From NCBI GenBank assembly GCA_002269645.1, contig NIVC01004160.1:1-57377 (forward strand): a stretch of DNA of 57,377 nucleotides. Direction: 5' to 3'. The position numbers were made by a program, and so were the translations under genes. The DNA comes from Macrostomum lignano. Lineage: Eukaryota. Of this stretch, positions 1 to 57,377 are shown in pieces. The notes beneath the pieces were generated by a model that worked only from the letters and a program-made list of their open reading frames with translations, had not been told where the DNA came from and made no database searches. How positions within the stretch are numbered: position 1 is the stretch's first letter; each line of letters starts with the position of its first letter.

Positions 1-156
1 GTACTTGTTCAGGATGCTAGTAATGCTGTCTGTAAGCTCTGACAAACTGCAGAACCTGGAAGGCACTCGGTCGACTCCATAGGCAGTGTCAGGTGTATGC
101 TCTTCAGCGCCTTGGTAGCTTTCACAGCAGTGATCGGGCCAGTGTAGAAGTGCCAT
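1..156 (-). CDS. 5' coding exon of a gene running off the left edge; weakly sacsin-like
   Basis: ATG at 156 opens MALLHWPDHCCESYQGAEEHTPDTAYGVDRVPSRFCSLSELTDSITSILNKY to the window edge without a stop. It is GC-rich against AT-rich flanks. LTDSITSILNKY resembles the start of a sacsin repeat (L..I..IL..YP), but only 52 aa are visible. Confidence 0.35.
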   Translation of the reverse strand, partial: MALLHWPDHCCESYQGAEEHTPDTAYGVDRVPSRFCSLSELTDSITSILNKY

Positions 157-2225
157 GATGGGCTAGGGTGAAGCTGGCAGAAGGGAGAAGGGGAGATGGG
201 AAAGGGGAAAGCGGAACTAAATACATAAACAATTATTTATTATTAGTTTCTAAAACAAAAGGTGAAACATTTCAAAGAAATAGGTAAGTAGTTTAAAAGA
301 GGAAATGGAATGCAAATAAAAAATGAAAATATAATTGAATGTGATAATGTTTGCTATAAATATAATGTTTATAAATATTAAATATAACAATAGAAAAAAT
401 GTTCTTTATTGTTGCAAAAGAAAAGTAAATTTGCATAATTTTTAAATTTTGGCATATATGACAAGTCACATTTCCAATTTTTGGCGTATTTGGTATACAC
501 CTAAATTTTTGCCCAAAAATTCTAGCATACACTGGACACCTTCCTAATAGTTGATGTATATGATTGCTAAAAAGTATAAATAGACAATAGATAATATTTT
601 CCCTTGCTAACTTGGAATTACATTATAAGTTTTTATGAAAGAATACTTTTATATTATACTACTCTAGATACCAGTAGAAATATGTGGAATATAATATACT
701 AATAATTACAGTATAACTAATAATACAGACAATACAGAAATGATTTCAGTATAATACTACTAACTAAACAGAACTTAAACAAAATATGATAATGGCTCTT
801 TTCTAGAGTATTAGAATATCACATAAAGCAGTGTACATGCGGCATGAAATCAATCAACAAACGCAATTTGGTCACCATCTAACTGTCTCGTCTGTAGTCT
901 GAACTCATTCTACCTAAGATCTGATCTGAACTAATTCTACTGAGAGTAATGGATCTGCGATATTTAATACTTTTAGAAGAACAAAACAAGCTTATAAAAA
1001 CTAATTAAAATCAGCATCTTTGCGCTTAGATTTGCTAAAGAATCTATCTTATCACCACGATAACTCAAAATGTTGAAAACGAAACTGCTTTTTCAGAAAG
1101 AAATAAACTTAAATAACGGACAAAAAATAGCTTGTTTTAACAAACTTTAAACAAGATTCTAAATACTATCATTGTAAAAGAAGGTTTTATATCTGCAAAA
1201 ACTAGTTTTTAACTGCTAAAAATTAACATATATGTTTTTTACGTGTTTCAAACTTCAAAGGTTCATAACGCCGAAAATTTTAAACTTTGAGCGAATTTAC
1301 ATTCAACACGTTTTGTTCGCATAAAAATTTCACGACACGGAATTTTAACCGTCGAAATTTCACATTCAAAGGTTTTATCATTTAGATTTTGCGTTCTCTC
1401 TTTCGTGCAAAAAAACACAGCTGGTTTATATACAAATTGTATGCACTCTTAGCTAACTACATGTATTATTACCTGTACATGTACATGTATTCTACACAGC
1501 AATCCAACGACATCGGAAACTGGGCCGCTGTCCAAGGACTACTTAAGTTAGGACGGAAAACTACATACGTTTCTTGGTAAATTTAGGAGGCTGTAGGTTT
1601 TACCGTAAAAGACATTAGGGAGATATATAGGTTTTCGTAACTTTTCAGCACAAAATTCTTATTGCTTTATGCATGAAAGGAGGCATGACCCAATGTTTTT
1701 GCGGCCTTTCTTTATACATGTACATGTAGCTCGATTGATATTCATAGAGTTTTTTATTTATAAAATAAGGATTTTGTGTTTATTTTATATCCTACCCACG
1801 TCATGCGCCTCAAATCATAATGGCACAGCGCTCAACTCATAGTTTTTACATGTACGAGCGCTATATCAGATCTGTTACAATTTTTCTACGCAGTGAGCTA
1901 AGACTGATTGCTGCACGGGCTCGCCTGGCGTTGCTGATCGAGACCGATCATCTGCCGCCTTGCCAAAGCAAAACGAATCGGCCTGCATGACAGACTGCGC
2001 TGACAGAAATCTTTGGCGAAGAAACCGGCGCTTCGCCGCCACCGCCAAAAGCGGCATATCCTATCTAAAGCGGATCGGCACCAGCTTAACGATCCATCCA
2101 GCCAACGGATCGGTATAGCGGCAGGTGAGGCAATAATGGAGCTGCATGGGAGCGGCAGCTGTGACAGCAGATTCAACAGCGTCTGGGGCGCATCTCGGGC
2201 ACAGGCGACCCTCAGTTACTCAGCA

Positions 2226-2870
2226 ATGCCCCAAACCCCCAGTGCCCAGCATTCCTTGCAATGACTCAACCTTCAGTTCCTCAGCATTCCCCGCAATGAC
2301 CCAACCTTCAGTTCCTCAGCATTCCCCGCAATGATACAGCCATCAGTTCCTCGATCAGCATTCCCCGCAATGACCCAACCTTCAGTTCCTCAGCATTCCC
2401 CGCAATGATACAGCCATCAGTTCCTCGATCAGCATTCCCCGCAATGACTCAACCTTCAGTTCCTCAGCATTCCCCGTAATGACCCAAACTCTCAGTTCCT
2501 CAGCATTCCCCGCAATGACCCAACTCTCAGTTCCTCAGCATTCCCCGCAATGACCCCAACTCTCAGTTCCTCAGCATTCCCCGCAATGACCCAACTCTCA
2601 GTTCCTCAGAATTCAACGCTGTGACTCAACCTTCAGTTCCTCAGCATTCCCCGCAATGACCCGACTCTCAGTTCCTCAGCATTCCCCGCTGTGACCCAAC
2701 TCTCAGTTCCTCAGCATTCCCCGCTGTGACCCAACTCTCAGTTCCTCAGCATTCCCCGCTGTGACCCAACTATCAGTTCCTCAGAATTTCCCGCAATGAC
2801 CCAACTCTCAGTTCCTCAGCATTCCCCGCAATGACCCAACTCTCAGTTCCTCAGAATTCAACGCTGTGAC
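2226..2870. repeat. Minisatellite, ~31-36-bp unit (cagttcctcagcattccccgcaatgacccaactct)
   Basis: About 20 imperfect tandem copies read directly from the sequence. Confidence 0.95.
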
Positions 2871-3415
2871 TCAAGACCAAATTAAAAAACAGGAACTGAG
2901 AAGAAAAGCAATTAATAGAATCATTATCACGAATTTTTATTAAAAAAAGTTGTCAAAACGCATTGCACCGATGTATATTGAAGAATGAGTCGTAAATTTA
3001 GCAGACAAAATTTTTTTCGAAATTGCTTTACTGAGAAAAACGAATAGAGTTAAACGGAAGGATTTAACAAAATAAAGAAGGAATTTCTTCTTTGGAAGAA
3101 TATTAGACTCAGCTGGCGATTTCTCAGCCTGTAAATATTGGCAATAAATAATTGAATACAAAACCATTTCACGATTAAATACTGACTGACCGCATGCATG
3201 CATCACTGTCGAATGCTTTTAACAAACAAAAGTCTGCGTAAGTTATCAAACACGATTCATAATGATAAATGAGTAAATCTGGATTAAACTTTAACATCGC
3301 ATGCAAAAAAACGTTTATTGCACTTTTGCAAACTGATATTCAATTATCCACCAACCACTTGACTATCAGGATTATTGCACACTACACTCAGTAAGTCAGT
3401 AATAGACAGGCCTCT

Positions 3416-5475
3416 TTACCGGCACATTCTCATGGTCATGTCCTTCTGCAATTAAGACCGCATATGTTTGTTTCGTTCAATTTACTGGATAGCAGGATAA
3501 GTGCAGATAGCTCCGCCTGTCAGTCAAACATGAGGACTCACCAACGGCTCCAGTTCCTTCTTGTCCACCAGAGCGAACTCGTTCACAAAGTAGAAAAAGT
3601 GCTTGTAGCAGGTATTCACGTGAGCTTCCTGAAATATAATTATTGTTGAAAGTTCAATAAAGTACTTTTTAAACGATGTCAAACGTGAGCACGGTGGTTT
3701 GTACGCAAGCACGCATCCACACGGAGTGTTCAACGGCCTTGACTTTCACACAGGCGGAAATCACACGACAAACCCCCAGGCCAATTGATGCGCACGAGGC
3801 CCAAATTAATGTGGCTGAGCTTTTAGGTAAAAGTGTCAACAGTTAACACAGTTAGTGAGGGAACGAACTGCCTTGGGTAGGGTTTGGGGAGCCACTCCCT
3901 AGTGTCAAGCAGCTTGGGATGGCCGGCACAACTTATGTCAATGAAGGCAACGCTTGATACCAGATGTCCGAAATTGAACGCCCGAGTACTCACGGCGCCA
4001 ACAGACACCAGGTGCTCAAAGTGGTGAATATAGACGTGAACAAAGACTCGAAATAAGCGAGTGAAAATCTTCTTAACGCTGGCCAAGTAGGTCTTGGGAA
4101 ACGGCCGGCTGGAGTCGGTGGGGAAAAGTTCCTCGTCGCTGATCTGCGTCTCAACCCAGTCCATGAGCAGGTGGATGTACTCCCTGGCAGGCAGGGAGGT
4201 CGGCTTCTTGTACTGGCCCTTGTCAGCCCACTGGTACTCGTACTTGGAGCCGCCGCTCATCTTGGGGCAGCTGACCTCCGTGCACTCCTCCGCCACTGTG
4301 CCGTAGATCAGATTCACCCGGTTGTAGAAGTCCACAGCGTGCACTGCAAGCCAATCGTTGAGATCCTCGCCCTGCGGCAGCTGCACCGCAGTTTTCAGAT
4401 CGATGCCGGCGCTGAGAGACGCCATAGCGTTCTTGTGCAGCTGGTGGCGAAGTGTGCCCTCCTTGTACTTCTTCTGGGGCTTGAAGGTCTGTTGGTTTTA
4501 TTTGGAATTGTTGCAGCTGTATTTGGTTTTGCATGCTGATGAGAGATAGACATGAACAGAAGTATCAAATTAGAACTTAAACAATAAAAATAATTTATTA
4601 TCCTCATGCTATCTATATAAACCATAGATAGAAGATCTAATGTAGATGTTAATATTATTAATTAGAATGAAGTAATTTGAACTTTTTAAAAATAAGTGTA
4701 CAAATTTCTACATTTAAATTGAAGCTTCTAATATAGTCTTTTGAAGTTTTAGAAAATAGGTTTTATAAACATGCTATATTGGAACCAATTTATACACATG
4801 CATGTTATTCAAAATTTACAAAAATCAATGACAAAATATAAGTAGCTTAACAAATCTAAAATAATAGTAATACTGATGACAATATTGCACTTTATATAGA
4901 TATAGTTATAGTATTGATTGGTTATAGTGCTACTTTACTTAGTTTTATATCACTATACTATATCAATAATATATCAATACGTTATTAAGCTCAGTCTACT
5001 TCTGCAAAAATCTTGTTTCTAAAGTTAAAAATTTTAATAAAAATCTAGATCAATAAAGCTAAGCTAAGCAAGTTTATATCTACAAATCTTACACAGTTAA
5101 CCAGTTAAAGGCTGCATAAAGGTAAAAAGCATATCAGTATCAATGCATTGTCTAAAAACTCAGACTTGGTAAAAAGTCTATTTGAGGTAATTTAAATATA
5201 AAATAGCATGGCCATGCTTAAGACAAATTTTTCAGCCTACATGTACTTTTGTTAAAAGATACTTGACACAAATAGTTGAAATTTATAAATGAAGCTGATC
5301 ATGCCAATTCGTTAAGATCAAGCAAATTAAATAAAATTAATTGCACACTGCATCTGACTGAAAGATGGTATAAATATAATTAATTTAAAAAATTCAAGAA
5401 AGCCATGAGCAAAACAGCATTCAATTTTCATACCTTTTCTCGATTAAAGAACTCTTTAAATCCTCCAAATGACAT
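3416..5475 (-). CDS. MOB3: MOB kinase activator 3 (MOB3-like), 4 coding exons, 217 aa
   Basis: Exons 5475-5434 ([14 protein letters not shown]), 4488-3994 (TFKPQKK...[29 protein letters not shown]...[12 protein letters not shown]...GA), 3628-3542 ([18 protein letters not shown]...ELEPL) and 3445-3416 (KDMTMRMCR*). All introns are GT-AG, phase 0. Motifs WLAVH.VDF.NR.NLIYGT and MSGG.KYEY.W are typical of the MOB3 subgroup. Confidence 0.93.
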
Positions 5476-6717
5476 TTTAAAAAGATAATAGGTCACTGCT
5501 ATCAGGTGACGCAAAGCTAAGTTGCTAATTATGAGTTGAAGATATGTCAAAGTTCGGTCGGTCAGTCAGTCAGTCAGTCGACAAGTTTAGCTCAGGTTTC
5601 TTAGAAAACTGAAATTAAAACTCGCCACTTCCTCAATTATCGCCTTTTTCAAAATTTCACGACACATTGCAACTGAGAGTCATGAACCTTTTTTTCTAAA
5701 AAGAAACTGCTGTTTAAGAGAATTTCGTTAAATATATTTTTTGCTTTTACTACAACTGTTGCGCCTCTTTTTGCCAAGACACTGATGTATCTCTCTGGAT
5801 TATCATTTGGGCTATGGATTACATCTCCGGTATGATTATGTATTATTTAGATTATCGGTTTATAAGAACTGACATTGAAAGGCTTGTCCTTTTCGAGGTA
5901 AGTCCTGCCCGATCTCTACATGATATTTACGGAATCCGGTTATAGTTGTACTGCATAGAATACATATATACAGTTCATACGTTGTAAACCACGCGTACAA
6001 CAAAACGAATTTTCCTGTCTACATGTAAATTTTTATGCGCACAATTAGTGCTAAAATTTGAAAAACTCGTTTTTTGATCAAAGCTATGGCTACGTGTACA
6101 TGTGAATCTTTTTAAACAGGGTCTTTCACCATATTATTCACCATAGTTGTATGTCAGAATTAAGAGTAAATATCAAAACAACTTTTTTTACTCTTTTACC
6201 ACGTACTTTTTATGAAATTTTCTCCTTCTCGTTAAAATCATTAGCTTATCAAATTCGCGACTCTTGAGCTGCACCAATCTTGCTGAAATCACAAGCGCCA
6301 TACACATGAATTTTCTCGACTTGAGCTCGCCAACCATGACATGAGCTCGCGAAGGATCACTAAACAGTGCTACTAAACAGCCAAAGATAAGATTAAAGTT
6401 GAAAACCGCTGTGCTTTGAAAAAATCAAGCATAAAATTTAGCTAGCTGAAGGGCAAGATAATTAAGTGCAATAGTCTAGGCTTCGTACATGCAGTGTCGT
6501 AGGCAGAAGTCTCACTTTTGGACAGTATATTTATCTGATCCGTTGCTTTGCTGGGCTAATTTAGAGGCTTGAAGGGAGAGAAACTCTCTTCTGAATTCAC
6601 TTTCTAGAGCATTCTAGAAAATACTTTTGCCTTTTCAATTTCTAAATCGCCCAGAAGCGATTGCAAATAATCAGCCTAAATCACTGAGGTCAGAAGACCC
6701 GCACTCAGCAAATTGCC

Positions 6718-9700
6718 ATGCCATCCAGCAGAGGTGGCGGCATCAGCCTGCTGGGCCTGCCGCTTCTGCTGCTGCTCGCTGCGGCAGCTGTGAAGCCGGC
6801 AGAGTCCGTGTTCTCCTTCAAGGAGGGCAAGCAGTACGTGTACGATGTGGAGACGCACACGAAAACCAAGGACATCGGTGACCTGTTCGTCACAGGCCAG
6901 GTAGAAACAATTGTACAATCGCTTAGTGACGTGTATGCACCTGTAGGAATTTTAAAAATCAACCTAACTGCTTTTATTACCGTTAATATTTACCTAGACA
7001 GGTAATAATGCATGTAGCTTAATTTTTATCACCCATTGACTATATTGATTTAAATTTATTAAGATTAAAGAGAAAGTTAAGAAATTTTGATCAATTGCAG
7101 TTAAAAAATTTTTAATATCTTAAGGTTGGTTTGTGGCCGAGTCTCGGGTTTGGTTCATGGCCGAAGCTCGGGTTTGGTTTATCGCCGAGTCTCGGGGTTG
7201 GTTTATGGCCGAAGCTCGGGGTTGGTTTTGGACCGAATCTCGGGGTTGGTTTATGACCGAGTCTCGGGCTTGGTTTATGGCCGAGTCTCGGGTTTGGTTT
7301 ATGGCCGAGTCTCGGGTTTGGTTTATGGCCGAGTCTCGGGTTTGGTTTATGGCCGAGTCTTGGGCTTGGTTTATGGCCGAAGCTCGGGTTTGGTTTATGG
7401 CCGAGTCTCGGGTTTGGTTTATGGCCGAGTCTTGGGCTTGGTTCATGGCCGAAGCTCGGGTTTGGTTTATCGCCGAGTCTCGGGGTTGGTTTATGGCCGA
7501 GTCTTGGGCTTGGTTTATGGCCAAAGCTCGGGGTTGGTTTATGCCCGAAGCTCGGGGTTGGGCTCGGGGTTGGTTTATGGCCAAAGCTAGGAGTTGGTTT
7601 ATGGCCAAATCTCGGGGTTGGTTTATGGCCGAAGCTCGGGGTTGGTTTATGGCCGAAGCTCGGGGTTGGTTTATGGCCAAAGCTCGGGGTTGGTTTATGC
7701 CCGAAGCTCGGGGTTGGGCTCGGGGTTGGTTTATGGCCAAAGCTAGGAGTTGGTTTATGGCCAAATCTCGGGGTTGGTTTATGGCCGAAGCTCGGGTTGG
7801 TTTATGGCCGAAGCTCGGGGTTGGTTTATGGCCAAAGCTCGGGGTTGGTTTATGCCGAAGCTCGGGGTTGGTTTATGGCCAAATCTCGGGGTTGGTTTAT
7901 GGCCGAAGCTCGGGGTTGGTTTATGGCCAAAGCTCGGGGTTGGTTTATGCCCGAAGCTCGGGGTTGGTTTATGGCCAAATCTCGGGGTTGGTTTATGGCC
8001 GAGTCTTGGGGTTGGTTTATGGCCGAGTCTTGGGGTTGGTTGATGGCCGAGTCTTGAGGTTGATTGATGGCCGAGTTTCGGGGTTGGTTGATGGCCGAGT
8101 CATGGGGTTGGTTGATGGCCGAGTCTTTGCTCCGATCAGAAATGTTCCAGCATCGATATGGCTGAATCAATGAACTCGCAACTTCGCTGCTTTTATCTCA
8201 TTTTCTTGAATGTCATTGCGTCAGCTGTTTCAACCCTAACATCGATCCCCGGTTTTCAGTTTTCCATCCAGCTGCAAGGCAAGGAGCCGGATGGATCTCA
8301 GCACCTGGCCCTGACGCTGACAAAGCTGCACGCCAGGAACGGCCGAGGCCAGACTGCGGGTCAGGGCAGCGACGTCAAGCTGGATGGCTGGTTCAGCTTC
8401 CACCTGGACCCAGCCGGCCGGGTCAGCCATGTCCGGTATCCGCATGACGAGACTGCGTTCTTGGCCACTGTGAAGAAGGCCATGGTCACAGCGCTTCTTG
8501 GACACGATGACGTAAGCCCGAAAATTTCAGTTTCCATGCATATATTTCCTCTCACCGCCAAAATTTCATTGAATGACTTTTCAAAGCTGCTTTATGTAAA
8601 CCCAATTCAGGAGTACAAGTTCCACAACACTCACGAGTGGAGCACCAAGAATCGCACCATCGGTCGGTATCACACCGAGATTTCAAAGACCAGGCGCGGA
8701 GTTCATGGGAACAACGTGCACAGAAATGTCACCCATGTAAGCTTTCACACTTTTATGACAATTCTTTGCAGCACAGGCGTGCACACGATTTGCACTGGAG
8801 GAGAAGGCGAAACTCTTGGGGTGTCTTGAGCGGCACCCCTGTCTCTTGATTGGAGCAACTGTCTTTTGGTGGGCGACCCTGTCTCTTAGGTGGGTGCCCT
8901 GTTTCTTGGTGGCTGACACTGTCTCTTAGGTGGGTGCTACTGTCTCTTGGTGGCTGACACTGTCTCTTGGTGGCTGAATTTGTCTCTTAGGTGGGTGCTA
9001 CTGTCTCTTGGTGGCTGACACTGTCTCTTAGGTGGGTGCTACTGTCTCTTGGTGGCTGACACTGTCTCTTAGGTGGGTGCTACTGTCTCTTGGTGGCTGA
9101 CACTGTCTCTTGGTGGCTGACACTGTCTCTTGGTGGCTGACACTGTCTCTTGGTGGCTGACACTGTCTCTTGGTGGCTGACACTGTCTCTTGGTGGCTGA
9201 CACTGTCTCTTGGTGGCTGAATTTGTCTCTTAGATGGGTGCTACTGTCTCTTGGTGGCTGACACTGTCTCTTGGTGGCTGAATTTGTCTCTTAGGTGGGT
9301 GCTACTGTCTCTTGGTGGCTGAATTTGTCTCTTAGGTGGGTGCTACTGTCTCTTGGTGGCTGAATTTGTCTCTTAGGTGGGTGCTACTGTCTCTTGGTGG
9401 CTGAATTTGTCTCTTAGGTGGGTGCTACTGTCTCTTGGTGGCTGACACTGTCTCTTGGTGGCTGACAATGTCTCTTGGTGGCTGACACTGTCTCTTAGGT
9501 GGGTGCTACTGTCTCTTGGTGGCTGACACTGTCTCTTGGTGGCTGACACTGTCTCTTGGTGGCTGACACTGTCTCTTGGTGGCTGAATTTGTCTCTTAGA
9601 TGGGTGCTACTGTCTCTTGGTGGCTGACACTGTCTCTTGGTGGCTGAATTTGTCTCTTAGGTGGGTGCTACTGTCTCTTGGTGGCTGAATTTGTCTCTTA

Positions 9701-12350
9701 GGTGGGTGCTACTGTCTCTTGGTGGCTGAATTTGTCTCTTAGGTGGGTGCTACTGTCTCTTGGTGGCTGAATTTGTCTCTTAGGTGGGTGCTACTGTCTC
9801 TTGGTGGCTGAATTTGTCTCTTAGGTGGGTGCTACTGTCTCTTGGTGGCTGACACTGTCTCTTGGGTGGGTGCTCCTGTCTCTTGGTGGGCGCCCCTGTC
9901 TTTTAAGTCGACCCTGCCTCTTGATTTCCCTGTCTCTTGTAGCTACCCCCGTCTCTTGGTACCCTATGGCTTGGAAGGTATGCATATGCCTGTAAAAGAT
10001 GCGGCTAGAATGGAGCTTCTTTCCATCATCAAGATTGGAAATGCGCTTTTGCATTTTGGAGAAGCGTATTGCAGTTGGGAGCCATTTTTGGCGTGCGACT
10101 GGAGGCTGGACGATCTTCCAGTCGGCCCGAATGCCCTCCTGCTATAAAGGCTACTGTCATTCTCTAATTATTCCAGACCATGCACTACAATCACGTCACA
10201 CGTCTGCCTGAGAGAACTTTCATACACGATGAGATCCACTTCTTTAATGATCAACCTGAAGGGTGAGTCAGCGAAGCGTCTATCTGCCGCATGAGCATCC
10301 TCATACATGTAAACAGGTACTCTAAAATAAGGAACGTTTCTCTAATCGCAATATTTCAGCTTCGATTCGGGCGTCAAGGTCAGGAAGGGCCCACGGGTGG
10401 TGATGGACAGGGAGCACGAAGATCCGACAAGTGTGTCCAGGGTGACCACCACGGCAAAATCGGAGTTCACGCTATCTGAAGTTCGAGACGCTTCACCGAT
10501 CAAACAGAGACCAGCAAAGCTGGCGTCTGAGAATATTAACCAGACCAGGGTGAGCTCATGGAGTTGCCAGTTAGCGTTTTGAGCATCGCAGTACATGCCA
10601 ACTCACTATCCGTGTTTCAGCTGCATGAGGTGTTCCAGTCCGACTACGATTTACGAGACGTTCGGCGCGGCATCGACTCCAACCTCACCTGTATAGCCAC
10701 CGACACTGCGGAATGTGAGTTTGCTTAGCTAAATTATTTGTCAAGTTGAAAAGCTTTTGCTTGACTTTATTTTTGTCTTACGCCACTAAATTTTAGCCAA
10801 ATCCGACGCTATCGACTGCTACCACAACTTGGTTCAAATATTGCAAGGACTGTCTCAGCGAGAGCTGAATGAAATTGCTTCCATGTACTTGGACCGGCCG
10901 TATGGCAATATGTAAGCTCGCGCTTTTATTGGGATACCTGCTGTTGCTTTTGAGATCAACCGCAGCGAGCACACATGTAACTTGCTGCTTGATCTACCTA
11001 CATTTCAGCACAAAGGATCTGGAGAAGAAGAGGTTCCTGGCCATGCTGGATGCAGTCTGCAGTGTTGGCTCCGTTGCATCTGACTTGATCATCAATAAAC
11101 TGGTTCTCAAGTCCAGGAGCAGACATCCGGAGCTCGTCCAGAGGGTGCTCGTGTTTCTGGCTACAAGAAAGAACGCCCCAGCAAACGTGAGCTGAAGAAT
11201 TTGGAATGCCGTATCGAAATCGTAGAATACGGTAGTCCGCTTAAGTAGGGCTTTGAACTCGTGACTCGTGTTGCAAAATGCGTTATCAAAAAGCAAAATT
11301 TTCAATTTTAGCATTAAACTTCGCAATATTTCTCCTTCTGGATTTTCGAATTGCACATGAGCCAAGTATTGTTCGTAGGAAAAAATTGGAAGAGCATAAT
11401 ATTGCAGAGTGCAGAGTTCACAATTACATTTGTTTTTTAGTTTCGTGTTGTGATTTATTATTACCAGATATTGTTATTACCTTCTACTTAAGTCGTTCAT
11501 GACTCAAAGAGTACCAACATCCGGGTGCCATGATAAAAATGATGCTGTTTAAAAATGGTTTTAGGCCCTGGTGAATACTCTGGTCACGTTTGTGTTCAAT
11601 CCCGAGGGTCAGCCCGATATCAATGACCCGGACACTTACCACCGCTGCGTGCTTGCCCTCGGCACCGTCTGTCGCCTGATGCAAAGCTACGGCAACCAGC
11701 AGCAGAAGGCCATGGCTCAGAGCATAGTTAGCCAGCTGGAAAAATTGACCGAAGTCTTCGGTGAGTAAAAATATCAGAAATTGCTTTCATAAAGAGCTTC
11801 AAAATTGACAATTTAAAAGCCTCGCTTTCAGATCCGTACCATCACCGGTCAAAGAGGGACGTCATGGACGATGCAACATTCGAAAGGTTCATATTCTTGA
11901 AGTCTTCGCTGATTGACAGTTTAGGAAATGCCGCTTTTGAGAGTTCATTTGAGGTCATCCAGTCCTACTCTAACGAGTCGTCGGCACCCACTCTGTGGAA
12001 GCGTTCTGGGCTGCATTCTATGCGCAAATTCGAGACTATTGAGGTTTGTCTTTGTAGTAAACAGTCTGATTGCTCTCCTCAAGCGGGACTTTTATTTTTG
12101 TTTTTTGCATCCTGTTTTCAGGCAGCGTCAACAATCCTCACTGCCGCACTAACTGACTCTGACGAGCACGTTCGATACGAGGCCAGCCTGATGTACGAGG
12201 CTCATCCGTCAAAAACTAAGGATATTGCCACCATGCATCGCGAATTTGTTGAAGGGTGCGTTCAAAACGAGTTCTTTAACCCTATATGTAATTTGTTTAA
12301 ATCAATAATTATTTATTTTGCTATATATTTGCGCTCCGTGTTGTAGAATT
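6718..12350 (+). CDS. N-terminal large lipid transfer protein (vitellogenin-N/MTP-like) domain exons
   Basis: FSFKEGKQYVYDVET after the signal peptide matches the LLTP beta-barrel start. Helical-domain motifs CVLALGTVCRL, LIDSLGNAAF and KRSGLHSMRKF match the LLTP alpha-helical region (LKSLGN.G ... R..A..ALR). Confidence 0.7.
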
Positions 12351-15300
12351 GATAACGGAACTCTGCTGATGTCGCACAATATCTCCAAGCGCAGCGTGCA
12401 AGGCGTGCTCGAGAAAATGTGGAAGGGAATCCATGTGAAGCTGGCGGCTCCAGGCGTCAACTGGCAAAAGATGATCGGCAGCACTAAAATCGGCGGCTCG
12501 TTCGGAATGACCGCCTTGAATGAGCTCATTGTGAAGCTGGGTACGCTGAGCCTTGCTGATTCTTATATACTGTATATAATAGCAACAATCAGATGCTACT
12601 TATTCCAAACACGCCCTTAAAAATACAGCCTTGATCGAGGGTCAGCTTACGGTAAACGTGCACGACGAGGTTTTCGCTAGAGGACATCTGGGCGTAATTG
12701 GCATTCACATTGACTTCTTTCTGGCCAGAGTCTGTTTTCGAGGCGGTGTTGAGTACAAGATCAGCATTCTGAAGGAGTTTGGAGTCAACAGCGTGCAGGA
12801 TTTGGTGAAGCTTTACGACCGGACGATTGGAGCGCTCTACAAAGGTGTCAAGGACGCAATTAACGGATTTCGAAAGCTCTTTGAACCTTCAAATCCCAAC
12901 CAGGTGTTTAGCATAACTAAAAACTTGCGCAAGGAGTTTCGAAGGCTGCCATACGTGGTGTCAGATCTCGCCAAGTCGATTGTGCAAGCGGTGGATATCC
13001 TGGCCGAGGTCGACCCGCTTGAGTTGCCGTCTCACGTGAGGCCGCTGTTCGCGGTACTGAAGAAGATGGCCACTCTGGCTAACGATATCAAAGCCGATGT
13101 TACAGGATTCTATTACGTGAGTTTATAGCACTTTGAGTGAAATCAGTTATTCGACTTTCAAATGTATAGTTTAAAGTGTGATAAGCTTCTGATCCGAAAT
13201 GCAATAATTAGACCCTACACGACGCGATCGAGAACCAAATCCCGATGTCTGCAAAGCAAACTAAGGAGGGTTTGGATCTGCTGGTGAAAATATTCCCAAG
13301 GATTTTCCGCTCCCCGAAGGAGGCCATCATGAACGCATTCAAGTCGTTCTTCCAAATCGGAATGGGGGTGAACGGGTTTCTCGACGCCAAAAATCGAACT
13401 CTTGAGGCGTGTTTCTTTTTGAAAGGTGAGCAATTTGTTCTGCCGTATCTATAGAAGTCGCACCTAAAACATGAAAAACATTTCTTAACGAATACTTCAC
13501 AATGCTTGTTTCAGAGGAGAAGCCCTACTGGTGGAACCTGACCGATCACTATCGCAACTTGAAGGCGGAATTCGCCGAGGCCCTGCGCCACATGGAGAGA
13601 GGCCGTCGGGCCGTCTTAGCGCTGGAGGGCTCGCAACAGAACGGCACGAGACCGTTTAGCGCAATGTCGGACTCAGTGAGACACCTGTTTTCTGTTTACC
13701 TGCCACTTTTCACGATCAAATTTCCGCTATAGAAGCCCTGGACCAGGCTTGTTATCTGCCTCGCTTATAGCTATTTCAGCGATCTGCGCCTGGTGCAGAA
13801 TTTGCTGCTTTTCCAAGAAAATCTGAATTCCTAATATAGAACAGAATTCTTATCAGTTGCGAAGTGGGGAAAGTAGAAGCTCCGGTTGGCATAGTCAAAA
13901 GTTTACAGCTAAAATGTCTACGACTATCTTATAGTTTAGTACCGAGCCTTGTAGCTCACAGAAAATTCATTCGCTAAATGCATTAGCAAAGAATGACTCT
14001 GAGAATTTCTGCTTGTCAAATGCAGTATATTTAAGTGCAACCTCAAGTTCGTTTTATTTTTCTACAAAAAAGCTCAAGCCTTTCGCTCCACTGCCTGTGA
14101 TGCTTCTGAGTCTTTAAAAACTAACTGACAGCGTGTTTTGATTGGGTTGTTGTTGCTGTTGGTAACTTTGTTTTCAAAGTAATTTACCGGTACGACCGAC
14201 AGTACCCACATCGTTCATTTGATCGTCTACATTTTCAGTAATGAATAAATTACTGAGGTCTATACATGTCAGTGACATTTGGTTTAAAAAACAAAATTTT
14301 TCATTCAGGAAACAATGAAGCTAGTGGGCCTCCTAAAGGATGTCCAGGACCTGTTGATGGAACCGTTGAGCGGCTTCCGTGGAGCCTTCGGCCCACTTGA
14401 AAACCAGATCCAAGGAATTCTGCAGATAATTCGCGGCTTCAAGGAGGCCTACCAAGGAGCCAAGGAGAGCTGGAAGAGGATCAGGAGCATAGCGGAAGCC
14501 ATCATGGGTCCGAGGGCGCACTCCGAGTTTCAAAGGACTTACCGGCTCGCCGGGAAAGGTTGCAAATCCGATGGCTTCTATCCATCAGACGCTGACAAAC
14601 TGTGGAATCATCCTGGCGTGGATTTGGCCGTGGAACCTGGCGAAAAGGTCGTTGTGCCGTTCAAAGGCGAGTACTACCGAGGTCCCGAGGGTTCTAACCA
14701 GCTCGTGATTGTTCCGAAAGGATTCAGCATGGAAAAGTTTCACTTCATCTTGGAGAACGTGAAGTTCGAGATGGATGACGGTCGATTTGAAGCCAGCGAC
14801 TTGCCAGTCTTCGATATGGAGCAAGGAAACAGCCAGCCAACTGAGGGCTTGGAGCTGAGCGCTGGGGACAAGCTCGGCGTGACTGGCTCGACACCCAAGT
14901 GCGAAAACCACATTCACCTATCCGCCAGGGCTGGCCCTGGTCGCTACCTGGATTCCAGCAAGTACCTTGAGCCTCGAGTGATGAAAATGCCAAAGTGGGA
15001 GCAGAAATGCGACGACTACAAGCTGGTGATACTTGGTAACGTGATCGCCGAAGGGGCGATCGTGGGATTAAAAGGCCGGAAGGATGAGGACACCAGCCCT
15101 GAAAGAGAAGCAACCGAGGAATCCGTGGAGCCGCTTGAAACTGACGAAGTCGATCTCTTTTCCAACGTGGAAGCTGACTCAGTTCGCCTGCCGCGCAGCT
15201 CCATTCTCGGCAACGTGGGCAAAGCGGTAACCAGCATTCTCGACTTTCCAAAAAAGCTGGGCGTCGACAAAATCTTTGATAGGTTCAGCTTGCGCCGCCT

Positions 15301-18300
15301 GAGACTCGCCTACGTCGTTGCCTTTCTAGAGGCTCCGGCGATTCAAAATCATTTTGAAAAGACCAGAGAGAAAATGGATAAACTACTGCTGACGATCAAG
15401 GATGTACTGGAAGATCAGCCGTGCCAGAGCCCCTACCTGATGTCTGAGGAAGAGCTGCGTAACGAGCTCGTTAAGAAAGGCTTTGGCAAATCGGAGGTGG
15501 AAGTCATGCCAAAGGCCAGTCTTATCGATAGGATGAAGCAGAGTGATTCCCGTGAGTAAAGCTTGCTCTAGAATTCAATATTTTAGGGAATGCAGACGGT
15601 AGCTCATACTTCATCTCATTTTAATAACATCACAGGCTGTCCGCTTCTGCAGCTGTCGCTGCCGAGACCAGTTTACTGTCAGTTCGACAAGAGCTGCCTC
15701 TCGGTGGAGTGCTGCATTGACCTCAAGGTGAAGGTGTTCCGCAAAGCGGCAAAACTCTGGGCCAGGCTGGACCCGTGCGGCAGCAGCAAGAAGCTGGAGT
15801 TCGGGCTCAAGATGAAGCACGTGAAGACCGTAGTGTACACAATCGATTTCAACAGATTTTTTCCTGAAGGTAACCTTGTTAGTTTCCCGATACATAAAAA
15901 TAACTAGCAGTACTCTATCAATGATTAGCTTTTCCTAAACAAAGATTTTCGCCAATCTTACTTCAGATTTCGAAGAGAAAGAAATCTGGCTGCCAGACGC
16001 TCTGCAGTTCCTTAAAGTGCTGAAAATGAAGCTGCGGCTGTCGTACCAGTTCGCCAAGTCGGAGGAAGCCCTAATGTTCAGCCTTCGCCTGTCCGCGTGC
16101 TCATCCAGCTCGAGCTGCGAGGTGGACATCCAGGTACTCCAGGAGCTCGTCCTGCCGCTGCCAATCTGCAAAGATGGCTTGGTCACCTGGCCGAAGATGA
16201 ACTGGCAGCAGATGCTGAACAAGAACCACCTGAAGTCCCTGCTTCAAAAGACTTCTACGTCGGTCATCAACGCCATGATGCAGAAGTGGTGGGAAGAGTT
16301 GCTGCAGACGATGGGTCTGGGGGACTTTGCCGACGTCTTCAATGCCAAGGCCTGCACCCTGCCGAACAAGGTCTCCAACGAGGTGCTGCTAGAGGGGCTG
16401 ACGGAGCGTGGGGTGCAGATTTCCGACCCTAGCAATAAAACGGTGCTGGTGCAACTGGCGGAACTGCACTTCCGCAAGTGTCGCAACGGGCCGCTGCAAC
16501 TGGAGTTGCCGCAACTTCCTGGTGCACTGAGAAGTCGCGTCTTTTGCCAGGTGTCCCCGAACTGCACCAAGTTCGAGTGCTGCATGGGACTGGAGGCTTC
16601 CATCAGAGGTTTTGAGATTGCAAAGTACTTGAAAGGTGAGTGCTAATTTTCAATAGTATTTCTGAAAGAATAGTCCCTTCTGACTAATTACCGACAAATA
16701 TTACAGGCTGGGCAAAAATGGACGCGTGTACTTTAACATTCAGCTTCGGTTTCAACTCGCTGACATTCAACAAGGTTCTGTTTGCGATTCCATACGGCAA
16801 GGAATTTCTACAAAATGTTGGAGCCCTGAAGCTTAAGTGAGTTAATATTCGAGCTTACATGTTCGTTTAGCTGGTTATTGAGTTCTTGCATCGACTCATA
16901 AACTATTGCGATGAACTCGCATTCCGAATCCCAGGTACCGATTTAACGAGAATCCAACCAGCAATGAGGCGCCGCTGTTCAGCCTGGAGCTGGCGATCTG
17001 CCCGGGTTCGTCTTCATGCCTACTGGACTACATCAGTGTGCTCAATCGCGTGCCCGTGCCGGTGCCTTTCTGCGGCAACGACTGGCACCGAATCCTGCCG
17101 GGCAACACCGACAAGCTCGAGGATTTTCTCCGCGAGCTCGGAACTTCGGCCAGCCAGGCGGCGCTGGATAAGGCGGCGGAGATCCTGCTCACCAGGACGG
17201 GACTGAACAGGATCATCTCCAAGGGCCGGTGCGCCAGACAGAGCAATTTCACCGCCTGTCCGCACGTGCGCCTGCCGCAGCTGCCGTCCAATTTGCAGTG
17301 CCGAGTTGCAGACAACTGCATGGGCCTCGAGTGCTGTCTGGACTTTGCCTTCAAAACTAGCAAACTCGATCTCAGCTTTCTCAACTACCACGCCAAGGCC
17401 TGGATTCTGCTGGACACGTGCGAGTACGCCAGCTCGATTGGCATTGGTGCGCTGCACTTCAACACATCCCTGTTGGAAGCTCATTGGGGCCAGAAAAAGT
17501 CCCAGTGGATTGGCAACAAGGCCGTTCGATTGGAGTGAGTCAAATTGAGATTTGATGTAAATAGTAATATTAATTGACTGCGCCTGCCCTAATGGGCAGA
17601 TGTGCAACCGACAGCTCAGCCGCAGCTATTGCGCGGCGCATCTAAAGGCTGCGTACAGCTGCTTTTGGTCCAAGAACTGGGGGTCGCCACACACACCCTC
17701 AATTACCACCTAATAAGGCTAAATTGGAATCTCAGCTCGGGTCTGATCCTGCAATTAACGCCCTTGAGAGCCAAACACCAAGGCACAGTGAAGTGTGCAT
17801 GCTTAGCGATAAATAAATTTAGGGCCGCTGTAAACTCCCGTGTGAGTGTGTGCCTGTGCGTTTGACTGCGTAGCTCGTACGTATCCGCACGCCCTGCTCA
17901 GGGGAGGGCAAGTAATGCCTTTCACCGGCTGCTTTTGGTCCAAGAACTGGGGGTCGCCACACACACCCTCAGTTACCACCTCAGGTAATACCGGTACCCA
18001 TTTTACAGCTGAGTGAACTGAATCAATGCAGAGTTGTCTTGCTCAAGGACACAAATTGTTCCAGTGGGATTCTTAATCGAACCCCTGACTTTTAATTCGT
18101 AAGTTCGACGCTCTAACCACCAGGCTACAACCCCTTAATGTGTTCTCCTTTAGTAACTAATTCAATTCGATGCTTTAATTGAACCAAGTTTCAGTTGGTT
18201 TGTTTATCATTTAATTCAGTATATCAAGTTTTACTTTGCTGAAAAGTAAAAATTGACATTGTCTTTTTCTCAGAGCGAAAATACGTCTGACCGTAATTTG

Positions 18301-21300
18301 TTTTTCAGCTACTCCGTGGATCGAGTTGGCAAGGACTACGTGAAGCTAGATTTCGACCTGTCCGTGTGCTTCGCTGAAGGAGATTGCGACTTCACAGTCA
18401 AGCTGCTGAAGGACACGGTGGTACCGCAGCCATTCTGCCATCGGAACTTCACCGGCGCTCTGCCAGGCGGCTCGCTTGGCGACTTCGCCAAACTGCTCGG
18501 CAACGAGGCCTCGGAGGCGGCGCTGCAGACAGCCTTTGAGGCGGTGGTGCGAAGGTTCGGCCTGCAGAAGGCCTTCTTTAATCCTCCAGAGTGCGCATTG
18601 CCGTCAAACACATTCAATAATGGCTGGGACAGTCGTGAGTCTTCGCTGTGAACTGACATTTACCTCATGACATAGTAAATCATTAAGCTTCTTTAATCAT
18701 GATTAATTACGCCTGCCCCAATGGGCAGATGTACAACTGACAGCTCAGTCGCAGTCATTGCGCGGCACATCTGAAGGCTGTGCACGGCTGTTCAGTCCAA
18801 TGACTGGGGGGTCACACACTCTTAATTACCCCAGCTAATGCTGGCACCCATTTTACAGCTGAGTGAACTGAAGCAATGCATAGTTAAGTGTCTTGCTCAA
18901 GGACACAGATTGTTCCAGTGGGATCGGAAATCGAACCCCCGAGTCGTGAGTCCGACACATTAACCACTATTACCAACAACGCATTATTCCACTGCTAACT
19001 TACACAGTAAGAAGTTAATTTACTTTTAGAAGTCACTACGCTCGTACAAGAGTCAGATGTCTATTGATGCTAAATTCTGTTCAGAATAAATTGAATGTCA
19101 TTTCCAGCTATGGAAAGTTCACTAGAAGCAGTTTATCCTCAAACTCGATTCCACAGGTTGCCCCAGGGTGTTCCACCTGCCACGCCTGCCCAGCCAGGTC
19201 CGCTGCCACCTGAACGAGTTCTGCATGGGCGTCACCTGCTGCGCCGAGCTGGACTTTAAAGTGTTTAAACCGACAGCGCTGATGTGGCTGATTCTGGATC
19301 CGTGCGAGTACCGGTTCTCCATTGGTTTCAATAACCTGCACTACAACCAGACTCTGTTCTATTATGAGTGGGGCCAAGTGGAGACTTTCAATATTGGCTC
19401 GCCTCTGCAGATTATGTAAGCTGTTGTATTTGAAAAGATAGTGCATGCAAGCTCCACAATCGGGTGACAAACGTTGACGCCTTTGGTGCTGCGATTTTGG
19501 TGCTGGCGCCTTTGGTGCTGGCGCCTTTGGTGCTGGCGCCTTTGGTGCTGGCGCCTTTGGTGCTGGCGCCTTTGGTGCTGGCGCCTTTGGTGCTGGCGCC
19601 TTTGGTGCTGGCGCCTTTGGTGCTGCGCCTTTGGTGCTGGCGCCTTTGGTGCTGGCGCCTTTGGTGCTGGCGCCTTTGGTGCTGGCGCCTTTGGTGCTGG
19701 CGCCTTTGGTGCTGGCGCCTTTGGTGCTGGCGCCTTTGGTGCTGGCGCCTTTGGTGCTGGCGCCTTTGGTGCTGGCGCCTTTGGTGCTGGCGCCTTTGGT
19801 GCTGGCGCCTTTGGTGCTGGCGCCTTTGGTGCTGGCGCCTTTGGTGCTGGCGCCTTTGGTGCTGGCGCCTTTGGTGCTGGCGCCTTTGGTGCTGGCGCCT
19901 TTGGTGCTGGCGCCTTTGGTGCTGGCGCCTTTGGTGCTGGCGCCTTTGGTGCTGGCGCCTTTGGTGCTGGCGCCTTTGGTGCTGGCGCCTTTGGTGCTGG
20001 CGCCTTTGGTGCTGGCGCCTTTGGTGCTGGCGCCTTTGGTGCTGGCGCCTTTGGTGCTGGCGCCTTTGGTGCTGGCGCCTTTGGTGCTGGCGCCTTTGGT
20101 GCTGGCGCCTTTGGTGCTGGCGCCTTTGGTGCTGGCGCCTTTGGTGCTGGCGCCTTTGGTGCTGGCGCCCCAAACTAAAAGCGCTAGCTAAGACCCTGAA
20201 AATCAGATGCTGTCTGAAGTGGATATCTGTGTTGCTATGCTATTCCAACCAAATCTGAAATCAAAGCTACTGAGATTATTAGATAATTAACGGAAATCGC
20301 GTCACGAATTTAAATAAGCTATTTCCTTCAGAAGTAAGTAACCCGGCCCATTAACCTTCAATTGCAGCTACTCAATTCGCAAGGACAGTGATCGGCGCTT
20401 GTTCCTCGTGGACCTGAAGCTCAGCCTCACCATCGACTCATTCCGCACCGACTTTGTGCTGCTTGAGAACTCCATGGTGCCGCAAGTGGGCTGCAACATG
20501 AACGCTTCTATCAGCTTGCCAGGAGGCGGCCAGGTGAAGGATTTTATCAGGCACCTAGCGGAGACAGGTGTGCAGAAGATCACGGACGAAGCCGTGCAGG
20601 CTGTGCTCAGACACCTGGGGATTGGAGACCTCATTGACTTTGAGTCGAAATGCGAGAATAGAACTGGATTTTTCAACCGTGAGAACATCACTACGAGCGT
20701 ACTGATTTTTTATACATGAACTCAATAAATTCATGTCAGTATAAAACCAAAATTCCAGACTGCCCGCTGTTCAAGACGTCGGCAAACGCGCCATCCAGAT
20801 TTGTCCCGGGCACTTACTGCGACCTCTCATCCGACTGCCGCATGCTGAGCTGCTGCGCGGAGCTCAACCTGCTCATCGCTCGGAAGGCCTTCGCCCTGGC
20901 CGTTTCTGTTGACCCGTGTGACTACAAGCTGCTGGTTCGCTTTGAGAAGATGACGCTGAGCAAGTCTTTGTTCCGATACGACTGGGGCCGTAGAGAGTCC
21001 TTCGACCTCGGCAAAGTCATTTTCGTCAGGTTGGATTTTTTCTTTGTCTCTTCAGAAGCACATTCGGAGCTGACATAAAAACTGATGTGTCTCTCTGCCC
21101 CGCAGTTTCAAGATCGATAGGGATCCGGTCAAGAAACTCTACTTCGTGGACCTTGAGCTGCAGGTTAAAATCGAGGGTGACACTTCGACACCCGTGGCCT
21201 TCCTCAACAACTTCGCCATCCCGATTCCGATCTGCAATCCCAATGCATCCATCAGCCTGCCAGGCGGCTCCATCGGAGACTTCGTCAAGGAGTTGGGCGG

Positions 21301-24300
21301 AAGCATCACGGAGAGCGCGATCGGAGCTGTGCTGCGGCACCTCCGGCTTGAAGGCATCATCGCCACGCATTCCAACTGCTCGCCGGAGAGCCCAAAGGGT
21401 ATTAGACTTTTTCAAATACTTTATTTTGCAGAACCACATGCTTAGACTGAAGTCTAGTTAGTGTAGATTTGTTTTAGGGTAAGAAAAGGCTTGGCCACTG
21501 CGCGGCCTTGAGCGCCAATATATATATTTAGAAATCGATATTTGCGTGGGGTGGAGTTGCGCCTGATAAAAAGGAAGCGTGCAAGCTAATTGGCTGCAGA
21601 GCGACCGGGGCAGGCATTGTACACTTGAGGGTCAGAGAGTTGGACGGGTGCACGGCCAACATCCTTCCCCAAGCGGATAAAAGTTAGGAGATAAGAGCAA
21701 ATGGGAAGCTAAGTAATATTTCGAAGTGGGAATCAGAGGGGAATGGATGTGAGTGAATAGTATGAAAATATACGGATTTGAGAACGAATATTCATTAGGG
21801 CATAAACACAAATATGAGCATGGATAAGAGTTTAGGCATTAGTTTCGATCAAATGAGCATTACCTTTGAAAATAGACACGAGCATTAGTTTCGAATATAA
21901 ATACGACATTAGTTTCGAATATAAATACGAGCATTGGTTTCGAATATAAATACGACATTAGTTTCGAATATAAATACGAGCATTGGTTTCGAATATAAAT
22001 ACGACATTCGTTTCGAATATAAATACGACATTCGTTTCGAATATAAATACGACATTCGTTTCGAATATAAATACGACATTAGTTTCGAATATAAATACGA
22101 GCATTAGTTTCGAATATTTGGCCTTTGAAGCAAAAGCTAAAAGCTATGTATGCTGCTGAAGATTAAAAAATAAAACGAGACCGGCAGGGACACCCCAGTC
22201 AGAGAGTTGGACGGGTGCACGGCCAACAGTTAGGTAATTTTAACTCTCAGAGTAAGCCAACTTGAAATAAGAAAAGATTAACTTTTACGATCGTACAGCA
22301 CCGCATAGGAACCTACCCCCCCCCCCCTACATATCAGATATTATCAATGCAAGTGTCGAATAGTTCATAAAAAACTGGCAGGGTGATAGCAAGCTCTTTG
22401 AATTACGTTCTCTACATTTTAATTCCACTGCCGTGCAAAAATTTCAGTTTGTCCCGGCCTTACGCTGCCCGACTTCATTCCGGACCCGCTGAAGTGCTAC
22501 CTCAACGAGCACTGCATGGGCATCGAGTGCTGCATGAGTTTGGATTTCAAAATCAAGCAGATCTCCGTCAAAGCCTGGGCCTATGTTGATCCATGCGACT
22601 ACAAATTCTCAATCGGTCTGGAAAACTGGAAGTTCGAGAGGGCGCTGTTCTCATTCGACTGGGGAGAGTGGAAAACTGAACGTCTGGGCAACCCGCTGGT
22701 GCTGCGGTAAGTCAGCAGCCGCCATCTGCTGGCGTGGGGGAATTTTTTAGCTAAATATGTTGTTAATTTCAGATACCGGATCGCAAAGGACAGCTCTAGG
22801 CGCGTGTTCACCTTTGACCTAACAATATCGCTGAAGGTGGAGGACATCAACCAAGAGTCCGTTGTGCTGCACGGCTACGAAATTCCGCAGCTGGTTTGCA
22901 ACAGGGAGGCTTCAATTGGCATTGCAGGTCCGAGCTTGCACTTATTCAACATTTATTCAAGTTATACTGTTCAATAGTGCCTGTCTATCAAATTGAAAAG
23001 CTTAGACTGCATAAGAAACCTTTATATAATTGCTATACATATTCACCCGATGAAAGGCATTTTGCTAACTGTGAAACACTCCTCCCTCCCGCCTTATTCT
23101 GCAAGGCATTGTGCTTCTGCCATAACCTTAACGCTATACTGATTTAAAGAACCATGCAATGAGAATAGGTGTATCAAAATGTAAGTGAAATATTTGCAGA
23201 CCTAATCAACCTGGGAAGCAGCATTGGCGGGAACATCAAGGACACAGCCATGGGCATCACTCTGCAGCGCATCGGGCTGGACAAGAAGTTCTTCCGGATG
23301 CAAAACTGCTCAGTCGAAGGCTCCGAGTGGCAGAGCTCTTCTCGGCAGCAATCAAGTGGGTAGCCATTTGTATGTTTTGTCCATTTAATGCTGCAATCAG
23401 TCAGATTTTAACGCTAATATTTTATGCATTCTCAGACTGTCCGCTGTTCAAACTATCGGACCATCTGAACGGCGATAAGAACTTGAAGTGCCGCATCAAA
23501 GACAACTGCCTGGAGGTTGAGTGCTGCCTCAGCCTGCAGCTGGGCAACTTCCGCTACAGCTACAACGCCTGGGCAAAGTTCGACCCCTGCCAGCTGTCTG
23601 TAGCGGTTGGAATTGAAAATTGGAACTGGACCCGGTCACTGTTCGACAAGTGGGGCCTCATGCACACGGAGACCATTGGCAAGGCCATCGATTTGAGGTG
23701 AGGCGAATAATCCCTCCCGCAAAATTTAGTTCGGAGAGGAAATCAACAGACTTTTTACACTATTTTACAGCTTCAAATTCGACCGCACGAATCGGAACGA
23801 GCTCGTCGTGAGCTTCGGGGTCGGCACCCAGCTGGACGGCCTATCGTTGTTGCCAACTGCGTGGCTGATTGAGTCCGCTCCGCTGCCCATTCCCTACTGC
23901 CGCTCCGATAACACGCTGTCTTGGCCAAAATGTGAGAGAATCAGATAATCTTCTTCAGTATCTTAAAGTGGGAAAAAACTACTAATCCCAGTTTGCTCTT
24001 TCTGTCCCACAGTCGATCCGCAAGACATGGCCAAGTCGATTTTCGATGCGGGCACTAAGATCATCCTGAACAGAGTGGGCATCACCGCCAACATCCTTCG
24101 CGGCACAGCGTGCTCCCCAGTCGATATGAACATCTGGCCTCCGAAGAGTGGTAAGGTTCCATTGCGGTTTGGTGCTTTTGTACCTGTGGTCAGCACTGAG
24201 CCTAAGACTTGGATCCCCAGGGGCTCACATCTCGTGCGCTTTACAAGTGGCAGACATAAATAAAGAACCTACTCACTTGCCCGACGCAACAGAACAGCTA

Positions 24301-27300
24301 TTTAAAGCGACTTCCGGTCATTTGGTAAAAAAACAAACTCTTTATTAACTAGAGCCAGTCCAAGTGGACTTAACAAACGATGAGACAATCTGCGGATCAT
24401 GAGCGTTGTATAACAAATAGCTAATAAAACTCTAATCTCAGTCGTTAAATGAGTGTCGTTTTCTTACAAAAATTACTTCGGGTTCCATTCCACGTGCGGC
24501 AGACGTTAATTTAGAGCTTGTGCACGAAAAACCGTCCTAGAGCTTGTTGTGTGATTCCCGACACCCATGAGGGACAAACATCAAAGCACAGAAGGTGCAA
24601 GTGGCTGTTAGGGCTGCTGTAACACCCTGTGAGTGCGTGATCAAGACTCTTCGTATTGGGCATGACTGCTTACCTCTTTGCTTTATGTTGTTCGTCTGTC
24701 GCCTGCAAATTTAGCCAGTCAACCCTCGCCATCCACGCAGACTGCCCGAACACGATCTCGATGCCCAGCCTGCCGCCGTCGATGAACTGCACCCTCACTG
24801 CGGGCTGCATGGGCGTCGAGTGCTGCGCCATGGCCGACTTCAAGCTGCTGAAGCGGGCCTTTCACCTCTGGCTGAAGATTGACCCATGCAGTTACGATTT
24901 TAGCGTTGGCTTTGAGAAGGTTCACTTCAACACCTCGCTGCTGTCCTTTGACTGGGGAGTCAAGCACACGGAAAAAATCAGCAGCTCGCTGAAGCTCGAG
25001 TAATTATTGCAATAAGCAGCAAGAAGCTCTTTCTGCTTTTTTTTCAACTGAATTTCAAAGCACCATACATTGAACAATTCCTCAGTGAATTCCTCAGTAA
25101 ATTGGAATCTCAGCTCGGGTCTGATCCTGCAATTAACGCCCTTGAGAGCCAAACCCCAAGGCACAGTGAAGTGTACATGCTTAGCGATAAATAAAGTTAG
25201 GGCCGCTGTAAGCTCCTGTGTGAGTGTGTGCCTGTGCGTTTGACTGCGTACGTATGCGCACGCCCGCTCAGGGGAGGGCAAGTAATTCCTTTCACCGGTT
25301 GTGTGGCAATGTCGCTTAAAGTGCGCCAGGGTGCACACAGCCCTTTGCCGCTAATAAAAAAACTTCATCATTGCAGATTCGTGCTCAACAAACCTAAGGA
25401 TCTTACTAACATTGTGCTGTCAATGAAAGTGTCAATCTGCTCTGGCACGGACTGCGACATCAGTGTGCAGCTGTTTGAGAACTACACGCTGCCTGTGCCA
25501 TACTGCAATGGCAACGGTTCGCTGTCGTGGCCGCAAGGTGAGCTCAGACTCACGTAGTTTTCTAGTTTTTTTTAGATTTCTTTCTAATAGAAAGTGTTTA
25601 AAATGATTCGCATGGTTTCAAATGCATGAGCACGAAGCTTTATATTATCGAAAATACCTTGACATCTTCGAAAAGTTTTACTTGCTACTCTCACTAGACA
25701 TAAATTTTACAAGCCCCCAAATTTCTACATTGTCAAACTCGTCCAGTTCTGAGCTCGCCAACGTGACGTGTCATTCTTCTTTGCTTTCAGTTGACTGGCA
25801 GTCGGGCCTGAGCGGCATTCTGGCCACCCGCCTGGCCGTTCCGCCCAACTTCTTGCGCTCCTCTGAGTGTCCGGTGGCCGAGATGGTGCCCAGCGGTCGC
25901 TGCCCGTACTTCCGGCTGCCGGATCTGCCGGACCGCAGCATCGCCTGCAGGCCGACTGCCGAATGCACCGGCTTCCAGTGCTGCGCCACCCTCGACTTGC
26001 GCATCGTGAGGCGCGCGTTCGAATTCTGGTTTAGAGTCGATCCGTGCACCTTCACTGTCGATTTTGGATTTGAGAACTGGCACAGGAACACCAGCTTTAT
26101 AGTGTTCCCATGGGGCACCGAGCAGAATGTTCAGATTGAGAAGGCTGTTCGATTGAGGTGAGTCGGTTAACTTACTAAACTTGGGTAGCTTAAGGGCTCG
26201 GTGTGTGTTTGATCGGTTTCTTAATGTTTCTCAAGTTAAGTAGTTGGTAATTTAAATTTCATTTACGAGCGTATTTTGTTTAGCCAAGCATTCAAGAAGG
26301 TTTTATCATGTACTACTAAGTAAACATGCGACAGCTGAGATAGAATATGCGGTTAAACTACTTGAGTGTAATGAATCACTCATCATCACGCATCTGCAGC
26401 GCATTGAAGTCCAGTGCGGAAAATTCTATTTAAAAGATACATTAAAACCTGCCATAATTATTAGGCTACCATAGGCTTCCATTATTAAAAGAACGATTGA
26501 ATTATGAATCAGTAAATTACAGTAAGGTCAAAAATCAATAATAAAGTCGAATCGCTGCGTGCAAATTCGGCGTGGCTCAATTGATTTATACGAGACTAAG
26601 GCTTAAACTTTGAGTTAGGGTCAGATCACGCAACTGCAATTATTGTGACTTTTACACGTACGAGTACTTGTCTATACATGTTTCCAAGTGTTTTGATAAA
26701 GATATTTTTGGGCGCCTACCCGGTATATAGATGGCAGTGTCATTAAATTTTAACTGTTTAATCATGATTCACATTCTACCCAAACAATAACTGTCCAGAT
26801 ACACATTGAGCAAGACGCCGGACCTCATGAACTTTGTGATCTCCGGCGCGGTGCAGTTCCGACTGGACGGAGACTGGCTGCCGGAGATGCGGCTGCTCAC
26901 CGCCACCGAGGTCCCGATCCCTGGCTGCGCCCCGAACGGAACCCTGTTCTGGCCTAGCAAAGGTTTGAGCATATTGCAGGGATAGCTGTGGTGTGTGTCA
27001 ATCAGATTAGCGATAACTGCCGCATGTTACACGGGAGAAAACGGCACTGCTATCGTTCCAAACATTTATTAGAATAGTTGAAAGCAGGTGCAGTCCACAG
27101 GAGCGGTATTTGACTCACAGAGGGCGAGATAAATTCAAAGTTTAGAACTGGAGCAAGTTGGTTAAAACTGTAAACGGTTATCTGTTTATTTTGTAAATAA
27201 GAATTATCATTAATTCTGGTCATGTGAGTTAGCTGGTGCTAACAGTTCTCTTACAATGTCACAAATGTCTTACAAATGTTTCTTCTAAGTTGCATTTGCA

Positions 27301-30300
27301 TAAGTCGCAAATGATATTCGGCTTGATTTTAAATAACACCGGAAAAGAATATTTTAAAACAATGAACTACCTCGTAGTACGTGCTAGATTCAACGAATGC
27401 AGACGATAACAATTTAGTAAGATTTCTTGATACTTGTACTTGAAAATTTGTGGATAAAAAACCAAACGGTCAAAACTCTCTTACAGAGACGATTGGCCAT
27501 CAGATCAGCGGACTGCTCGTCAATCGGCTCGGAGTCTCGCCAAAGTTTCTGCGGCAGCTGCAGTGCAGCCGCAACTCTTTGGCGCCAATCGAGAGCTGCC
27601 CCTACTTTGACAAGCCACAGCTGCCTTCCCAGGCCGACTGCCAGCTGCATCACCTCTGCATGGGTCTCGTATGCTGCCTAGACCTCGACCTCGGGTTCGT
27701 TAGCCGCTCATTCTCGGCCTGGGCGTTCGTGGACCCGTGCCAGCACATTGTGAGCTTTGGTTTCGAAAACTGGGCGTTCAATCGCTCCATCCTCAACTAC
27801 CCATGGGGAGAGCAGCGGGTGGAGCACATTGGTGACAGTCTTCTGGTGAAGTACAAGCTAGACCACAAACCAGATGACAGTGCGCTTTTTCTGGATGCCG
27901 CCTTCGACTTGTGCTTGGATGGCAACTGCCTAGCAACTCCGATTACTCTTCTGAATGAAGCGAGGCTGCCCGTGCCGCTCTGCTCTGGTTCTGGCAACCT
28001 CAGCTGGCCCGAATTCAACTCTTCCGACATCCGCGACCACATGGTGGACAAGGCCAGAGAGATGCTCATGCAGCGGCTCGGACTGGAAAAAGACTTTCTC
28101 AAACAGGGTGACTGCGCCCTACCTCCAGGAAGCAGTAGTTTGGCGAACCCGCGTTGCCCGAACTTCAGGCTGACTCGCGACTTGCCCGATTCAGTCCAGT
28201 GCCAGCTTTCTGATGACTGCCTGGAGCTGAGATGCTGCGTCAAGCTCAAACTGATCACATTGGAGAAAAGCTTCAGCGCCTCGTTGCGACTTGACCCGTG
28301 TGCCATGACCTTTAGCGCTCAGTTCGAGAATTGGGCCATTACCAGGCCAGTTTTTACCGACTTCAGTAAATGGTTGAAGATCCTGATCGGCAAGGCGCTG
28401 TCCATCGATATTCAGTTTAACAGGCACCATGATGGCCAGCTGGAGCTCGCCTGGCACGTAGCCAACTGCGCAGGCCACGCCTCTTGCAACGATGAGGTTC
28501 TACCTCTGCTGAGCGATGCCAGGGTGCCAATTCCTCACTGCCTGTCGAACGGCAGCCTTGAATGGCCTAAACTCAATCCTGAGGGTGGAATCGAAAACCC
28601 GATAGACGCAGCCACCGGAGTGCTGATGAACCGGCTCGAGCTTGACCGGCAGCTGCTGAAACAGCCGCAATGCCGTCCTGAACTTTACGCTAAAAAGTGG
28701 CCGCCGCACTGCACATTCGCCGACGTGACCCTCCGCTTGAACCGAGAGCCGTACAACTGCAAGATTCATGACCAGTGCCTGGGCATCGAGTGCTGCACAG
28801 AGCTTGACTTCAAGGTGTATAGCAGACACTTTTTCTACACACAGCTGGTTGATCCGTGCACCTACTCGTTCTACATCGGATTCGAGAATTTCTTTTACAA
28901 CCAATCGCTGTTCCACTTTGACTGGGGGCAGGACAAGCTGCTTAAGATTGCCGGATCAACCGTGGAGCTCAGGTGCGCGCTCGAAATGAATTTTTTTGGT
29001 TCTTTGCTTTCACTGAACATATTTCAAACAAGCAAAACATGTCTCGCAATTTTTTTACTTTGACATTGCTCCTCTTTAAGATACAACCTGACGAGAACAC
29101 CGGATCTGCTGAACCTTATTGTGACGGCTAGACTGGCAATCTGCAAGGAGGGCTACTGCGAGCTGGCCAACACAAACTTCCTGAACCACTACCTGATGCC
29201 GATACCTCGGTGCTACAGCAATGGATCACTGTCCTGGACAGTTGGTAACTACATTTTCCATGTAACGGTTTAAACAATTTTGACAATTTATGGATTGATA
29301 TTTATAAAAATACGAGCCAACTTTTTGCAGAACGCGATCAGGTGTCGCACACAATCAAGGGTATCAGCGGTCTGGTGCTGACCAGACTCAATCTGGAGCG
29401 AGGAGTCATCAGTGACGACTCGTGTCGCCTTGGTGACGTTGAGATCCAAAGAAGTTTTTCGGCCTGTCCTCACACGATAATTCCCAGTCTGCCCGCCGGG
29501 ATGCGCTGCAAGCTGACGTCGCAGTGCACCGGAATCGACTGCTGCATGGACATAAACCTGGGAGTGGCCAGTCGCAGCTTTAAATTTTGGATTTCTGTGG
29601 ACCCCTGCAAATTTATTTACACTTTCGGATTTGAGCGTTGGGTAGTGACGCAGAGCCTCATCGGCAACTTTGGCTTGTTTGGCACGCCGTATGTGCACCA
29701 GCTGGGCAACGTTAAGATCCGCACCAAGCTGGACCGTAGCGCGGACTTCCAAAACTTTATTTTCACATTTGGTGTAACTATTTGCCAGGACGGCGGCTGC
29801 AGTAGCGAGCGTATCTTCCTAGAGAACACAGCGCTGCCCATTCCGGGCTGCAACTCCGGCGGCGGCCTCAGCTGGCCAAGCATCGGCGAACGCAGCGTTA
29901 GCGGCCTTCTGGTTAATCGACTGGGAATCGCGTCCAGTACCTCAGGCCGAGTCAGTGCAACCTGGCGTCTCCTCCACCGGACAAATGTCCTCACATGCCA
30001 CCGATCCATGGCCTTGAGAATCTGCGATGCGCCCACTCAGACGGCTGCATGGGAGTGGACTGTTGCGCCAAGCTCGATCTCGGAATCGTGAGCCGCTCAT
30101 TTTTGGTACGAGCCTTCGTTGACCCCTGCGTGATGGTGCTGTCAATCTCATTCGACAACTGGCTGTTAAATCGAACTTTGCTGAGCTTCGTGTGGGGCGT
30201 TGAACAGCGAGAACAGATTGCCAAAACTGTCCGTCTGATCTACAACCTGGACAAGTCTGCCGACGACAAAGAGTTTGTCCTCACGGCGAGGATCGAGCTC

Positions 30301-33300
30301 TGCCTTGACGATGCAGGACAGCCCTGCACAGTGGTTGGCCTACTTGACAATCAGCGGTTGCAGGTGCCTCTGTGTCACACCAACGGAACGATTGACTGTA
30401 AGTAATGGTACTTCAAGGTGATGTGTTCCTTATTACCCGACTTTCGATAATCAAGGAACAATCACTTCTAGCTCAACAGCTAGGCAACCCAGTAAGTCAA
30501 ACGAAGGTATTCAATTACCTTTAATCCGGATTTGAATTTCTTGAGTAGTTCTCGCTAGATTGTCAGTAGATCTCGTAGTCACTTGATTTTCGTTGTCTGG
30601 TCCGATTCTTCTTTCTTCTAAGTTCCGGCCGGATTCTTCGCTCAGGACCAATGAGCTCGTAGCAACAATGGGTCCCTGCGCCAAACTGCGGTCTAAATTA
30701 AGCCTCCTTCTTCTAGCAGTGCCTCTATGCACTCTAGGTATAGCTCCGGAAACCACTGATAGTCCTCTAAGATCTATCAGGGGCAGTCCTTCTGTAGACT
30801 GCAACCAATGGAGTCTAAACAGACTCAAGAGTCTCAACAGACTCAAATAGACTCAAGTCTCAATAGACTTGAGCGAGACGTCTCTAACACAACGGCGCAA
30901 ATAAGGAAGGCTTACCGCAACAACTCGACCGAGTCTCGATTGACTTGGTATATCAGGAAGTCCTCCTAAGGCTTCCTCTTCGGAGCGCTCCTCTTCCGTG
31001 GGGAGAATGGCTCCGGTACCGCTTCAGATCGCTTGTATTTATAGACAAGTTTTTGATCCAAAATAGTATCATGACAATTCACGTGTTGCGCTAAAAGGGG
31101 AAAATGGCTCATGGCGTATTATTCTGGTAACATCTTTTTCTGGTAGCGTGATTCATTCAAAGCTTAGGCGCACATGCGTGTACTTACTTACTTATAGTAG
31201 TATTATACGATTATCTTCTTTTTTCCTTTTTTAACGGGAGGTAGAACACTCTACAAAATCTCCCTTTTTTACGAAAAAACTCGTCCCGAGTTTTAACAAT
31301 AAAATTCTGTGGTGATCAGTTAATATAGGAAATAAACAATTGATTTTGTGCGCGTCTAGTGAAGCGAGGGTTTGGTCAAAACTCTAAAAACTTTTCAGTA
31401 CATATTGCGGTCAAAACTCGAATATCGCGTAGACATCAAGTGGCATCAGGTTTGATCCGACACCACTTTCGAAACGTGCAGTCTCGCGGCATACTATTAC
31501 ATAAGGGGCATCCTATAACGCCCCTACTAGCGGTTTGCTTCAAACAGTGCATGCAAATAAAATGTTGGTGGTTACAATATTGAAACGTGCGCCAAGAATA
31601 ACAATAGGCACATTGTCGCAAACTATCTCTACAGAGGGGACAATTCTGCCATGGCTGAATATAATGTGAATCGCTTAAACATTGTCCGCAAACTTTATGT
31701 TCGTTGATGCAAATAGTCGGTGGCTTGACAGCCAAGTCATCAGTTAAACATATCGGGCAGTCATATAGCTGCTGAGGCTGGGGCGCCTGTTTTGACAGTG
31801 CGTTGCCCATAATTGTCGTCAATTTGTCGCTGTCTTTGTGTCGCTCGGATTAGTCGCCTTTTACGACAAGCTTGCGAAGCTGTAGTGCTATTCTTTATCC
31901 CGGTCACTACACGGGGTTGTTCTCTAAACTCTAGCGTGGTCGTAGGTTGTAGCCATGTGGCTGGCTCACATCTGTCGTTTGAGTCTCCTCGTGCTTCGTC
32001 GCGATGTGGCGGTTCGTTGAACGCGTGCGATCAGCGTTGTCTAATGTCGGTAGAAACGTCGCGGTGTCAGTGTTGATCTTCTTTAGTCGATGAATGTGCA
32101 CGTAGAATTGATGCTGATGTGGATCTTGCACATTAGCCAGGCGTGCCGTTGTTGGTGACGTTAGTTGGACCACTCGATAGGGTCCTTTATACTTCTGTGC
32201 ATGTTTATGCGTCTGCTGCGGCGGGTAGTGTAGGTAAACGATGTCGCCGGCCGTCAGGGTTGTCGATCTCGCGTCGTTGCCGGTGGTCAGAGCCACCTGG
32301 TTGTCAATGTTGTGCTTGGCGATCTTCCATGCGAGGTGTAGTTGCGTGACGAATTTCTGAATGGAAGTCGGTACTTCCACGTACTGCGATGGTAGCAATT
32401 GCTGTGCGAGCAGATTCGGCGGTTGGAAGTCTCGTCCAAACATTAGGAAGAATGGCGTATTGTCCGTTGATCGATGAATAGCGCTGTTGTAGGCCATTGT
32501 TACAGATTGCAGGTAGATGATCCAGTCTTCCGGCTGTTGGTGCGCGAAATGTGTAATCATCTCGTGCAGGTTGCGGTGAAACCGTTCAACCATGTTTGCC
32601 TTCGGATTGTAGGTCGATGTGTAGATCTGCGTAATGTTGAGAATCCTTACGACTTGCTGAAACAGTTGCGATGTAAACTGCGATCCGTTGTCCGATGTGA
32701 GGTTCTTCGGCGTGCCGTACTTGCAAATGATTTCGTTGAAGAAACTCATTGCCACTGTCTGAGCTGTGATGTCCGGTATCGGTATGGCGATAGCAAACTT
32801 CGAGAAGATATCCAAGGCGGTTAGAATGTAGGTGTAGGCGATGCCCTGGAGACAGCTCGGTGGCAGTGGTCCGGTGATGTCGATGCTTAGACAGTCCATT
32901 GTAGTCGACTTCGGAATGGACTGTAGCTGCGGTTTCTGTCGTCGTCCTGTCTTTGATGCAGCACATGAATGGCAGTTGTTGCAATACTGCTTGATGTCGC
33001 CGTACATAGTTGGCCAAAAGTAGTATTGTTCCACTCTCGCGATGGTCTTTGCGGCCGACAGGTGTCCAGCGAGTGGGTTGTCGTGCAGCTCGTTGAGAAT
33101 TGCTTGCCGAAACGAATATGGTACGTAGATCTTGGGTTTATTGTCGCTCATCCAGTAGAGCCGTGACTTATTGATTGTTAGGTGTTGTCGTTGCTTGCGT
33201 AGGAACTTTCGTTCCATGGGGCTAAGTTTGATGTTCTTGTCGTCGTCTTTAACCGCTTGGTAGAAGTTGTCGCGCTCGGTTTCATCCACCAACTCCTTGA

Positions 33301-36300
33301 TGTTAGGGATTGGATGAATGGCGTTGACTTCATAGGCTCTTGACAGGGCGTCCGCGGCTTTGTTGGTAATTCCTGGTTTGTAGACGAGTTTGTAGTTGTA
33401 ATCCTGGATCTTGAGTGTCATCCTGATGAGTCGGTTGTTGGTCTGTCCTTTTGTAGTTACGACGTAGGTCAATGGTGCATGATCCGTGCGTACTATCGTC
33501 TGTATTGGAGAACCATAGATGTAGTAATGAAACTGTCGCAGGGCGAACAAGACTCCTAGTAGCTCTCGTTCCGTAGCTGACCACTTTGTCTCATTTGGTT
33601 TGAGTGCTCGACTGACGTAAGCAATAGGTCGTTCCTTCTTGTCCTCGGTTTCCTGTAGTAGGACTGCTCCGAGTCCCGTTCCTGAGGCGTCTGTCTCGAT
33701 GATGAAGAGCTTGTCGAAGTCCGGATGCTGTAGCAGTGCGTCTGATGTCAGCTGTCGTTTGATTTCGTCGAAACTTTCCTGTTGTCTCTGTGTCCAGTTG
33801 TCTTGCTTCCATTTGTCGAACTTGAGCAGGTCGTACAGTGGCTTTGCTGTCTTTGCGAAGTTAGGTAAGAACTTCCTGAAGTATTGCGCAAGTCCAAGGA
33901 ATGATTGGACCTTCGTTATACTGGTTGGCGTAGGAAACTTCTTCACCTTTTCCACGTTGTCTGGGTCCGGTGAGATTCCTTTGGCTGTCACCTGATGTCC
34001 CAGGTAACGCACGTTGTCTCGGAAGAATTTGCATTTAGTTGGTTGTAGCTTCAGACCTTGACGTTGTATAAGCGCGAGGGCCTTCTCCGTCGCTTCATAG
34101 AGTCGTTCGAAGTCTTCTCCGTGGGCCAAGATGTCGTCAACATAGTGCAACAGGTTCGTGCATCCTGCAGCATGTATGCTGTTAGTCGGCTCATCGTTGC
34201 TGGGCTGTTGCTGAGTCCCATCGGCGATCGATTGTACTCGTATACTTGTCCATTGTAGGTTTTGAAAGCCGTGTACTGTCGTGACTCTTTCTCGATTTCA
34301 ATTTGCCAAAATCCATGACGTAGGTCGAACACCGTGAACAATTTTGCCGTGTTGAGCTTTGCTAGTAGTTCGGAGATCTTCGGTAGGCTTTGCTGATCCG
34401 TCGGTATGTACTTGTTCAACAGTCTGAAGTCGCATACGAGTCGTCTTTCGTTTGTCTCCTTCTTCTGTACCAGTAGGCACGGTGAGGAGTAAGCCGAAAT
34501 AGCTTTGCTGATGATGCCGTGCTTTAGCATTTTATCGATGATTTCGTCAAAGTGTTGTTGCAGATGCTTGGCGATCGGGTACGGCTTGCACTGAATTGGT
34601 TCCGTGTGCGGCAGAAGTTTGATTTCCTGTTTGATGTCCTTGGCTCGTCCGATGTCGTAATTATGATGGCAGAAGGCTTCGTTGTACTTCCACAACAGCT
34701 GTCGAACTTTCCTCTTTTGCTGTTCCGTAATCGGGCTGTCATCCAAATTGATCTTCTTTTGAAATTCTTCCTCTGTTAGTCGTGGAGTCGCTTGTTCAAT
34801 CAGCATAACCGATGCTTGGGTGTTGAGATGACCGATGCACATTCCTTGTCGTAGATGAACCGTTTCTGTGTTCGGGTTGCAGATTTGTACTGGCAGTTGC
34901 TTATCCTTTGCAACCAGCACTAGTGCCGTAGGCATCATGATTTGATGTTTTGCCGTGACTCTCCTGTGTGGATCAAATATCATTGCTTCATCTGCCGCGC
35001 TGGTCGTTTTCGCTCTGACCCAGCATGCGCTTTCAGGCTGGATAATGACATCTTGCTGCAGAGTTACTTTCGGTAGTACTCGAATCTGGTTGATCAGCGG
35101 TTGCTCCACCGTGTCGATCCTAAACGTTTGCTTGTTGAAGTCGAAGGTCAATGGTAGTTGAAGCTGCTTGAACGTGTCGATTCCAACGATGACGTCTTGG
35201 TTTGGTAGTCTGTCGATGATGTACGTCGGGACCGTCAGCTGTTTATTAGCAATTTTCAAGTCGATATCTGCTTTTCCTAGGATGTTGAGTGAATGTCCTC
35301 CTGCTCCTGCAACTGCGATTGCTGCTGGTCGTACCGCGAGTCGTAGCTTGTTGCATAATTGTTGCGAGATGACTGTGATCGAGCTGCCTGAATCCAGTAG
35401 TGCTCGACATGGCAAGTTGTTGACAATGACCTGAGCCATTGCTTTGCCAATCTCGGCGTGTAGCGTACAGACGTAGTTTTCCGGCCATTTTGGCTCGTGC
35501 TGTTCTGCTTGATAGTTGGGTGGTTGTATCCTTGGTGCCGTTGGTGTTGTCGGAATCGATGGATATAGCCGCGTTGCTAGTGTCGGTTGCCCTTGAACCT
35601 CACAATGTGCAGTTTCTGTTAGTTCTAAACTGTTGTCGCTTCCCGTTGTCGTTCTTTGCATTATGGCATTCACTGTCTTCTTAGCTCTTGGACAAGTTTG
35701 ACTGAAGCACCGTACGATCGATGAAATGATGAAGATTGCCGTGACAATCCACACAATGCAAGCACCGTAGAAGATGAATCCTTGATAGAGACTGCCTCTT
35801 CCATTGAGCAGCTCCCAGAAGCTATTTGTCCAAAATGATTTGATGGCGCTGTCCATTGAAACAAGGACGGGAAATCTTCCTGTCCCGGTTCCTTTGTCCT
35901 TTCTTGTGAACAGCTGGTGAATCATCTTGCGTTGGGTGATGAACGCTTGCAAGAAGTCGTTGATCGTCCATCCTGGTGTTATCTCGTCAAGTTGGATATC
36001 GGCGAATGGCGTATACTTCGTTCTGTTGAATCGGATTTTCAAATCCTCCATGTCGTAGTTTTCGTCGACGATTACTTCCGGTTCTGTGACGTTTGCTGTC
36101 GTTCCAGTTGTTTTGATGACGTGTAGTGCATTGTCCAGTTGATAGTAGTTTGCTGCCGTGGTGCAAGGTCTCGGTATTGCGGTGCCAACGATGATGTTGT
36201 GTACCGTGTCCAAGAATCCCTGAATTCGTTTTCCTTCGTAGAACGCTTCAATCCTTGGCTTGTCGTAGCAGGTTGTTGACGTGTTCGACGGCAAGATGTT

Positions 36301-39300
36301 AAAGTGCTGTATCGGCGTGCACTTGTATATTAACAGATGCTCGTATATTGGAACTGCCAAAACGTTCGTCATTCCGGTGATTTTACGAAAAGTCATCGTA
36401 GGGTTGACATAGTAGTTTTGTCTGGCATAATTTAAGTTGATTGCGTGCATTTTGCAAGTTAGCTGGACCAGTGTTCGATGCAAGTGGTTTAACTGGTTGT
36501 GTAGATTGTGATCCAAAGCCGTTATCTTTGCTGACAGTAGTCGGTTTGACACCAGTTTGGGACGTTCGATGTCACGTCGTCGTCTGTTCTGTTGTTCCTG
36601 CTGTTGATACGTTCCGTTGATGATCGCCAGAAAGGTTTGTTTGTCGTCATCTTTTACGTAGACTGGTATCTCTTGTTCCGAGATGAATAGTGTCTTGTCT
36701 GTATCCTTGCATTTCAGTTTTTGCTCGACTGGTTTCTTTTGAAACGTCAGTGCCAAGTCTCCTGACTTTGCCAAAAACGTATTTGACAGTAGTCCTCCTT
36801 CAACTGTGTGATACTTTTGAAGCTTGCAGTCAATTTCCGGCTCAACTTCCCACGCGAAGAAGTATTGTCGTGACTTAGATGGTTCTTCATATCGTGAGTC
36901 GCCTCTGCGTATAATTTGCCATCGATAGTCTTGATGATATGTTGGACTCAACGGTAAGCTGTATAGTTCCTCATTCCGCAGTATCGGCGTTGGACACCAT
37001 CCTTTGCTGTATCGGCAGTCGCTTAATTGCAGTTGTAGCGACTCCATTTTTTCAAAAGGATTGTGATAGAATGGAATATTCCTGATTAGGTAACTGTTTC
37101 GTGTCATGTAGTTAGTCCATGCTTCCGAAAAGTGTACATATCGTCCGTTTGCTGAGTTCTTCGTTCGGTAAAGTTGTGCCTCCCCACTTTCTCATCCGGT
37201 TCTAGCTGACCATCCTTTGAGAACAGTGTTTGGTTCCATTGTAGACATTCAGCGTGCGACACATGTAGTTCGTGTTGCCAAAATCGAATTCTGTTCCACT
37301 GTCCTCGCCAAACTTTTTCCACTAGGTGCTTGTCTCTAAAGCACACTATTCCGAGTTGTCGATGCTTCTTGATGTTAGCTTTGTAGAGATCAATTGTGAT
37401 CTTCTTTGGCTTCGTCTGGTTTGTCTTGAAGTAGCTGCATTTGATGTCGGTTGGTATCTTGTAGATCATTGGTTGGATATGCGCATCCGTTGGACATATC
37501 ATTGGTTTCTCCATTGCCGTTGCTTTGGCGACTACTGCTATCAGTAGTATCACGATGATCCAGAGCAGCCAGTTTTTCCACTTCTTGGACCTTGCCGTTG
37601 TCTTTGCTGGCATTGGCTGCGATTGCCATTCGTTATCCTCCATGTCCGCATCGTATTCTTTCGGTTGTTCCATTGGCTGATTCAGGCGGAAGGCTTCTGA
37701 TTTGCTTTGCTCTTTGGTTATTTCAGTATCTTCGTCTGTAGCTTCTTCCGATGTTTCCGTTGTTTCACTCCATTGCGTTTGGTATCTTTTCTCTGCCTTG
37801 TAGTCGACCGTTTGAATATAGGCTTCACCATTTCGTTTGTATCGGATCTCGTAGCATTCGTCGCTGTCGGAACTCGGCTTTTCTTTCATTTGTTCTTTTT
37901 CCATTTCTTCATCTTTCCATTGTATTTCGTAGCCTTGATCGCTGTCGGAACTTAGATTTTCCGCTCTCAGTTCTTCCTGCATTCCTTCTTCGGCTCGGTA
38001 TCCATTCGTATCATCATGCACTTCGCAGTCGTGATCGTTGCCGTAACTTATACATTCTTCTTCTTCCTTCATTTCTTTGTCTTTCGTGCTTGTTTTTTCG
38101 TCATCCACTGTTGTCGATTCATAGTTGTTTTCTCTGCCAGTCTTCATCTTTTCTTCGTTGCCGGTGTCGCTCTCCGTCTCCTCCCTTTTTTTGTGATTTA
38201 CTTTCTTCCTGTTTTCTCTGCTGTCTCCGGTGGTCTCTTTTAATTTGATCATTTCGGTTTCATTCGCCTCTTCTGTGTTGTCAGTGTTGTCCTCGTGCGT
38301 CGTCTTCTTTTCGATCAAGCTGATGTCAAGTTCCGGGACTGTGAAGTCCATTTCCAAGTCGTCAATTGTGAACACTTGCTGTTCCTGCTGCTCATTTTCC
38401 GGTGTGTACGTGATGGCATTCGCGTATCGTGGCATTGCTTGCGTTGGCTGTCTTTGTGCGTACCTGGCATTGCGTGGCCTGTAGCCATTATTTCTGAAGC
38501 GGCCTTCGTTTCCGAAGCGGCCATCATTTCCGGAGCGGTCATTATTTCCGAAGCGTCTATCATTTCCGACGCGTCTTATGCTTTGTTGTTGGCGATTTTG
38601 ATATTGCTGCCATGGTTTCTGCGGCTTCTGATTGTTGAATATCTGTCGCGGCTTGTCGTATCTTGTTGACCAATGAGGACAATTAATCTGATAATGTCCT
38701 TCTTGTCCGCAGTAGTAACATCTGGCTGAGGCTTGTTCATTTCGTCTTTTTTGTTCGGCGATAGCAGCTGTCTGGTGCTGCATTAACTTGTTTAGTTGCT
38801 GCGTCAGTTTCTGCACTTCATTGTTGCCTGTCGTCATTAATGGGGCACTGGCTTCCCACTGCATTCCGCACCGCAAAAGGTCTTCTTCGGTTTCGATATT
38901 TTCACGCAAAAGTCTATCCCGAAGTGACGGCTGTGCGTTGTTTATTACGTGCAGGATGAGGTTTTGTTCGCGATCCATCAATCGTTGTCTTTCTCTGGCG
39001 GCCAATTCTGCCGCTCCCAGTGGCGGTTGGTCCGCAGCTTGCAGCGGTGGCTGATGCAGTGCCTTAATTATCTGGCGGATATCGTCCACAAAGGCGAGGA
39101 AGGATTCTGTTGCTTGCATCCTTCTGTTATGCAACTTGTGCAGCAGCACTGATCTGTTTGTGCCGCAACGGTTGAAATGCGCGCGCAGTTGAATGATTAG
39201 TGCTGGATAATTTTGCTGTGTTGCTGCATCCAGCTTGCCGTAAATTTCTCGCGCAGTACCTTGGAGAAGAGGTGGCAGCAGCTGTGCCTTCTCTGGATTT

Positions 39301-42300
39301 TGTAGGTTGTATTCCCTACATACCAGGTCAAAGTGGTCGACAAATGTGTTAAAATCTTTCTCCATCGAGAAGGTACCGACCGTTTCTTTGATGTCTCTGT
39401 GTACCGTTGGATTGCGCCGCGCCATGTTGTTGATAGGATAGAACGGTAGTTCAAGATCTGGATCGATTTGTAACGGATCGTCCAGTGTGGTGTTTGCCTC
39501 GGAATAAACCTCGACTGTAACGAATTGTCTTGTGGTGTCGATTTGTTATTCGCTGGCCTCGGATGCGGTGTGGCTTGCTGCCACTGGTTGTCCTCAAATG
39601 AACTTGTTCTGTTCGCTTGCTGATTTCGCACTTATGCGGCGTCCCGCAAAGTGTATCTTCAAGTTGAAGTGGGCTTTGTCTTCTTGTTTTGCAAAGTCTT
39701 TTTCTCTTCTTTGACTCTCTCTCTTTTGTCAATTAACTCCGCTCTCCACGAAGTTTCAATTAATTTCGGTTTTGTTTTTGTGCCGGCAAAATGTTTCAGT
39801 TATTTTTTGTTTGTTTTGCGTCGACGATTCTTTTATTTTCGGTTTGTTTTCAGTGTACCGATGAATTTAATTTCGGTTTTATTTTAACTCACACTTGCTC
39901 GAGCTCGTTAAAACAAAATTTAACACGCGTGCTCAAACTGTACTCAAATTTGACAGGTGCTCAAACCTGTACACCAAAATTTACTCGAGTTTCAAAACGT
40001 AACGGACTTAAAAAGTGTTAACTCTAACACGTGCGCGCAAAATTAATGAAGTCGCTCTGTCGTCACTTTACAATAGCTTGATCAGGGCTATTGCTCAAAG
40101 TTTGAGTAGTGCCGAGAGGGCGAGATCACCAATTGATGTGTTCCTTATTACCCGACTTTCGATAATCAAGGAACAATCACTTCTAGCTCAGCAGCTAGGC
40201 AACCCAGTAAGTCAACAGAAGGTATTCAATTACCTTGAGTCCTTTGGAGATCTCTCGGAGTAGTTCTCGATTGTCTTCAGTTGCTCTCGTATAGTCACTT
40301 CTGACTTTCGTTTGTAGAGCGGGTCCGATTCTTCTTTCTTCTTCAAATAGTTCCGGCCGGATTCTGTCGCTCGGACCAATGGGAAGCTTCCGAATTAACA
40401 GTGGGATCCCTGCGCCAAACTGCGGTCTAAATTAAGCCTCCTTCTTCTAGCAGTGCCTCTATGCACTCTAGGTATAGCTCCGGAAACCACTGATAGTCCT
40501 CTAAGATCTATCAGGGGCAGTCCTTCTGTAGACTGCAACCAATGGAGTCTAAACAGACTCAAGAGTCTCAACAGACTCAAATAGACTCAAGTCTCAATAG
40601 ACTTGAGCGAGACGTCTCTAACACAACGGCGCAAATAAGGAAGGCTTACCGCAACAACTCGACCGAGTCTCGATTGACTTGGTATATCAGGAAGTCCTCC
40701 TAAGGCTTCCTCTTCGGAGCGCTCCTCTTCCGTGGGGAGAATGGCTCCGGTACCGCTTCAGATCGCTTGTATTTATAGACAAGTTTTTGATCCAAAATAG
40801 TATCATGACAATTCACGTGTTGCGCTAAAAGGGGAAAATGGCTCATGGCGTATTATTCTGGTAACATCTTTTTCTGGTAGCGTGATTCATTCAAAGCTTA
40901 GGCGCACATGCGTGTACTTACTTACTTATAGTAGTATTATACGATTATCTTCTTTTTTCCTTTTTTAACGGGAGGTAGAACACTCTACAAGGGGTAACAG
41001 AAGAAAATGGATTTACGAAAAAATTATTTTTACACTCTTAGGGGACTTTGATAAGGTCGACGGCAGCAAGATCTGGGACAATGCCGCTGAGATAGCGCTG
41101 AAGCGGTTGAACATCCCTCCAGGCGTGTTCAAACCTGAGAACTGCTCAATCGTCACTTCGGCCGCGGTGTCAAGAAAGAACTGTCCGCATTTCACTGTGC
41201 CTCCGCATCTTCCTGAGGGCGCCAAGTGCAGAATTAGCGACGACTGTCTGGAAATGGATTGCTGTGTCGACCTGCAGCTGCTATCGTTTAAAAAGCAATT
41301 CCACGTCTGGCTCGAGATCGACCCGTGCGGTCTGCGGTTCGAAACTGGCTTTGAAAACTGGAAGTTCAACATTAGTCTTCTTAATCATATCGGTGAGACT
41401 ATTCATATGACGATTTGCGACAGAACTGTGTGCTCAAAAAGGCTTAAACCAACTGTCTAAAAATTCATAGGTCGCAGCTACAAGGAGAAGATTGGCAACT
41501 CGCTGTCAGTCAATTTCGAATATGGCCGAGCATCCGACGGTCAGCTGTTGGCCACGCTGTCAGTAGAGTTTTGCTACGACTTCCAGTGTACATTCGACAT
41601 CAAGCTGCTTGATATGGCAGTGATACCCATTCCAGCCTGCGGAGCATCAGGACTCGTGTGGCCTGAATGTGAGCCGTATTGTAGTTCCTTTGTACTTTGA
41701 AGCTATTACTTATCAGGAATTTGATAATAACTGAATTTGTAATTTCAGTAAACGCGGCCGGTCATGCCAAATCTGTCGAAGAGGCCACAAGAGGTCTTAT
41801 CGCTAACCGGCTGAAGCTGTCCCCGAACTTCCTGGCGGATCGTCAATGCGTAGTGAACGAAATTTTGAGCAGAAATGTGACTTGCTCACACGCCAATGTG
41901 CCTGCCTTGCCAGAATTCACAACTTGTGGCCTGGCACCCGGCTGCCTAGGAGTTGAGTGCTGCCAGCTAGTGGACTACAAGCTGCTCAATAGGAGCTTCT
42001 CCACCTGGATTCAGTTCGATCCTTGTACCTACACGTATTCAGTTGGCTTTGAGCGCTGGTATCTGAATGGCACTCTCATGAATTTTACTGGATGGAATGA
42101 AGAGCAGCAGCAGAAGATCGGCGACCAGCTCACCCTGCGATTCAAGGTGGCAAAAGCGCAACAACTGCAAAGCTTCATAGTAGGCATGTCGCTTGAGTAC
42201 TGCGATGCCAACGATTGCAATCGAGTAGCGAATATTCTTCACGATCAGGAGTTCCCGGTTCCCGTCTGTTTGGACGGCTCCAGGCTTGAATGGTCGAATG

Positions 42301-45300
42301 TTGACCGCGGAGTCAGCGGCATCGTGGCGACTCAGCTCGGAATGGACATCGGCCTGCTTAGAGAGCGACAGTGCCAGAAGTCCGACCTTGGACAAGCCAG
42401 TGTCCAGTGCCCGCACGTGTCTGCGCCCGACTCGCGTGAGGTCAGCTGCTCTGCCATCGGCATTTGCACCGGCCTTGACTGCTGCTCACTGGTCAACTTG
42501 AAGGTCGCCGAAGTGGCATTTAAAACTTCTATCGATGTGAACCCGTGCACGTACGAACTGGCGCTTACGTTTGAGAAGTGGTCCTTCAATCGATCTTTGC
42601 TGGGATTCGAATGGGCCAGAAAGACAGAGCACTCCATCGGGGAGAATGTAAAACTGGTGTACACACTCGGCCTAGCCAATGAGATGAAGGACCTCATTTT
42701 TAATCTGGAGCTTTGGGTTTGCCCGCTCAAAACAGCTTGCTATAGTGTTCCAGTGTTGACAGACTTGCACCTGTCCATTACGGCCTGCATTAACGGAACG
42801 TTGATCTGGCCTGGAGGTAAAAAATTAATTAGAGTCTGACTGGTTTCTGGCTTCATGTAATAAAATTTTATGCATACTAATCTGAAATTTTAGTACCGTC
42901 GCCCAACCAAGTCGACACGGTGAGCGGTTTGATAGTAAACCGGCTGAAAATCGAACCGGCCACTCTCATGGACAGGCAGTGCTACAACTCCTCTCTCGTG
43001 ATTCCCGATAAGTCACAGTGCCCGTTTGGAGACAAAGTCAATGTTCAGGCTGCAGATCCCAGATCAATGTGCGTCCTGCAGTCAAGCTGTGTCGGAGCTG
43101 TGTGCTGCCAGAACATGGACCTCATGGTAGTGTCCCGATCGTTCCATATCAGCGTTTTTATCGACGTTTGCCAGTTTGAATTTACAATCACCTTTGAAAA
43201 GTGGCACGTCACCGCTTCGTTTCTAACTCTAGAGTTCGGTAAGGTTATCTTTGTTTGTGTCAAGTAACTGAATTGTGAATTATTTAAACAAAAAATACTT
43301 TGAATTATTACCAATGCAGACAAACCGCACGAAGTCGCCGTGTCTCCAACTTTGAAGCTGTACTACGAGGTAAACAGCCACTTCTCCGGCAGCGGCGCCC
43401 TGATATCTGCCGGCTACATTCTGTGTCTCGAAGAAGGCGAAGCTTGCCAAGCACCAATGCCAGTAATGCAGCCTACTTTCTTCTACCTACCGATCTGCGA
43501 CAGTGGCAAACTCATCTGGCCTCCTGTGGACAATCCGGACGACCTTAACAAGGTGCCGAGCACTCTGATCCTTAATAGACTGGGACTTCAGTTCGATGAC
43601 ATGTACACCAGCAGTGCGAGGTGGACTATCTGCAAAAATCTATTTGGGAATCTTGGTGTCGAGATCACGTCAGAAATGAGACGGACACCGCTGATCTGCG
43701 CTGCACACCAACCAAGTCTTGTACAGGCATGGAGTGCTGCTACACAATAGATCTTAAGATAACAAAGCATAGCTTCAAGCTTTGGATGTTCGTTGAGCCG
43801 TGTACTCTGCAACTGTCGCTGGGATTCGAGCGGTGGAGCATGAACAAGACGCTGTTGGGATACAATTTCGAGACTAAGCACACAGAACAAGTAGGCAGAG
43901 CAGTGCAGTTGGAGTATCAACTGCAGCTTGCCTCCGACTACAAAGAGTTTGTTATGTCCTTGGATTTGCTGATCGGTGTAGGAAGCGATACTATAAGGTA
44001 CAACATACTAGACACCTTCTGGATGAAGATACCACTGTGCACTCAAAGCAGTGACGTTGGCTTCATGTGGCCGGATGAAGAGATCTACGTTAATAACGGA
44101 ACATACTCCAGAGCGAACAGCCTGCTACTGAACCGCATGGGGCTGACAGAGGCTGACAATGCCACGGTGCTAACACTGCTGCACAGCTACCCGTGCAACT
44201 TTAATAGCATCCCACAGCACAGCTGCCCGCATCTCACAATGCCTCCAATGTCACCGGGTGTTCAGTGCCAGTTCACCGAAGGCTGCGTCGGGGTGAGCTG
44301 CTGCTTGCCTGTCAACTTGAGTGTCGGCAACTGGTCTTTCCGCTCGGAGCTGTACGTTGAACCCTGCTCGATGATCTTTAACTATCAATTTGAGCGGCAA
44401 ACAATTTCAAAGGAACTATTGGAAAGGGATCTGTGGTACGAGCATAGAACGTTCAGGTTTGGTCCGTGGATGTCTGCTTCATACAGAATGACTCGAACGC
44501 CCGACAACAAGCATGTGATCTTGAACCTGACGGCATCACTCTGCACAGATCATGCTGGTGTGCTAGGCAAATGTGAAATGGAAGCTGACATCCTGAACAA
44601 CATGAACTTTGAGTTCCCAGTGTGCTTGTCCAACGGAACTTACCTGTACCCGTCTCAGGCGGATGTTGAAAGCGGTTTGATTATCAACAGACTGAAAGTG
44701 TCCCCTGATCTGCTGAGGTCAAGCCAGTGCGCCATTGATGAATATCCGCTAAGGGAGTACGTTAACGAAACTGTCATAGTTGAAGTTGAAGTTCCATGCA
44801 ACGGCTCCATCGACAACTCATCGGTATCGACTCCCGCTCCACCCTATCCAAACGCTACATGCTACGAAAACCAAACGCAAATTGTTGAGCGCGAAATTTT
44901 GACGCCGGCGCCCTACTGCCCGCACTTCAACGACAGCGTTTTGTGGAGAAATCGAGACGCAAAGTGTTCCTTCAATCTCGACTGTCTTGGCATCAAATGC
45001 TGCATAGAAATCGACCTTGACGTAGCTAAACGAGATTTTTTCTTTACTTTTGACCTCGATCCATGCAACGATACACTGAAGGTTGGATTTGAGAATTTCG
45101 TCTTAAACTCTTCACTATCGGGCTTTCATTTCGGAAGAACTTTGAATATCCACATCACGGAGCGAATATCTGTGGATCTTTACATGAGCGCTGTGACCGC
45201 CACGTCACCCACCATTGTGCCTGGGCTGTGGGAGCCGATTCAAGGAGATGATATAGTTGCCTATCAGGTGGATCTGCACTTCTATTTTACTTTGCCTGAG

Positions 45301-48300
45301 TCTGCAAGTGCCAATCAGTTTGAGTACCAGGTAGTAAACATGACTCTCGTTCCGGTTCCTCCTGGCTGCCAGAGCAAGTTTAGAGGAAACTGGACCAGTC
45401 CCGACCTTGACGATAACAGCATTATAGAGGAGAGTTTCAACGGTCAGCAGCAGTACCCGTACGTGTCCGAGCTACACAGTCGGAACAAGAGAAGCCAAGC
45501 TGCTCCGTCTCCGGCAGCGCAAGGCTTCAACACTGGCATGAACGACCAGATGGATCCGGTAACTGAAATGCTCAGAGATGTCAGCGGCCAGTCAGACTTA
45601 CTGGAACAGTGGTCTCACCTGGGCTTTGAAGCAGTGAATCAGCGCATGCAGGAAATAGTAATGCGCAAAGCGGCTAGCTTGGGAATCAGCATGCCGTCAC
45701 CCGAGGATGACAAGCGAGTTCAGCAGGACTTGCGCGACAGCGCAGGAAGTTCCATTCGTACTGGAGCCATGCTTCGCATGAATCCGCACAGGTTTGCAAT
45801 TCAAATCGGTGGAGAAGATCTCGAGACAAACTTCAAGAAGGGTGTTGAGCACATTCGCGCCGTGCTTCTCAAGGCTTCATCCAACGCAGGAAATGCACTG
45901 CAGGGCGGTGTGTACGTACCTGGACAGGGATTTTCCAAACAGGGACTTGCAGATTTGGCGTACTTGATAGGAAATATGACAGTCTTTGATCTCGCCGCGT
46001 TAATAAACACTAAGAATGTCGACCCGCTGGAGGTTTATCTTCTAGTGAAAGATTTTTCCTTGCTTGTAACTCAAATGGTAAGAACTTTACGTTTAGGGAA
46101 ATATTTCCCTATATTTCCATATATTTGTCTTTCTGCTGAACTGCATGTTGCAAATATTATGATGCCTAAACTTCCAGATCGAAGAGTTATTTGATACAGC
46201 CATCTCAGGAGGATTTAACAGCGAACTTTTCAAGTCATTTGACATCACTTTAAGCGGAAAATTTACTCTATATGATCAATACGTTACGTTCTTCACTGAA
46301 TCGTGGACTTTTGTTATTGGTGGCTTCGTGCCTGTAACGTTTTACTTCAGTGCCGGTGGATTCTTTACGATCGAAATAAAGCTTGAGCTAAAGATATTGT
46401 CAATGACCGCCGCAGCAACGGCCACACCGAAGCTCGGAGCCAAAGTACGACTAGATTTTTACAATGTTTCGCTCAATTTTTTAATATTTCGCCTACTAAT
46501 CTTTAAATTTTTTCTATAGGCTGTCGGTGGCGTGTACATCTGCTTCTTCCTTTGCGGCGGAGCAGAACTGACGGGATACATCATGGAGACCCGTTTCCCA
46601 ACCAGGGCTGAGATCGGATTCAGCAAGTTTCCTCTGGACGTTGGACTCACGTTGGATGTAGAATTGGTTCCTCTGCGACTACAACTGGATGCTATTGTGA
46701 AGCTCGAGTTGAACCTGAAGTTCATAAGAATCAGGTAAAAATATTGTATTGGTAACTCCTTTACCTTGAGCGTGATCGTTGGCAAGCAGACGCCTGTACA
46801 GAATTAGGAAGCTATGCATAGATTAGAGCGTTGGCTGAAACTATGGGACTGATTGAAAAAGTAGACGTCAGTGGCTACAGCGCCAAAAGTATGTTTCATC
46901 TCAAATAAACTTTTGACTTCAGAAAAGTATTCTTCAAAGCTGCCATCTGGAAGTACTCTGCTCCGAAGATTTCGAAAAACATCCTGAACGTGCGGACAGG
47001 CAAGCCGGACGACACGCCACCGCGGATCACCGAAATGGAATCAACACCGGACAGTGCCTTTGCTGTCGGCAGGGAAACTCGACATTGCAGAGTTCTGCAG
47101 CTGCGAGGCAGAGACGTCATGGATCCGGCCTTCCTGCTCGAGATTCAGGCCGAGGACGATGTCAGCGTATTGAAAATGACCTACAGCGTTGGCACGGCAA
47201 AGGGCTTGACCGATATTGTCCGACATGATGAATTTAAAGGACCATCTGCAATCATTGCCCGGGTGCGTTGTTATACATATTTTATGCCCGATTCTTCTCT
47301 CTCGTACACAGCACGCTGACAAAAATTATACAATTCCTATGCAGGTTCTTCCGCACAGCATACCTCTCTATTTCACGGTGCATGTCTCTAATAATCAAGG
47401 AGATACAATTCATGCTACCTGCGATCTTCCCACCTACGATACAACCTTGCCGCGAGGCCGAGTCCAAGAAGACTTTAGGAGCACCAGCAATACCAAAGTT
47501 CTGTCTGCTTTTGTAGTAGCGAGCGATGACTCGGAGATAATTGATACCAAAGTCGCAGTCGGGCTGGGTGTCGATGCGGGTGGAGAGAGCCACACCTTCT
47601 GGAAGAAGCTAGACCTGAACAAGGATGACAACATTAATGGTAAACTTTTTAAACAACGATATTCATAGAGTAGGACGAGTATAATGAGCACTAAGGCTAT
47701 ATTCATATTTTATTATCAACTTTCAGACGGCTACCATTTGAACCATTTCTCTGCGCCAAAGCATGGCCGCCTTGCCAGCGGAGTTTATCTGACCAGGACC
47801 AACATTCACGTCAGTTTTCTCTGCGCTGAAGATTGCCTTAAGCAGGGCGACAAGTGCAGAGCCTTCAACTACCACTGTAAGTAGTTGATTTAGCAAAGCG
47901 CACAACTCTGCAAGTGAAAATTTTTCATTTAACTTTTTCTTTTCCAGCGGTCAACAAAGTTTGCGAACTGACACACGACATTGTGGGGCATCGCTTGAAA
48001 CTATCCGAGAGTGACAGCTTTGCCTACTACGAACGGAAATCAGTTGGGCACTCTGTGAACTTTTTTCAGAGTGGCTTCACTCTGCAGCACAATAACATTC
48101 ACTTTGTCAATCTGTTCGTTAAAAACATCCTGGGCTATTCTTCAATTTTATCGTCGCAGCCGATTTTGACAGACTTCGACCCGCCTCACCCAGGCTTTAT
48201 CGCGAATGCATCCCTTGTAGAAATAGTTTACACAGTGTGCCGAGAAAAGATCATTAAAAAGTGGTGGGACAGGTGCGGTCCAGTGAAGCCGCAGGACGCT

Positions 48301-51300
48301 AACAATGTTGTTCGCACAGAGTTTGAAACGGATCTGAACAACCACCGAAGGATCATCGATGGCAGAGGCTCAACGACATTATTCAATGGACACGACCGCC
48401 TGATAGATGTCAGGTGGACTCGCGCCAATGAATTCATGTCGGCCAACTGGGATGGCTTGCACGACAATGAGACTTCAATTTTCGGCATCACCTGGGCGGC
48501 AGGAACGGATGTATGCGGTACAGACATCAGCCTGGGCTACGGAGATCCGCATGCTCACCTGGGTCACGAATCACAGTGGACCCACATCGGCAGTATACAC
48601 CCGATCCCCAACCCTGCTTACAAAGAGAACGGTCTCCCGGATGGGAAGTACTACTCAACAGTGAGGGCAACGAACAAGGTCGAATTTGGTGGTCCGATGA
48701 CGCTCACGCTGTGCCACTGGAGGCCCATTGTAGTCGATAACTCGCCGCCTCTGGTTCATCACCTAACAGACATAACGTTCGAAGACGAAATTTTAGAGCT
48801 CACCGGTCACTACAACTTTTCGTGAGCGCCTTTTTTATTTTCTGCCGAATTAATCGTTTCTGTCAATGCTAAACGCACTTACATTGTAACACAAACAATT
48901 CTGTTTTAAAATTTCAGAGATCCGCACTCAGGAATCAAGGAATTCGACATTGGCTTGGGGCGTACGAAATTCGACACCATGATTTTAGAATTCCGACCCA
49001 TGCCCTTCATGGGTACTCCTGAGTTTGAGAAGGACGTACTAGAGTTCGCTGACTCGTTTGCCATGACCCACAGACTGCCAGACGGCGTGCCGGTGTGGGT
49101 CATCCTGCGAGCTGAAAACAGCGTAAATCTCAGCACAGTGCAGCACGCTGACCGGCCCATTTTGATCGATCTGTCGCCACCAATCGCTGGCCCCGTGCTA
49201 GACGGCAGCGAATTCAAGCACGACGCCGATTTTGTTGGAAAATCGGACCGCATGTGCGTCAATTGGTTCGACTTCAGAGACGACGAGTCAGGAATCGCGT
49301 ACTACCATTGGCAGCTGTTCCAGGAAGACGATGAGATATATCGGGTTGAATTTGTTGACAGCCACAAGCAAATGCTGTGCATGGATTCGAGCCTCGCTGG
49401 CGGCCAGGAGCTGCAGCACAACACGCGCTATCGCAGTGTCATCACGGCAGTGCACTACGGCCACAGGGAGCTGTCAGTGAACGCATCAAGCAGTGGCATA
49501 CTTTGCGACCTCACTTATCCCATTGTTGGAGAAATTGTTGACGGTCTGGCCTCGGACTTCTCCGATCTTGAGTACTCCTCAAATGCAGCCTCTGTAAGCG
49601 CCCAGTGGAAAGGATTTTCTGACCCTGAGTCCGACATCAAGGAATTCGTCGTGACCGTGCAGAAGTTCAATCCTGGACTTGGAGAATGGGTTTCAGCAAA
49701 AACAGGAAGAATGCTGCAGCCAATCAGACCAGCATTCAGTGGAATCATTTCCATTTCCTGCACAAAGACTTGGTCAGAGTTCAGATTCAGGTTACCAACA
49801 GGGCAGAAAACTCTAACATTACGGCAACATCAGGTTTCTGATCGATCTGACTAAGCCAGTTGTAAACCGGCTGTACGATGGACTCGACGTTACCAAAGAT
49901 GTCGAGTACCAGTCTTCCTTGGACACAATTTCGGCGAACTGGGACTACAACGACCCAGAGTCTGGAGTCACGCATTATCGCTACCAGATTTTTGAGCAAT
50001 CGCACGGAACGAAGCACCAAATCTACCCAGGTAAGACTCTAAACATGTTTTTAAGCTGTATAAAATTAAGACCATTAGTCTAAAATACGAAACATGTTTT
50101 CTAAACTTTGGACTAATATTTTAAAATTTTAGTAAAAGAGCATGACTGGAGTCACGAACTTCTGCCCAATACTACCCACATTGAGCACAGTAACTTGCGG
50201 CTCAAATTAGGAGGTCGCTACTTTGTTAAGATTGTCGGCCAAAACGGAGCCCTCCTAAGGCAGGTGCAAGAGACCAATGGAGTAATCATTGACAACACAC
50301 CTCCAGTTATGTACTGGGTGAAGGTGGACGTCTCGCCCGGAGAGCTGGAGCAAGCTCAGGGCGGATATGTGCGACAGGCGGACAGGACAGGAATCAAGGG
50401 CTGGTGGCACGCAGAGGATCCGGAGTCCAACATTTACGAGTACTTTGTGGCAGTGGGAGATCAACCTGGTAAGAATCCGATTTTTTTCAAGTTAAAATTC
50501 GGTGTTTTGTTGTTTTGTTTCGGATCCTTATTTCGAGCCTGGTGAAATTATAGGGTATGCGAACATACTTAATTGGACAAGCATGTCGCGGCTGAATTCT
50601 GGAAGGCTGTCGCTTGACGTTGAGCTGAATGAGACAGACACCAAGACTCGAACTCCAGTCTACTATGTGAGTACCTACGCTATCAACGGAGCCGGTTTGA
50701 GAAGCGCCATGGTGACATCAACGCCTATAATGGTGGTGGGCCAGGATACCCCCGGCTATCTGATGGATGGTGATGAACCCAGAGTGAATGCCAGGTACCA
50801 GTCCAGCTCCCGATCGCTCACTTGCCAGTTTGAAGGCTTCCGAAGCCCTCTTTACGGAATCAATCACTATGAATGGGCGATCGGGTCACGGCCGATGTCG
50901 GAGAATGTGCAGCGATACACTCGCGTCGGCATTGTTCTGCACGATGAAAAAGAAGATTTCGTCAACTCAGATGATGCAAAGCATGAAGGACTTCCGTCGG
51001 CTGGCCACGCTCAGGTACCGATCCGTTTAGAGCATGGACGAAAGTACTTCTGCACAGTTCGCGGCGTGACGAATGCTGGATACATTCTAGAGGCCAGCTC
51101 TGATGGCATCACTGTAGACCGGACACCACCATTCGTTAAAATCACCAACCTGGGATTGCCTGACGGATCCATCGAAACGGCTGCCTCGATTTATTCCGAG
51201 ACGGTGGACTCACTCACTGCCCAGTTTGAGTTCCGAGACTCAGAGAGCGAAGCAGCATTCGCCTCGGTAATGTACGGCGAGCATCCATACGGGGATTCGA

Positions 51301-54300
51301 TGTTCCGGCGTGAGAGAATCGATCTGGGAGCCGAGAGCTGGCTGGAGTCACTGCGGATGACAGGGTGCACCCGCTGCCCGACGGACAGCCCAACATATTC
51401 ACAGCCATCGTAGAGAACTCGCTCGGTCAGAAAAACGTTACGTCTTCTGCCGCAGTAGTATTCGACTCCTCACCGCCATCTGAGGGAACTCTGCACTGCC
51501 CGCAGTTTACGAAGGTAGAATTTTTTATTTCAATAATTTCTGTGAGCGACTTAGTTTTTATTTACCGCTATCTCTCATGCAGTCTTTCAGCACTCTAACC
51601 TGTAGCTGGGACGATGTCCGGGACCCCGAGAGTGAAATTGATTACTATTCGATTATGATCGGCGAAGCTGAGGGGCGAGCGGAAATCCTTTTGGGCAAGA
51701 ATGTCAGCGGAGATGCGACTTCGTTCACGGTTCACCGTAAGCAAAAATTATTTATATTGCTTATGACGCGGAGATTCTTCGGGGCAAGAATGCCTCGGAA
51801 TTCAGCATAAAGATCACATCTTGTTGGAGACGTACCCCTAATTTATTAGAAAACTTTAGCTTCTCGACAGCACTGTCACTTTGCCATGCTTAGTATGGAC
51901 AGGAGCATGTCATATAGCACAGATTAAGGAACTCATTTACATGCGGCAAGCAAGCCTTTTGCTCCTGCTAGGGACTCAAGGCAGGTTGCTAGCTATGTGT
52001 ACGGGGAATTGATCCAAATTTCCCCAGCATAGAAAACTTTTGGTCAGCAGAAAACCACTTGCGCCTTTACAGCAAGCGAATTCGCAGCGATCATGGAGCA
52101 CAACAAGAACTACTTTGTTACTCTGATTGCCTACAACAAAGTCAAATATTCAACAAAGATTTACTCCAAAGCAATCATCATCGATGACACACCACCTGAG
52201 CACTCAGTGATCGTTGAGCTGTCCGACAGAGTGCAACTGATTAACGGTACCATTCAAGCTCATGACAGCTCCAAATGCACCGATGCCGAAAGCTGCATGA
52301 AAATGGACGTCACGTGCCATCTTGGCTTGGACACTCTGGCTGTGACCTGGGTTCCGTTCCAGGATCCTGAGAGTGGTATATCTCGGTAAGATGAGCAATG
52401 AGTTTGTTAAAAGCTCAAAAGCTTAAAAGCTTTGTTAAAATTTCCTAGAAGAGACTAAGCAATTAAACCAATCTTCTTCAGCTACGAGATAGGACTGGGC
52501 ACCACACCCGGAGCAACGCAGGTGATGGAGTTCACGACGATACCTGCGGACTCAACCACGTACACTTTCACTGGAATTCGACTGGACATTTACAAGAGAC
52601 TGTTCGCGGTGCTGAAGGGCTACAACGGAGCTGAGCACTTTTCCACTGTCATCTCCAGCGGTGTCTTCATCAGCAGAGTAGGTTCTGACCTCGGATTTCA
52701 TCAGCCCATCACGATAAACGATGGTGACCACGTGGGGAAGGACATGTGAGGAAATTGAATTTTTATTTGTGCATTAGAATGCAAATATGCGCAACTTAAA
52801 GATGAAGCATTTGTTTAAAATCAATCTTGATTTTCAGGGACTTCCAAACAAGCGTGGAGCAGCTGAGTGCCTGGTGGGATTTCAGCGGCGAGCCATGTCC
52901 AGTTATTGACTACCAGCTCTACTTTGAGCGCCTTGACGGCCTAGTTGTGCAGAACTTCACGAGTGTTGGGAGTAAGTTGTCATCTCAGGGGCAGAGCAAT
53001 TCAGCCATAAACACGTTTGACTCTCGCATCACGCCCCCGGTTCGATTTGCGCGGCCACATTAATTTGAGGCTTGTGCACAAAAGCTGGCAGCAGGTGAAT
53101 TTAGTGAGACAATGTCACCAAAGACGTTGCGCTGGGGTTTCCGCAAATCCTCCTGCAAAAGTTATTGCTTGTGCGCTCGTATTAAGCTGCCATTTCCAAT
53201 TATTAATTTTATTCTCTTTTCCAATTTATTATTTTTGCTCATTTTTACTGCCTGCTTCGATTCCCAGGGAAGCAGTAAAACTATCTTTCCGGTTTGTCAA
53301 TTTTCAGCGCTTACAAGAGGCAGCCACACAGGACTGAATTTGCAGAACGGAGAGACGTACTTTGCCATTGTCAGTGGCACGACTGCTCTAGTCACATCAT
53401 CACTGTCCGTTCATCCGGCGTAGTGATTCGCCTTGAGCCCATCATTCCAGGCCACGTCTTCGATGGCTCCATTGCAGGCATCGACCTCCACAAGCAGAAG
53501 TCCTACACGCAGCTCTCCTGCAACTGGATGGGTTTCGGAAACGATACGATACTGATTAATCCTAATGGAGGCTCGAATTCGGTGGACAAGCTCGGGCAGA
53601 GGCAGGCTATTGATTACTATGAAGTCGCTTTCGGAACAGACCGGCGCTATCCCAAGACCAGAGACAACGTACTGCCGTTTGTTAATGTGGGCCAGAACAA
53701 GACCTTTACTGCTTACGATCTGGACCTCGTACCCATCAAGGGAATCTACTATGCCACAGTTCGCGCCTACTCAAAAGGATTCGCTACAGCCGAAGTAACT
53801 TCGTCTGGTATAAGAGTGGGCTATGACTCGACTGTGTTCAGTAAGTTTGTAACAATTCATTTATCAAAACTATTTGCTGCTATTGCAGTATATGGCAAAT
53901 AAAAATTATTTTTATTCCAGAGGCGGATGTCAATATCCCGCGGTTTGTCAGCACTGCGAATGCGGCAGAAGTTTCCGAATCAAATTCCGAACACTACAAC
54001 CTGCGATACTCATGGAACAAGTTTACATCCGCTCTAAATGAAAAGCAGGAACTGGAAATTGTGTCTTACTTTACAGGAATTTCAAATATGCCGATTCCAT
54101 CCGATTTTGATTGCAAAGAAATTGTGAGTGCAAGAAGCAATTCAGTGTCCGTATTACAAGTACATGCGAATTATACACAAATTTTATTAAATATTATACT
54201 TATACTCAAACTAAAATAACTTCATCTTTTAGCTGTACGACAAAGATAGCACAGGTGAGCTGTATAATTTCACATTCAACGTGAATCCTCTAAGCTCGGT

Positions 54301-57300
54301 GAGCACAGACACAATGGTGAAGCTGACAGATCTAGAGCTGGAGCAGGCGGAAACTCTTTACGCAATGGTGATTGGTTTGGACGAGGCCGGAGAATGCAAC
54401 GGAACAGTCGCCAGCTTCATGTTTGACAACAATCCGCCGTCTAAGGGAGAAGTCACTGCTGGTCCATTCTACGACATGGTAAGCTCAAACTTAAATTGAT
54501 TTCCGGTTAAACCATCTGATGGCTGTGTTAAGTCCCTTTTTCAGAAACTGTCATTCTCTCTGGAGGCTGGCGCACTGCATGTCAAGTGGCGAGGCTTCGA
54601 AGACTCAGATTCAGGTCTGTCGCACATCAAGCTGCAACTTTGGAGAGCAAAGGGCTGTGCACCATCCGAGTTGAAGAACCTCACGGCGGTCGCTGATATC
54701 ACTGGGCTGGAAGCATCTGTCAAAATCAACGACACCGCTTCCATCAGCGAAGTGACCTTCCGAGATCTGGATCTGCAACCTGGAGTTCCCTATATTGTAA
54801 CAATTGAGGCTGAAAATCGAGCCGAGCTCATAACACGACACCGCACAACTCCAATCCTACTGGACATATCTATGCCAACAGCGGGCTTCGTCACGGATGG
54901 TTCGAACTTTACAGAGGACGCAGAATACTCCGGCAGGTCTGACTCCCTCCGCGCAACGCTGCTGCACTTCCCCAAGGCATCACTGATCCTTGCCCGCCTC
55001 AGAAGTCCCAGTAGAACTGAGTGGCAAACTCTTAACACAGCCGGGCTCTGGAATGTGGACGAGTGGTGGAGCTTGCGGTTCCGCCATGACTTGGCGTCGC
55101 CAATTGGTCAAGGTGGTGCTGATTGGGACCTGCACCTGGAGCGCGATCTATCATCAGCAAGAGTGCTATCTGGAGCCATACAAGCGGACTCACATCTGGG
55201 CATTGGTGCCTCCTACAGCTTCAAAGCTCAGGTGGCGAATTCCAGTCGCGTGGTTACCAGCCTGGTTTTGTGGAATGGCCCATCTGGCGTAGTTGGAGAC
55301 ATCGACTATGTTCCTGAGAAGACTGGTCTCAATACACCTGCAGTTGCTGCGTCTTCCCTGACCCCATTCGATTTCCGAACTGCAGCGATCTTTGCGAAGG
55401 ATGCTCTCCGGAATTTTTGGACTACCTAAGGGTAAATATAAGCAGGGACCTCAGCCAGCCGCCACCAACCCGAGACCAACACGAGCCCCAGGCTCAAAGC
55501 TGATTGAGAATGCTCTGCCTCTGCCGGATGATACTCTGCAAGGCGATTTTGATGAAATCAACCGAATCCACTCTGCCTGCGGATTACAGATTCTATACGA
55601 GCCAGCCGACAGTCCCGCTATTCTGCTCTGGTGCACTCACGACAACAACTCATTTCGGCTGTCCGTGAGCTGATTTCGCTCGACTTTGATCCCAGCGCGG
55701 AGTTTCACAACTACACTTTGCACTTTTTTAGCATAGCCCAGGACACTGGCTATAGAGAATGACCGCCAGAGTTGAGGGTTGATGGCGCTATGCTTGGTGT
55801 GGTGTCTGTGTCTGCCTAGTATTCCGCAGGCTCGGGTCACCCTGCTAGCCCACACCAAGGCCAACTTCGTGCCGCCGCTCGATCCGGACAACGTGCTCGA
55901 TCGCTGGCGCTCGTGGTGAAGCTGAGGGACCTGCGGTTGCCCCAGCCAACCAGTGAGAAGTGTCGCTACGGCAACGCCTTCGTTGCGGGCACGAATCCCA
56001 TCGTTGCCTACAGCGGGCAGTGTTCTGGAATGAGACTCAGGTGTCCGACTGGCAGGTTCTGTACAAGCCCTGCATACCTTGCTTGCACGACTGCGACTAT
56101 CTGCACTGCGACCCCAAGTGCAGAGACAATGGCTTCACAGAGGTGCGACTGATGCTAGCTGGGCTGAAATTGAAAGATGGCGAAACATACCAATTTGGGG
56201 GTGAGTTTTGCTTTTCAATTTTTAAGCATACAATTACGAGCTATTAAGTTCAATAATGATCCCCTTACTTCATTTATATTTTAGTCAAAGCAACACTTGC
56301 AAATGGTCAGTCTGCTGTGTCTCTGAGCACCGGGCAGCTTGTTGATACAACACCGCCTGAGGTGGACAATGAAGCACCTCTATTCTATAATGACCCCACC
56401 GCTCCATACCCGTATGCGCCGACAAACTACACGGCCTCGACTACAGAAATTCGGGCAGTTTGGATCATAAGCGACAATGAGTCCTTGATCATGGTAAGCT
56501 GCTCTGAATAACGAAACTTAGCAGGTGCGATGTTGAAAACGTACCGATCATAATTACCTCAATTGTAGGAACATTTCTGGGCGATCGGCAGTGCACCAAA
56601 AGGCACAGACTTGCAGCCCTGGACATCTGTCGGTGCGCTACCTTCGGGCACAAACTCGCAGCTTGTATTGACTAACGGCCGCAAGTATTTCGTCAGCGTG
56701 CGATCTGTAAATAACGCAGGACTCGCGACAACGTACTACGACAAGATCGGACTGACCGTGATGACCGACCCACCGGAACTTGGCAACATCAACGCTAGCC
56801 TGGTTGGCGTTAAAGGACTTCGACTTCGAAGTGTCTCCACCGGATGCCAAGATGCAAACCGATCAGAGTGTAGTTGGGGCAACACTTCGGTTTAATCTGA
56901 TAAGAGCGTCGAGTACTATGGTAACCTTCAAACCCAAACTTAGAGTTGTTGTATTTTTCTCTATTCGACATAAATTTTAATCAAGCAATTTAAATAATTT
57001 ATGATGGCATACAGTTGACGCTTTTGGTTTGCATTTTTCAGAGTTCTGCATCAGCAGCGCAGAAGACCGGCTCGACGACATTCTACTACCGTGTATTCCT
57101 GCGCCAAAGATGAACGAGTCGGATGCGGGTGTGACCGTTCAAATTCGAAATAACACTATTCACTGGAACGATTTTGATGGCTCAGACGAAAATATAACCC
57201 TTGGAGTCTCAACCGAACTCATCCGTTGAATCGTTGCGGAACCGATTTTTCTTGGAGCCGGGAAAGTGAGTCTTAATTAATTAATAAACTTGCCTTTTAC

Positions 57301-57377
57301 AGACTTGTCATTACGCCTGAACTACTTACTCATCAACACAGTCATTAAGTTTGATTCACACTGTAAAAATAATATTC
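6718..57377 (+). CDS. Giant multi-exon secreted protein: signal peptide - LLTP (vitellogenin-N/MTP-like) - M23/LECT2-like - >=21 Cys-rich repeats - FN3-like/PAN array; 3' end outside window
   Basis: Exon 1 6718-6900 encodes a signal peptide (MPSSRGGGISLLGLPLLLLLAAAAVKPAES). Plus-strand ORF fragments join through GT-AG introns, e.g. exons 8260-8511, 8611-8736, 10177-10262; the exon ending 30397 joins the exon starting 41042 in frame (NGTID-W-DFDK). No terminal stop or other gene start was recognised between 6718 and the window end. Several single-base frame breaks are present (see findings). Confidence 0.8.
7124..8128. repeat. Intronic minisatellite, 24-bp unit (ggttggtttatggccgaagctcgg)
   Basis: About 40 tandem copies inside intron 1 (6901-8259); source of the spurious repetitive ORFs at 7120-8173. 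Confidence 0.95.
8836..9915. repeat. Intronic minisatellite with alternating 20-bp and 21-bp units (ctgtctcttggtggctgaca / ctgtctcttaggtgggtgcta)
   Basis: About 50 units sharing the core tgtctctt(a)ggtgg, read directly; lies in intron 8737-10176. Confidence 0.95.
14540..14975 (+). CDS. Peptidase M23 / LECT2-like zinc-binding domain within the giant protein
   Basis: HPGVDL (HxxxD, His codon 14609), V..PF.G, V.AGD.LG-like LSAGDKLG, NHIHLS (HxH, 14909-14917) and terminal LDSSKYL (cf. DP..YL) occur in the order of the M23 fold. Confidence 0.75.
15637..30397 (+). CDS. Cys-rich ~180-aa repeat array, copies 1-14
   Basis: Recurrent CP-x(8-14)-C-x5-C-x-G-x-[ED]-CC...W-x3-DPC-x3-F-x2-GFE[NK]W-x-FN-x-[ST]L-x2-F-x-WG...P[VI]P-x-C-x2-NG[ST]L-x-WP...NRL. 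Copies start near 15640, 16480, 17250, 19155, 20760, 22450, 23435, 24740, 25900, 27595, 28150, 28700, 29460 and 29985. Confidence 0.88.
17575..18128 (-). mobile_element. tRNA-derived CORE-like SINE, interrupted by a 216-bp insert
   Basis: Minus-strand head has A box TGGTGGTTAGAGC and B box GGTTCGATT, then gtgtccttgagcaagac...cagttcactcagctgtaaaatggg, which resembles the MIR/CORE-SINE core. Homologous to the copy at 18704-18974. Confidence 0.7.
17721..17928. repeat. Dispersed ~200-bp repeat, copy 1 (copy 2 at 25099-25298)
   Basis: aaattggaatctcagctcgggtctgatcc...ggggagggcaagtaat.cctttcaccgg is near-identical at both positions, in two different introns. Confidence 0.9.
18704..18974 (-). mobile_element. 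tRNA-derived CORE-like SINE
   Basis: Minus strand: A box TAGTGGTTAA, B box GGTTCGATTTCC, then tgtgtccttgagcaagacacttaac...cagctgtaaaatgggtgcc (MIR/CORE-like). The 3' part matches 17575-17700. Confidence 0.75.
19479..20168. repeat. Intronic 15-bp minisatellite (tttggtgctggcgcc) x ~45
   Basis: Almost perfect array with one 1-bp-shorter unit near 19625; source of the spurious VLAPL/GAFGA/WRLWC/RRQHQ ORFs. Confidence 0.97.
21838..22117. repeat. Intronic 24-26-bp minisatellite (cattagtttcgaatataaatacga[g])
   Basis: About 10 tandem copies read directly. Confidence 0.92.
25099..25298. repeat. Dispersed ~200-bp repeat, copy 2
   Basis: Matches 17721-17928 with a few substitutions and a small indel. 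Confidence 0.9.
30419..31255 (-). repeat. 3' LTR (837 bp)
   Basis: Plus strand tgatgtgttcc...cactctaca; direct repeat of 40134-40989. Minus-strand TATAAAT at 31043-31037. Confidence 0.95.
31259..31270 (-). promoter_or_regulatory. Polypurine tract (AAAAAAGGGAGA)
   Basis: Purine run 3 nt upstream of the 3' LTR TG on the element strand. Confidence 0.8.
31436..31810 (-). CDS. Accessory ORF: N-myristoylation motif plus two RING-type zinc fingers (124 aa)
   Basis: The first true ATG (31810; the ORF-track start at 31822 is TTG) gives MGNALSK (MGxxxS). Finger 1: CPIC-x12-C-x3-H-x2-CGQC-x12-CPLC (C3HC4). Finger 2: CAYC-x8-C-x3-H-x2-CMHC-x11-CPLC. Confidence 0.8.
   Translation of the reverse strand: MGNALSKQAPQPQQLYDCPICLTDDLAVKPPTICINEHKVCGQCLSDSHYIQPWQNCPLCRDSLRQCAYCYSWRTFQYCNHQHFICMHCLKQTASRGVIGCPLCNSMPRDCTFRKWCRIKPDAT
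31931..34150 (-). CDS. pol: pol C-terminal part: RT (YVDD), RNase H, integrase
   Basis: HYVDDILAHG; ETDASGTGLGAVL, WSATERELL and TDHAPL (RNase H); HDNPLAGH...C..C zinc finger; SIDITGP, TSDNGSQF and MVERFH (DDE); YKGPYRVV. Confidence 0.95.
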   Translation of the reverse strand: MHYVDDILAHGEDFERLYEATEKALALIQRQGLKLQPTKCKFFRDNVRYLGHQVTAKGISPDPDNVEKVKKFPTPTSITKVQSFLGLAQYFRKFLPNFAKTAKPLYDLLKFDKWKQDNWTQRQQESFDEIKRQLTSDALLQHPDFDKLFIIETDASGTGLGAVLLQETEDKKERPIAYVSRALKPNETKWSATERELLGVLFALRQFHYYIYGSPIQTIVRTDHAPLTYVVTTKGQTNNRLIRMTLKIQDYNYKLVYKPGITNKAADALSRAYEVNAIHPIPNIKELVDETERDNFYQAVKDDDKNIKLSPMERKFLRKQRQHLTINKSRLYWMSDNKPKIYVPYSFRQAILNELHDNPLAGHLSAAKTIARVEQYYFWPTMYGDIKQYCNNCHSCAASKTGRRQKPQLQSIPKSTTMDCLSIDITGPLPPSCLQGIAYTYILTALDIFSKFAIAIPIPDITAQTVAMSFFNEIICKYGTPKNLTSDNGSQFTSQLFQQVVRILNITQIYTSTYNPKANMVERFHRNLHEMITHFAHQQPEDWIIYLQSVTMAYNSAIHRSTDNTPFFLMFGRDFQPPNLLAQQLLPSQYVEVPTSIQKFVTQLHLAWKIAKHNIDNQVALTTGNDARSTTLTAGDIVYLHYPPQQTHKHAQKYKGPYRVVQLTSPTTARLANVQDPHQHQFYVHIHRLKKINTDTATFLPTLDNADRTRSTNRHIATKHEETQTTDVSQPHGYNLRPR
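34051..37107 (-). CDS. env: env C-terminal two-thirds (furin site, TM anchor) fused in frame to aspartic protease and RT N-half
   Basis: RRRR/DIE at 36585-36574. gB-like motifs NPT..FRKITG..NV.A...LLIYKC, CYDKPRI and GFL...N.I......PC. TM GFIFYGACIVWIVTAIFIISSIV at ~35782-35712. Then ALLDSGSS (DSG 35394-35386) and RT motifs YSSPCLLV, RLVCDFRLLN, DLRHGFWQI and PMGLSNSPA. Confidence 0.88.
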   Translation of the reverse strand: MTRNSYLIRNIPFYHNPFEKMESLQLQLSDCRYSKGWCPTPILRNEELYSLPLSPTYHQDYRWQIIRRGDSRYEEPSKSRQYFFAWEVEPEIDCKLQKYHTVEGGLLSNTFLAKSGDLALTFQKKPVEQKLKCKDTDKTLFISEQEIPVYVKDDDKQTFLAIINGTYQQQEQQNRRRRDIERPKLVSNRLLSAKITALDHNLHNQLNHLHRTLVQLTCKMHAINLNYARQNYYVNPTMTFRKITGMTNVLAVPIYEHLLIYKCTPIQHFNILPSNTSTTCYDKPRIEAFYEGKRIQGFLDTVHNIIVGTAIPRPCTTAANYYQLDNALHVIKTTGTTANVTEPEVIVDENYDMEDLKIRFNRTKYTPFADIQLDEITPGWTINDFLQAFITQRKMIHQLFTRKDKGTGTGRFPVLVSMDSAIKSFWTNSFWELLNGRGSLYQGFIFYGACIVWIVTAIFIISSIVRCFSQTCPRAKKTVNAIMQRTTTGSDNSLELTETAHCEVQGQPTLATRLYPSIPTTPTAPRIQPPNYQAEQHEPKWPENYVCTLHAEIGKAMAQVIVNNLPCRALLDSGSSITVISQQLCNKLRLAVRPAAIAVAGAGGHSLNILGKADIDLKIANKQLTVPTYIIDRLPNQDVIVGIDTFKQLQLPLTFDFNKQTFRIDTVEQPLINQIRVLPKVTLQQDVIIQPESACWVRAKTTSAADEAMIFDPHRRVTAKHQIMMPTALVLVAKDKQLPVQICNPNTETVHLRQGMCIGHLNTQASVMLIEQATPRLTEEEFQKKINLDDSPITEQQKRKVRQLLWKYNEAFCHHNYDIGRAKDIKQEIKLLPHTEPIQCKPYPIAKHLQQHFDEIIDKMLKHGIISKAISAYSSPCLLVQKKETNERRLVCDFRLLNKYIPTDQQSLPKISELLAKLNTAKLFTVFDLRHGFWQIEIEKESRQYTAFKTYNGQVYEYNRSPMGLSNSPATMSRLTAYMLQDARTCCTMLTTSWPTEKTSNDSMKRRRRPSRLYNVKV
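37104..39425 (-). CDS. gag: gag (capsid-like, CCHC knuckle) - acidic spacer - signal peptide - env N-terminus
   Basis: Gag-like TFSMEKDFNTFVDHFDLVC...W and LL.G.A; CYYCGQEGHYQINC (38720-38679); long D/E-rich tract; hydrophobic KNWLLWIIVILLIAVVAKATA with AxA cleavage site at 37515, then Cys-containing MEKPMICP... Confidence 0.88.
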   Translation of the reverse strand: MARRNPTVHRDIKETVGTFSMEKDFNTFVDHFDLVCREYNLQNPEKAQLLPPLLQGTAREIYGKLDAATQQNYPALIIQLRAHFNRCGTNRSVLLHKLHNRRMQATESFLAFVDDIRQIIKALHQPPLQAADQPPLGAAELAARERQRLMDREQNLILHVINNAQPSLRDRLLRENIETEEDLLRCGMQWEASAPLMTTGNNEVQKLTQQLNKLMQHQTAAIAEQKRRNEQASARCYYCGQEGHYQINCPHWSTRYDKPRQIFNNQKPQKPWQQYQNRQQQSIRRVGNDRRFGNNDRSGNDGRFGNEGRFRNNGYRPRNARYAQRQPTQAMPRYANAITYTPENEQQEQQVFTIDDLEMDFTVPELDISLIEKKTTHEDNTDNTEEANETEMIKLKETTGDSRENRKKVNHKKREETESDTGNEEKMKTGRENNYESTTVDDEKTSTKDKEMKEEEECISYGNDHDCEVHDDTNGYRAEEGMQEELRAENLSSDSDQGYEIQWKDEEMEKEQMKEKPSSDSDECYEIRYKRNGEAYIQTVDYKAEKRYQTQWSETTETSEEATDEDTEITKEQSKSEAFRLNQPMEQPKEYDADMEDNEWQSQPMPAKTTARSKKWKNWLLWIIVILLIAVVAKATAMEKPMICPTDAHIQPMIYKIPTDIKCSYFKTNQTKPKKITIDLYKANIKKHRQLGIVCFRDKHLVEKVWRGQWNRIRFWQHELHVSHAECLQWNQTLFSKDGQLEPDEKVGRHNFTERRTQQTDDMYTFRKHGLTT
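40121..40131 (-). promoter_or_regulatory. Primer-binding site TGGTGATCTCG (possibly tRNA-Trp)
   Basis: TGG starts 2 nt after the 5' LTR CA. It differs from the canonical tRNA-Trp PBS TGGTGACCCCG by two C>T changes, which would still pair by G-U wobble. The tRNA identity is tentative. Confidence 0.65.
40134..40989 (-). repeat. 5' LTR (856 bp)
   Basis: Direct repeat of 30419-31255; minus-strand TATAAAT at 40777-40771. Confidence 0.95.
41042..45400 (+). CDS. Cys-rich ~180-aa repeat array, copies 15-21
   Basis: Same consensus as 15637-30397; copies start near 41140, 41880, 42405, 43015, 43640, 44220 and 44910. Confidence 0.88.
47000..57230 (+). CDS. Array of ~15 FN3/Ig-like modules with D-x-[TS]-PP...G.V.DG...W..F.D.ESGI..Y signatures
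   Basis: DDTPP (47010), DNSPP (48735), DLSPPIAGPVLDG (49165), FRDDESGIAYY, FSDPESDIKEF, DNTPP (50290), DRTPP (51115), DSSPP (51460), DDTPP (52180), FQDPESGIS, DNNPP (54425), FEDSDSGL and DTTPP (56345). Confidence 0.75.
47728..48040 (+). CDS. PAN/apple domain (two exons)
   Basis: CAEDCLKQGDKCRAFNYH|SVNKVCELT...FAYYER matches the PAN pattern C-x3-C...C-x-[AS]FNY...CEL...Y+E. Confidence 0.75.

What the first reader, a model, noticed from the sequence alone, without database searches (positions are those of the whole stretch)
6718..57377. Giant (~8,000+ aa) secreted protein joining a lipid-transfer module, an M23 zinc domain, a novel Cys repeat array and FN3/PAN modules
Seen: one plus-strand exon chain with these domains in series, still open at the window end; the size is my rough tally, not a computed model. 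Established: characterised LLTPs (vitellogenin, apolipophorin, apoB, MTP) pair the lipid-binding module with DUF1943/vWD or amphipathic belts. I recognise neither a vWD domain here nor any characterised protein with this layout. Inference: an uncharacterised extracellular scaffold (mucus, egg coat, adhesive or immune) that binds lipid and possibly bacterial cell wall. Uncharacterised homologues may exist in other invertebrate proteomes.
Basis: partly seen in the sequence, partly recalled or inferred. Interest (0 to 1): 0.78.

Follow-up and report, generated by a model that had tools for sequence, protein, structure and literature searches.

The report
Giant flatworm lipid-transfer-like surface protein gene
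Most of this window is one very large Macrostomum lignano gene (more than 8,200 codons here) that joins a vitellogenin-type lipid-binding head, a LytM/LECT2-like zinc domain, 21 copies of a previously undescribed cysteine-rich domain and a long FN3-like stalk; unstudied orthologues with the same layout exist in nemerteans, molluscs, amphioxus and hemichordates.

Summary
My splice model gives 66 plus-strand exons (6718-57229, 8,232 codons, no internal stop). A 7,342-aa RefSeq protein of the nemertean Lineus longissimus matches it in the same order.

Domain order:
- signal peptide
- Vitellogenin_N-type module
- M23/LytM-like domain with a SAP-like motif
- 21 tandem ~185-aa cysteine repeats, absent from Pfam and without a PDB fold match
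- multibasic site RNKR
- beta-rich region
- PAN domain
- about 17 FN3-like modules

1. A 10.6-kb minus-strand Ty3/gypsy-type LTR element (30419-40990) sits in one intron.
2. The Lineus orthologue ends in cadherin-like and EGF modules, a transmembrane helix and a cytoplasmic tail. The protein is therefore probably membrane-anchored, not simply secreted.
3. The M23 and Vitellogenin_N matches fall below Pfam's cut-offs in the window itself and pass them only in orthologues.
4. The first zinc-binding histidine is not conserved among orthologues.

A Macrostomum lignano protein fragment is identical in blocks, which identifies the species. Every named relative is 'uncharacterized' or 'hypothetical', and six literature searches found no paper on this layout. 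I rate it a new variant of a known kind, a new large-lipid-transfer-protein subfamily. Function is inferred only.

The parts
6718..6804 (+). Start codon and signal peptide (MPSSRGGGISLLGLPLLLLLAAAAVKPAES), followed by the LLTP-type motif FSFKEGKQYVYDV
   Evidence: Open frame 6688-7002. Hydrophobic stretch at aa 6-27. G, Y and Y of the motif are invariant in alignment A5 with three orthologues.
6718..13675 (+). Large-lipid-transfer-protein (Vitellogenin_N-type) module plus a helical extension; 13 model exons, aa 1-1020. Exons between 7001 and 10177 are uncertain.
   Evidence: Pfam Vitellogenin_N 21.5 bits at aa 427-621. BLASTP to orthologue N-termini 27-31% identity, E 1e-76 to 1e-100. Those orthologues score 44.3, 34 and 29.9 bits against a cut-off of 24. 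tblastn alignments are in the same order.
11846..11857 (+). Multibasic site RSKR inside the LLTP helical domain
   Evidence: It aligns with the majority consensus RQKRS of the four-sequence alignment A5.
14309..15551 (+). Single exon holding the M23/LytM/LECT2-like domain (core 14516-14998; HPGVD at 14609-14623; HIH at 14909-14917) and a SAP-like motif (15434-15541)
   Evidence: Pfam Peptidase_M23 17.2 bits. Orthologue alignment. Profile A3 hits only M23-fold structures in the PDB. SAP scores 31.8-38.8 bits and M23 28.8 bits in orthologues.
15521..45495 (+). Array of 21 tandem cysteine-rich repeats (R01-R21, aa 1425-5412, period about 185 aa), interrupted by introns and by the LTR element
   Evidence: Self-BLASTP, anchor spacing and alignments. 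Intron positions are conserved within units. Most units carry about 10 cysteines and there are two recurrent N-glycosylation sequons. AF2 pLDDT 81. No PDB fold match. 825 database proteins match the profile.
29912..29955 (+). Either a 44-nt intron or a 1-nt frameshift within the linker of repeat R13
   Evidence: Frame A reads ...SGLLVNRLGIA and frame B reads ...VQYLRPSQCNLASPPPDKCPHM. Together they make the consensus linker.
30419..40990 (-). Nested Ty3/gypsy-type LTR retroelement in intron 30398-41041; not part of the gene product. LTRs at 30419-31256 and 40134-40990; ORFs 39545-37107 (gag), 37191-34054 (protease and RT N-terminal part), 34297-31934 (RT C-terminal part, RNase H, integrase).
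   Evidence: Pfam hits. LTR alignment with 584 identical bases.
45481..45492 (+). Multibasic (furin-type) site RNKR directly after the last repeat
   Evidence: The same position carries RTKR in Lineus, RRKR in Mya and RRR in Sinanodonta.
45496..47022 (+). Conserved 'unique' region with no Pfam family: a helical part (45496-45999), then a part predicted as very long beta strands (46000-47022)
   Evidence: 33-40% identity to Lineus, Sinanodonta, Branchiostoma, Ptychodera and Mya proteins. AF2 is low confidence, pLDDT 55. Weak Foldseek hits to MTP and apoB100.
47819..48036 (+). PAN/apple domain
   Evidence: Pfam PAN_1 27.8 bits against a cut-off of 21.4.
47065..57229 (+). Array of about 17-18 FN3-like modules of about 113 aa (recurring W.GF.D.ESGI..Y and D.(T/S)PP motifs). 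The model's last exon ends at a stop at 57229, but homology suggests the gene continues beyond the window.
   Evidence: Pfam fn3 46.8 bits. Self-built HMM finds 17 stretches at aa 6053-8151. 28-37% identity over more than 1,000 aa to Lineus, Sinanodonta, Branchiostoma and Ptychodera proteins.

Best explanation
Shown: positions 6718 to the window end hold one protein-coding gene of Macrostomum lignano, with a young LTR retroelement in one intron. The product has more than 8,232 aa in the window, and probably about 9,000 in full. Its order is: signal peptide; Vitellogenin_N-type lipid-transfer module; divergent M23/LytM/LECT2-like domain; SAP-like motif; 21 copies of a new all-beta, disulfide-rich, glycosylation-sequon-bearing domain; a multibasic site; a conserved beta-rich region; a PAN domain; and about 17 FN3-like modules. 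It belongs to an unstudied family with the same order of parts in Nemertea, Mollusca, Cephalochordata and Hemichordata.

Inferred from the Lineus orthologue: the missing C-terminus carries cadherin-like and EGF modules, one transmembrane helix and a cytoplasmic tail. That would make this a type I cell-surface protein.

Inferred mechanism: the precursor enters the secretory pathway. A furin-type convertase cuts it after the repeat array, as happens in apolipophorin II/I and insect vitellogenins. This would yield a membrane-anchored FN3/PAN stalk and an N-terminal subunit of about 5,400 aa. That subunit either stays attached or is shed into the surface coat. Its distal LLTP head, and perhaps the beta-sheet repeats, would bind lipid or amphipathic microbial molecules. 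The LytM-like domain would act mainly as a binding module rather than a hydrolase.
For: Gene structure:
- 66 phase-consistent exons without an internal stop.
- Intron positions recur within repeat units.
- Alignment in the same order to a 7,342-aa Lineus protein and to Batillaria, Branchiostoma and Potamilus proteins across the LLTP-M23 junction.

Species: a Macrostomum lignano protein fragment (UniRef A0A1I8J2Q2) is identical in blocks.

Domains.

Repeat family:
- Profile search found 825 proteins at E<=1e-3 and 37 at E<=1e-30. All that were named are uncharacterised.
- No Pfam family matches 15 repeats of P0001.
- AF2 pLDDT 81 with no PDB match; best E 0.05, TM <=0.26.

Extracellular location: signal peptide, about 10 cysteines in most repeats and recurrent N-x-S/T sequons.

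Membrane anchor in the orthologue: helix at 7072-7099 followed by KKRK and a tail.

Processing: multibasic sites lie at the same place after the array in four lineages.

Binding rather than catalysis: the first zinc histidine is absent in four of six orthologues, and the best PDB match is SpoIIQ, a LytM-domain protein that I know to be non-catalytic.
Against: - No transcript data were available, so a single mRNA in M. lignano is not proven.
- The C-terminus is outside the window, so the anchor rests on one predicted orthologue.
- Most annotated orthologues are fragments that cover only part of the layout.
- Vitellogenin_N and M23 are below Pfam cut-offs in the window itself.
- No open-beta-sheet (DUF1943) lipid cavity was detected by Pfam, and an LLTP profile found no lipovitellin, MTP or apoB in the PDB. 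Lipid binding is therefore conjecture.
- The window copy keeps a full HxxxD and HxH set, so catalysis cannot be excluded for it.
- Cleavage at RNKR is predicted from sequence only.
- One apparent frameshift lies at about 29.93 kb.
Confidence: 0.55

Rival explanations
1. Two or more neighbouring genes, for example an LLTP-M23-repeat gene followed by a repeat-PAN-FN3 gene, which my model and the Lineus model wrongly join.
For: Database models in Branchiostoma, Sinanodonta, Potamilus and Mya are split in this way. Examples are P0007 or P0155 against P0002, and P0152 against P0151 with neighbouring locus tags. A forced exon chain always yields one chain.
Against: - The splits fall inside repeat arrays, where gene predictors and assemblies commonly break.
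- The window shows no intergenic-sized gap apart from the intron holding the retroelement.
- Exon phases are continuous.
- The end of the array and the start of the unique region share one exon.
- Lineus XP_064642445.1 spans everything.
Confidence: 0.1
2. A fully secreted extracellular scaffold (mucus, egg coat or adhesive) with no membrane anchor.
For: Signal peptide and a cysteine- and sequon-rich ectodomain. The window holds no transmembrane segment after the signal peptide. The conserved multibasic site could free the N-terminal 5,400 aa. From my own knowledge, not tested here, M. lignano makes giant secreted adhesive proteins.
Against: The only full-length orthologue has a transmembrane helix and a tail. 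The window ends about 950 aa before the expected C-terminus, so the lack of an anchor in the window says nothing.
Confidence: 0.2
3. An immune effector whose M23 domain is an active peptidoglycan endopeptidase, carried on a pattern-recognition scaffold.
For: The window copy has HPGVD and HIH in the right places. Profile matches include lysostaphin, LytM and other M23 peptidases. From general knowledge, LLTPs and PAN domains can bind microbial surfaces.
Against: - The first zinc histidine is replaced in four of six orthologues.
- Scores are below Pfam's cut-off in the window.
- The best structural relatives by sequence are SpoIIQ and LECT2, both non-catalytic from my own knowledge.
- No expression or infection data exist.
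Confidence: 0.12
4. A decaying pseudogene or assembly artefact.
For: An apparent 1-nt frameshift at about 29.93 kb and a retroelement insertion.
Against: More than 8,200 codons are otherwise open. The retroelement lies in an intron. The frameshift can also be read as a 44-nt GT-AG intron, or as an indel error of the kind seen in the older M. lignano gene model. Conservation with distant phyla is 26-37% throughout.
Confidence: 0.03

Closest known systems
Large lipid transfer proteins (vitellogenin, apolipophorin II/I, apoB, MTP; Pfam Vitellogenin_N PF01347)
   Same: N-terminal signal peptide followed by a Vitellogenin_N-type module, which scores above Pfam's cut-off in three orthologues. Multibasic convertase-type sites are present. 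A very large secretory-pathway protein.
   Different: - No DUF1943, DUF1944 or vWD domain.
- No detectable similarity to solved LLTPs by profile.
- Followed by M23-like, SAP-like, 21 novel repeats, PAN and FN3 modules.
- A transmembrane anchor in the orthologue.
- About 9,000 aa in all. To my knowledge no characterised LLTP is membrane-anchored or has this layout.
LytM/M23 domain proteins, including non-catalytic SpoIIQ and vertebrate LECT2
   Same: The profile of the domain hits only this fold in the PDB: SpoIIQ E 4.4e-4, M23 peptidases, LECT2 E 0.008, LytM and lysostaphin. The HxH motif and the aspartate are conserved.
   Different: It is embedded in a giant multidomain protein. It is below Pfam's cut-off in the window. 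The first zinc histidine varies among orthologues. About 13 extra residues are inserted in the window copy.
Amphipathic beta-belt of apoB100 and the beta sheets of MTP
   Same: The repeats are predicted as antiparallel beta sheets. The region after them is predicted as very long beta strands, and its best weak Foldseek hits are MTP (E 2.6e-3) and apoB100.
   Different: That model has pLDDT 55, so the match is only a lead. The repeats are discrete disulfide-bonded domains with a helix, not a continuous belt, and match no PDB fold.
Giant FN3-rich type I surface and matrix proteins of animals, as a general class (from my own knowledge)
   Same: A long array of FN3-like modules next to PAN, cadherin-like and EGF modules and a single transmembrane helix.
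   Different: None that I know carries an LLTP head, a LytM-like domain or this cysteine repeat. The FN3-like modules are divergent; only two stretches reach Pfam fn3.

Membership tests
Large lipid transfer protein superfamily | Vitellogenin_N (PF01347) match at or above the gathering score, in the window protein itself | tested here: inconclusive
   21.5 bits against a cut-off of 24, E 1e-4, profile positions 348-525 only.
Large lipid transfer protein superfamily | Vitellogenin_N match at or above the gathering score in orthologues aligned with the window | tested here: met
   P0155 44.3 bits (profile 77-551 of 590), P0003 34 bits and P0157 29.9 bits. Precomputed PF01347 in P0157 and P0159. 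The window N-terminus aligns to these at E 1e-76 to 1e-100.
Large lipid transfer protein superfamily | N-terminal signal peptide | tested here: met
   Hydrophobic stretch at aa 6-27 directly after the ATG. No dedicated predictor was available.
Large lipid transfer protein superfamily | Open beta-sheet lipid cavity (DUF1943-type sheets) | tested here: inconclusive
   No Pfam DUF1943 hit in the window or orthologues. The low-confidence model of 45.5-47.0 kb weakly resembles MTP and apoB sheets.
Vitellogenin / apolipophorin subfamilies | C-terminal von Willebrand factor type D domain | tested here: not met
   No VWD hit in the window model or in the parts of the orthologues scanned. For the full-length Lineus protein only residues 6300-7342 were scanned.
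Large lipid transfer protein superfamily | Binds or transfers lipid | not testable with these tools
   Needs biochemistry.
Peptidase M23 / LytM fold | PF01551 match at or above the gathering score (28.7 bits) | tested here: inconclusive
   Window 17.2 bits. Orthologues 18.2, 23 and 28.8 bits with the full profile covered. Profile A3 hits 17 PDB sequences, all of M23 fold, best E 4.4e-4.
Peptidase M23 / LytM fold | Zinc ligands HxxxD and HxH | tested here: met
   Window has HPGVD (aa 1121-1125) and HIH (aa 1221-1223). The first histidine is absent in four of six orthologues; the aspartate and HxH are invariant.
Peptidase M23 / LytM fold | Peptidoglycan or glycyl-glycine endopeptidase activity | not testable with these tools
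   Needs an enzyme assay.
Fibronectin type III and PAN/apple modules | Pfam matches above the gathering scores | tested here: met
   fn3 46.8 bits (cut-off 25) and PAN_1 27.8 bits (cut-off 21.4).
SAP motif | PF02037 match | tested here: inconclusive
   Not reported for the window at E<=1. The aligned segment of orthologues scores 31.8-38.8 bits.
Type I membrane protein | C-terminal transmembrane helix and cytoplasmic tail | not testable with these tools
   The C-terminus lies beyond the window. Lineus P0156 has a helix at 7072-7099 followed by KKRK and about 240 aa.
Ty3/gypsy LTR retrotransposon (the nested element) | Two LTRs flanking gag (CCHC), protease, RT, RNase H and integrase, in that order | tested here: met
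   The RT profile is split between two reading frames, so pol is interrupted as sequenced.

The most novel reading that the evidence does not exclude
The family is a third, ancient bilaterian branch of the lipid-transfer-protein superfamily, lost in vertebrates and ecdysozoans. Its vitellogenin-type head and an array of new beta-sheet domains would hold a lipid layer tethered to the cell surface through an FN3 stalk: a membrane-anchored lipoprotein coat rather than a circulating particle. The cysteine repeat would then be a new lipid-associating fold.
Probability: 0.12. Interest if true: 0.85.

Novelty: new variant of a known kind. Interest (0 to 1): 0.62.

Why it matters
Large lipid transfer proteins are known as circulating or ER-luminal lipid carriers: yolk proteins, lipophorins, apoB and MTP. 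A membrane-anchored relative of about 9,000 aa is present in at least five bilaterian phyla, and a repeat-only hit occurs in a sea star. It carries a LytM/LECT2-like domain and a new 185-aa domain repeated 11-21 times. That would widen what this superfamily is thought to do. It would also define a new extracellular domain family with hundreds of database members and no Pfam entry or solved structure. Macrostomum lignano is open to RNAi, in situ hybridisation and transgenesis, so the function can be tested directly. For annotation, the result shows that many 'hypothetical proteins' in molluscs and amphioxus are probably fragments of one giant gene.

Tried and rejected
- Word-indexed protein searches with the 864-aa exon and with the M23 exon found nothing. 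The full HMMER profile search was needed.
- phmmer of the M23 exon against the PDB found nothing. Only the orthologue profile worked.
- The LLTP profile against the PDB returned only artificial HEAT-like alphaRep proteins and designed helical proteins, and no LLTP structure.
- Foldseek of the repeat model gave no match better than E 0.05 and TM 0.26. PUR-alpha, lipocalin and PP7-coat hits were rejected as chance.
- AF2 of the unique region was low confidence. Its MTP, apoB and MACPF-pore hits are kept only as a lead.
- Six literature searches found no paper on this layout.
- I considered the large minus-strand ORFs at 31.9-39.5 kb as part of the feature and rejected that: they are a retroelement.
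- I considered the long open frames at 7.1-8.2 kb and 19.1-20.3 kb as coding and rejected that: they are minisatellites, and the model places them in introns.
Full report
**What the window is.** The sequence is eukaryotic, with many short introns. On the minus strand near the start lies a Mob1/phocein exon (3826-4497; Pfam E 1.6e-59). A Macrostomum lignano UniRef entry (A0A1I8J2Q2, P0008) matches my model at residues 3115-3786. The match is identical in long blocks and is broken only by indel-type differences. The window therefore comes from M. lignano or a near-identical strain.

**Checking the observation.** Stop-to-stop scanning shows many long plus-strand open frames from 6.7 kb to the window end. 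I trained codon log-odds on the largest of them. I then ran a dynamic-programming exon chainer that uses GT/AG sites with phase consistency.
- The result is 66 exons from 6718 to 57229, with 8,232 codons and no internal stop.
- Introns are mostly 60-100 nt.
- One intron of 10.6 kb runs from 30398 to 41041.

A forced chain is weak evidence alone, so I looked for independent support.
- Single-exon searches in the word-indexed protein database found nothing.
- A HMMER profile of the cysteine repeat, searched against 1.84 billion representatives, found 825 proteins at E<=1e-3.
- One related sequence, Lineus longissimus XP_064642445.1 (P0156, 7,342 aa), matches every block of my model in the same order:
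  - LLTP part, residues 83-933
  - M23 part, 959-1338
  - 11 repeats, 1351-3438
  - unique region, 3519-4003
  - PAN and FN3-like part, 4016-6386
- By tblastn, P0156 aligns in monotonic order on the plus strand from 12387 to 56808.
- Batillaria, Branchiostoma and Potamilus proteins extend this support back to 8299 and across the 13.7-14.3 kb junction.
- The passage from the repeat array into the next region lies within a single 2.4-kb exon, 43674-46077.

The size estimate of about 8,000 aa is correct for the window. About 950 further residues of the Lineus protein have no counterpart in the window, so the gene continues past it.

**Anatomy.**

1. *Signal peptide and LLTP head (6718-13675).* The N-terminus has a hydrophobic leader followed by FSFKEGKQYVYDV. 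The G, Y and Y of this motif are invariant among orthologues.
   - Pfam Vitellogenin_N scores 21.5 bits in the window, just under the cut-off of 24.
   - It scores 44.3, 34 and 29.9 bits in the Branchiostoma, Potamilus and Batillaria orthologues.
   - No DUF1943 or vWD domain was found.
   - A profile of the head found no solved LLTP in the PDB, only HEAT-like repeat proteins.

2. *M23/LytM-like domain and SAP-like motif (exon 14309-15551).*
   - Pfam Peptidase_M23 reaches 17.2 bits in the window.
   - It reaches 28.8 bits in Batillaria, where the cut-off is 28.7.
   - A six-orthologue profile hit 17 PDB sequences, all of the M23 fold. SpoIIQ was best at E 4.4e-4, and LECT2 scored E 0.008.
   - The window has HPGVD and HIH.
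   - Across orthologues the aspartate and HxH are invariant, but the first histidine is present only in the window and Potamilus.
   - The following segment aligns with SAP domains that pass Pfam in orthologues.

3. *Twenty-one cysteine repeats (15521-45495).* The period is about 185 aa.
   - The consensus is CP..LP..C..C.G..CC..LDL..SF..W..VDPC...GFENW..N.SL...WG...IG..L.Y...C..G.C...L...P.P.C..NG.L.WP, followed by a helical linker.
   - Six cysteines are invariant in an alignment of 20 of the units, and most units have about 10.
   - Two N-x-S/T sequons recur at fixed columns, in 12 and 10 of the 21 units.
   - Early units are split by introns at the same three positions; later units have lost them.
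   - Pfam has no family for the repeat.
   - AlphaFold2, using the internal copies as the alignment, gave pLDDT 81 and pTM 0.69. It predicts nine antiparallel strands and a C-terminal helix.
   - Foldseek found nothing in the PDB better than E 0.05 and TM 0.26.

4. *Multibasic site.* RNKR (45481-45492) follows the last repeat. Lineus (RTKR), Mya (RRKR) and Sinanodonta (RRR) have multibasic sites at the same place. A second site, RSKR (aa 558), aligns with RQKRS-type sites in the LLTP helical domain.

5. *Conserved region with no known family (45496-47022).* It is 33-40% identical to the orthologues.
   - The AF2 model is poor (pLDDT 55), with very long strands.
   - Its top Foldseek hits are MTP (E 2.6e-3) and apoB100, alongside MACPF pore forms.
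   - I treat this only as a lead.

6. *PAN domain (47819-48036).* Pfam PAN_1 scores 27.8 bits.

7. *FN3-like modules.* About 17 modules run to the window end (Pfam fn3 46.8 bits; self-built HMM).

**What lies beyond the window.** The Lineus protein continues with cadherin-like/Big_9 and weak EGF matches. It then has a transmembrane helix (7072-7099), a KKRK stop-transfer motif and a tail of about 240 aa. The family is therefore most likely a set of type I surface proteins, and 'secreted' needs qualifying.

**The nested retroelement.** Positions 30419-40990 on the minus strand hold a Ty3/gypsy-type element. It has LTRs of 838 and 857 nt, and 584 nt at one end of the LTRs are identical.
- The ORFs are gag with a CCHC knuckle, then protease, RT, RNase H and integrase.
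- The RT profile is split between two frames, so pol is interrupted as sequenced.
- The element sits in an intron and does not disturb the host reading frame.

**Distribution.** Named relatives come from several groups:
- bivalves: Potamilus, Sinanodonta, Mytilus, Mya and Argopecten
- a gastropod: Batillaria
- a nemertean: Lineus
- amphioxus: three Branchiostoma records
- a hemichordate: Ptychodera
- a sea star: Patiria, a repeat-only hit of 400 aa

All but one carry only 'uncharacterized', 'hypothetical' or rule-based domain names. The exception is a Mytilus record named TDRD9, which I did not examine. Many are fragments covering only part of the layout, and some sit on neighbouring locus tags. 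This fits annotation breaking up inside repeat arrays. Six full-text literature searches found no paper on this layout.

**Most likely mechanism (inferred).** The precursor enters the secretory pathway, folds with many disulfides and is glycosylated. A furin-type convertase then cuts it after the repeat array. The C-terminal FN3/PAN stalk stays in the membrane. The N-terminal subunit of about 5,400 aa is held at, or shed from, the cell surface. Its LLTP head, and possibly its beta-sheet repeats, would bind lipid or amphipathic ligands. The LytM-like domain probably serves as a binding module, given the loss of a zinc ligand in most orthologues and its closeness to SpoIIQ and LECT2. None of these functional steps was tested here.

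**Rivals.**
- Separate genes: about 0.1.
- A fully secreted scaffold: about 0.2.
- An active peptidoglycan hydrolase effector: about 0.12.
- A pseudogene: about 0.03.

**Verdict.** The finding is real and the reading of the architecture is largely right. It is not a characterised family. It is best filed as a new, deeply conserved subfamily of the LLTP superfamily with a layout not described before and a new repeat domain, so I rate it a new variant of a known kind. Interest is moderate to high: the structure is striking and can be tested in a tractable flatworm, but the function is unknown and the proteins already sit in databases as hypothetical entries.

Noticed in passing
window 30419-40990 (minus strand): Young Ty3/gypsy-type LTR retroelement inside an intron of the giant gene. 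LTRs are 838 and 857 nt, with 584 identical bases and an indel-rich part. The RT domain is split between two reading frames near 34.1-34.3 kb. A weak, sub-threshold 'Monjiviricetes_fusion' glycoprotein hit (22.7 bits) lies upstream of the protease and is probably chance. A further 137-aa cysteine-rich ORF sits at 31439-31849.
   Followed up: partly
window 3826-4497 (minus strand): Exon of a Mob1/phocein family gene (Pfam E 1.6e-59), the upstream neighbour of the giant gene on the opposite strand.
   Followed up: no
window 2223-2859, 7124-8126, 8839-9889, 19478-20169, 21836-22117: Large minisatellites with units of 35, 24, 20/41, 15 and 24 nt and up to 51 copies. Four lie in introns of the giant gene. 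They create long spurious open frames on both strands.
   Followed up: partly
window 29912-29955: The repeat R13 linker is split between two frames. Either a 1-nt indel (an assembly error or a real frameshift) or an unusually short 44-nt GT-AG intron is needed to keep the frame.
   Followed up: partly
window 15.6-30.4 kb compared with 41.0-46.1 kb: Early repeat units are split by introns at the same three positions (after about residues 8, 95 and 148 of the unit). Later units lie in large intron-free exons. This suggests duplication of a three-exon unit followed by intron loss, or the reverse.
   Followed up: partly
window 17593-17862 and 25052-25240: Two intronic stretches share an 89% identical 46-aa open frame. 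This may be a small dispersed repeat or transposon fragment.
   Followed up: no
P0152 (Sinanodonta woodiana KAL3862603.1), residues 3485-4604: This relative has the M23-like and SAP domains and 15 repeats, but a different C-terminal part with a saposin-B-type match (26 bits against a cut-off of 25.2). The family may therefore have paralogues with other lipid-binding ends, or the gene model may be a fusion.
   Followed up: no
P0097 (Ptychodera flava XP_070573688.1): The hemichordate protein has only one cysteine repeat between the end of the M23-like region and the unique/PAN/FN3 part. Repeat number therefore ranges from 1 to 21 among lineages, or the model is truncated.
   Followed up: no

Follow-up and report, generated by a model that had tools for sequence, protein, structure and literature searches.

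The window analysed here, a stretch of 57,377 nt from Macrostomum lignano, contains on its minus strand an element with the order gag, internal signal, env ectodomain, transmembrane (TM) helix, protease (PR), reverse transcriptase (RT), RNase H (RH) and integrase (IN), running from LTR to LTR at 40989-30419. The reading that we favour, with a probability of roughly 70%, is that of a recently active, multi-copy Ty3/gypsy LTR element in which a gB-type env sits between gag and pol, in one frame with both, within one membrane-threaded polyprotein, very probably Platyhelminthes_Rhabditophora_Mlig_errantivirus_2. The gene order is already published (PMC13524379), and the finding therefore opens no new class; its value is that of a well-resolved example, with a single in-frame polyprotein of coherent membrane topology and an env selected like the enzymes.

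Anatomy and affiliation of the element

The features of the window copy are the following:

40990..40993, minus strand: target-site duplication (TSD), 5' copy, with one mismatch to its partner at 30415-30418
40134..40989, minus strand: 5' LTR, 856 nt, TG...CA
40120..40131, minus strand: primer-binding site (PBS), 2 nt past the LTR end
38679..39425, minus strand: Gag from the first Met, capsid-like part and CCHC zinc knuckle (38720-38679)
37569..38678, minus strand: basic/Gly-Arg-Asn stretch and long acidic spacer, in the gag frame
37512..37568, minus strand: internal signal sequence, hydrophobic core, first of two hydrophobic segments
35782..37514, minus strand: env ectodomain of about 576 aa with a furin-type RxRR at 36585-36574; the frame of this copy breaks within 37191-37104
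35725..35781, minus strand: env transmembrane anchor (second hydrophobic segment); a tail of about 100 aa and then the protease continue in the same frame
35164..35433, minus strand: aspartic protease, LDSG at 35397-35386
33989..34467, minus strand: reverse transcriptase core with YVDD at 34144-34133; the frame of this copy breaks within 34297-34051
33398..33796, minus strand: RNase H
31931..33124, minus strand: integrase with H2C2 zinc domain, rve core and GPY motif, to the stop codon
31436..31810, minus strand: accessory ORF after pol, 124 aa in this copy
31259..31270, minus strand: polypurine tract (PPT)
30419..31255, minus strand: 3' LTR, 837 nt

The coding limits given in the first-pass annotation are exact (first Met at 39425, end of the pol stop at 31931), and the order gag-env-PR-RT-RH-IN that it claimed is seen on the minus strand as CCHC knuckle, signal core, RxRR, helix, LDSG, YVDD, RNase H and integrase with GPY. 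As it described, the N-terminus of env lies in the gag frame (ORF 39545-37104) and the C-terminal part in frame with PR and the first part of RT (37191-34051); this wording implied the break in env and left out the one in RT, the remainder of pol being in a third frame in the window copy (34297-31931). The LTRs, PBS, PPT and the accessory ORF 3' of pol were absent from that description.

The direct LTRs with TG...CA ends, the PBS, the PPT and the short TSD are those of Ty3/gypsy elements (Metaviridae), as is the pol order PR-RT-RH-IN with integrase last and carrying H2C2 and GPY motifs. The RT-RNase H region scores 219 bits with Ty3, 155 with the next polyprotein and no more than 142 with retroviral RTs, and is nearer to Ty3 than to the latter in a comparison made without curated clade references. 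The two LTRs are 94% alike overall, with an identical first part and about 150 nt that have diverged; LTRs of the window subfamily measure 837-864 nt, with a start-to-start distance of 9,734 nt. The PBS is the same in 19 of the 20 other copies, the remaining one being cut off, and no tRNA gene was found in the 57,377-nt window. The same insertion site on contig C3190 has an exact 4-bp TSD match, and exact 4-bp duplications were found in 12 of 14 tested copies and at 11 distinct sites. The 5' flank of the window copy also precedes a tandem pair on another contig.

GAG-ENV-POL elements with a gB-type env have been reported from nematodes, bryozoans and flatworms (Chary and Hayashi, eLife 2026, PMC13524379), which bears out the earlier caveat that recent surveys might already hold this order. 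In the operational sense of that survey, the element has its env between gag and pol, an HSV/gB-type class III ectodomain between signal/TM and TM (in a predicted model, pTM 0.51), and uninterrupted coding together with several near-identical copies, the window copy itself being broken as assembled. The only Macrostomum row in the survey's table, Mlig_errantivirus_2 (Supplementary file 1), has the same order, an HSV/gB-type env and multiple copies (16 listed). Its LTR of 863 nt and start-to-start distance of 9,727 nt compare with 837-856 and 9,734 nt here, and the 12-mer given as its PBS, also 2 nt behind the LTR, is the reverse complement of ours (12/12 nt). Named Macrostomum lignano polyproteins are 97-99% identical to the C-terminal part of env and to pol of the window, and it is on these features and named proteins that the identification, which we consider very probable, is based. 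The main text of the survey does not discuss the single-frame topology with two membrane segments, the mosaic subfamilies or the RING-like ORF. What had been annotated as a Ty3/gypsy lineage with an atypical genome plan is a real lineage with a fusogen-like env and many independent insertions; the implied novelty is not supported (PMC13524379).

Among the papers listed by our literature search, this survey alone contains gag-env-pol; passages of PMC12801592, PMC4604429, PMC5408684 and PMC11889832 have no such arrangement. According to the same survey, non-canonical nematode endogenous retroviruses are metaviruses whose env precedes pol and whose glycoprotein is of RNA-virus type (Sacco et al. 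2022, J Gen Virol 103:1739, via PMC13524379). They reportedly also have a continuous gag-env-pro-pol ORF, a Nyamiviridae-like env and extra small ORFs. A nyavirus glycoprotein is the second-best viral fold match here; the host phylum is a different one. Insect errantiviruses (gypsy, ZAM) and vertebrate retroviruses share with our element the LTRs, PBS, PPT, gag, PR-RT-RH-IN and an env that has a signal, a furin site and an anchor. Their env, however, is of F-type or class I and forms a separate, spliced ORF 3' of pol (PMC13524379), whereas here it is predicted to be class III and lies within the polyprotein, and the ORF after pol encodes a small RING-like protein.

Among database proteins of other elements, knuckle, env and protease occur together in single entries (P0002, P0016, P0022, P0034 and P0036), as do env, protease and RT in P0010, and the nematode-labelled P0010 and P0031 match the element's env. 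P0002 represents another, distant family in which the order is the same, 41% identical in RT and placed as sister group with a support of 99. In a FastTree tree of RT-RNase H, from which five near-duplicate rows had been dropped, P0010 stands apart from the element; there are three label changes, of which strongly supported branches force only one. The env profile found no env in any of the 119 RT-nearest long proteins. Two candidates were rejected: P0071 carries a precomputed fusion-family label, but its gag-PR-RT-IN-chromodomain come first and its order is thus another one, and P0001, a would-be second order whose env lies deep within 3,074 aa, proved to be a patchwork gene model of the same family that includes foreign parts.

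A predicted class III fusogen between two membrane segments

Only two segments of each of the three stop-free copies exceed the hydropathy threshold, and these flank env. The internal signal ends in an A-x-A motif of the signal-peptidase type, after which cleavage would take place, and the ectodomain of a stop-free copy has 12 Cys and 6 N-glycosylation sequons. The predicted env model is of moderate quality (pLDDT 77, pTM 0.51). Its best matches in the PDB are herpesvirus gB (E 5.6e-21) and the best two in a viral library are a rhabdo-like virus glycoprotein (E 1e-24) and a nyavirus glycoprotein (E 6e-24), while the global superpositions are loose, with a TM-score of 0.41-0.48 and an rmsd of 11-18 A. 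At the sequence level Pfam Monjiviricetes_fusion reached E 2.8e-5, under the model's cut-off. Env is predicted to be a class III (gB-like) fusogen, like herpesvirus gB and mononegavirus glycoproteins. It is under purifying selection comparable to that of the enzymes (dN/dS 0.04-0.12); the capsid-like part of Gag has values of 0.01-0.02, and the basic stretch with the spacer, which ends in basic residues just before the signal, is fast-evolving (0.3-0.5).

Copies, subfamilies and frame breaks

For 1.4 kb of env DNA, all 40 places scored (among 89 candidates) match at 95-100%. The whole 7.5-kb coding region matches in one piece at 13 places including the window, at 96-100% (21 scored of 153 candidates), and 40 of 84 places were scored in a separate pol search of the genome. 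Twenty copies, selected by env similarity, were fetched, and 19 keep the order, the other being the cut-off copy; this supplies the several independent copies that had been called for. Between subfamilies that are 13-17% apart in gag and protease DNA, env is 99% alike, as if env had been exchanged or selected, and on these sequences the subfamilies seem to exchange env.

A single stop-free frame from gag to integrase (2,480-2,538 codons) is present in 3 of the 20 fetched copies, the other 17 and the window copy being broken as assembled. Neither of the window's two breaks, in env and in RT, is at a domain border, and at both of them contigs of all four runs (from four studies, presumed to be RNA) differ from the window. 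Over the window and the other copies, 80 frame-changing gaps fall into 59 different 30-nt bins across all domains, the densest bin having gaps in at most 4 of 21 copies. Homopolymer errors were rejected as the source of most of them, with only 9 of the 80 touching runs of at least 4 (background 4-5%). The env tail changes frame in 8 of 21 copies, four about 10 and four about 30 codons past the helix, and not in base runs.

The polyprotein route, its alternatives and the accessory ORF

In the favoured reading, one RNA from the 5' LTR would give one polyprotein of about 2,440-2,500 aa, in which the signal stub would hold Gag, and the env tail Pol, until both are released by the protease of the element. 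Owing to this tethering, capsid, enzymes and fusogen could come together on one membrane, 1:1:1, without splicing or frameshift. Particles might bud through the same membrane and use env to enter other host cells, including stem or germ cells, and the lineage may be infectious. The capsid-signal-envelope plan of flavivirus and alphavirus polyproteins is comparable: capsid, internal signal, lumenal envelope, stop-transfer helix and cytosolic enzymes, with cleavage by a viral protease as well as host signal peptidase. Their capsid is unrelated, their fusogens are class II and they use an RNA replicase; the comparison is one of workings, with no claim of homology.

One obligatory polyprotein does not account for the env-tail frame changes in 8 of 21 copies, and a 1:1 ratio of Gag to Pol is unusual for budding retroviruses, which need far more Gag than Pol. 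Unlikely, but deserving consideration, is the same anatomy with splicing, frameshift or copies stopping after env adding Gag or Gag-Env and setting the ratio to Pol, for which the need for Gag, the two places common to those frame changes and an in-phase slippery-type heptamer between helix and protease in all three stop-free copies would speak. Each frame nevertheless has 4-6 such heptamers, none followed by a stable structure (z -1.4 to +1.4), and no break at a domain border is common to all copies, on which grounds a programmed frameshift was rejected. A splice removing env was likewise rejected, as no gag-to-pol joint was found in contigs of four runs (where rare splice forms would be lost), and listed contigs of three of the four bridge the env tail without a gap. 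One-frame gag-pol Ty3/gypsy elements are moreover common, with many among the compared proteins.

It is improbable that env is a membrane anchor for intracellular assembly or cell-to-cell passage in an element spreading mainly as an ordinary retrotransposon. A high copy number needs no extracellular step, and the survey itself calls the entry mechanism of gB-type elements unknown (PMC13524379), but the whole class III ectodomain, its 12 Cys and its furin-type site are kept at the dN/dS given above, beyond an anchor's needs, and env stays nearly identical where gag and protease diverge. The two breaks, partly unlike LTRs, one-base TSD mismatch and shared 5' flank of the window copy might suggest that a single rearrangement or an assembly error placed a piece of env between gag and pol. 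This is refuted by the stop-free copies, the order kept in 19 of 20, the 11 sites with exact duplications, the contigs from independent runs that span the junction of env with the protease and the spacer-signal region, and the distant family of P0002.

A high-copy, recently active family in what is most probably a laboratory flatworm opens processing, the formation of particles and passage from soma to germline to experiment. The accessory ORF has a Met-Gly start and Ser at position 6, which we take to be a myristoylation-like motif, and two RING-like Cys/His clusters, for which RING models score under cut-off. A word search found no homologue; its Atlas hits (0.87-0.92) are of low recognition, and arenavirus Z, at 0.87, is no more than a lead. 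Since Gag has no myristoylated matrix domain, a separate matrix or budding role for this protein can be imagined, and a doubtful extension by analogy with arenavirus Z would combine the membrane-threaded 1:1:1 polyprotein with a Met-Gly tandem-RING protein as lipid-anchored matrix/budding factor. If true, assembly would follow a route unlike that of retroviruses, and with a transgenic-capable flatworm host there would be a testable model of gB-type retroelement passage between stem and germ cells.

Two other contig joints, at 31609-31840 and 31916-36797, were each seen in a single contig of a single run; their ends are non-canonical, and they were set aside.

Structure and family of the element

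The minus strand of the window carries a complete LTR element, for which the first-pass annotation had given the gene order (gag-env-protease-RT-RNase H-integrase) and coordinates correctly. A primer-binding site follows the first (5') LTR and a polypurine tract precedes the second (3'). As assembled, the window copy runs through three frames with two breaks.

Features of the window copy
40989-40134, minus strand: 5' LTR, direct repeat, starts TG and ends CA
37191-37104, minus strand: frame break inside env
34297-34051, minus strand: frame break inside RT
31810-31436, minus strand: accessory ORF after pol, 124 aa, Cys/His-rich
31255-30419, minus strand: 3' LTR, direct repeat, starts TG and ends CA

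In the genome, env DNA matched at 95-100% at all 40 scored places (89 candidates), and the whole coding region matched in one piece at 13 places (21 scored of 153 candidates). Candidate numbers were alike for the env (89) and pol (84) searches. The copies examined were the 20 best env matches besides the window, and this choice by env similarity means that env-less copies could be missed. Gag, signal, env, protease and RT follow each other in the same order in 19 of the 20; one copy is truncated by a contig end, and in one the RNase H-integrase part is duplicated. Exact 4-bp target duplications were found in 12 of 14 tested copies, at 11 distinct sites. A one-off rearrangement is contradicted by the presence of this family, with its shared order and independent insertion sites. 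The observed element is real and well supported.

The gag-env-pol arrangement is already known, so the novelty implied for it by the first-pass annotation does not hold: according to the text of Chary and Hayashi (PMC13524379), errantiviruses of Nematoda, Bryozoa and Platyhelminthes have an HSV/gB-type env and a GAG-ENV-POL order, and such elements are not monophyletic. The flipped env order in nematodes is credited there to Sacco et al. 2022. One Macrostomum element appears in the table of that paper, Mlig_errantivirus_2, with a gB-type env, 16 copies, an 863-nt LTR and 9,727-nt spacing; its primer-binding 12-mer is identical to that of the window element, the comparison being one of listed features. 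The element itself is thus very probably known as well. The main text of PMC13524379 does not contain the words polyprotein, fused, in-frame, frameshift, accessory or RING, and our literature search found no other description. The remaining value lies in the clear polyprotein topology, the selection on env and an unexplained RING-like ORF.

Searching 1.84 billion representatives without a profile turned up 40 homologues of env (E up to 0.001); those that carry a species name belong to Macrostomum lignano and to nematodes. Named M. lignano polyproteins reach 97-99% identity to the C-part of env and to pol of the window, making this flatworm the most probable host. Among 20 longer homologues scanned, knuckle, env and protease lie in one chain in the database entries P0002, P0016, P0022, P0034 and P0036, and P0010 joins env, protease and RT; in P0029, a BEL/Pao protein, env comes last. 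For RT-RNase H, Ty3 is the nearest solved structure. A FastTree phylogeny built from 125 RT-RNase H rows pairs the element with the second Macrostomum family that has env before pol (41% identity, support 99) and places a nematode-labelled row apart; it is compatible with a single origin of the order and with several. P0002, a named M. lignano protein, is this second, distant gag-env-pol polyprotein; about 200 aa inserted upstream of a furin-type site interrupt its env match. In P0071, a polyprotein of 2,980 aa, gag, protease, RT, integrase and a chromodomain occur together with a precomputed fusion-family label, and a second protease closes the chain.

Predicted envelope fold and polyprotein topology

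The env region does show a fusogen match, weakly in Pfam (Monjiviricetes fusion glycoprotein, E 2.8e-5, below cut-off) and also in its predicted fold. From an unbroken copy, the ectodomain (576 aa) was modelled with 28 homologues as input, giving beta-rich domains and a central helix of 47 residues (pLDDT 77, pTM 0.51). Among PDB structures the model came closest to herpesvirus gB (E 5.6e-21, with TM-scores of 0.41-0.48 and an rmsd of 11-18 A); in a viral library its best matches were glycoproteins of rhabdo-like viruses, nyamiviruses, chuviruses and herpesviruses. These matches mark env as a predicted class III fusogen. In pairwise comparison of three stop-free copies, env had a dN/dS of 0.04-0.12, against 0.01-0.11 in capsid and enzymes and 0.3-0.5 in the spacer.

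Gag to integrase is stop-free in 3 of the 20 fetched copies (2,480-2,538 codons). In each of these polyproteins env is flanked on either side by a hydrophobic segment, and the chain has exactly these two; 12 cysteines and 5-6 sequons lie between them. This fits a predicted topology in which the chain enters the ER once and leaves it once. Gag would then be cytosolic, env lumenal, and protease-RT-RNase H-integrase again cytosolic. Env would be processed by signal peptidase and furin, while the element's protease would cut between Gag and the signal stub and between the env tail and Pol. Particles may bud through a membrane already carrying Gag, env and Pol, with putative infectivity. Sacco and co-workers are said to have found one continuous gag-env-pro-pol ORF in nematode elements.

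Frame breaks and mosaic copies

In the window and the fetched copies other than the three stop-free ones, 80 frame-changing gaps fall in 59 bins over all domains, with at most 4 of 21 copies per bin. Contigs of all four runs (from four studies) disagree with the window copy at both of its breaks, and none of these contigs has a joint skipping env; the runs are only guessed to be RNA, and their contigs indicate presence, not expression. In eight of 21 copies the reading frame changes within the env tail, at two common places, which counts against a simple single-polyprotein picture. These changes reflect either Gag-Env-only variants that were inherited or systematic errors of assembly. No frameshift signal stands out, and among the contigs listed, those of three runs span the env tail without a gap. 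The changes lie shortly after the env helix, in L001-L004 and in L005, L006, L009 and L011.

The copies form two subfamilies whose gag and protease DNA differ by 13-17% while env is 99% shared, a sharing favoured by the choice of copies by env. Together with dS ranging from under 0.1 to 0.9 along one copy pair, this marks the copies as recombinant mosaics. The second subfamily (L005-L016, L019, L020) has longer LTRs, about 1,050-1,080 nt, and is 83-87% identical to the window in gag/protease DNA and up to 99-100% in env. In the mosaic copies L018-L020, the switch points fall close to domain borders. The window LTRs (30419-31255 and 40134-40989) are identical in their first part and divergent over about 150 nt further on, which suggests recombination between family variants.

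Accessory ORF and genomic surroundings

The accessory ORF follows pol in 20 of 21 copies, the remaining one having a duplication at that place. It starts with Met-Gly in 19 of the 20 copies carrying it, carries Ser as residue 6 in both subfamilies, and combines this myristoylation-like start with two RING-like clusters, on which RING models score under cut-off. Viral RING proteins resemble it in features, arenavirus Z at 0.87 being a lead only. Its length ranges from 70 aa to more than 190 aa; the ORF is intact or longer in some copies and truncated at 70 aa in eight of 21. So many decayed copies argue for dispensability in cis.

On contigs C2447 (L002 and L004) and C669 (L013 and L015) the element is found as a tandem pair. 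The C2447 pair shares its 5' flank with the window and has a different 3' flank, and is either a recombinant or an assembly join. The element lies inside a very long host gene (about 11700-56000, plus strand) with Cys-rich repeated modules and long exons, two of which were tested and gave no Pfam match. The window's host site recurs on a sister contig (L035, C3190:26300-29350) with a stretch that resembles a solo LTR and is identical to the 5' LTR of the window, split by about 1.9 kb of other DNA and with an exact 4-bp duplication. The window also holds tandem arrays.

Tandem arrays in the window
2195-2944: period 35 nt
7003-8223: period 24 nt
8787-9920: period 20/41 nt
19356-20260: period 15 nt
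21858-22100: period 24/25 nt

Follow-up and report, generated by a model that had tools for sequence, protein, structure and literature searches.

The 124-codon open reading frame in the window, the 57,377-nt stretch of Macrostomum lignano DNA analysed here, is on sequence comparison a recombined and deleted form of a longer gene, in which both RING fingers have been kept while a helical domain and the following gene (gene B) have been lost. The parent gene belongs to an accessory cassette of an env-carrying Ty3/gypsy errantivirus, and the cassette proteins are probably RING E3 accessory proteins, with the product of gene A predicted to be myristoylated in one of three clades (clade 1).

An errantivirus with membrane anchors and late-domain motifs in its polyprotein

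The surrounding element is an env-carrying Ty3/gypsy errantivirus of M. lignano with the order Gag-Env-Pol, and its family has been catalogued before. LTRs, a primer-binding site (PBS), a polypurine tract (PPT) and the order PR-RT-RH-IN were all found, as in GAG-ENV-POL Ty3/gypsy errantiviruses (Table 1). The element resembles Platyhelminthes_Rhabditophora_Mlig_errantivirus_2, for which Chary and Hayashi catalogued 16 copies (PMC13524379): host species, gene order and PBS 12-mer are the same, the LTRs measure about 860 nt and the whole element about 10.6 kb. Its two LTRs are identical over the first 582 nt, with differences confined to the later part, and a strict pattern search revealed no heat-shock element in the LTR.

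The env gene lies between gag and pol, so the original prediction that the ORF occupies the usual place of env does not apply to this element. All three Env regions analysed gave a weak, below cut-off match to the PF24664 fusion glycoprotein (E 1e-5 to 5.5e-5), and env is typed ENV_HSV in the catalogue of GAG-ENV-POL elements (PMC13524379). The polyprotein comprises 2,498 aa and features two hydrophobic anchors and an RRRR site. Late-domain motifs of the YPxI, PTAP and PPxY classes sit directly after the Env membrane anchor; when the linker between TM2 and the protease was shuffled, all three classes occurred together in 1 of 100,000 shuffles. Every Gag begins MARRNP, in agreement with the MARR start reported earlier, and has no Gly2. 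The frame break of the window copy is common to at most one other copy. Many of the breaks occur in a single copy only and one break of the read reference is missing from all four runs, which indicates that assembly errors inflate the apparent decay.

Table 1. Features of the element in the window
Feature	Position	Strand	Remark
5' LTR, 856 nt, TG...CA	40134..40989	-	94% vs 3' LTR
TATA box within 5' LTR	40766..40777	-	motif position; presumed function
Splice donor 1, GCG/GTAAG	40643..40655	-	about 120 nt past TATA box
Candidate splice donor 2, AAG/GTAAT	40228..40238	-	in U5
Primer-binding site	40120..40131	-	12-mer as in Mlig_errantivirus_2
Gag (CCHC knuckle), signal/TM1, Env start	37104..39425	-	frame stops here in window copy
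Hydrophobic segment TM1/signal	37527..37571	-	Gag frame
Env ectodomain, protease, RT start	34051..37107	-	frame broken within RT in window copy
RRRR furin-type site of Env	36585-36574	-
TM2 of Env	35778-35749	-
Late-domain motif cluster LYPSI, PTAP, PPNY	35512..35568	-	between Env TM2 and protease
RNase H end and integrase (IN)	31931..33421	-
Conserved non-coding block, IN stop to ORF A	31852..31915	-	two hairpin-like inverted repeats
Candidate acceptor YACAG/CT	31887-31878	-	inside non-coding block
ORF A, truncated form, 124 aa	31436..31810	-	parent form 222 aa
N-myristoylation-type start MGNALSK	31790..31810	-	clade 1 only
RING1, C3HC4	31628..31759	-	Sina-like C-x3-H, ends C-P-L-C-R
RING2, compact	31499..31612	-	without linchpin Arg
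Helical C-domain coding remnant	31340..31495	-	from a different sub-family, ends before PPT; 69-72% to other long forms
Polypurine tract (PPT)	31256..31270	-
3' LTR, 837 nt	30419..31255	-

The window ORF derives from a longer gene

The 124-codon frame on the element strand, its MGNALSK start and its two RING-type fingers are all present as originally described, with the IN stop upstream and the PPT downstream. Finger 1 has the spacing C-x2-C-x12-C-x3-H-x2-C-x2-C-x12-C-x2-C-R and finger 2 the spacing reported earlier, C-x2-C-x8-C-x3-H-x2-C-x2-C-x11-C-x2-C. The frame can no longer be called intact, however, since the reading frame extends over 144 or 222 codons in sister copies, and these copies have an additional RING-RING gene. 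Of the first 30 loci, 16 carry a 124-type ORF, seven a 144-type and seven a long type, five of which encode 222 aa. The 222-aa product of this parent gene A features RING-RING followed by a helical domain of ~115 aa, and long copies of gene A are followed by gene B, which encodes a 210-aa paralogue.

This cassette lies directly between IN (or a deleted IN site) and the 3' LTR in three clades, between which IN identity is only 70-76%. Clades 1 and 3 carry A and B, clade 2 carries A, B and C, and the elements span 10.6-11.7 kb. Full-length relatives of the A and B types were also identified outside the host's own genome by a HMMER library search, while word-indexed protein searches returned no relative with either a single protein (93 candidates) or an alignment (1305 candidates), and neither did a search of metagenome and viral contigs with a finger-2 alignment.

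The ORF is not a chance frame, as a search of the genome it comes from, with 150 of the 212 candidates scored, gave at least 145 matches, and dN/dS is well below 1. It is also extremely unlikely to be a piece of a host gene that was captured recently and does nothing for the element. RING1 does resemble SIAH of the host and one of the host's RING/B-box clusters (20-31 bits with a profile), but host matches are limited to this finger, and 14 of 15 outlying loci checked adjoin an element LTR or pol or hold no match, the one orphan being a decayed fragment. Furthermore, frames have stayed open despite saturated synonymous sites, and relatives exist beyond this genome.

Selection on the cassette and its loss from amplified copies

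The comparison of copies that had been proposed as a check indicated conservation and purifying selection on the cassette. For gene A, dN/dS was 0.13-0.30 in six of seven pairs (the remaining pair was saturated), with values of 0.10-0.37 for its helical C-domain alone; the B and C genes gave 0.14-0.32 (six of seven pairs), as compared with 0.04-0.06 for IN. Decay in sister copies, named beforehand as evidence against the ORF, was found in part of the family: one sub-family, in which gene A has acquired a stop and lost cysteines and gene B is missing, has at least 21 matches, whereas other copies stay open. Among 22 short copies there are 19 distinct 3' flanks. Copies with truncated or dead cassettes have therefore been amplified, so the cassette is dispensable in cis. 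Its loss does not track env decay, and four of the seven clade 1 loci at which the Env-Pol frame is fully open have a short cassette, which lends no support to a link with infection. Derivatives that lack Pol still have Gag, a portion of env, and both A and B as open frames.

The 124-aa RING-only form might itself be a selected product, a myristoylated RING pair acting as an E2 sink, a dominant negative or a heterodimer partner for the long proteins. It is the most frequent form among close copies (16/30), both of its fingers are whole, and three of the four runs have contigs that contain its junction, while the fourth has matching loose letters. Variants shared among 22 short copies also lean synonymous (nine synonymous to six non-synonymous, against a neutral expectation of 1 to 3.7), which could mean that the short form is still under selection. 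We nevertheless regard this as improbable, because the end point varies (81, 113, 124 or 144 codons), Gly2 is replaced by Ser in two short copies and Cys89 is lost in two, private variants occur at the neutral ratio (five synonymous to 19 non-synonymous), and the dead form has spread equally well. The short ORF is probably a passenger or a remnant with partial function.

RING fingers of the E3 type and a helical domain

An alignment of 20 cassette proteins (eight A-type and 12 B/C-type) showed that the eight zinc ligands of each finger are invariant or nearly so. A linchpin arginine (Arg61) follows RING1 in all 20 proteins and no arginine follows RING2 in any of them; the role of a cationic linchpin in RING E3s is set out in PMC12326332. 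Pfam Sina_RING matches 16 of the 20 proteins (E<=0.05). For the window ORF, scores against Pfam RING families fall under the curated cut-offs, and a genome search passed the Sina_RING cut-off at several B-type places. Profile matches in the PDB are RING E3s (best E 7e-6), and in a structure model with a pLDDT of 87.8, RING1 aligns with the RINGs of E3 ligases at Z 4.1-4.5, with an rmsd of 2.0-3.4 across 47-53 residues. Fold and language-model searches pointed to giant-virus and herpesvirus RING proteins as look-alikes, none of them significant. An A:B complex prediction scored 0.00, which speaks neither for nor against pairing.

The earlier proposal of a membrane-anchored RING E3 ligase is supported as regards a predicted ligase, where the linchpin arginine, the Sina and fold matches and purifying selection point to an E3-type RING. 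The anchor would apply to part of the family: Gly2 is present in four of the eight A-type proteins of the alignment (clade 1) and in none of the 12 B/C-type proteins, and it is missing from the A proteins of clades 2 and 3 and from P0005.

For the helical C-domain, the best fold matches (Z 6.4-6.8; TAP transporter and F-ATPase delta/OSCP N-domain) align with rmsd 2.9-3.9 over 83-91 residues, which is under the meaningful level for helical bundles. Foldseek returned no match under E 0.38 against viral models, and no match in the Atlas. As modelled, the domain has no clear known fold, and these searches show neither novelty nor absence. It is probable that this domain, lost from the window copy, is the substrate-binding one.

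Comparison with arenavirus Z

The original prediction likened the ORF to arenavirus Z, as a stand-alone matrix or budding protein that would provide the membrane anchor that Gag lacks. Arenavirus Z is a protein of 90-99 aa with one central RING and late domains. The ORF shares with it a small size, a Gly2 start and a compact RING, and a near-ideal myristoylation start persists in a 73%-identical sub-family (MGNAQSR). When finger 2 was searched alone as a single sequence, a Z chain was the best of 12 PDB matches, at a weak E of 0.04, with a second Z at 0.38. This match was lost with family profiles: an A-type finger-2 profile placed Z 13th of 20 (E 5.3) with TRIM32 first (3e-4), and with an all-family profile Z fell outside the best 60 of 75. 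The small size of the ORF reflects truncation of a 222-aa parent with two RINGs. PTAP, PPxY and YxxL are absent from its sequence, the first two as already noted, and a late motif is absent from 19 of the 20 cassette proteins scanned, including every A type. Clades 2 and 3 lack Gly2 in both Gag and A, and two hydrophobic anchors and late motifs are already provided by the polyprotein. Given the truncation, the patchy Gly2, these polyprotein features and the failed family profile, the Z-like reading is unsupported and we consider it very unlikely.

Expression signals

Splice donor 1 occupies the same LTR place in all three clades, and in run X4 one contig uses the homologous site. The site homologous to donor 2 is an exon end in the public gene model P0004, in which LTR donor and acceptor sites are joined to gene B. 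Identity of the non-coding block between the IN stop and ORF A is 94% with clade 3 (71 nt) and 78% with clade 2 (46 nt). Of 15 downstream ORFs, 12 have an AG at most two bases from the ATG; the three C-type ORFs have no such AG. The search proposed earlier for a spliced RNA with an acceptor at 31930-31811 yielded a candidate acceptor and, among the joints listed, no read joint into it. Only donor use was seen in the reads, with no joint into an A or B acceptor among those listed, to which two further joints and 78 loose ends are to be added; the read data are contigs presumed to be RNA (14 of 20 sets so presumed). Read coverage of gene B was nil in run X1 and low in X8. The conserved LTR donor and the AG/ATG acceptors, as sequence motifs, suggest spliced or SL-trans-spliced mRNAs.

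A proposed role for the cassette

On balance, we favour an account in which the element carries an accessory RING E3 cassette that acts on host factors and is expressed from subgenomic mRNAs, truncated in the window copy and dispensable in cis. A single Gag-Env-Pol polyprotein has membrane anchors of its own and late motifs of the ESCRT type, which are presumably used as such. Behind IN, two or three paralogous genes each encode a RING1-RING2-helical domain protein, most likely made from subgenomic mRNAs that arise either by splicing from the LTR donor or through SL trans-splicing onto the AG/ATG acceptors. RING1 most likely engages E2~ubiquitin, with RING2 in a structural role, and the helical domain, which evolves fast, would select the substrate. 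The targets would be proteins of the host, with defence or silencing proteins as the most plausible guess. In clade 1, gene A appears to have gained a myristoylation start that would place its product at membranes.

The cassette could instead serve the element itself with E3 or scaffold proteins, either by ubiquitinating the cytosolic tail of the polyprotein or Gag for ESCRT release, or by transactivating the LTR. Late motifs are located in the polyprotein tail, gene A is predicted to be membrane-targeted in clade 1, Pol-less derivatives preserve A and B together with Gag and part of env, and late-domain budding is linked to ubiquitin (PMC3509680). We think this unlikely, since copies without a working cassette have been amplified, two of the three clades lack Gly2, and two to three divergent paralogues that evolve several times faster than IN fit host targets better. 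A bolder version of the host-directed account holds that a flatworm Ty3/gypsy lineage independently turned into a complex retrovirus. Its membrane-spanning Gag-Env-Pol polyprotein would present retrovirus-type late domains on the cytosolic face of Env, and a growing RING E3 array, with a substrate domain outside the known families, would be expressed in the manner of a host operon by SL trans-splicing or by LTR splicing and degrade antiviral or piRNA-pathway proteins, with cassette-less copies riding in trans. This we offer tentatively, as a possibility that we would not expect to hold in full.

Relation to known systems

Duplicated accessory genes before the 3' LTR, expressed from subgenomic RNAs, are known from walleye dermal sarcoma virus (orf A and orf B) and foamy viruses (tas and bel2). 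These complex retroviruses differ from the element in belonging to Retroviridae and in having unrelated accessory proteins. RING1 resembles SINA/SIAH in its C-x3-H spacing and terminal C-P-x-C-R, but the zinc fingers and TRAF-like domain of those proteins are absent and the cassette has a second RING and the helical domain instead. Gly2 with a RING recalls ZNRF2, in which the two serve membrane-bound ligase action (PMC4889327). With ZNRF2 and with RING proteins of large DNA viruses there is no sequence relationship past one RING, whereas the cassette fingers are tandem and retroelement-encoded.

Among flatworm elements, the giant Burro/GYPSM1 of planarians is also a gypsy element; it has an in-frame env that separates gag from pol, domains tied to ubiquitination and apoptosis, and accessory ORFs (PMC6431247). 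Burro exceeds 30 kb and carries BIR, BCL2, MATH/TRAF, ankyrin and SUMO-like domains mostly within the polyprotein, whereas the element described here has separate RING-RING-helical genes after IN, and its frames in the window gave no Pfam match to Burro-type domains. The ORF3s of bdelloid LTR retrotransposons likewise lie between pol and the 3' LTR and typically have spliced messages, but they are single genes for GDSL esterases, DEDDy nucleases or TM/coiled-coil proteins, with no RING mentioned in the excerpts of PMC5408684.

The main text of PMC13524379 contains no mention of RING, accessory, ubiquitin, myristoyl, late domain or PTAP, and its seven supplements none of RING, C3HC4, accessory or MGNALSK; within that main text and those supplements, the cassette and the late motifs are undescribed for the catalogued GAG-ENV-POL elements. 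A search of the published literature, rather than of repeat databases such as Repbase and Dfam, for accessory RING or E3 genes of LTR elements turned up no description of the cassette. Transgenesis in M. lignano has been applied to LTR elements (PMC12801592); the expression supplement of that study has RING rows, none of them assignable to the cassette ORFs.

The analogy to Z is not the interesting part of this finding: a conserved and duplicated cassette in a recently active element, in a host capable of transgenesis, offers a direct handle. The late motifs behind the Env anchor are a possible route to the membrane and to budding for GAG-ENV-POL elements without a myristoylated Gag. Element-encoded counter-defence is well known in retroviruses and DNA viruses, while to our knowledge few cases exist in animal LTR retrotransposons, and the substrates of the cassette would reveal which proteins of a flatworm host hold such elements in check.

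The element and its setting

Of the features first described for the 124-codon ORF, the MGNALSK start, the open frame and the spacings of two C3HC4-type fingers were all confirmed, and the ORF lies between the integrase (IN) stop and the polypurine tract (PPT) of a 10,571-nt LTR element, although its Pfam RING matches are weak and below cut-off. The original prediction also placed the ORF in the usual position of env, but env is present between Gag and protease: this region has a weak Monjiviricetes fusion family match (E 1e-5 to 5.5e-5 in 3/3 copies), an RRRR site and a pair of hydrophobic anchors. The window copy is frame-broken in env and RT; the unbroken Gag-Env-Pol frame spans 2,498 codons, and Env-Pol is fully open in eight of the 43 loci examined. 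The family is already known, since the element agrees in PBS, LTR length and overall length with Mlig_errantivirus_2, listed in a report of flatworm GAG-ENV-POL gB-type elements (Chary and Hayashi, PMC13524379). A UniRef protein of Macrostomum lignano includes the gene B paralogue described below.

Read from the sequence, the element interrupts a short intron of a very large host gene, in antisense orientation to it. Its flanks share CCT, and a 4-base duplication would need one mismatch. The LTRs share 582 identical nt and differ strongly in U5, which suggests recombination or gene conversion; both LTR types occur among sister copies.

Coordinates of features in the window and in the M. lignano genome searched (G000; C, contigs; L, loci)
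Feature	Position	Strand	Remarks
MOB1/phocein family host gene	3823-4425	-	
Large host gene	~6700-55700	+	Many Cys-rich repeats (C..C.G.ECC...DPC...FE.W); 821-aa piece without Pfam match, 414-aa piece with weak peptidase M23 match
LTR	40989-40134		
LTR	31255-30419		
Late motifs LYPSI, PTAP, PPNY	35568-35512	-	
IN stop	31931		
Non-coding block	31852-31915	-	Two inverted repeats
ORF	31810-31436	-	
PPT	31270-31256		
Orphan gene A fragment (L139)	G000:C356:255095-255379; also C1588		Frame broken; outside any element context
Host tandem cluster (L124-L128)	G000:C210, C1491, C2920		RING and B-box-like genes; RING scores slightly above host SIAH against the cassette profile
Nested same-strand copies and cassette fragments	G000:C2121:1-70000	+	Dense; several sub-families
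Same	G000:C1130:1-52000	-	
Same	G000:C87:229000-275000	-	
Same	G000:C272, C4009		

The ORF is a truncated gene

The ORF had been taken for an intact gene, and proved instead to be a shortened form of a longer one (gene A). A search of the same genome returned at least 145 matches (150 of 212 candidates scored). The best 30 loci comprised 16 of the 124-codon type (one ending at 113, two beginning Met-Ser), seven of a 144-codon type (one ending at 81) and seven long copies, five with 222 codons. Long copies go on to encode a helical domain of ~115 aa, and next to them comes gene B, a 210-aa paralogue with the same layout but lacking Gly2. Compared with one long copy, codons 1-105 of the window ORF carry five synonymous and three non-synonymous changes, whereas codons 106-123 are saturated, and the tail is 69-72% identical to the start of the C-domain of other sub-families before entering the PPT region. 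On these grounds, sequence comparison identifies the ORF as a recombinant with a ~1.05 kb deletion. The short copies are independent insertions, since 22 of them show 19 distinct 3′ flanks; copy counts are overstated, as PMC12801592 describes M. lignano as a hidden allotetraploid whose assembly is redundant.

A conserved RING-RING-helical cassette

Two divergent clades share about 70% (Gag), 61-66% (Env), 82-84% (RT) and 70-76% (IN) identity with the window element of clade 1, and encode genes A and B (clade 3) or A, B and a further paralogue, C (clade 2), in the same position. In a 21-row tree, built from four outside matches and 17 cassette proteins selected as open representatives, A separated from B/C types with support of 100/99, with a tool warning that long branches meet, and both groups include proteins from outside this genome. 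Outside relatives P0005-P0007 matched at E 1e-36 to 1e-32; for the two tested, the highest identity to any sequence found in G000 was 42% and 30%, and P0005 is an A type without Gly2. Conservation across family copies was upheld by dN/dS values well under 1 for gene A (0.13-0.30), with 0.10-0.37 for its C-domain and 0.14-0.32 for B/C, compared with 0.04-0.06 for IN; the cassette values follow the Nei-Gojobori method, and every set included a single saturated pair. The cassette is thus a conserved set of two to three RING-RING-helical genes in a known errantivirus family, of which the window ORF is a truncated member.

No host source of the cassette genes was found in the M. lignano genome, where the alignments to host SIAH and to a host RING cluster are confined to RING1; outlying matches sit beside element sequence, a single decayed orphan excepted. 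The nearest precedents are Burro elements (PMC6431247) and rotifer ORF3s (PMC5408684), and another captured accessory enzyme has been reported (PMC9289625). No published description of the cassette was found in literature listings or in the supplements of PMC13524379 and PMC12801592.

Clade 3 also includes derivatives without Pol (L041/L042, L092-L096 and L142). In the first two groups, a portion of env remains and neither cassette gene shows a visible break; Gag is seen in L042 and a Gag piece in L142. The dense nested clusters could be uni-strand piRNA-cluster-like loci, by analogy with flamenco.

Budding motifs lie outside the cassette

It is highly improbable that the ORF encodes a matrix or budding protein like arenavirus Z, as originally proposed. 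The best PDB match of finger 2 by itself is a Z chain (E 0.04), and a 73%-identical sub-family retains the start motif as MGNAQSR, but the likeness fades with profiles: Z ranks 13th of 20 (E 5.3) with an A-type finger-2 profile and is not among the best 60 of 75 matches with an all-family profile. Furthermore, Z is 90-99 aa long and combines a single RING with late domains (PMC3509680), and Gly2 is missing in clades 2 and 3, though their Gags likewise begin MARRNP. Late motifs instead occur in the polyprotein, within 19 residues past the Env anchor and before protease. Across 22 distinct linkers, YPxI is present in 22, PTAP in 21 and PPxY in 18, and all three classes coincided in one of 100,000 shuffles. 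Most of the cluster is retained across the three clades, but in clades 2 and 3 PPxY has shifted into the Gag tail (three tails listed). Budding motifs lie elsewhere in the element; because Gag and TM1 share one frame, a separate matrix protein would not be required for membrane targeting or for recruiting ESCRT.

Expression

A splice donor ~110-125 nt past the TATA box recurs in the LTRs of all three clades. Of 15 downstream ORFs, 12 have an AG at most two bases from the ATG. Ahead of gene A, YACAG|CT stands within a non-coding block of strong conservation in 11 of 12 loci, all but the orphan. The block directly past the IN stop is 94% identical to clade 3 over 71 nt, compared with 73% and 40% for the flanking proteins, and is a candidate splice, re-initiation, packaging or crossover site. 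The public gene model P0004 predicts two joins from these donors to gene B. Contigs from four sequencing runs of four studies, of presumed RNA origin, were placed on one long copy. The window-type junction was bridged in three runs and had a loose end in the fourth, while gene B was covered by run X3 and one 1,271-nt contig in X4. One X4 contig departs exactly at donor 1 and resumes with letters following a U5 AG, consistent with splicing. The anticipated subgenomic RNA thus gained a candidate acceptor and donor use in one contig, but no A/B acceptor joint among the joints listed; subgenomic expression of the cassette genes appears probable.

Dispensability and predicted function

Decay in sister copies was found in one sub-family, which lacks gene B and whose gene A has an internal stop and has lost cysteines. 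Since this sub-family has at least 21 matches in the genome (four loci examined), the cassette is dispensable in cis. No link between cassette loss and env decay was found among loci compared for an open Env-Pol frame. In the 22 short copies, private variants divide into five synonymous and 19 non-synonymous changes, where neutrality predicts a ratio of 1 to 3.7; shared variants, nine to six, may be older than the truncation.

The 222-aa protein was modelled confidently (pLDDT 87.8, pTM 0.78), and its RING1 aligns with E3 RINGs. A C-x2-C-R terminus, whose Arg sits at the linchpin position described in PMC12326332, ends RING1 in 20/20 rows and RING2 in 0/20, and the C-x3-H spacing of RING1 is Sina-like in 16 of 20 members. 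Modelled alone, the C-domain folds (pLDDT 83.4), and fold searches found no clear structural match for it. Cellular myristoylated RING ligases exist, such as ZNRF2 (PMC4889327). RING1 would have E3 activity and the helical domain would choose the substrate, and the targets of the cassette are probably host factors.

Follow-up and report, generated by a model that had tools for sequence, protein, structure and literature searches.

Three open reading frames of a Ty3/gypsy element in Macrostomum lignano are pieces of a single Gag-Env-Pol frame

We analyzed a 57,377-nt stretch of the Macrostomum lignano genome (the window) and found that three minus-strand ORFs of an LTR element are pieces of one frame encoding Gag, Env, protease (PR), reverse transcriptase (RT), RNase H (RH) and integrase (IN) (Table 1). 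This supports the original prediction: nearly all sister copies are one base longer at the two places, breaks A and B, at which the frame is interrupted here. Both breaks are very probably single-base losses from long-read assembly, in a recently inserted, multicopy Ty3/gypsy family without recoding. In the window, 7,495 nt separate the start of the frame (ATG, 39425) from its end (stop, 31931), both included. The length of 2,499 codons expected after repair was matched by one natural sister frame, which comprises 2,539 codons counted from the equivalent of 39545 (2,499 including the stop from 39425). The ORF2 frame is open for 28 codons ahead of its ATG at 37107, as seen in the frame listing, and this ATG overlaps the ORF1 stop (ATGA, 37104–37107).

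Table 1 Features of the element and its insertion site in the window.
Feature	Position	Strand	Basis or remark
ORF1	39545-37104	minus	Open-frame listing
ORF2	37191-34051	minus	Open-frame listing
ORF3	34297-31931	minus	Open-frame listing
Gag-Env-PR-RT-RH-IN single frame	31931..39425	minus	Family: 2,498 aa; this copy: two single-base losses
5' LTR, 856 nt, TG...CA	40134..40989	minus	LTR comparison
Primer-binding site (PBS)	40120..40131	minus	12-mer shared with the Mlig_errantivirus_2 entry
Gag: capsid-like region plus a single CCHC zinc knuckle (start at 38720)	38660..39425	minus	PF00098; Atlas look-alikes
Acidic spacer, ~30% D+E	37600..38360	minus	Most variable part among copies
First hydrophobic segment (putative internal signal/signal-anchor of Env)	37497..37583	minus	Hydropathy peak 2.6; model helix 4-26
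Env ectodomain, predicted class III fold, furin-type basic site at 36585	35791..37496	minus	Model, Foldseek, Atlas
Break A	37178..37191	minus	One base short vs sisters, inside Env fusion domain
Second hydrophobic segment (Env transmembrane anchor, predicted)	35692..35790	minus	Hydropathy peak 2.43; model helix 605-636
Aspartic protease	35149..35439	minus	PF13650, PF13975, PF00077
Reverse transcriptase core, YxDD at 34144	33989..34467	minus	PF00078 over ORF2 + ORF3
Break B	34163..34172	minus	One base short vs sisters, inside RT
RNase H	33398..33796	minus	PF17919, PF17917
Integrase: HHCC, rve core, GPY motif at 32185	31931..33124	minus	PF17921, PF00665
Polypurine tract (PPT) directly ahead of 3' LTR	31259..31270	minus	Sequence
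3' LTR, 837 nt	30419..31255	minus	U3/R identical to 5' LTR
Host-gene intron, ~70 nt without element, holding element antisense	30398..41041	plus	RNA-like contigs

Sister copies were gathered from the same genome with 551-nt queries, one at each break. At break A (~37180–37186), 38 of the 39 covering sisters were one base longer than the window (18 of 19 in a smaller set), as were 37 of 38 at break B (~34168–34170), and the sister alignment located both breaks to within a few bases of the predicted places. The sisters do not keep a break at the ATGA overlap; the single ORF is the state of the family, and the overlap is a by-product with no recoding at the family level. Stop-free copies numbered 24/37, 28/39, 31/39, 34/39, 28/37 and 27/37 across six domain borders, the 31/39 referring to the border between the Env transmembrane segment and PR, where a stop would have spoken against the single polyprotein. 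An end-to-end stop-free frame over the whole span was found in 3/39 sister copies. The M. lignano protein ALD16272.1, deposited independently and 98% identical over the matched env part, runs unbroken from Env through PR and RT to IN. Nonsynonymous/synonymous counts were 0.31–0.45 in all five regions, with the frames on either side of each break, and by these counts purifying selection acts on all parts of the frame.

Both breaks lie inside coding domains, as had been claimed for env and RT: in the env model, break A falls within a single folded domain, and break B splits the RVT_1 profile (PF00078) exactly, with profile positions 2–145 in ORF2 and 147–205 in ORF3, and cuts RT shortly ahead of YxDD. 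It is extremely improbable that they are functional, with ATGA stop-start coupling or programmed -1 frameshifts fixing the Gag:Env:Pol ratio. The overlap is really in the sequence and one further copy shares each break, but nearly all sisters lack them, translation initiated at the 37107 ATG would begin within a beta-strand of the fusion domain and yield a product that has no signal, and break B would leave RT in two parts. The reported lack of a slippery heptamer holds for the relevant register: the coding span contains five heptamers of the form XXXYYYZ (counted with Z = A, C or T), none of them in the -1 register or in the ORF overlaps.

The origin of the losses was examined in sisters and short reads. 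Over 216,169 nt, the sisters had lost single bases 123 times and gained them 15 times, scattered over 97 distinct places; the loss rate of 0.57 per kb corresponds to ~4 expected per ORF length vs 2 seen. Break A is common to one sister and break B to another, and those two sisters also share a third loss that is absent in the window, a distribution that simple descent cannot produce. The short-read evidence consists of assembled contigs pooled over copies, which lose rare variants, rather than of single-copy reads. An extra base at 34168 was present in 4/4 runs, and the contigs of three runs over 36921–37368/37428 had one gap each, which we infer to lie at break A. A host exon next to the element shows a loss of the same kind, the window being one base short at ~29936; the base is present in 4/4 runs and on a second contig, C3190. 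The contig of the one run without splice joints equals 27400–30446 with 0 other letters changed and crosses the insertion junction. Window positions 40799–48123 differ from C3190 by 1 substitution and 0 indels, which shows that errors are unevenly distributed.

One or both losses could instead be true mutations of this insertion, making it a dead copy of a single-ORF family, which we consider unlikely. Decay does occur, as rearrangements and larger deletions in some of the sisters show; one run holds an internally deleted form (joint 34278–35936), and a variant of one copy could hide in pooled contigs. However, the U3/R regions of both LTRs are 100% identical and only 6 substitutions (along with 6 gaps) in 7.5 kb set the closest sister apart, leaving a short time for gaining two indels. 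Assembly is also indicated by the bias toward losses, by the fact that unrelated copies have them at the same places, and by the proven error in the host exon. Of the two single-base deletions originally proposed, the sites therefore stand, as sisters are longer by one base at each, whereas their attribution to mutation of this copy gives way to assembly error as the most likely source.

A recurrent single-base loss at ~35645, just past the Env anchor, was considered as an env/PR frameshift candidate and rejected. It occurs in 4 of the copies with local sequence printed (5/19 in another count) within a short run that lacks a slippery heptamer, contigs of two runs cross it without a gap, and ALD16272.1 keeps its frame at the site.

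The pol order, PR-RT-RH-IN by Pfam, is that of Ty3/gypsy, and in sequence matches the best solved relative of RT-RH-IN was Ty3-G Gag-Pol (E 8.5e-65, compared with 2e-22 for foamy-virus integrase). Atlas look-alikes of Gag with zf-CCHC, Retrotrans_gag or Ty3_capsid scored 0.92–0.95. Judged by these sequence features, the element is a Ty3/gypsy (Metaviridae-type) LTR retrotransposon. An Atlas-like identity, BEL/Pao with Env, was rejected: Peptidase_A17 is absent among the Pfam hits of the element, the RT motif is YxDD and Env precedes PR.

Hydropathy revealed exactly two hydrophobic segments in the frame, one on either side of Env, whose ectodomain lies between gag and pol flanked by signal/TM and TM. 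The Env model (monomer fold, pLDDT 75.6) matched HSV-1 gB (E 1.8e-19) and a rhabdo-like/nyamivirus G (E 3.4e-25) in Foldseek, with low TM-scores of 0.2–0.43. Its Atlas PF24664 clusters scored 0.94–0.95, Pfam PF24664 remained under the cut-off (23.7 vs 27 bits), and an Env sequence search against solved structures gave no match (best E 0.3). The modeled fold places Env among the class III (gB/rhabdo-G-like) fusogens.

The TG...CA ends, PBS and PPT are all present, as expected of Ty3/gypsy; one pattern search did not find a priming tRNA. On C3190 the corresponding host site holds a solo LTR, and the 677 nt of it that were compared show no difference from the 5' LTR. The last ~270 nt of the 3' LTR resemble no scored copy and are probably mis-assembled. 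Target-site duplications of 4 bp were found in 4/6 sister LTR pairs and 9/17 listed single-LTR loci, and the LTR flanks of the window itself differ at 1/4 bases (30416), where C3190 differs from the window. Two contigs of RNA-like runs, three runs that are not recorded as RNA and whose RNA origin is judged from their GT-AG joints, jump from 30398 to the sequence of ~41042. The host gene showed no Pfam family above the cut-off in five exons, and relatives from Mytilus with just 21–24% identity. The family is multicopy, and the insertion is in all likelihood recent.

Compared by listed features, not by sequence, the element matches the family Platyhelminthes_Rhabditophora_Mlig_errantivirus_2 (PMC13524379, supplementary file 1), which is from the same species, of ENV_HSV type and with the same PBS 12-mer. 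Its LTR is ~863 nt, compared with 848–864 nt in the sisters here, and its LTR spacing (~9.7 kb), multicopy state (16 listed) and detection by ENV-POL search also match. Chary and Hayashi (eLife 2026, PMC13524379) have reported Ty3/gypsy elements with the order GAG-ENV-POL from flatworms, nematodes and bryozoans, and the gB-type elements of Nematoda, Bryozoa and Platyhelminthes share the gene order and the class III Env. The family and its gene order are thus already published, and the element is of no new kind. The words “polyprotein”, “frameshift” and “single ORF” are absent from the main text of PMC13524379, so that paper does not state the three genes to be one frame. An env-bearing family is not mentioned in PMC4604429 or PMC12801592, as far as part of their text and the env terms of the supplement extend.

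Other proteins also join Env to Pol. A second M. lignano family (PAA86625.1, 2,852 aa) has Env, PR, RT, RH and IN in one protein, as do Globodera rostochiensis (2,517 aa) and Panagrolaimus superbus (1,811 aa), and further database proteins with fused Env-Pol have 2,627–2,991 aa. Env identity to these relatives is just 22–30%, and the family here differs in its long acidic spacer from the zinc knuckle to the Env signal. According to passages of PMC9094657, Atlas virus of Ancylostoma ceylanicum (Belpaoviridae) likewise has one stop-free, intron-free polyprotein (2,828 aa) between identical LTRs, but it is BEL/Pao, with the order Gag-Pol-Env, in which Pol is not an Env tail, and its envelope is of class II (GN-GC). 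Drosophila errantiviruses (gypsy, ZAM, Idefix) likewise combine a Ty3/gypsy pol with an envelope gene, but have the order gag-pol-env and an F-type Env (PMC13524379).

With Env between two hydrophobic segments, both Gag and Pol would lie on the cytosolic side of the membrane and Pol would be the tail of Env. Unspliced RNA would give one polyprotein, of which Gag and the acidic spacer would be translated in the cytosol. Env would then be put through the ER membrane by the first hydrophobic segment, which signal peptidase would cut, and the second would anchor Env and turn the chain back to the cytosol, so that PR-RT-RH-IN would begin as the cytoplasmic tail of Env. Furin would cleave the ectodomain, and the element's own protease would release Gag and the enzymes. 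Equal numbers of Gag, Env and Pol would come together on one membrane, and delivery by the Env tail would take the place of Gag-Pol frameshifting for bringing Pol into the particle. The whole proposal, a two-pass polyprotein with Pol as a gB-like Env tail, equal numbers, transcription, recent mobility and enveloped particles moving between cells, is tentative, and we hold it to be doubtful in its entirety. Our literature search found no paper stating this topology; Sacco et al. 2022, outside the search and cited for GAG-ENV-POL gB-type elements, may state it for nematodes.

The single ORF would give Gag:Env:Pol at 1:1:1 without splice control, as originally proposed. Most LTR elements need extra Gag, particles normally hold many more Gag than Pol, and Drosophila errantiviruses use a gag-pol frameshift and a spliced env RNA. 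It is possible, if somewhat unlikely, that extra Gag is made from the single ORF here too, through splicing, subgenomic RNAs or premature termination. Cer1, according to part of PMC10309623, has gag/pol without a stop between them and yet makes spliced RNA. The family is present in the three RNA-like runs, which show splice joints of host introns beside the element; none list a canonical joint inside it, a weak point against extra Gag, as contigs show presence, not absence, and miss minor forms. Extra Gag would concern expression only and is compatible with assembly error as the source of the breaks.

With ~0.6 false single-base losses per kb in repeats of this assembly, counts of repeat ORFs should not be taken at face value. 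That the GAG-ENV-POL elements in this flatworm have a single ORF instead of three would fix the membrane topology, with Pol as an Env tail, and poses the question of how Gag is produced in sufficient amounts. The mode of spread of gB-type env-carrying retrotransposons is stated as unknown in the discussion of PMC13524379. This family, being young, multicopy, present in RNA-like runs and carried by a cultured animal, may be convenient for seeking particles and processing products.

The element lay on the minus strand as three frames between two LTRs, with both a PBS and a polypurine tract present. As originally predicted, an ATGA overlap (37104-37107) joined frames 1 and 2, and frame 2 was already open for 28 codons ahead of its ATG. 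The predicted lack of slippery sites stood for the -1 register and for the overlaps, but the coding span as a whole contained five XXXYYYZ heptamers.

Features of the element, its host gene and the tandem arrays in the window
Feature	Position	Strand	Content
Frame 1	39545-37104	-	813 aa; zinc knuckle (Pfam)
Frame 2	37191-34051	-	1,046 aa; weak viral fusion glycoprotein match, aspartic protease, RT profile positions 2-145 (Pfam)
Frame 3	34297-31931	-	788 aa; RT profile positions 147-205, RNase H, integrase (Pfam)
5' LTR	40134-40989	-	
3' LTR	30419-31255	-	
Acidic spacer	37600-38600 (stretch compared)		
Env start	36900-37450 (stretch compared)		
Hydrophobic segment, first	37583-37497		
Hydrophobic segment, second	35790-35692		
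Furin-type site	36585		in Env ectodomain
Host gene	~11000-56000	+	very long; many repeats of C..CC...D.....R.F....DPC....GFE.W
Tandem array	2195-2944		35-nt unit
Tandem array	7003-8223		24-nt unit
Tandem array	8787-9920		20/21/41-nt units
Tandem array	19356-20258		15-nt unit
Tandem array	21858-22100		24-25-nt unit

The own genome was searched with two 551-nt queries, one per break, and 40 of 83 candidates were scored for break A (in env) and 40 of 79 for break B (in RT). The coding span was retrieved for all 39 non-self matches of the break A search, four of which run off contig ends. Sister copies were one base longer than the window at break A in 38 of these 39 cases and at break B in 37 of the 38 that cover it; of the 19 best sisters from each search, 18 had the family length at break A and 18 at break B. 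A single stop-free frame crossed the gag-to-signal border in 24/37 sisters, the break A region in 28/39, the Env anchor-to-protease border in 31/39, the PR-RT border in 34/39, the break B region in 28/37 and the RH-IN border in 27/37, and sisters without such a frame had private losses, scattered in position. Of the 39, three were stop-free across the entire coding span (2,481, 2,481 and 2,539 codons, stop to stop); the longest comprises 2,499 codons including the stop when counted from the equivalent of the ATG at 39425, which is the length predicted. The protein ALD16272.1 ("retrovirus-related polyprotein [Macrostomum lignano]", 1,488 aa) also runs unbroken from mid-Env to the integrase end, with 98% identity to the element over the matched env part, and points to M. 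lignano as the most probable host. Since the frame is open across the borders in the sisters and in ALD16272.1, no border is closed in the family by a stop or a shift. The proposal that the three frames are pieces of one ORF was thus borne out by the sister copies, whose sequences support a single ORF.

Between subfamilies, the acidic spacer and Env start were far more variable than the RT stretch (DNA identities as low as 84%, against 97% for RT, in copies L041-L079), and the mosaic look of the copies suggests recombination among subfamilies. Copies lay close to one another at C2447:183380-202549 and C669:2386-21473, two other contigs of the genome; those on C2447 form a tandem array with 9.73 kb spacing and one LTR in common.

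The two predicted single-base deletions were both seen against the sisters, but they are more probably assembly errors than mutations, and we regard error at both breaks as highly likely. The sister alignment (216,169 nt) contained, at 97 places, 123 uncompensated single-base losses versus 15 gains, with 0.57 losses per kb and 0 to 14 per copy; about four losses are expected per ORF length, and the window shows two. The closest sister differed from the window by six substitutions and six gaps; under neutral decay, substitutions are expected to far outnumber indels. Break A was common to one sister and break B to a different one, and both of those sisters also lose a base at ~35645 that the window retains, a pattern that cannot arise by descent alone and that context-dependent error or recombination can yield. 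The host gene served as a control: the apparent frameshift in its exon at 29917-30091 is an assembly error, the window being one base short at ~29936 where C3190, another contig of the genome, and each of four short-read runs carry the base, and other overlapping frames in this gene are probably errors of the same kind. The extra base at 34168 (break B) was likewise present in all four runs, and contigs from three runs that span break A carried one gap each, presumably at the break. Between 48073 and 57377, the window differed from C3190 by 15 substitutions and 29 indels, being shorter in 19. Against error, 40799-48123 differed from C3190 by one substitution and zero indels, and the run contigs, pooled over copies, are unable to isolate one copy. 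That at least one break is a real mutation nevertheless seems unlikely, and recoding at the breaks is extremely improbable. At its U5 end (30419-30700), the 3' LTR is 84% identical to the 5' LTR and looks like a deletion-rich blend of two subfamilies, as if misassembled from mixed reads; the best partner of these final 282 nt reached at most 89% identity among 40 of 616 candidates scored.

The element sits antisense within a ~70-nt intron of the long host gene with its cysteine-motif repeats, and two RNA-like contigs skip over it. A contig from one of the four short-read runs, the one without splice joints, matched 27400-30446 with no other letters, spanning the insertion junction. At the host site of window 30419-40989, C3190 carries a solo LTR (28349-29204) identical to the window 5' LTR over the 677 nt compared, so that the full element and the solo LTR appear to be two forms of a single insertion. 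Divergence between window and C3190 was ~1.6-2.8% left of the site and 0.01-0.5% right of it. Target duplications of 4 bp flanked 4/6 LTR pairs of the family. The host gene has short introns and long exons, with one transcript contig of 17.5 kb; five of its exons gave no Pfam match above threshold, and the only relatives found were from Mytilus (21-24%).

The Env region of a natural sister (647 aa) was folded with 32 distant relatives (pLDDT 75.6, pTM 0.61). Every PDB match listed by Foldseek was a herpesvirus gB (best E 1.8e-19, TM 0.21-0.32); among viral matches, mononegavirus glycoproteins ranked highest, from Beihai rhabdo-like virus 3 (E 3.4e-25, TM 0.43) and Nyavirus midwayense (1.1e-24); a language-model search was concordant (PF24664 clusters, 0.94-0.95). 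In the model, break A maps near residue 140, amid the fusion domain's long strands. The ATG at 37107 lies inside strand 165-180 and so does not mark the start of a gene. Among distinct alternative codons, the ratio of non-synonymous to synonymous ones was 0.31 in gag, 0.43 in env ahead of break A, 0.45 in env past it, 0.33 in PR-RT and 0.31 in RT-RH-IN; the neutral value is ~2.8 as a rule of thumb. Purifying selection thus acts on Env in both frames, ahead of break A and past it.

When 1.84 billion representatives were searched without profiles, 63 relatives of Env were found at E <= 0.001. Among 20 scanned, eight had Env then RT in one chain (P0016, P0023, P0027, P0032, P0052, P0055, P0060, P0066), and RT was present in ten with the addition of P0069 and P0071. 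Those named comprise two nematodes and a second M. lignano family, P0016 (PAA86625.1), a 2,852-aa single Env-PR-RT-RH-IN protein with only 29% Env identity. Sacco et al. 2022 reportedly described nematode elements as single frames; in the literature searched, no such statement was found for the flatworm family. Elements of the Ty3/gypsy type with a gB-type Env in GAG-ENV-POL order have been reported for Nematoda, Bryozoa and Platyhelminthes (Chary and Hayashi, PMC13524379); the present element belongs to this described kind. It is very probably a member of their M. lignano family Mlig_errantivirus_2 (LTRs ~863 nt, ~9.7 kb spacing, 16 copies), with which it shares the PBS 12-mer; the match is one of listed features. 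Their supplement in eLife has a single M. lignano family, and the terms "polyprotein", "frameshift" and "single ORF" do not occur in the main text (PMC13524379). Atlas virus offers a precedent for a single Gag-Pol-Env polyprotein but differs in superfamily (PMC9094657).

Exactly two hydrophobic segments were found, on either side of the Env ectodomain. A segment ahead of the Env match was also present in five long Env-before-Pol relatives (P0016, P0055, P0060, P0066, P0069), four of which have another past it; two further such relatives had one or none. In the simplest reading, the whole ORF would give one translation product, with Gag and the acidic spacer cytosolic, Env lumenal and PR-RT-RH-IN cytosolic as the tail of Env, processed by signal peptidase, furin and the element's own protease. 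Three runs that splice the adjacent host introns covered the element in all bins, and their assembled contigs listed no canonical splice joint inside it; the sole internal joint listed was a non-canonical deletion in one run. The predicted 1:1:1 Gag:Env:Pol output without splice control would hold only if there is no shorter RNA. As absence of joints is weak evidence, extra Gag from another RNA keeps an appreciable, if minor, probability. The points of note that remain are the unusual putative Pol-on-Env topology and an accessible host.

Follow-up and report, generated by a model that had tools for sequence, protein, structure and literature searches.

How can a single polypeptide place both a capsid protein and a set of retroelement enzymes in the cytosol when an envelope protein lies between them? 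The question is raised by a 10.6-kb LTR element on the minus strand of the window (the whole stretch of DNA analysed, 57,377 nucleotides of Macrostomum lignano contig NIVC01004160.1). Its order is Gag, internal signal, an Env predicted to be a gB-like class III protein, a lone transmembrane helix and PR-RT-RH-IN, with an LTR-to-LTR span of 10,571. To our knowledge, in well-studied retroviruses and errantiviruses Env is always separate, and the enzymes are packaged as Gag-Pol, or via RNA in foamy viruses. A polypeptide with two membrane passages must anchor its capsid, set its stoichiometry, time its protease and package Pol in some different manner. Taken as a whole, the account that we consider probable is that of a Ty3/gypsy-type LTR element with GAG-ENV-POL order that has multiplied recently, whose single polyprotein of ~2,500 residues spans the membrane twice, holds Gag on a signal stub, keeps Pol attached to the Env tail, and buds through ESCRT.

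Results

The element and its parts

TG...CA LTRs, a primer-binding site, a polypurine tract and the PR-RT-RH-IN domain order, as in Ty3/gypsy elements, are all present (Table 1). The Pfam RT_RNaseH and Integrase_H2C2 matches, together with the classification in PMC13524379 (available portion), indicate that the element is probably of this type. In a BLASTN comparison of the element's two ends the LTRs are identical at 812 of 861 positions, the mismatches all falling in one block, and the four flanking bases match at 3 of 4 positions as a candidate target-site duplication. Multiple near-identical copies occur in the same genome, as in GAG-ENV-POL errantiviruses. A matrix domain would not fit upstream of CA in Gag of the window element's family. 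The Gag model (pLDDT 78) has retroviral and Arc capsids as its top Foldseek rows, none at E<=0.001, and a Gag profile matched PDB sequences mainly at zinc knuckles. The start of the accessory RING-finger ORF we take to be myristoylation-like.

Table 1. Features of the LTR element, in positions of the window
Feature	Position	Strand	Remarks
5' LTR	40134..40989	-	856 bp, TG...CA ends
3' LTR	30419..31255	-	837 bp
Primer-binding site	40114..40131	-	first 12 nt equal the PBS given for Mlig_errantivirus_2 (PMC13524379 supplementary file 1, available portion)
Gag	38670..39425	-	capsid-like helical domains from first Met; CCHC knuckle 38720-38679 (Pfam zf-CCHC)
NC-to-signal spacer	37614..38669	-	~350 residues, acidic, low-complexity, 24% D+E
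Internal signal-peptide-like segment	37515..37613	-	RSKKWK 37592-37575; h-region WLLWIIVILLIAVVA 37571-37527; A-T-A 37523-37515
Env ectodomain	35782..37514	-	predicted gB-like class III fusion protein; frame change within 37104-37191 in window copy
Furin-type site RRRR	36574..36585	-	inside ectodomain
Transmembrane (stop-transfer) helix, single	35716..35781	-	KD19 2.43; then Cys and basic residues (RC 35712-35707)
Cytosolic Env tail / linker to protease (predicted)	35434..35715	-	YPSI 35565-35554, PTAP 35544-35533, PPNY 35523-35512
Aspartic protease	35164..35433	-	LLDSG 35400-35386; Pfam Asp_protease_2 E 6e-10; same frame as Env helix
RT, RNase H, integrase	31931..34467	-	Pfam RVT_1, RT_RNaseH, Integrase_H2C2, rve
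Accessory RING-finger ORF after pol	31436..31810	-	begins MGNALSK
Polypurine tract	31259..31270	-	

Reading frame

A single polyprotein cannot be read from the window by itself, because the signal sits in the stop-to-stop frame 37104-39545 and most of the ectodomain in 34051-37191. The copy is broken into three frames, with one break inside Env and a second switch in RT, between 34051 and 34297. Thus the retroelement polyprotein with an internal Env, as an earlier note on this DNA had described it, is split in the window copy itself and holds for unbroken natural copies: 15 of the 121 Env matches in the same genome have open frames of 2,461–2,866 codons. Within single frames of three families (99%, 61% and 29% Env identity) Pfam calls PR, RT, RH and IN, and Pfam or a motif scan calls a zinc knuckle; the Env helix is in frame with PR in 18 of 19 close copies. 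At the level of genomic sequence, natural copies show one reading frame. A programmed -1 frameshift was considered and rejected: no slippery heptamer is common to the 8 copies scanned, L021 has none whatever, and the window's two frame switches are absent from unbroken copies and therefore not programmed. Contigs of four sequencing runs (three guessed to be RNA, one unknown) differ in length from the window in each of the two intervals where the frame switches, as expected if the assembly is in error there or the change is confined to the window copy.

Membrane spans and topology

Topology was read from hydrophobicity scales alone. A 19-residue scan over the element's three frames gives only two strongly hydrophobic segments (KD 2.60 and 2.43); the third best (KD 1.51) lies in integrase, with an unfavourable insertion sum of +6.6, and we find no extra transmembrane helix in these frames, in keeping with the earlier note. 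The basic stretch, hydrophobic run and A-T-A followed by M to which that note had pointed are all in place on the minus strand, as are the one helix and the basic residues behind it, ahead of the protease (Table 1). Its ATA/M site is borne out by the window copy, but the M is not conserved: of the 18 close copies in which a signal was found (19 examined), 14 have T directly behind ATA and 4 have M.

The same two-span layout recurs in all eight families of this genome (23–99% Env identity), each with a basic n-region and h-region, an ectodomain, one helix and, without a change of frame, PR some 100-135 residues further on. In the 8 copies scored, 3-5 basic residues lie ahead of the signal and 2-5 behind the helix, the ectodomain holds 12-14 Cys, and N-glycosylation sequons per 100 aa number 0.97 in the ectodomain, 0.57 before it and 0.44 after it. 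L041-L043, a candidate signal-less counter-example under the 19-residue threshold, were rejected as such, a signal being present on closer inspection. Given the two spans, the positive-inside charges, the cysteines, the sequons between the spans and the predicted gB fold, the placement of Gag in the cytosol, Env in the lumen and Pol again in the cytosol is a well-supported prediction, and the comparison sides here with the earlier note. A small-x-small motif in the c-region, clear in 5 of the 8 families and ambiguous in L027, L029 and L031, is the candidate site of signal peptidase cleavage.

Env fold and selection

The Env ectodomain matches Pfam PF24664 at E 2.8e-5, below the curated cut-off, and the Env piece of the window, compared by sequence with solved structures, gave a best E of only 0.24. 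The fold was also predicted for one of the unbroken natural copies (pLDDT 81.6). In a Foldseek search with that model, herpesvirus gB chains occupy the PDB rows among the matches listed, the best match is KSHV gB (E 9.5e-22, TM about 0.4), and nyamivirus glycoproteins rank high. The model thus indicates a class III gB fold, not class II. In 8 of 8 aligned copies an R-x-K/R-R motif lies ahead of the long central helix. Between near copies Env pN/pS is 0.07-0.10, like Pol, and these coding comparisons show Env to be under purifying selection. Protein identity is 90% for env versus 99-100% for RT. That env is diversifying or swapped faster than pol was considered and rejected, as synonymous divergence in L025 is alike in the two (0.36 for env versus 0.31 for RT) and is patchy elsewhere, which points to stronger RT constraint and recombination.

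Late-domain-like motifs in the Env tail

PTAP and YPxL of HIV-1 p6, and PPxY, are late domains of retroviral Gag. The same short motifs stand directly before the protease in the flatworm element; in retroviruses they are on Gag, whereas here they lie in the Env tail, on the Pol side of the membrane-spanning Env. In the linker between Env helix and protease, P(T/S)AP occurs in 6 of 8 families (shuffle mean 0.21) and YPx(L/I) in 5 of 8 (shuffle mean 0.40), and each count was reached by 0 of 5,000 shuffles. PPxY, present in 1 of 8, shows no enrichment, the L037 tail has no motif, and none of the three motifs was found in the 5,760 Env residues scanned from the own-genome families. The eight families are related, and therefore these are not eight independent events. 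Unlike in the Macrostomum lignano families, the motifs are mostly missing from the distant set, where P[TS]AP occurs in 1 of 28 tails and any motif in 8; beyond this species the enrichment is weak. The tail motifs point to budding through ESCRT with the Env tail as its driver, and their clustering is a tangible indication that these flatworm elements form enveloped particles by budding.

Database polyproteins

A profile search yielded 465 matches, and a word-indexed search of longer proteins 1 among 3,295 candidates; a UniRef match at 98% agrees with Macrostomum lignano as the host. In 150 database matches a knuckle lies upstream of Env in 55, PR/RT downstream in 56, and RT upstream in 0; both a zinc knuckle before Env and PR/RT after it are found in 32. 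An 11-mer of KD at least 2.2 stands just before Env in 28 of these 32 polyproteins, versus 6 of 64 Gag-spacer control windows, and a helix follows Env in 27. By a strict 19-residue scan 20 of the 32 have two spans, 8 one, 3 three and 1 none, and an even span number is not shown across all of them. Short signals drop below the 19-residue threshold, and some of the gene models could be wrong. P0123, with PR ahead of Env, and P0010, with PR on both sides, are exceptions; two named polyproteins come from Globodera and Caenorhabditis.

Discussion

We propose that Gag and the spacer would be made in the cytosol, and that the internal signal would start translocation into the ER. Signal peptidase would cut after A-x-A and leave Gag anchored by the signal stub, which would substitute for the absent matrix domain. 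In this we depart from the earlier note, which had Gag tethered only until that cut: signal peptidase cuts on the lumenal side, and Gag would therefore stay on the stub until a second cut. The ectodomain would be glycosylated, disulfide-bonded, trimerised and furin-nicked, and the helix would halt transfer, so that tail-PR-RT-IN would return to the cytosol. Gag, held by the stub, and Pol, held by the tail of Env, would thus be concentrated at the same membrane face, and the tail may carry Pol to where budding takes place. PR monomers would come together as Env trimerises or as the particle buds, PR would then release CA/NC and the enzymes, and P(T/S)AP and YPx(L/I) in the Macrostomum lignano families would recruit ESCRT for scission, a task that falls to p6 in HIV Gag. 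Least certain in this scheme is the way in which Pol would enter the capsid once separated from Gag. A 1:1:1 Gag:Env:Pol ratio and a tether that would exit on the NC (inner) side of the capsid shell would pose mechanistic difficulties. Possible, though on balance doubtful, is the stronger reading that assembly is unlike that of any characterised retroelement, with a matrix-less Gag on a signal stub, Pol and late domains on the Env tail, and budding, protease activation and packaging coupled to the folded fusogen trimer, a putatively myristoylated RING protein possibly assisting.

In a rival account the frame is continuous, but sub-genomic RNAs made by cis-splicing or by spliced-leader trans-splicing supply most of the Env and/or Pol. 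Translation of Env would then begin at a Met shortly upstream of the signal, or Gag-Pol would come from an env-skipping RNA, which would solve Pol packaging. An in-frame Met 14 residues upstream of the h-region in the window family, and 10 in L037, would yield a conventional signal peptide, and spliced RNAs give retroviral and foamy Env and foamy Pol (PMC7828637, available portion). However, the nearest upstream Met lies at a distance of 10-119 residues across 8 copies and is not conserved. Moreover, both junctions are open, also in the 32 database proteins, despite a spacer of 24% inter-family identity that is poorly conserved in sequence yet maintained in frame; read-through is therefore apparently selected, and we regard sub-genomic expression as unlikely. 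In the contigs of the four runs (three guessed RNA, one unknown) 0 of 8 joints listed fit minus-strand GT-AG intron ends; 24 of 130 loose ends were inspected, and contigs show presence, not absence, the result being therefore silent on splicing and expression.

The first segment might instead act as an uncleaved or slowly cleaved signal anchor, making Env a two-span protein joined to Gag until a cut by PR or of furin/SPP type. The c-regions ambiguous in 3 of 8 families would suit this, as would the foamy Env leader, stably retained in the particle as a type II membrane protein (PMC7828637, available portion), and HCV, which buds without signal peptidase cleavage (PMC5402940, available portion). 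Yet A-x-A-type sites are clear in 5 of 8 families, and in most relatives a P-M/L-x-C ectodomain start comes close behind the h-region, as behind an ordinary signal, which makes an anchor rather improbable. Compatible with the two-span chain, but very improbable, is a dual fate in which an untranslocated Gag-Env-Pol precursor packages Pol, still fused to Gag, and translocated chains give Env. The internal signal, ~620 residues past the first Met, may be poorly recognised; against this, the h-region is strong (KD11 3.8), and an unfolded 580-residue, 12-Cys ectodomain in the capsid precursor would be costly. That the stretches are hydrophobic by chance, or that env was nested between gag and pol by insertion or mis-assembly, finds some footing in a window copy broken at two places, from which one frame is not evident, but is scarcely credible: the layout recurs in many copies, in eight families and in other phyla, Env is under purifying selection, and the unbroken natural copies already refute the idea.

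The proposed chain with stub-anchored Gag and Env-tail Pol invites comparison with known systems. Flaviviridae, in whose polyprotein the enzymes follow in the cytosol, suit the likeness that the earlier note had drawn better than alphaviruses, a weaker analogy because their capsid self-cleaves before the signal and no enzymes lie behind the glycoproteins. By its sequence features the element has an internal signal and a stop-transfer helix that would set the compartments of one chain. HCV core, like the anchored C of flaviviruses, ends in the envelope's signal peptide and is anchored still after the signal peptidase cut (PMC5402940, available portion). Flaviviridae have class II glycoproteins and many more spans, without integrase or LTRs, so that this is analogy, not homology, and the class II fusion protein of alphaviruses and flaviviruses is not what the predicted Env fold resembles. 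In foamy viruses Pol is packaged unfused to Gag and the Env leader stays membrane-bound (PMC7828637, available portion); unlike in the flatworm element, Pol and Env come from spliced RNAs and Env is class I. Atlas virus, of the nematode belpaoviruses, has one unbroken 2,828-residue polyprotein with internal transmembrane helices and cleavage sites (PMC9094657, available portion). It differs from the flatworm element in its Gag-Pol-Env order, class II (phlebovirus-like) fusogen and Bel/Pao lineage; its Env is last, and therefore no enzyme need re-enter the cytosol, whereas Env of the present element is not C-terminal after IN, as it is in Belpaoviridae.

GAG-ENV-POL elements with gB-type Env have been reported from nematodes, bryozoans and flatworms (Chary and Hayashi, eLife 2026, PMC13524379, available portion), and the architecture is therefore known; our literature search for this gene order found that paper alone. 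Its DeepTMHMM summary includes ectodomains with a transmembrane domain on either side, and its supplementary file 1 has one Macrostomum lignano row among those listed. Platyhelminthes_Rhabditophora_Mlig_errantivirus_2, given there with LTRs of about 863 bp (856 and 837 here), an LTR-to-LTR span of 10,591 (10,571 here) and 16 copies, has gene order, gB-type Env, Ty3/gypsy Pol and 12-nt PBS in common with the window element, which apparently belongs to this family, matched by the listed features and not by sequence. In the portions available, 'polyprotein', 'single ORF' and 'frameshift' are absent from the main text and 'polyprotein', 'lumen' and 'splic' from the preprint; unlike the present analysis these portions hold no processing model, nor the late domains, accessory RING ORFs and seven further families seen here. 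Nematode non-canonical ERVs have env ahead of pol (Sacco et al. 2022, J Gen Virol, doi 10.1099/jgv.0.001739, as cited in PMC13524379, available portion). Their hosts belong to another phylum. Reportedly, their gag-env-pro-pol frame is continuous, their glycoprotein resembles that of nyamiviruses, and accessory ORFs are present. The accessible parts of the literature yielded no account of how such elements work. Beyond the known architecture, the membrane threading of the chain and the budding motifs in its tail suggest a route of cell exit. Macrostomum lignano is a laboratory model, in which the native products are accessible for study.

Probable two-span topology of the Gag-Env-Pol chain

The polyprotein very probably spans the membrane twice, with Gag in the cytosol, Env in the lumen, and the tail (the linker from Env to the protease) and Pol again in the cytosol. 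The earlier note read this topology correctly, and judged from sequence it appears conserved across families. Its components, a basic stretch, an h-region and ATA ahead of Env (together the signal), then a single transmembrane segment (the helix) followed by basic residues, all lie where that note placed them, and a hydrophobicity scan finds signal and helix as the only strongly hydrophobic 19-mers in three frames. The Met that follows ATA in the proposed cleavage site is not conserved, close copies having T there in 14 cases and M in four.

The window element carries PBS and PPT, and its Pfam domains, distributed across three frames, therefore give the order Gag, Env, Pol. Its top database protein bears a Macrostomum lignano label (98% over half the query).

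Features of the 10,571-bp LTR element of the window
Feature	Position	Strand	Content
LTR	40134-40989	-	
LTR	30419-31255	-	
Stop-to-stop frame 1	37104-39545	-	zinc knuckle (Pfam)
Stop-to-stop frame 2	34051-37191	-	weak Monjiviricetes fusion-glycoprotein match, protease, RT start (Pfam)
Stop-to-stop frame 3	31931-34297	-	remainder of RT, RNase H, integrase (Pfam)

Because the frame changes within Env (37104-37191) and within RT (34051-34297), the window copy by itself is no proof of the single polyprotein claimed for it; its breaks were left unrepaired and the question was addressed in other natural copies, where unbroken frames bear the claim out. Of 162 genomic candidates for a match to a 333-residue Env piece, 121 were scored, and 15 of these sit in open frames 2,461-2,866 codons long. 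The signal is present in 18 of 19 close copies, in frame with the later ectodomain in 14 of these 18, and the helix is in frame with the protease in 18 of 19. Env and/or Pol might instead be made from sub-genomic RNAs, as a Met 14 residues ahead of the h-region in the window family would favour; across copies, however, the distance of the upstream Met ranges from 10 to 119 residues. At the other end of Gag, an open stretch of 40 codons precedes the first Met in this family (39426-39545, minus strand) and one of 23 codons in the 61% family, which may point to a non-AUG start or an upstream exon.

We surveyed 20 stretches covering 23-99% Env identity and eight more picked by RT similarity, which comprise eight Env-bearing families and env-less elements (L044, L045). 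Every family shows a basic region and h-region, then the ectodomain, one helix and, some 100-135 residues on without a change of frame, the protease; these calls come from hydrophobicity and motif scans, which are distinct from SignalP or DeepTMHMM. Eight of the 20 stretches (seven families and one 90% subfamily) were scored further, and have 3-5 basic residues ahead of the signal, 2-5 past the helix with 0-1 acidic, 12-14 ectodomain cysteines and, in all eight, a furin-type motif ahead of a central helix. The ectodomains carry 53 sequons in 5,443 residues, compared with 25 in the 4,376 residues upstream and 30 in the 6,780 downstream. The signal could also be an uncleaved anchor; a small-x-small cleavage site is clear in five of eight families and ambiguous in three. 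A non-translocated fraction of the polyprotein is a further rival. Synonymous divergence of L021 from L024 and L025 is patchy along the element (for L025, 0.04 in PR and 0.3-0.5 in env/RT), which suggests recombination between subfamilies.

Relatives in other genomes

A profile of eight ectodomains matches 465 proteins at E<=0.001, and the best 150 were inspected more closely. Among these, a knuckle precedes Env in 55, PR or RT follows it in 56, and 32 show both features, two of the 32 being near-copies of same-genome families; RT before Env was found in none of the 150. A strongly hydrophobic 11-mer directly precedes Env in 28 of the 32 versus 6 of 64 spacer controls, and in three of the four misses the search window was misplaced and a hydrophobic segment is visible further up. 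The helix lies ahead of Pol in 27 of 32; by a strict 19-residue count 20 proteins have two spans, eight have one, three have three and one has none. Hosts named among ten relatives looked up are Globodera rostochiensis and Caenorhabditis tropicalis. The database proteins P0123 and P0010 are exceptions to the Gag-Env-Pol order; in these and in P0087, P0108 and P0138 Env is joined to NADAR plus nucleotidyltransferase (two cases), to SPRY, or to a protease before Env, possibly through merged gene models or co-option of env.

Proposed mechanism and the Env tail

On balance we favour the whole mechanism, from translation through ESCRT-driven budding. Gag, Env and Pol would be translated as one chain, the internal signal would start translocation, and signal peptidase would release the Env N-terminus. 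The earlier note had this cut free Gag; we correct this, as it would leave Gag on the signal stub, much as HCV core stays anchored until cleavage by a second enzyme (PMC5402940). The helix would halt transfer, placing tail and Pol in the cytosol, the element's own protease would later separate the parts, and the Env tail would recruit ESCRT. Difficulties are the 1:1:1 ratio, exit of the tether on the NC side of Gag, which a 95-350-residue spacer may accommodate, and Pol entry into the capsid; foamy viruses package Pol without fusion to Gag (PMC7828637). That Env signal and tail govern assembly and budding altogether is a bolder and rather doubtful reading.

In the window copy the roughly 95-residue linker has YPSI, PTAP and PPNY in a stretch of 18 residues. 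In retroviral Gag, P[TS]AP, YPx[LI] and PPxY serve as late-domain motifs that recruit ESCRT. The tails of six of eight families contain P[TS]AP and those of five contain YPx[LI], counts that are not independent, the families being related; none of 5,000 composition-preserving shuffles attained either count, and PPxY showed no enrichment over shuffles in these eight. P[TS]AP turns up once in the 100 residues ahead of the signal. Motif positions vary, the surrounding tail aligns poorly across the families, and the L037 tail has no late-domain motif. Among 28 distant tails (the 32 minus P0011, P0122 and the two near-copies) one has P[TS]AP and eight have any motif.

Env, Gag and earlier reports

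By its predicted fold, Env is a class III fusogen: a structure predicted for one natural copy's ectodomain from a 64-sequence alignment (pLDDT 81.6) matches herpesvirus gB in Foldseek (best E 9.5e-22, TM about 0.4), and its matches to viral models include rhabdo-like, nyamivirus, chuvirus and herpesvirus glycoproteins. Between near copies pN/pS is 0.07-0.10, and at the sequence level Env is under purifying selection. The L029, L031 and L033 ectodomains contain a Thr-rich mucin-like insertion of 200-290 residues directly ahead of the furin site. Gag has capsid-like helices from its very start and one knuckle at its end; the structures ranked nearest to it are capsids of retroviruses and Arc, none at E<=0.001. 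The window family's Gag has no space for a matrix domain; other families have low-complexity N-terminal extensions.

The architecture is already published, and the window family itself probably so. Sacco et al. 2022 reportedly described a continuous gag-env-pro-pol frame in nematode elements, and may already state the topology. PMC13524379, which credits them with the nematode elements, describes GAG-ENV-POL elements of nematodes, bryozoans and flatworms that have a gB-type Env, and mentions ectodomains bounded by two transmembrane domains. Its entries include an M. lignano element that agrees with ours in PBS, LTR length and span. Atlas virus is likewise a retroelement with one polyprotein that contains internal helices (PMC9094657), but its Env is last, whereas here Env lies between Gag and Pol. 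Literature searches, with preprint supplements outside their scope, found only PMC13524379 (eLife) for the gene order and only general retrovirus papers for late domains with gypsy env; the portion of preprint 10.1101/2024.12.18.629116 consulted yielded nothing on env in heat-induced M. lignano LTR elements. What we add is a comparison across copies and families that supports the two-span model, together with the correction on Gag release and the late-domain cluster.

LTRs, accessory frames and surroundings

The two LTRs share about 590 identical bp and differ by many indels in a single U5-side block some 170 bp long (40236-40400 versus 30520-30680); sequencing-run contigs hold several further versions, starting at 40236. 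Alternatives are a hypervariable block, inter-copy recombination or an assembly chimera. The element (region 30405-41060) lies antisense within an apparent short intron of a large plus-strand host gene with repeated Cys-rich domains, two tested pieces of which gave no Pfam match. Tandem arrays occupy 2195-2944 (35 nt unit), 7003-8223 (24 nt), 8787-9920 (41 nt), 19356-20300 (15 nt) and 21858-22100 (24-25 nt). Between pol and the 3' LTR lie one or more RING-finger accessory ORFs (31436-31810, minus strand; also in L021, L022, L026, L027 and L028). The first opens in the window family with a myristoylation-like MGNALSK, reaches 222 aa in other copies and is joined in some by a second; the 61% family has two without MG, a motif not conserved between families. 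A myristoylated RING protein is reminiscent of arenavirus Z.

Follow-up and report, generated by a model that had tools for sequence, protein, structure and literature searches.

A predicted class III, gB-like envelope between gag and protease in a multicopy Ty3/Gypsy element of Macrostomum lignano

Organization of the element

The window, a stretch of 57,377 nucleotides of Macrostomum lignano DNA analyzed as a whole, carries on its minus strand a Ty3/Gypsy element of 10,571 nt (∼10.6 kb), framed by two LTRs with a primer-binding site (PBS) and a polypurine tract. All parts of the element named below lie on this strand. The 5' LTR (40134..40989) comprises 856 nt bounded by TG...CA, and the 12-nt PBS (40120..40131) lies 2 nt from it. 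The polypurine tract (31256..31270) adjoins the 3' LTR (30419..31255; 837 nt), which is identical to the 5' LTR over ∼590 nt, with the 250 nt on the U5 side diverged. Among the other distinct sites that show both flanks, 8 of 8 carry a perfect 4-bp target-site duplication; at the window site, 3 of the 4 bases agree. The LTRs contain no heat-shock element, and one search pattern returned no primer tRNA gene. The words "envelope" and "glycoprotein" are absent from the main text of the paper on heat and M. lignano LTRs, the LTR motifs do not occur in its supplements, and the Macpiwi1 paper yielded no link to this element.

The coding region begins with gag (38673..39425, from the first ATG to the zinc knuckle), which contains a single CCHC knuckle (38673-38720; Pfam zf-CCHC, E 3.6e-4) and a capsid region assigned by position, without a Pfam match. 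It is followed by an acidic low-complexity linker (37587..38400), the least conserved of all parts among copies, and by a hydrophobic segment (37515..37586) with a basic n-region, a hydrophobic core, and an A-x-A end directly ahead of the start of mature env. By hydropathy, this segment is a putative internal signal or signal-anchor that would be cleaved at that end. The env ectodomain (35782..37514), assigned to class III of the gB type by profile and predicted-structure searches, is succeeded by a C-terminal transmembrane helix (35713..35781; hydropathy and model), a probable stop-transfer sequence. The aspartic protease (35149..35439; Pfam Asp_protease_2, E 6e-10; RVP, E 7e-7) lies in the same frame as env. 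Then come the reverse transcriptase (RT) core (33989..34467, Pfam, with YVDD at 34133-34144), RNase H (33398..33796; Pfam RT_RNaseH_2, E 2e-36), and the integrase (31931..33124, extending to the stop codon), with an H2C2 zinc finger, an rve core, and a GPY motif. Env is therefore placed between gag and protease; this position within one polyprotein and the published gB-type envelopes of Ty3/Gypsy elements are both absent from the earlier note on this DNA. The same CCHC-env-protease order within a single protein is found in 10 of 22 long relatives examined.

The carrier is by its sequence a Ty3/Gypsy LTR retrotransposon, as the earlier note had stated. The Pfam matches show the order protease-RT-RNase H-integrase with a Ty3-like Pol, and the closest solved Pol is the Ty3 Gag-Pol (Ty3-G) at E 1e-95, in a PDB search whose input was a public protein that falls into the query's 90% cluster. 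BEL/Pao elements are characterized by their own protease and gag domains and by three tandem knuckles. No BEL/Pao-specific Pfam family is among the matches here and one CCHC knuckle is present, but a BEL/Pao identity is set aside mainly by the positive Ty3 Pol match.

The element is inserted antisense into a host-gene intron (30398..41041, plus strand, GT..AG), the joint of which (30397>41042) occurs in contigs of runs X1, X5, and X7 and not in those of X17. The run data consist of contigs of these four runs, which carry neither level nor strand. Of the 11 joints listed, none starts and stops within the coding region and also has splice-like ends; contigs lose rare forms, and a splice form of env or gag is compatible with this count.

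Reading frame of the window copy and of the family

The coding region of the window copy is divided into three ORFs. ORF 37104-39545 ends at its 3' side in the env N terminus, ORF 34051-37191 contains the remaining env, the protease, and half of the RT, and ORF 31931-34297 codes for the end of the RT, RNase H, and integrase. This results from two frame breaks, one in env (within 37104-37191) and one in the RT (within 34051-34297). The motif series described in the earlier note is present on the minus strand, with all its members within 35712-37514, and is distributed over two frames. MEKPMICP (37491-37514) and VSHAECLQW (37236-37262) belong to the first ORF; the furin site RRRR (36574-36585), the long helix (36481-36540), QLTC (36454-36465), NPTMTFRKITG (36373-36405), LLIYKC (36319-36336), CYDKPRI (36250-36270), GFLDTVHNII (36190-36219), and PRPC (36163-36174) belong to the second. 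Contigs of three runs cross the env break zone with one gap relative to the window.

The genome (G000) contains at least 40 env matches of 92 to 100% identity, with 40 of 93 candidates scored. A sample of 20 copies, made up of the window copy and 19 of the 39 others, was picked across identity bands and not at random. A single gag-env-pol frame of 2480 to 2538 codons with all landmarks is found in 4 of these 20 copies; the gag-env junction is open in 13 and the env-protease junction in 14, so that no junction is broken in the majority. The env break of the window is common to 1 of the 19 other copies and the RT break to none. A programmed frameshift at the env break is rejected, since 18 of the 19 other copies differ there, as do all 19 at the RT break. 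The two breaks are either copy-specific mutations or assembly errors. As intact copies exist, no junction is mostly broken, and the window breaks are nearly private, the native form is one long ORF coding for Gag, the linker, the hydrophobic segment, the class III ectodomain, the transmembrane helix, protease, RT, RNase H, and integrase. The family is young, multicopy, and abundant.

The envelope as a class III fusogen

The ectodomain of ∼575 residues contains 12 cysteines and 6 N-glycan sequons. Hydropathy, from which a putative type I topology was derived, shows a hydrophobic segment to either side of the ectodomain and no further one across the three window ORFs. Among 29 relatives, 10 of the 12 cysteines are present in all covering rows and the other 2 in 23 of 24. 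A profile of env and these 29 relatives aligns with Epstein-Barr virus (EBV) gB at E 2.4e-11 over a stretch that starts at the furin site and takes in the helix and the NPT, C, C-Y, and G-L-C blocks, so that the resemblance of the motif series lies beyond chance; four env cysteines align with cysteines of EBV gB. With the query and its nearest relative left out of the profile, the window ORF is recovered at E 5.5e-77, a control that is not independent of the query, as the relatives were chosen by likeness to it; reversed sequences give no match. A motif-shuffle test (0 of 20,000) is given no weight, since it was constructed out of the query. The unbroken 474-residue piece of the window alone, in a single-sequence PDB search, matches no chain at E up to 10, and word-indexed homologue searches find only M. 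lignano's own polyprotein and one relative of 59% identity. That polyprotein, the public entry named "Macrostomum lignano retrovirus-related polyprotein," matches the C-terminal 38% of env at 98% identity and continues in frame into Pol.

The hallmark of F-type envelopes is absent, as the residues following RRRR are polar and no hydrophobic fusion peptide occurs there. The query has no Baculo_F match at E up to 10; a weak one (E 2.8e-4) is found in 1 of 30 relatives, at the C-terminal end of the Baculo_F profile.

In the predicted monomer, a PH-like domain carries the fusion domain as an insertion, and a beta-rich crown comes after a central helix of 46 residues. The turn of a hairpin (E51-70/E73-83) lies between W69 and W73, which form a putative fusion loop, where relatives mostly have F at residues 69 to 70; a second loop is without firm assignment. 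Three structure searches indicate a class III, gB-like fold. The single-protein class III fusogens rhabdovirus G and thogotovirus Gp are matched as well. Whole-chain TM-scores of 0.37 to 0.43 (rmsd, 13 to 26) and a pTM of 0.50 leave the domain arrangement uncertain, and both Atlas searches reach class III clusters at 0.87 to 0.88, below the 0.9 line, so that these are leads only. The profile and structure searches, both of a kind proposed in the earlier note, return class III matches and no class I or F-type protein as the best one. Together they confirm the predicted class III, gB-like nature of env, favored in that note over the baculovirus-F type.

The best predicted-structure matches (Foldseek) are Beihai rhabdo-like virus 3 (E 1e-25) and the Nyavirus midwayense glycoprotein (E 1e-24), with herpes gB slightly behind. 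The Pfam family approached by env is Monjiviricetes_fusion (PF24664), at 22.7 bits against a cutoff of 27 and hence below threshold. Both results would suit an env that this lineage alone took up recently from an RNA virus related to nyami-, chu-, or rhabdoviruses, in place of an ancient, inherited errantivirus envelope. Such an origin is nevertheless very unlikely: these viral matches are only 13 to 15% identical, compared to 22 to 29% for retroelement-borne relatives with the same gag-env-protease layout, and a single-protein search reaching close relatives only found no env relative in viral contigs. All viral structure matches lie at 8 to 15% identity and indicate no donor. The ancient capture, given in the earlier note beside an independent one, agrees with the available part of the study by Chary and Hayashi (eLife 2026, PMC13524379).

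Selection and exchange of envelope segments

Env is maintained as a protein by purifying selection. Pairwise comparison of one representative per env type gives dN/dS values of 0.03 to 0.09 at dS of 0.44 to 0.71, compared to 0.23 for the linker. Env might instead be a passenger: a viral gene that was captured, is decaying, and stays open only because pol follows it in frame, where stops and frameshifts are selected against whatever env does; the broken env of the window copy would fit such decay. Amino acid changes are strongly purged too, however, as the low dN/dS relative to the linker shows, residues 311 to 450 are without amino acid difference across the three env types, and the env break is shared with a single other copy of the sample. 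The passenger explanation is thus largely refuted and extremely improbable.

The 20 copies show two backbones in the tail-protease region, 11% apart and represented by 11 and 9 copies; gag (12 to 14%) and integrase (11%) differ along the same division. The N-terminal half of env occurs in three types, 9 to 15% apart, compared to a single C-terminal half with at most 1.1% divergence, and N-half type a is found on both backbones. The env types differ by 28 and 32 amino acids, nearly all in residues 1 to 310 and none in residues 311 to 450, with all 12 cysteines kept. Segments of env have thus been transferred between subfamilies in recent times, probably by template switching in co-packaged RNA, to which chimeric assembly of near-identical repeats may have added; the recurrence of mosaic patterns in 4 to 7 copies favors real lineages over assembly chimeras.

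Proposed mechanism

General knowledge of membrane polyproteins suggests the following route. Gag would be synthesized in the cytosol, and the internal hydrophobic segment would act as a signal directing the ectodomain into the lumen of the endoplasmic reticulum (ER). There, signal peptidase would release the ectodomain N terminus, and glycans and six disulfides would form. The second helix would stop transfer, with protease, RT, RNase H, and integrase remaining cytosolic on the Env tail until cleavage by the element's protease. The RRRR site of Env would be cut by furin, as happens in several gBs. Budding particles that bear Env trimers could then fuse with a neighboring cell without gH/gL partners, and this fusion would let copies from one cell type enter stem or germ cells. 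A 1:1:1 polyprotein provides little Gag per Pol, and a regulatory step may therefore exist.

Env may also be required for tasks within a cell or at contacts between cells, anchoring Gag and Pol on the ER or plasma membrane or fusing adjacent cells, with no free infectious particle. The single-ORF layout, which couples Gag and Pol to membrane segments, is in line with this, and purifying selection is silent on which job is selected. Herpesvirus entry by gB moreover requires gD and gH/gL, as stated in the available part of PMC13524379, and no gH/gL-type or gD-type ORF lies within the element. On the other hand, distant relatives retain the furin site and the cysteine pattern, stand-alone class III fusogens exist in rhabdovirus G and thogotovirus Gp, and frequent exchange of env segments fits co-packaged RNAs, even though free particles are not needed for it. 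A purely intracellular or contact-bound role is rather unlikely.

The explanation considered highly probable as a whole is that of a Ty3/Gypsy element with a single gag-env-pol ORF and a selected class III env, very probably identical with the published Mlig_errantivirus_2 and presumably using the membrane-polyprotein mechanism outlined above. A bolder proposal, judged unlikely, describes an infectious, actively spreading retrovirus-like element of flatworms, in which a flavivirus-style polyprotein topology loads Gag, Env, and Pol jointly, the gB-type fusogen works free of helpers, and three allelic N-terminal halves, with the fusion and PH domains, are swapped over two backbones 11 to 14% apart while the C-half has been swept. 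If true, this would amount to a continuing arms race over receptor or restriction and would give the element a way out of the soma into neoblasts or the germline, in an animal amenable to genetics. Independently of this, a young, abundant, and selected family in a laboratory flatworm is a good system for studying how a gB-like fusogen without helpers is produced and put to use.

Comparison with known systems

Sacco et al. in 2022 reportedly described the first gB-type GAG-ENV-POL errantiviruses, from nematodes, and are also said to have described a continuous gag-env-pro-pol ORF. In the available part of Chary and Hayashi (PMC13524379), gB-type envelopes are as widespread as F-type ones in Ty3/Gypsy elements, and the GAG-ENV-POL order is found in elements of Nematoda, Bryozoa, and Platyhelminthes. 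The window element resembles these HSV/gB-type errantiviruses in its Ty3/Gypsy pol, its env between gag and pol, and its two flanking hydrophobic segments, and the window family, intact multicopy members included, falls within their definition as given there. The words "polyprotein," "single ORF," and "in-frame" are absent from the main text of that paper, and a literature search for continuous-ORF wording returned nothing beyond it.

The table of PMC13524379 (Supplementary file 1) lists Platyhelminthes_Rhabditophora_Mlig_errantivirus_2 as ENV_HSV, with 16 copies at >98%, LTRs of 863/864, and a total length of 10,591. It is the sole match in that table to the 12-nt PBS of the window. Both elements are of the ENV_HSV type and multicopy, with the identical PBS two bases from the LTR, an LTR of ∼860 nt, and a length of ∼10.6 kb, and the host of Mlig_errantivirus_2 is the same named species as that of the 98%-identical public protein. 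None of the features compared separates the two. The window family is very probably Mlig_errantivirus_2, as judged by PBS, lengths, env type, and host and not by ORF sequence, since no protein sequence of it was found in the searched supplements; alternatively, the listed element and the window copy may belong to sister subfamilies. Mlig_errantivirus_2 is not among the envelopes modeled or given a cysteine class in Supplementary file 4. Ty3/Gypsy elements with a gB-type env, flatworm elements in GAG-ENV-POL order, and very probably the window family itself are already published, which makes the discovery value small; what is left of value is the env mosaic and the tractability of the example. 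The addition to published work is the set of three env N-half types with one shared C-half, shuffled over two pol backbones. This is env exchange between close subfamilies over a short timescale, in contrast to the infrequent recombination over deep time emphasized in the available text of PMC13524379, where the entry mechanism of gB-bearing errantiviruses is stated to be unknown.

Herpesvirus gB (EBV, KSHV, HSV-1, HCMV, and PRV) shares with env the domain order, the furin site ahead of the central helix, and the NP and cysteine positions in domains III and IV. Env differs from these proteins in its identity of only 10 to 14%, its shorter ectodomain with 12 cysteines, its place within a retroelement polyprotein, and the absence of an encoded gH/gL. 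With the nyami-, chu-, and rhabdo-like glycoproteins of PF24664, env has a class III fold family in common (Foldseek E down to 1e-25); matches to this family were obtained, with the window env itself below the cutoff. Other retroelements with related envelopes differ in their carrier. Anakin, a mosquito element with a chuvirus-like G, is a BEL/Pao element according to the available part of Dezordi et al. (PMC7642597). The likeness of the nematode Tas env to gB, invoked in the earlier note, appears in the available part of PMC9094657 as a remark on weak similarity, with Tas placed within the belpaovirus RT tree. Contrary to these BEL/Pao and belpaovirus carriers, the carrier in the window is of the Ty3/Gypsy type.

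Mosaic structure of the element family

Comparison of 20 copies (the window copy and 19 others, chosen across identity bands rather than at random; loci L013 to L032 of the searched genome G000, against window:31900-39600) shows the Ty3/Gypsy element family as a mosaic, in which two gag/pol backbones and three types of the N-terminal half of env are found with a single common C-terminal half of env. A short segment of the reverse transcriptase region, at ∼34000 to 34350, departs from the pattern of the remaining element in the same copies. Shortly past the zinc knuckle of gag, five copies of an 18-nt repeat (window:38484-38573) encode a hexapeptide repeat rich in G, R, N, and D. P0019, a relative of the env protein, carries a NADAR domain at its N terminus within the same protein (E value of 8.5e-16).

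LTRs and insertion states

The two LTRs of the window copy show no differences over ∼590 nt but many changes in the 250 nt on the U5 side (window:30419-30670 versus 40134-40400), and the target-site duplication contains one mismatch. The U5-side changes and this mismatch suggest gene conversion, recombination, or chimeric assembly. Elsewhere in G000, at C2447:186000-202549 (L034 and L035), the upstream flank is that of the window insertion, yet two tandem elements with a common middle LTR are present. Loci L040 and L039/L043, with identical flanks around a solo LTR and around a full element, are one insertion site in two states.

In a single contig of the RNA run X1, window:31090 is joined to 40234, linking both LTRs, with GT..AG ends on the minus strand and a short side of 28 letters. 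This joint reflects either splicing that takes out the complete internal region of the element or a duplication within an LTR.

Host gene and neighboring features

The element sits within one intron of a large multiexon host gene on the plus strand (window ∼14000 to 55500) with repeated Cys-rich units (families D8 and D9). Eight open reading frame (ORF) pieces of this gene gave no Pfam match above the cutoff, and one piece gave no match in the PDB. Minisatellite arrays lie at 2223-2859 (period of 35 nt), 7124-8126 (24 nt), 8839-9889 (20/41 nt), 19478-20169 (15 nt), and 21836-22117 (24 nt). An ORF on the minus strand at 3826-4497 belongs to the MOB1/phocein family (Pfam E value of 1.6e-59).
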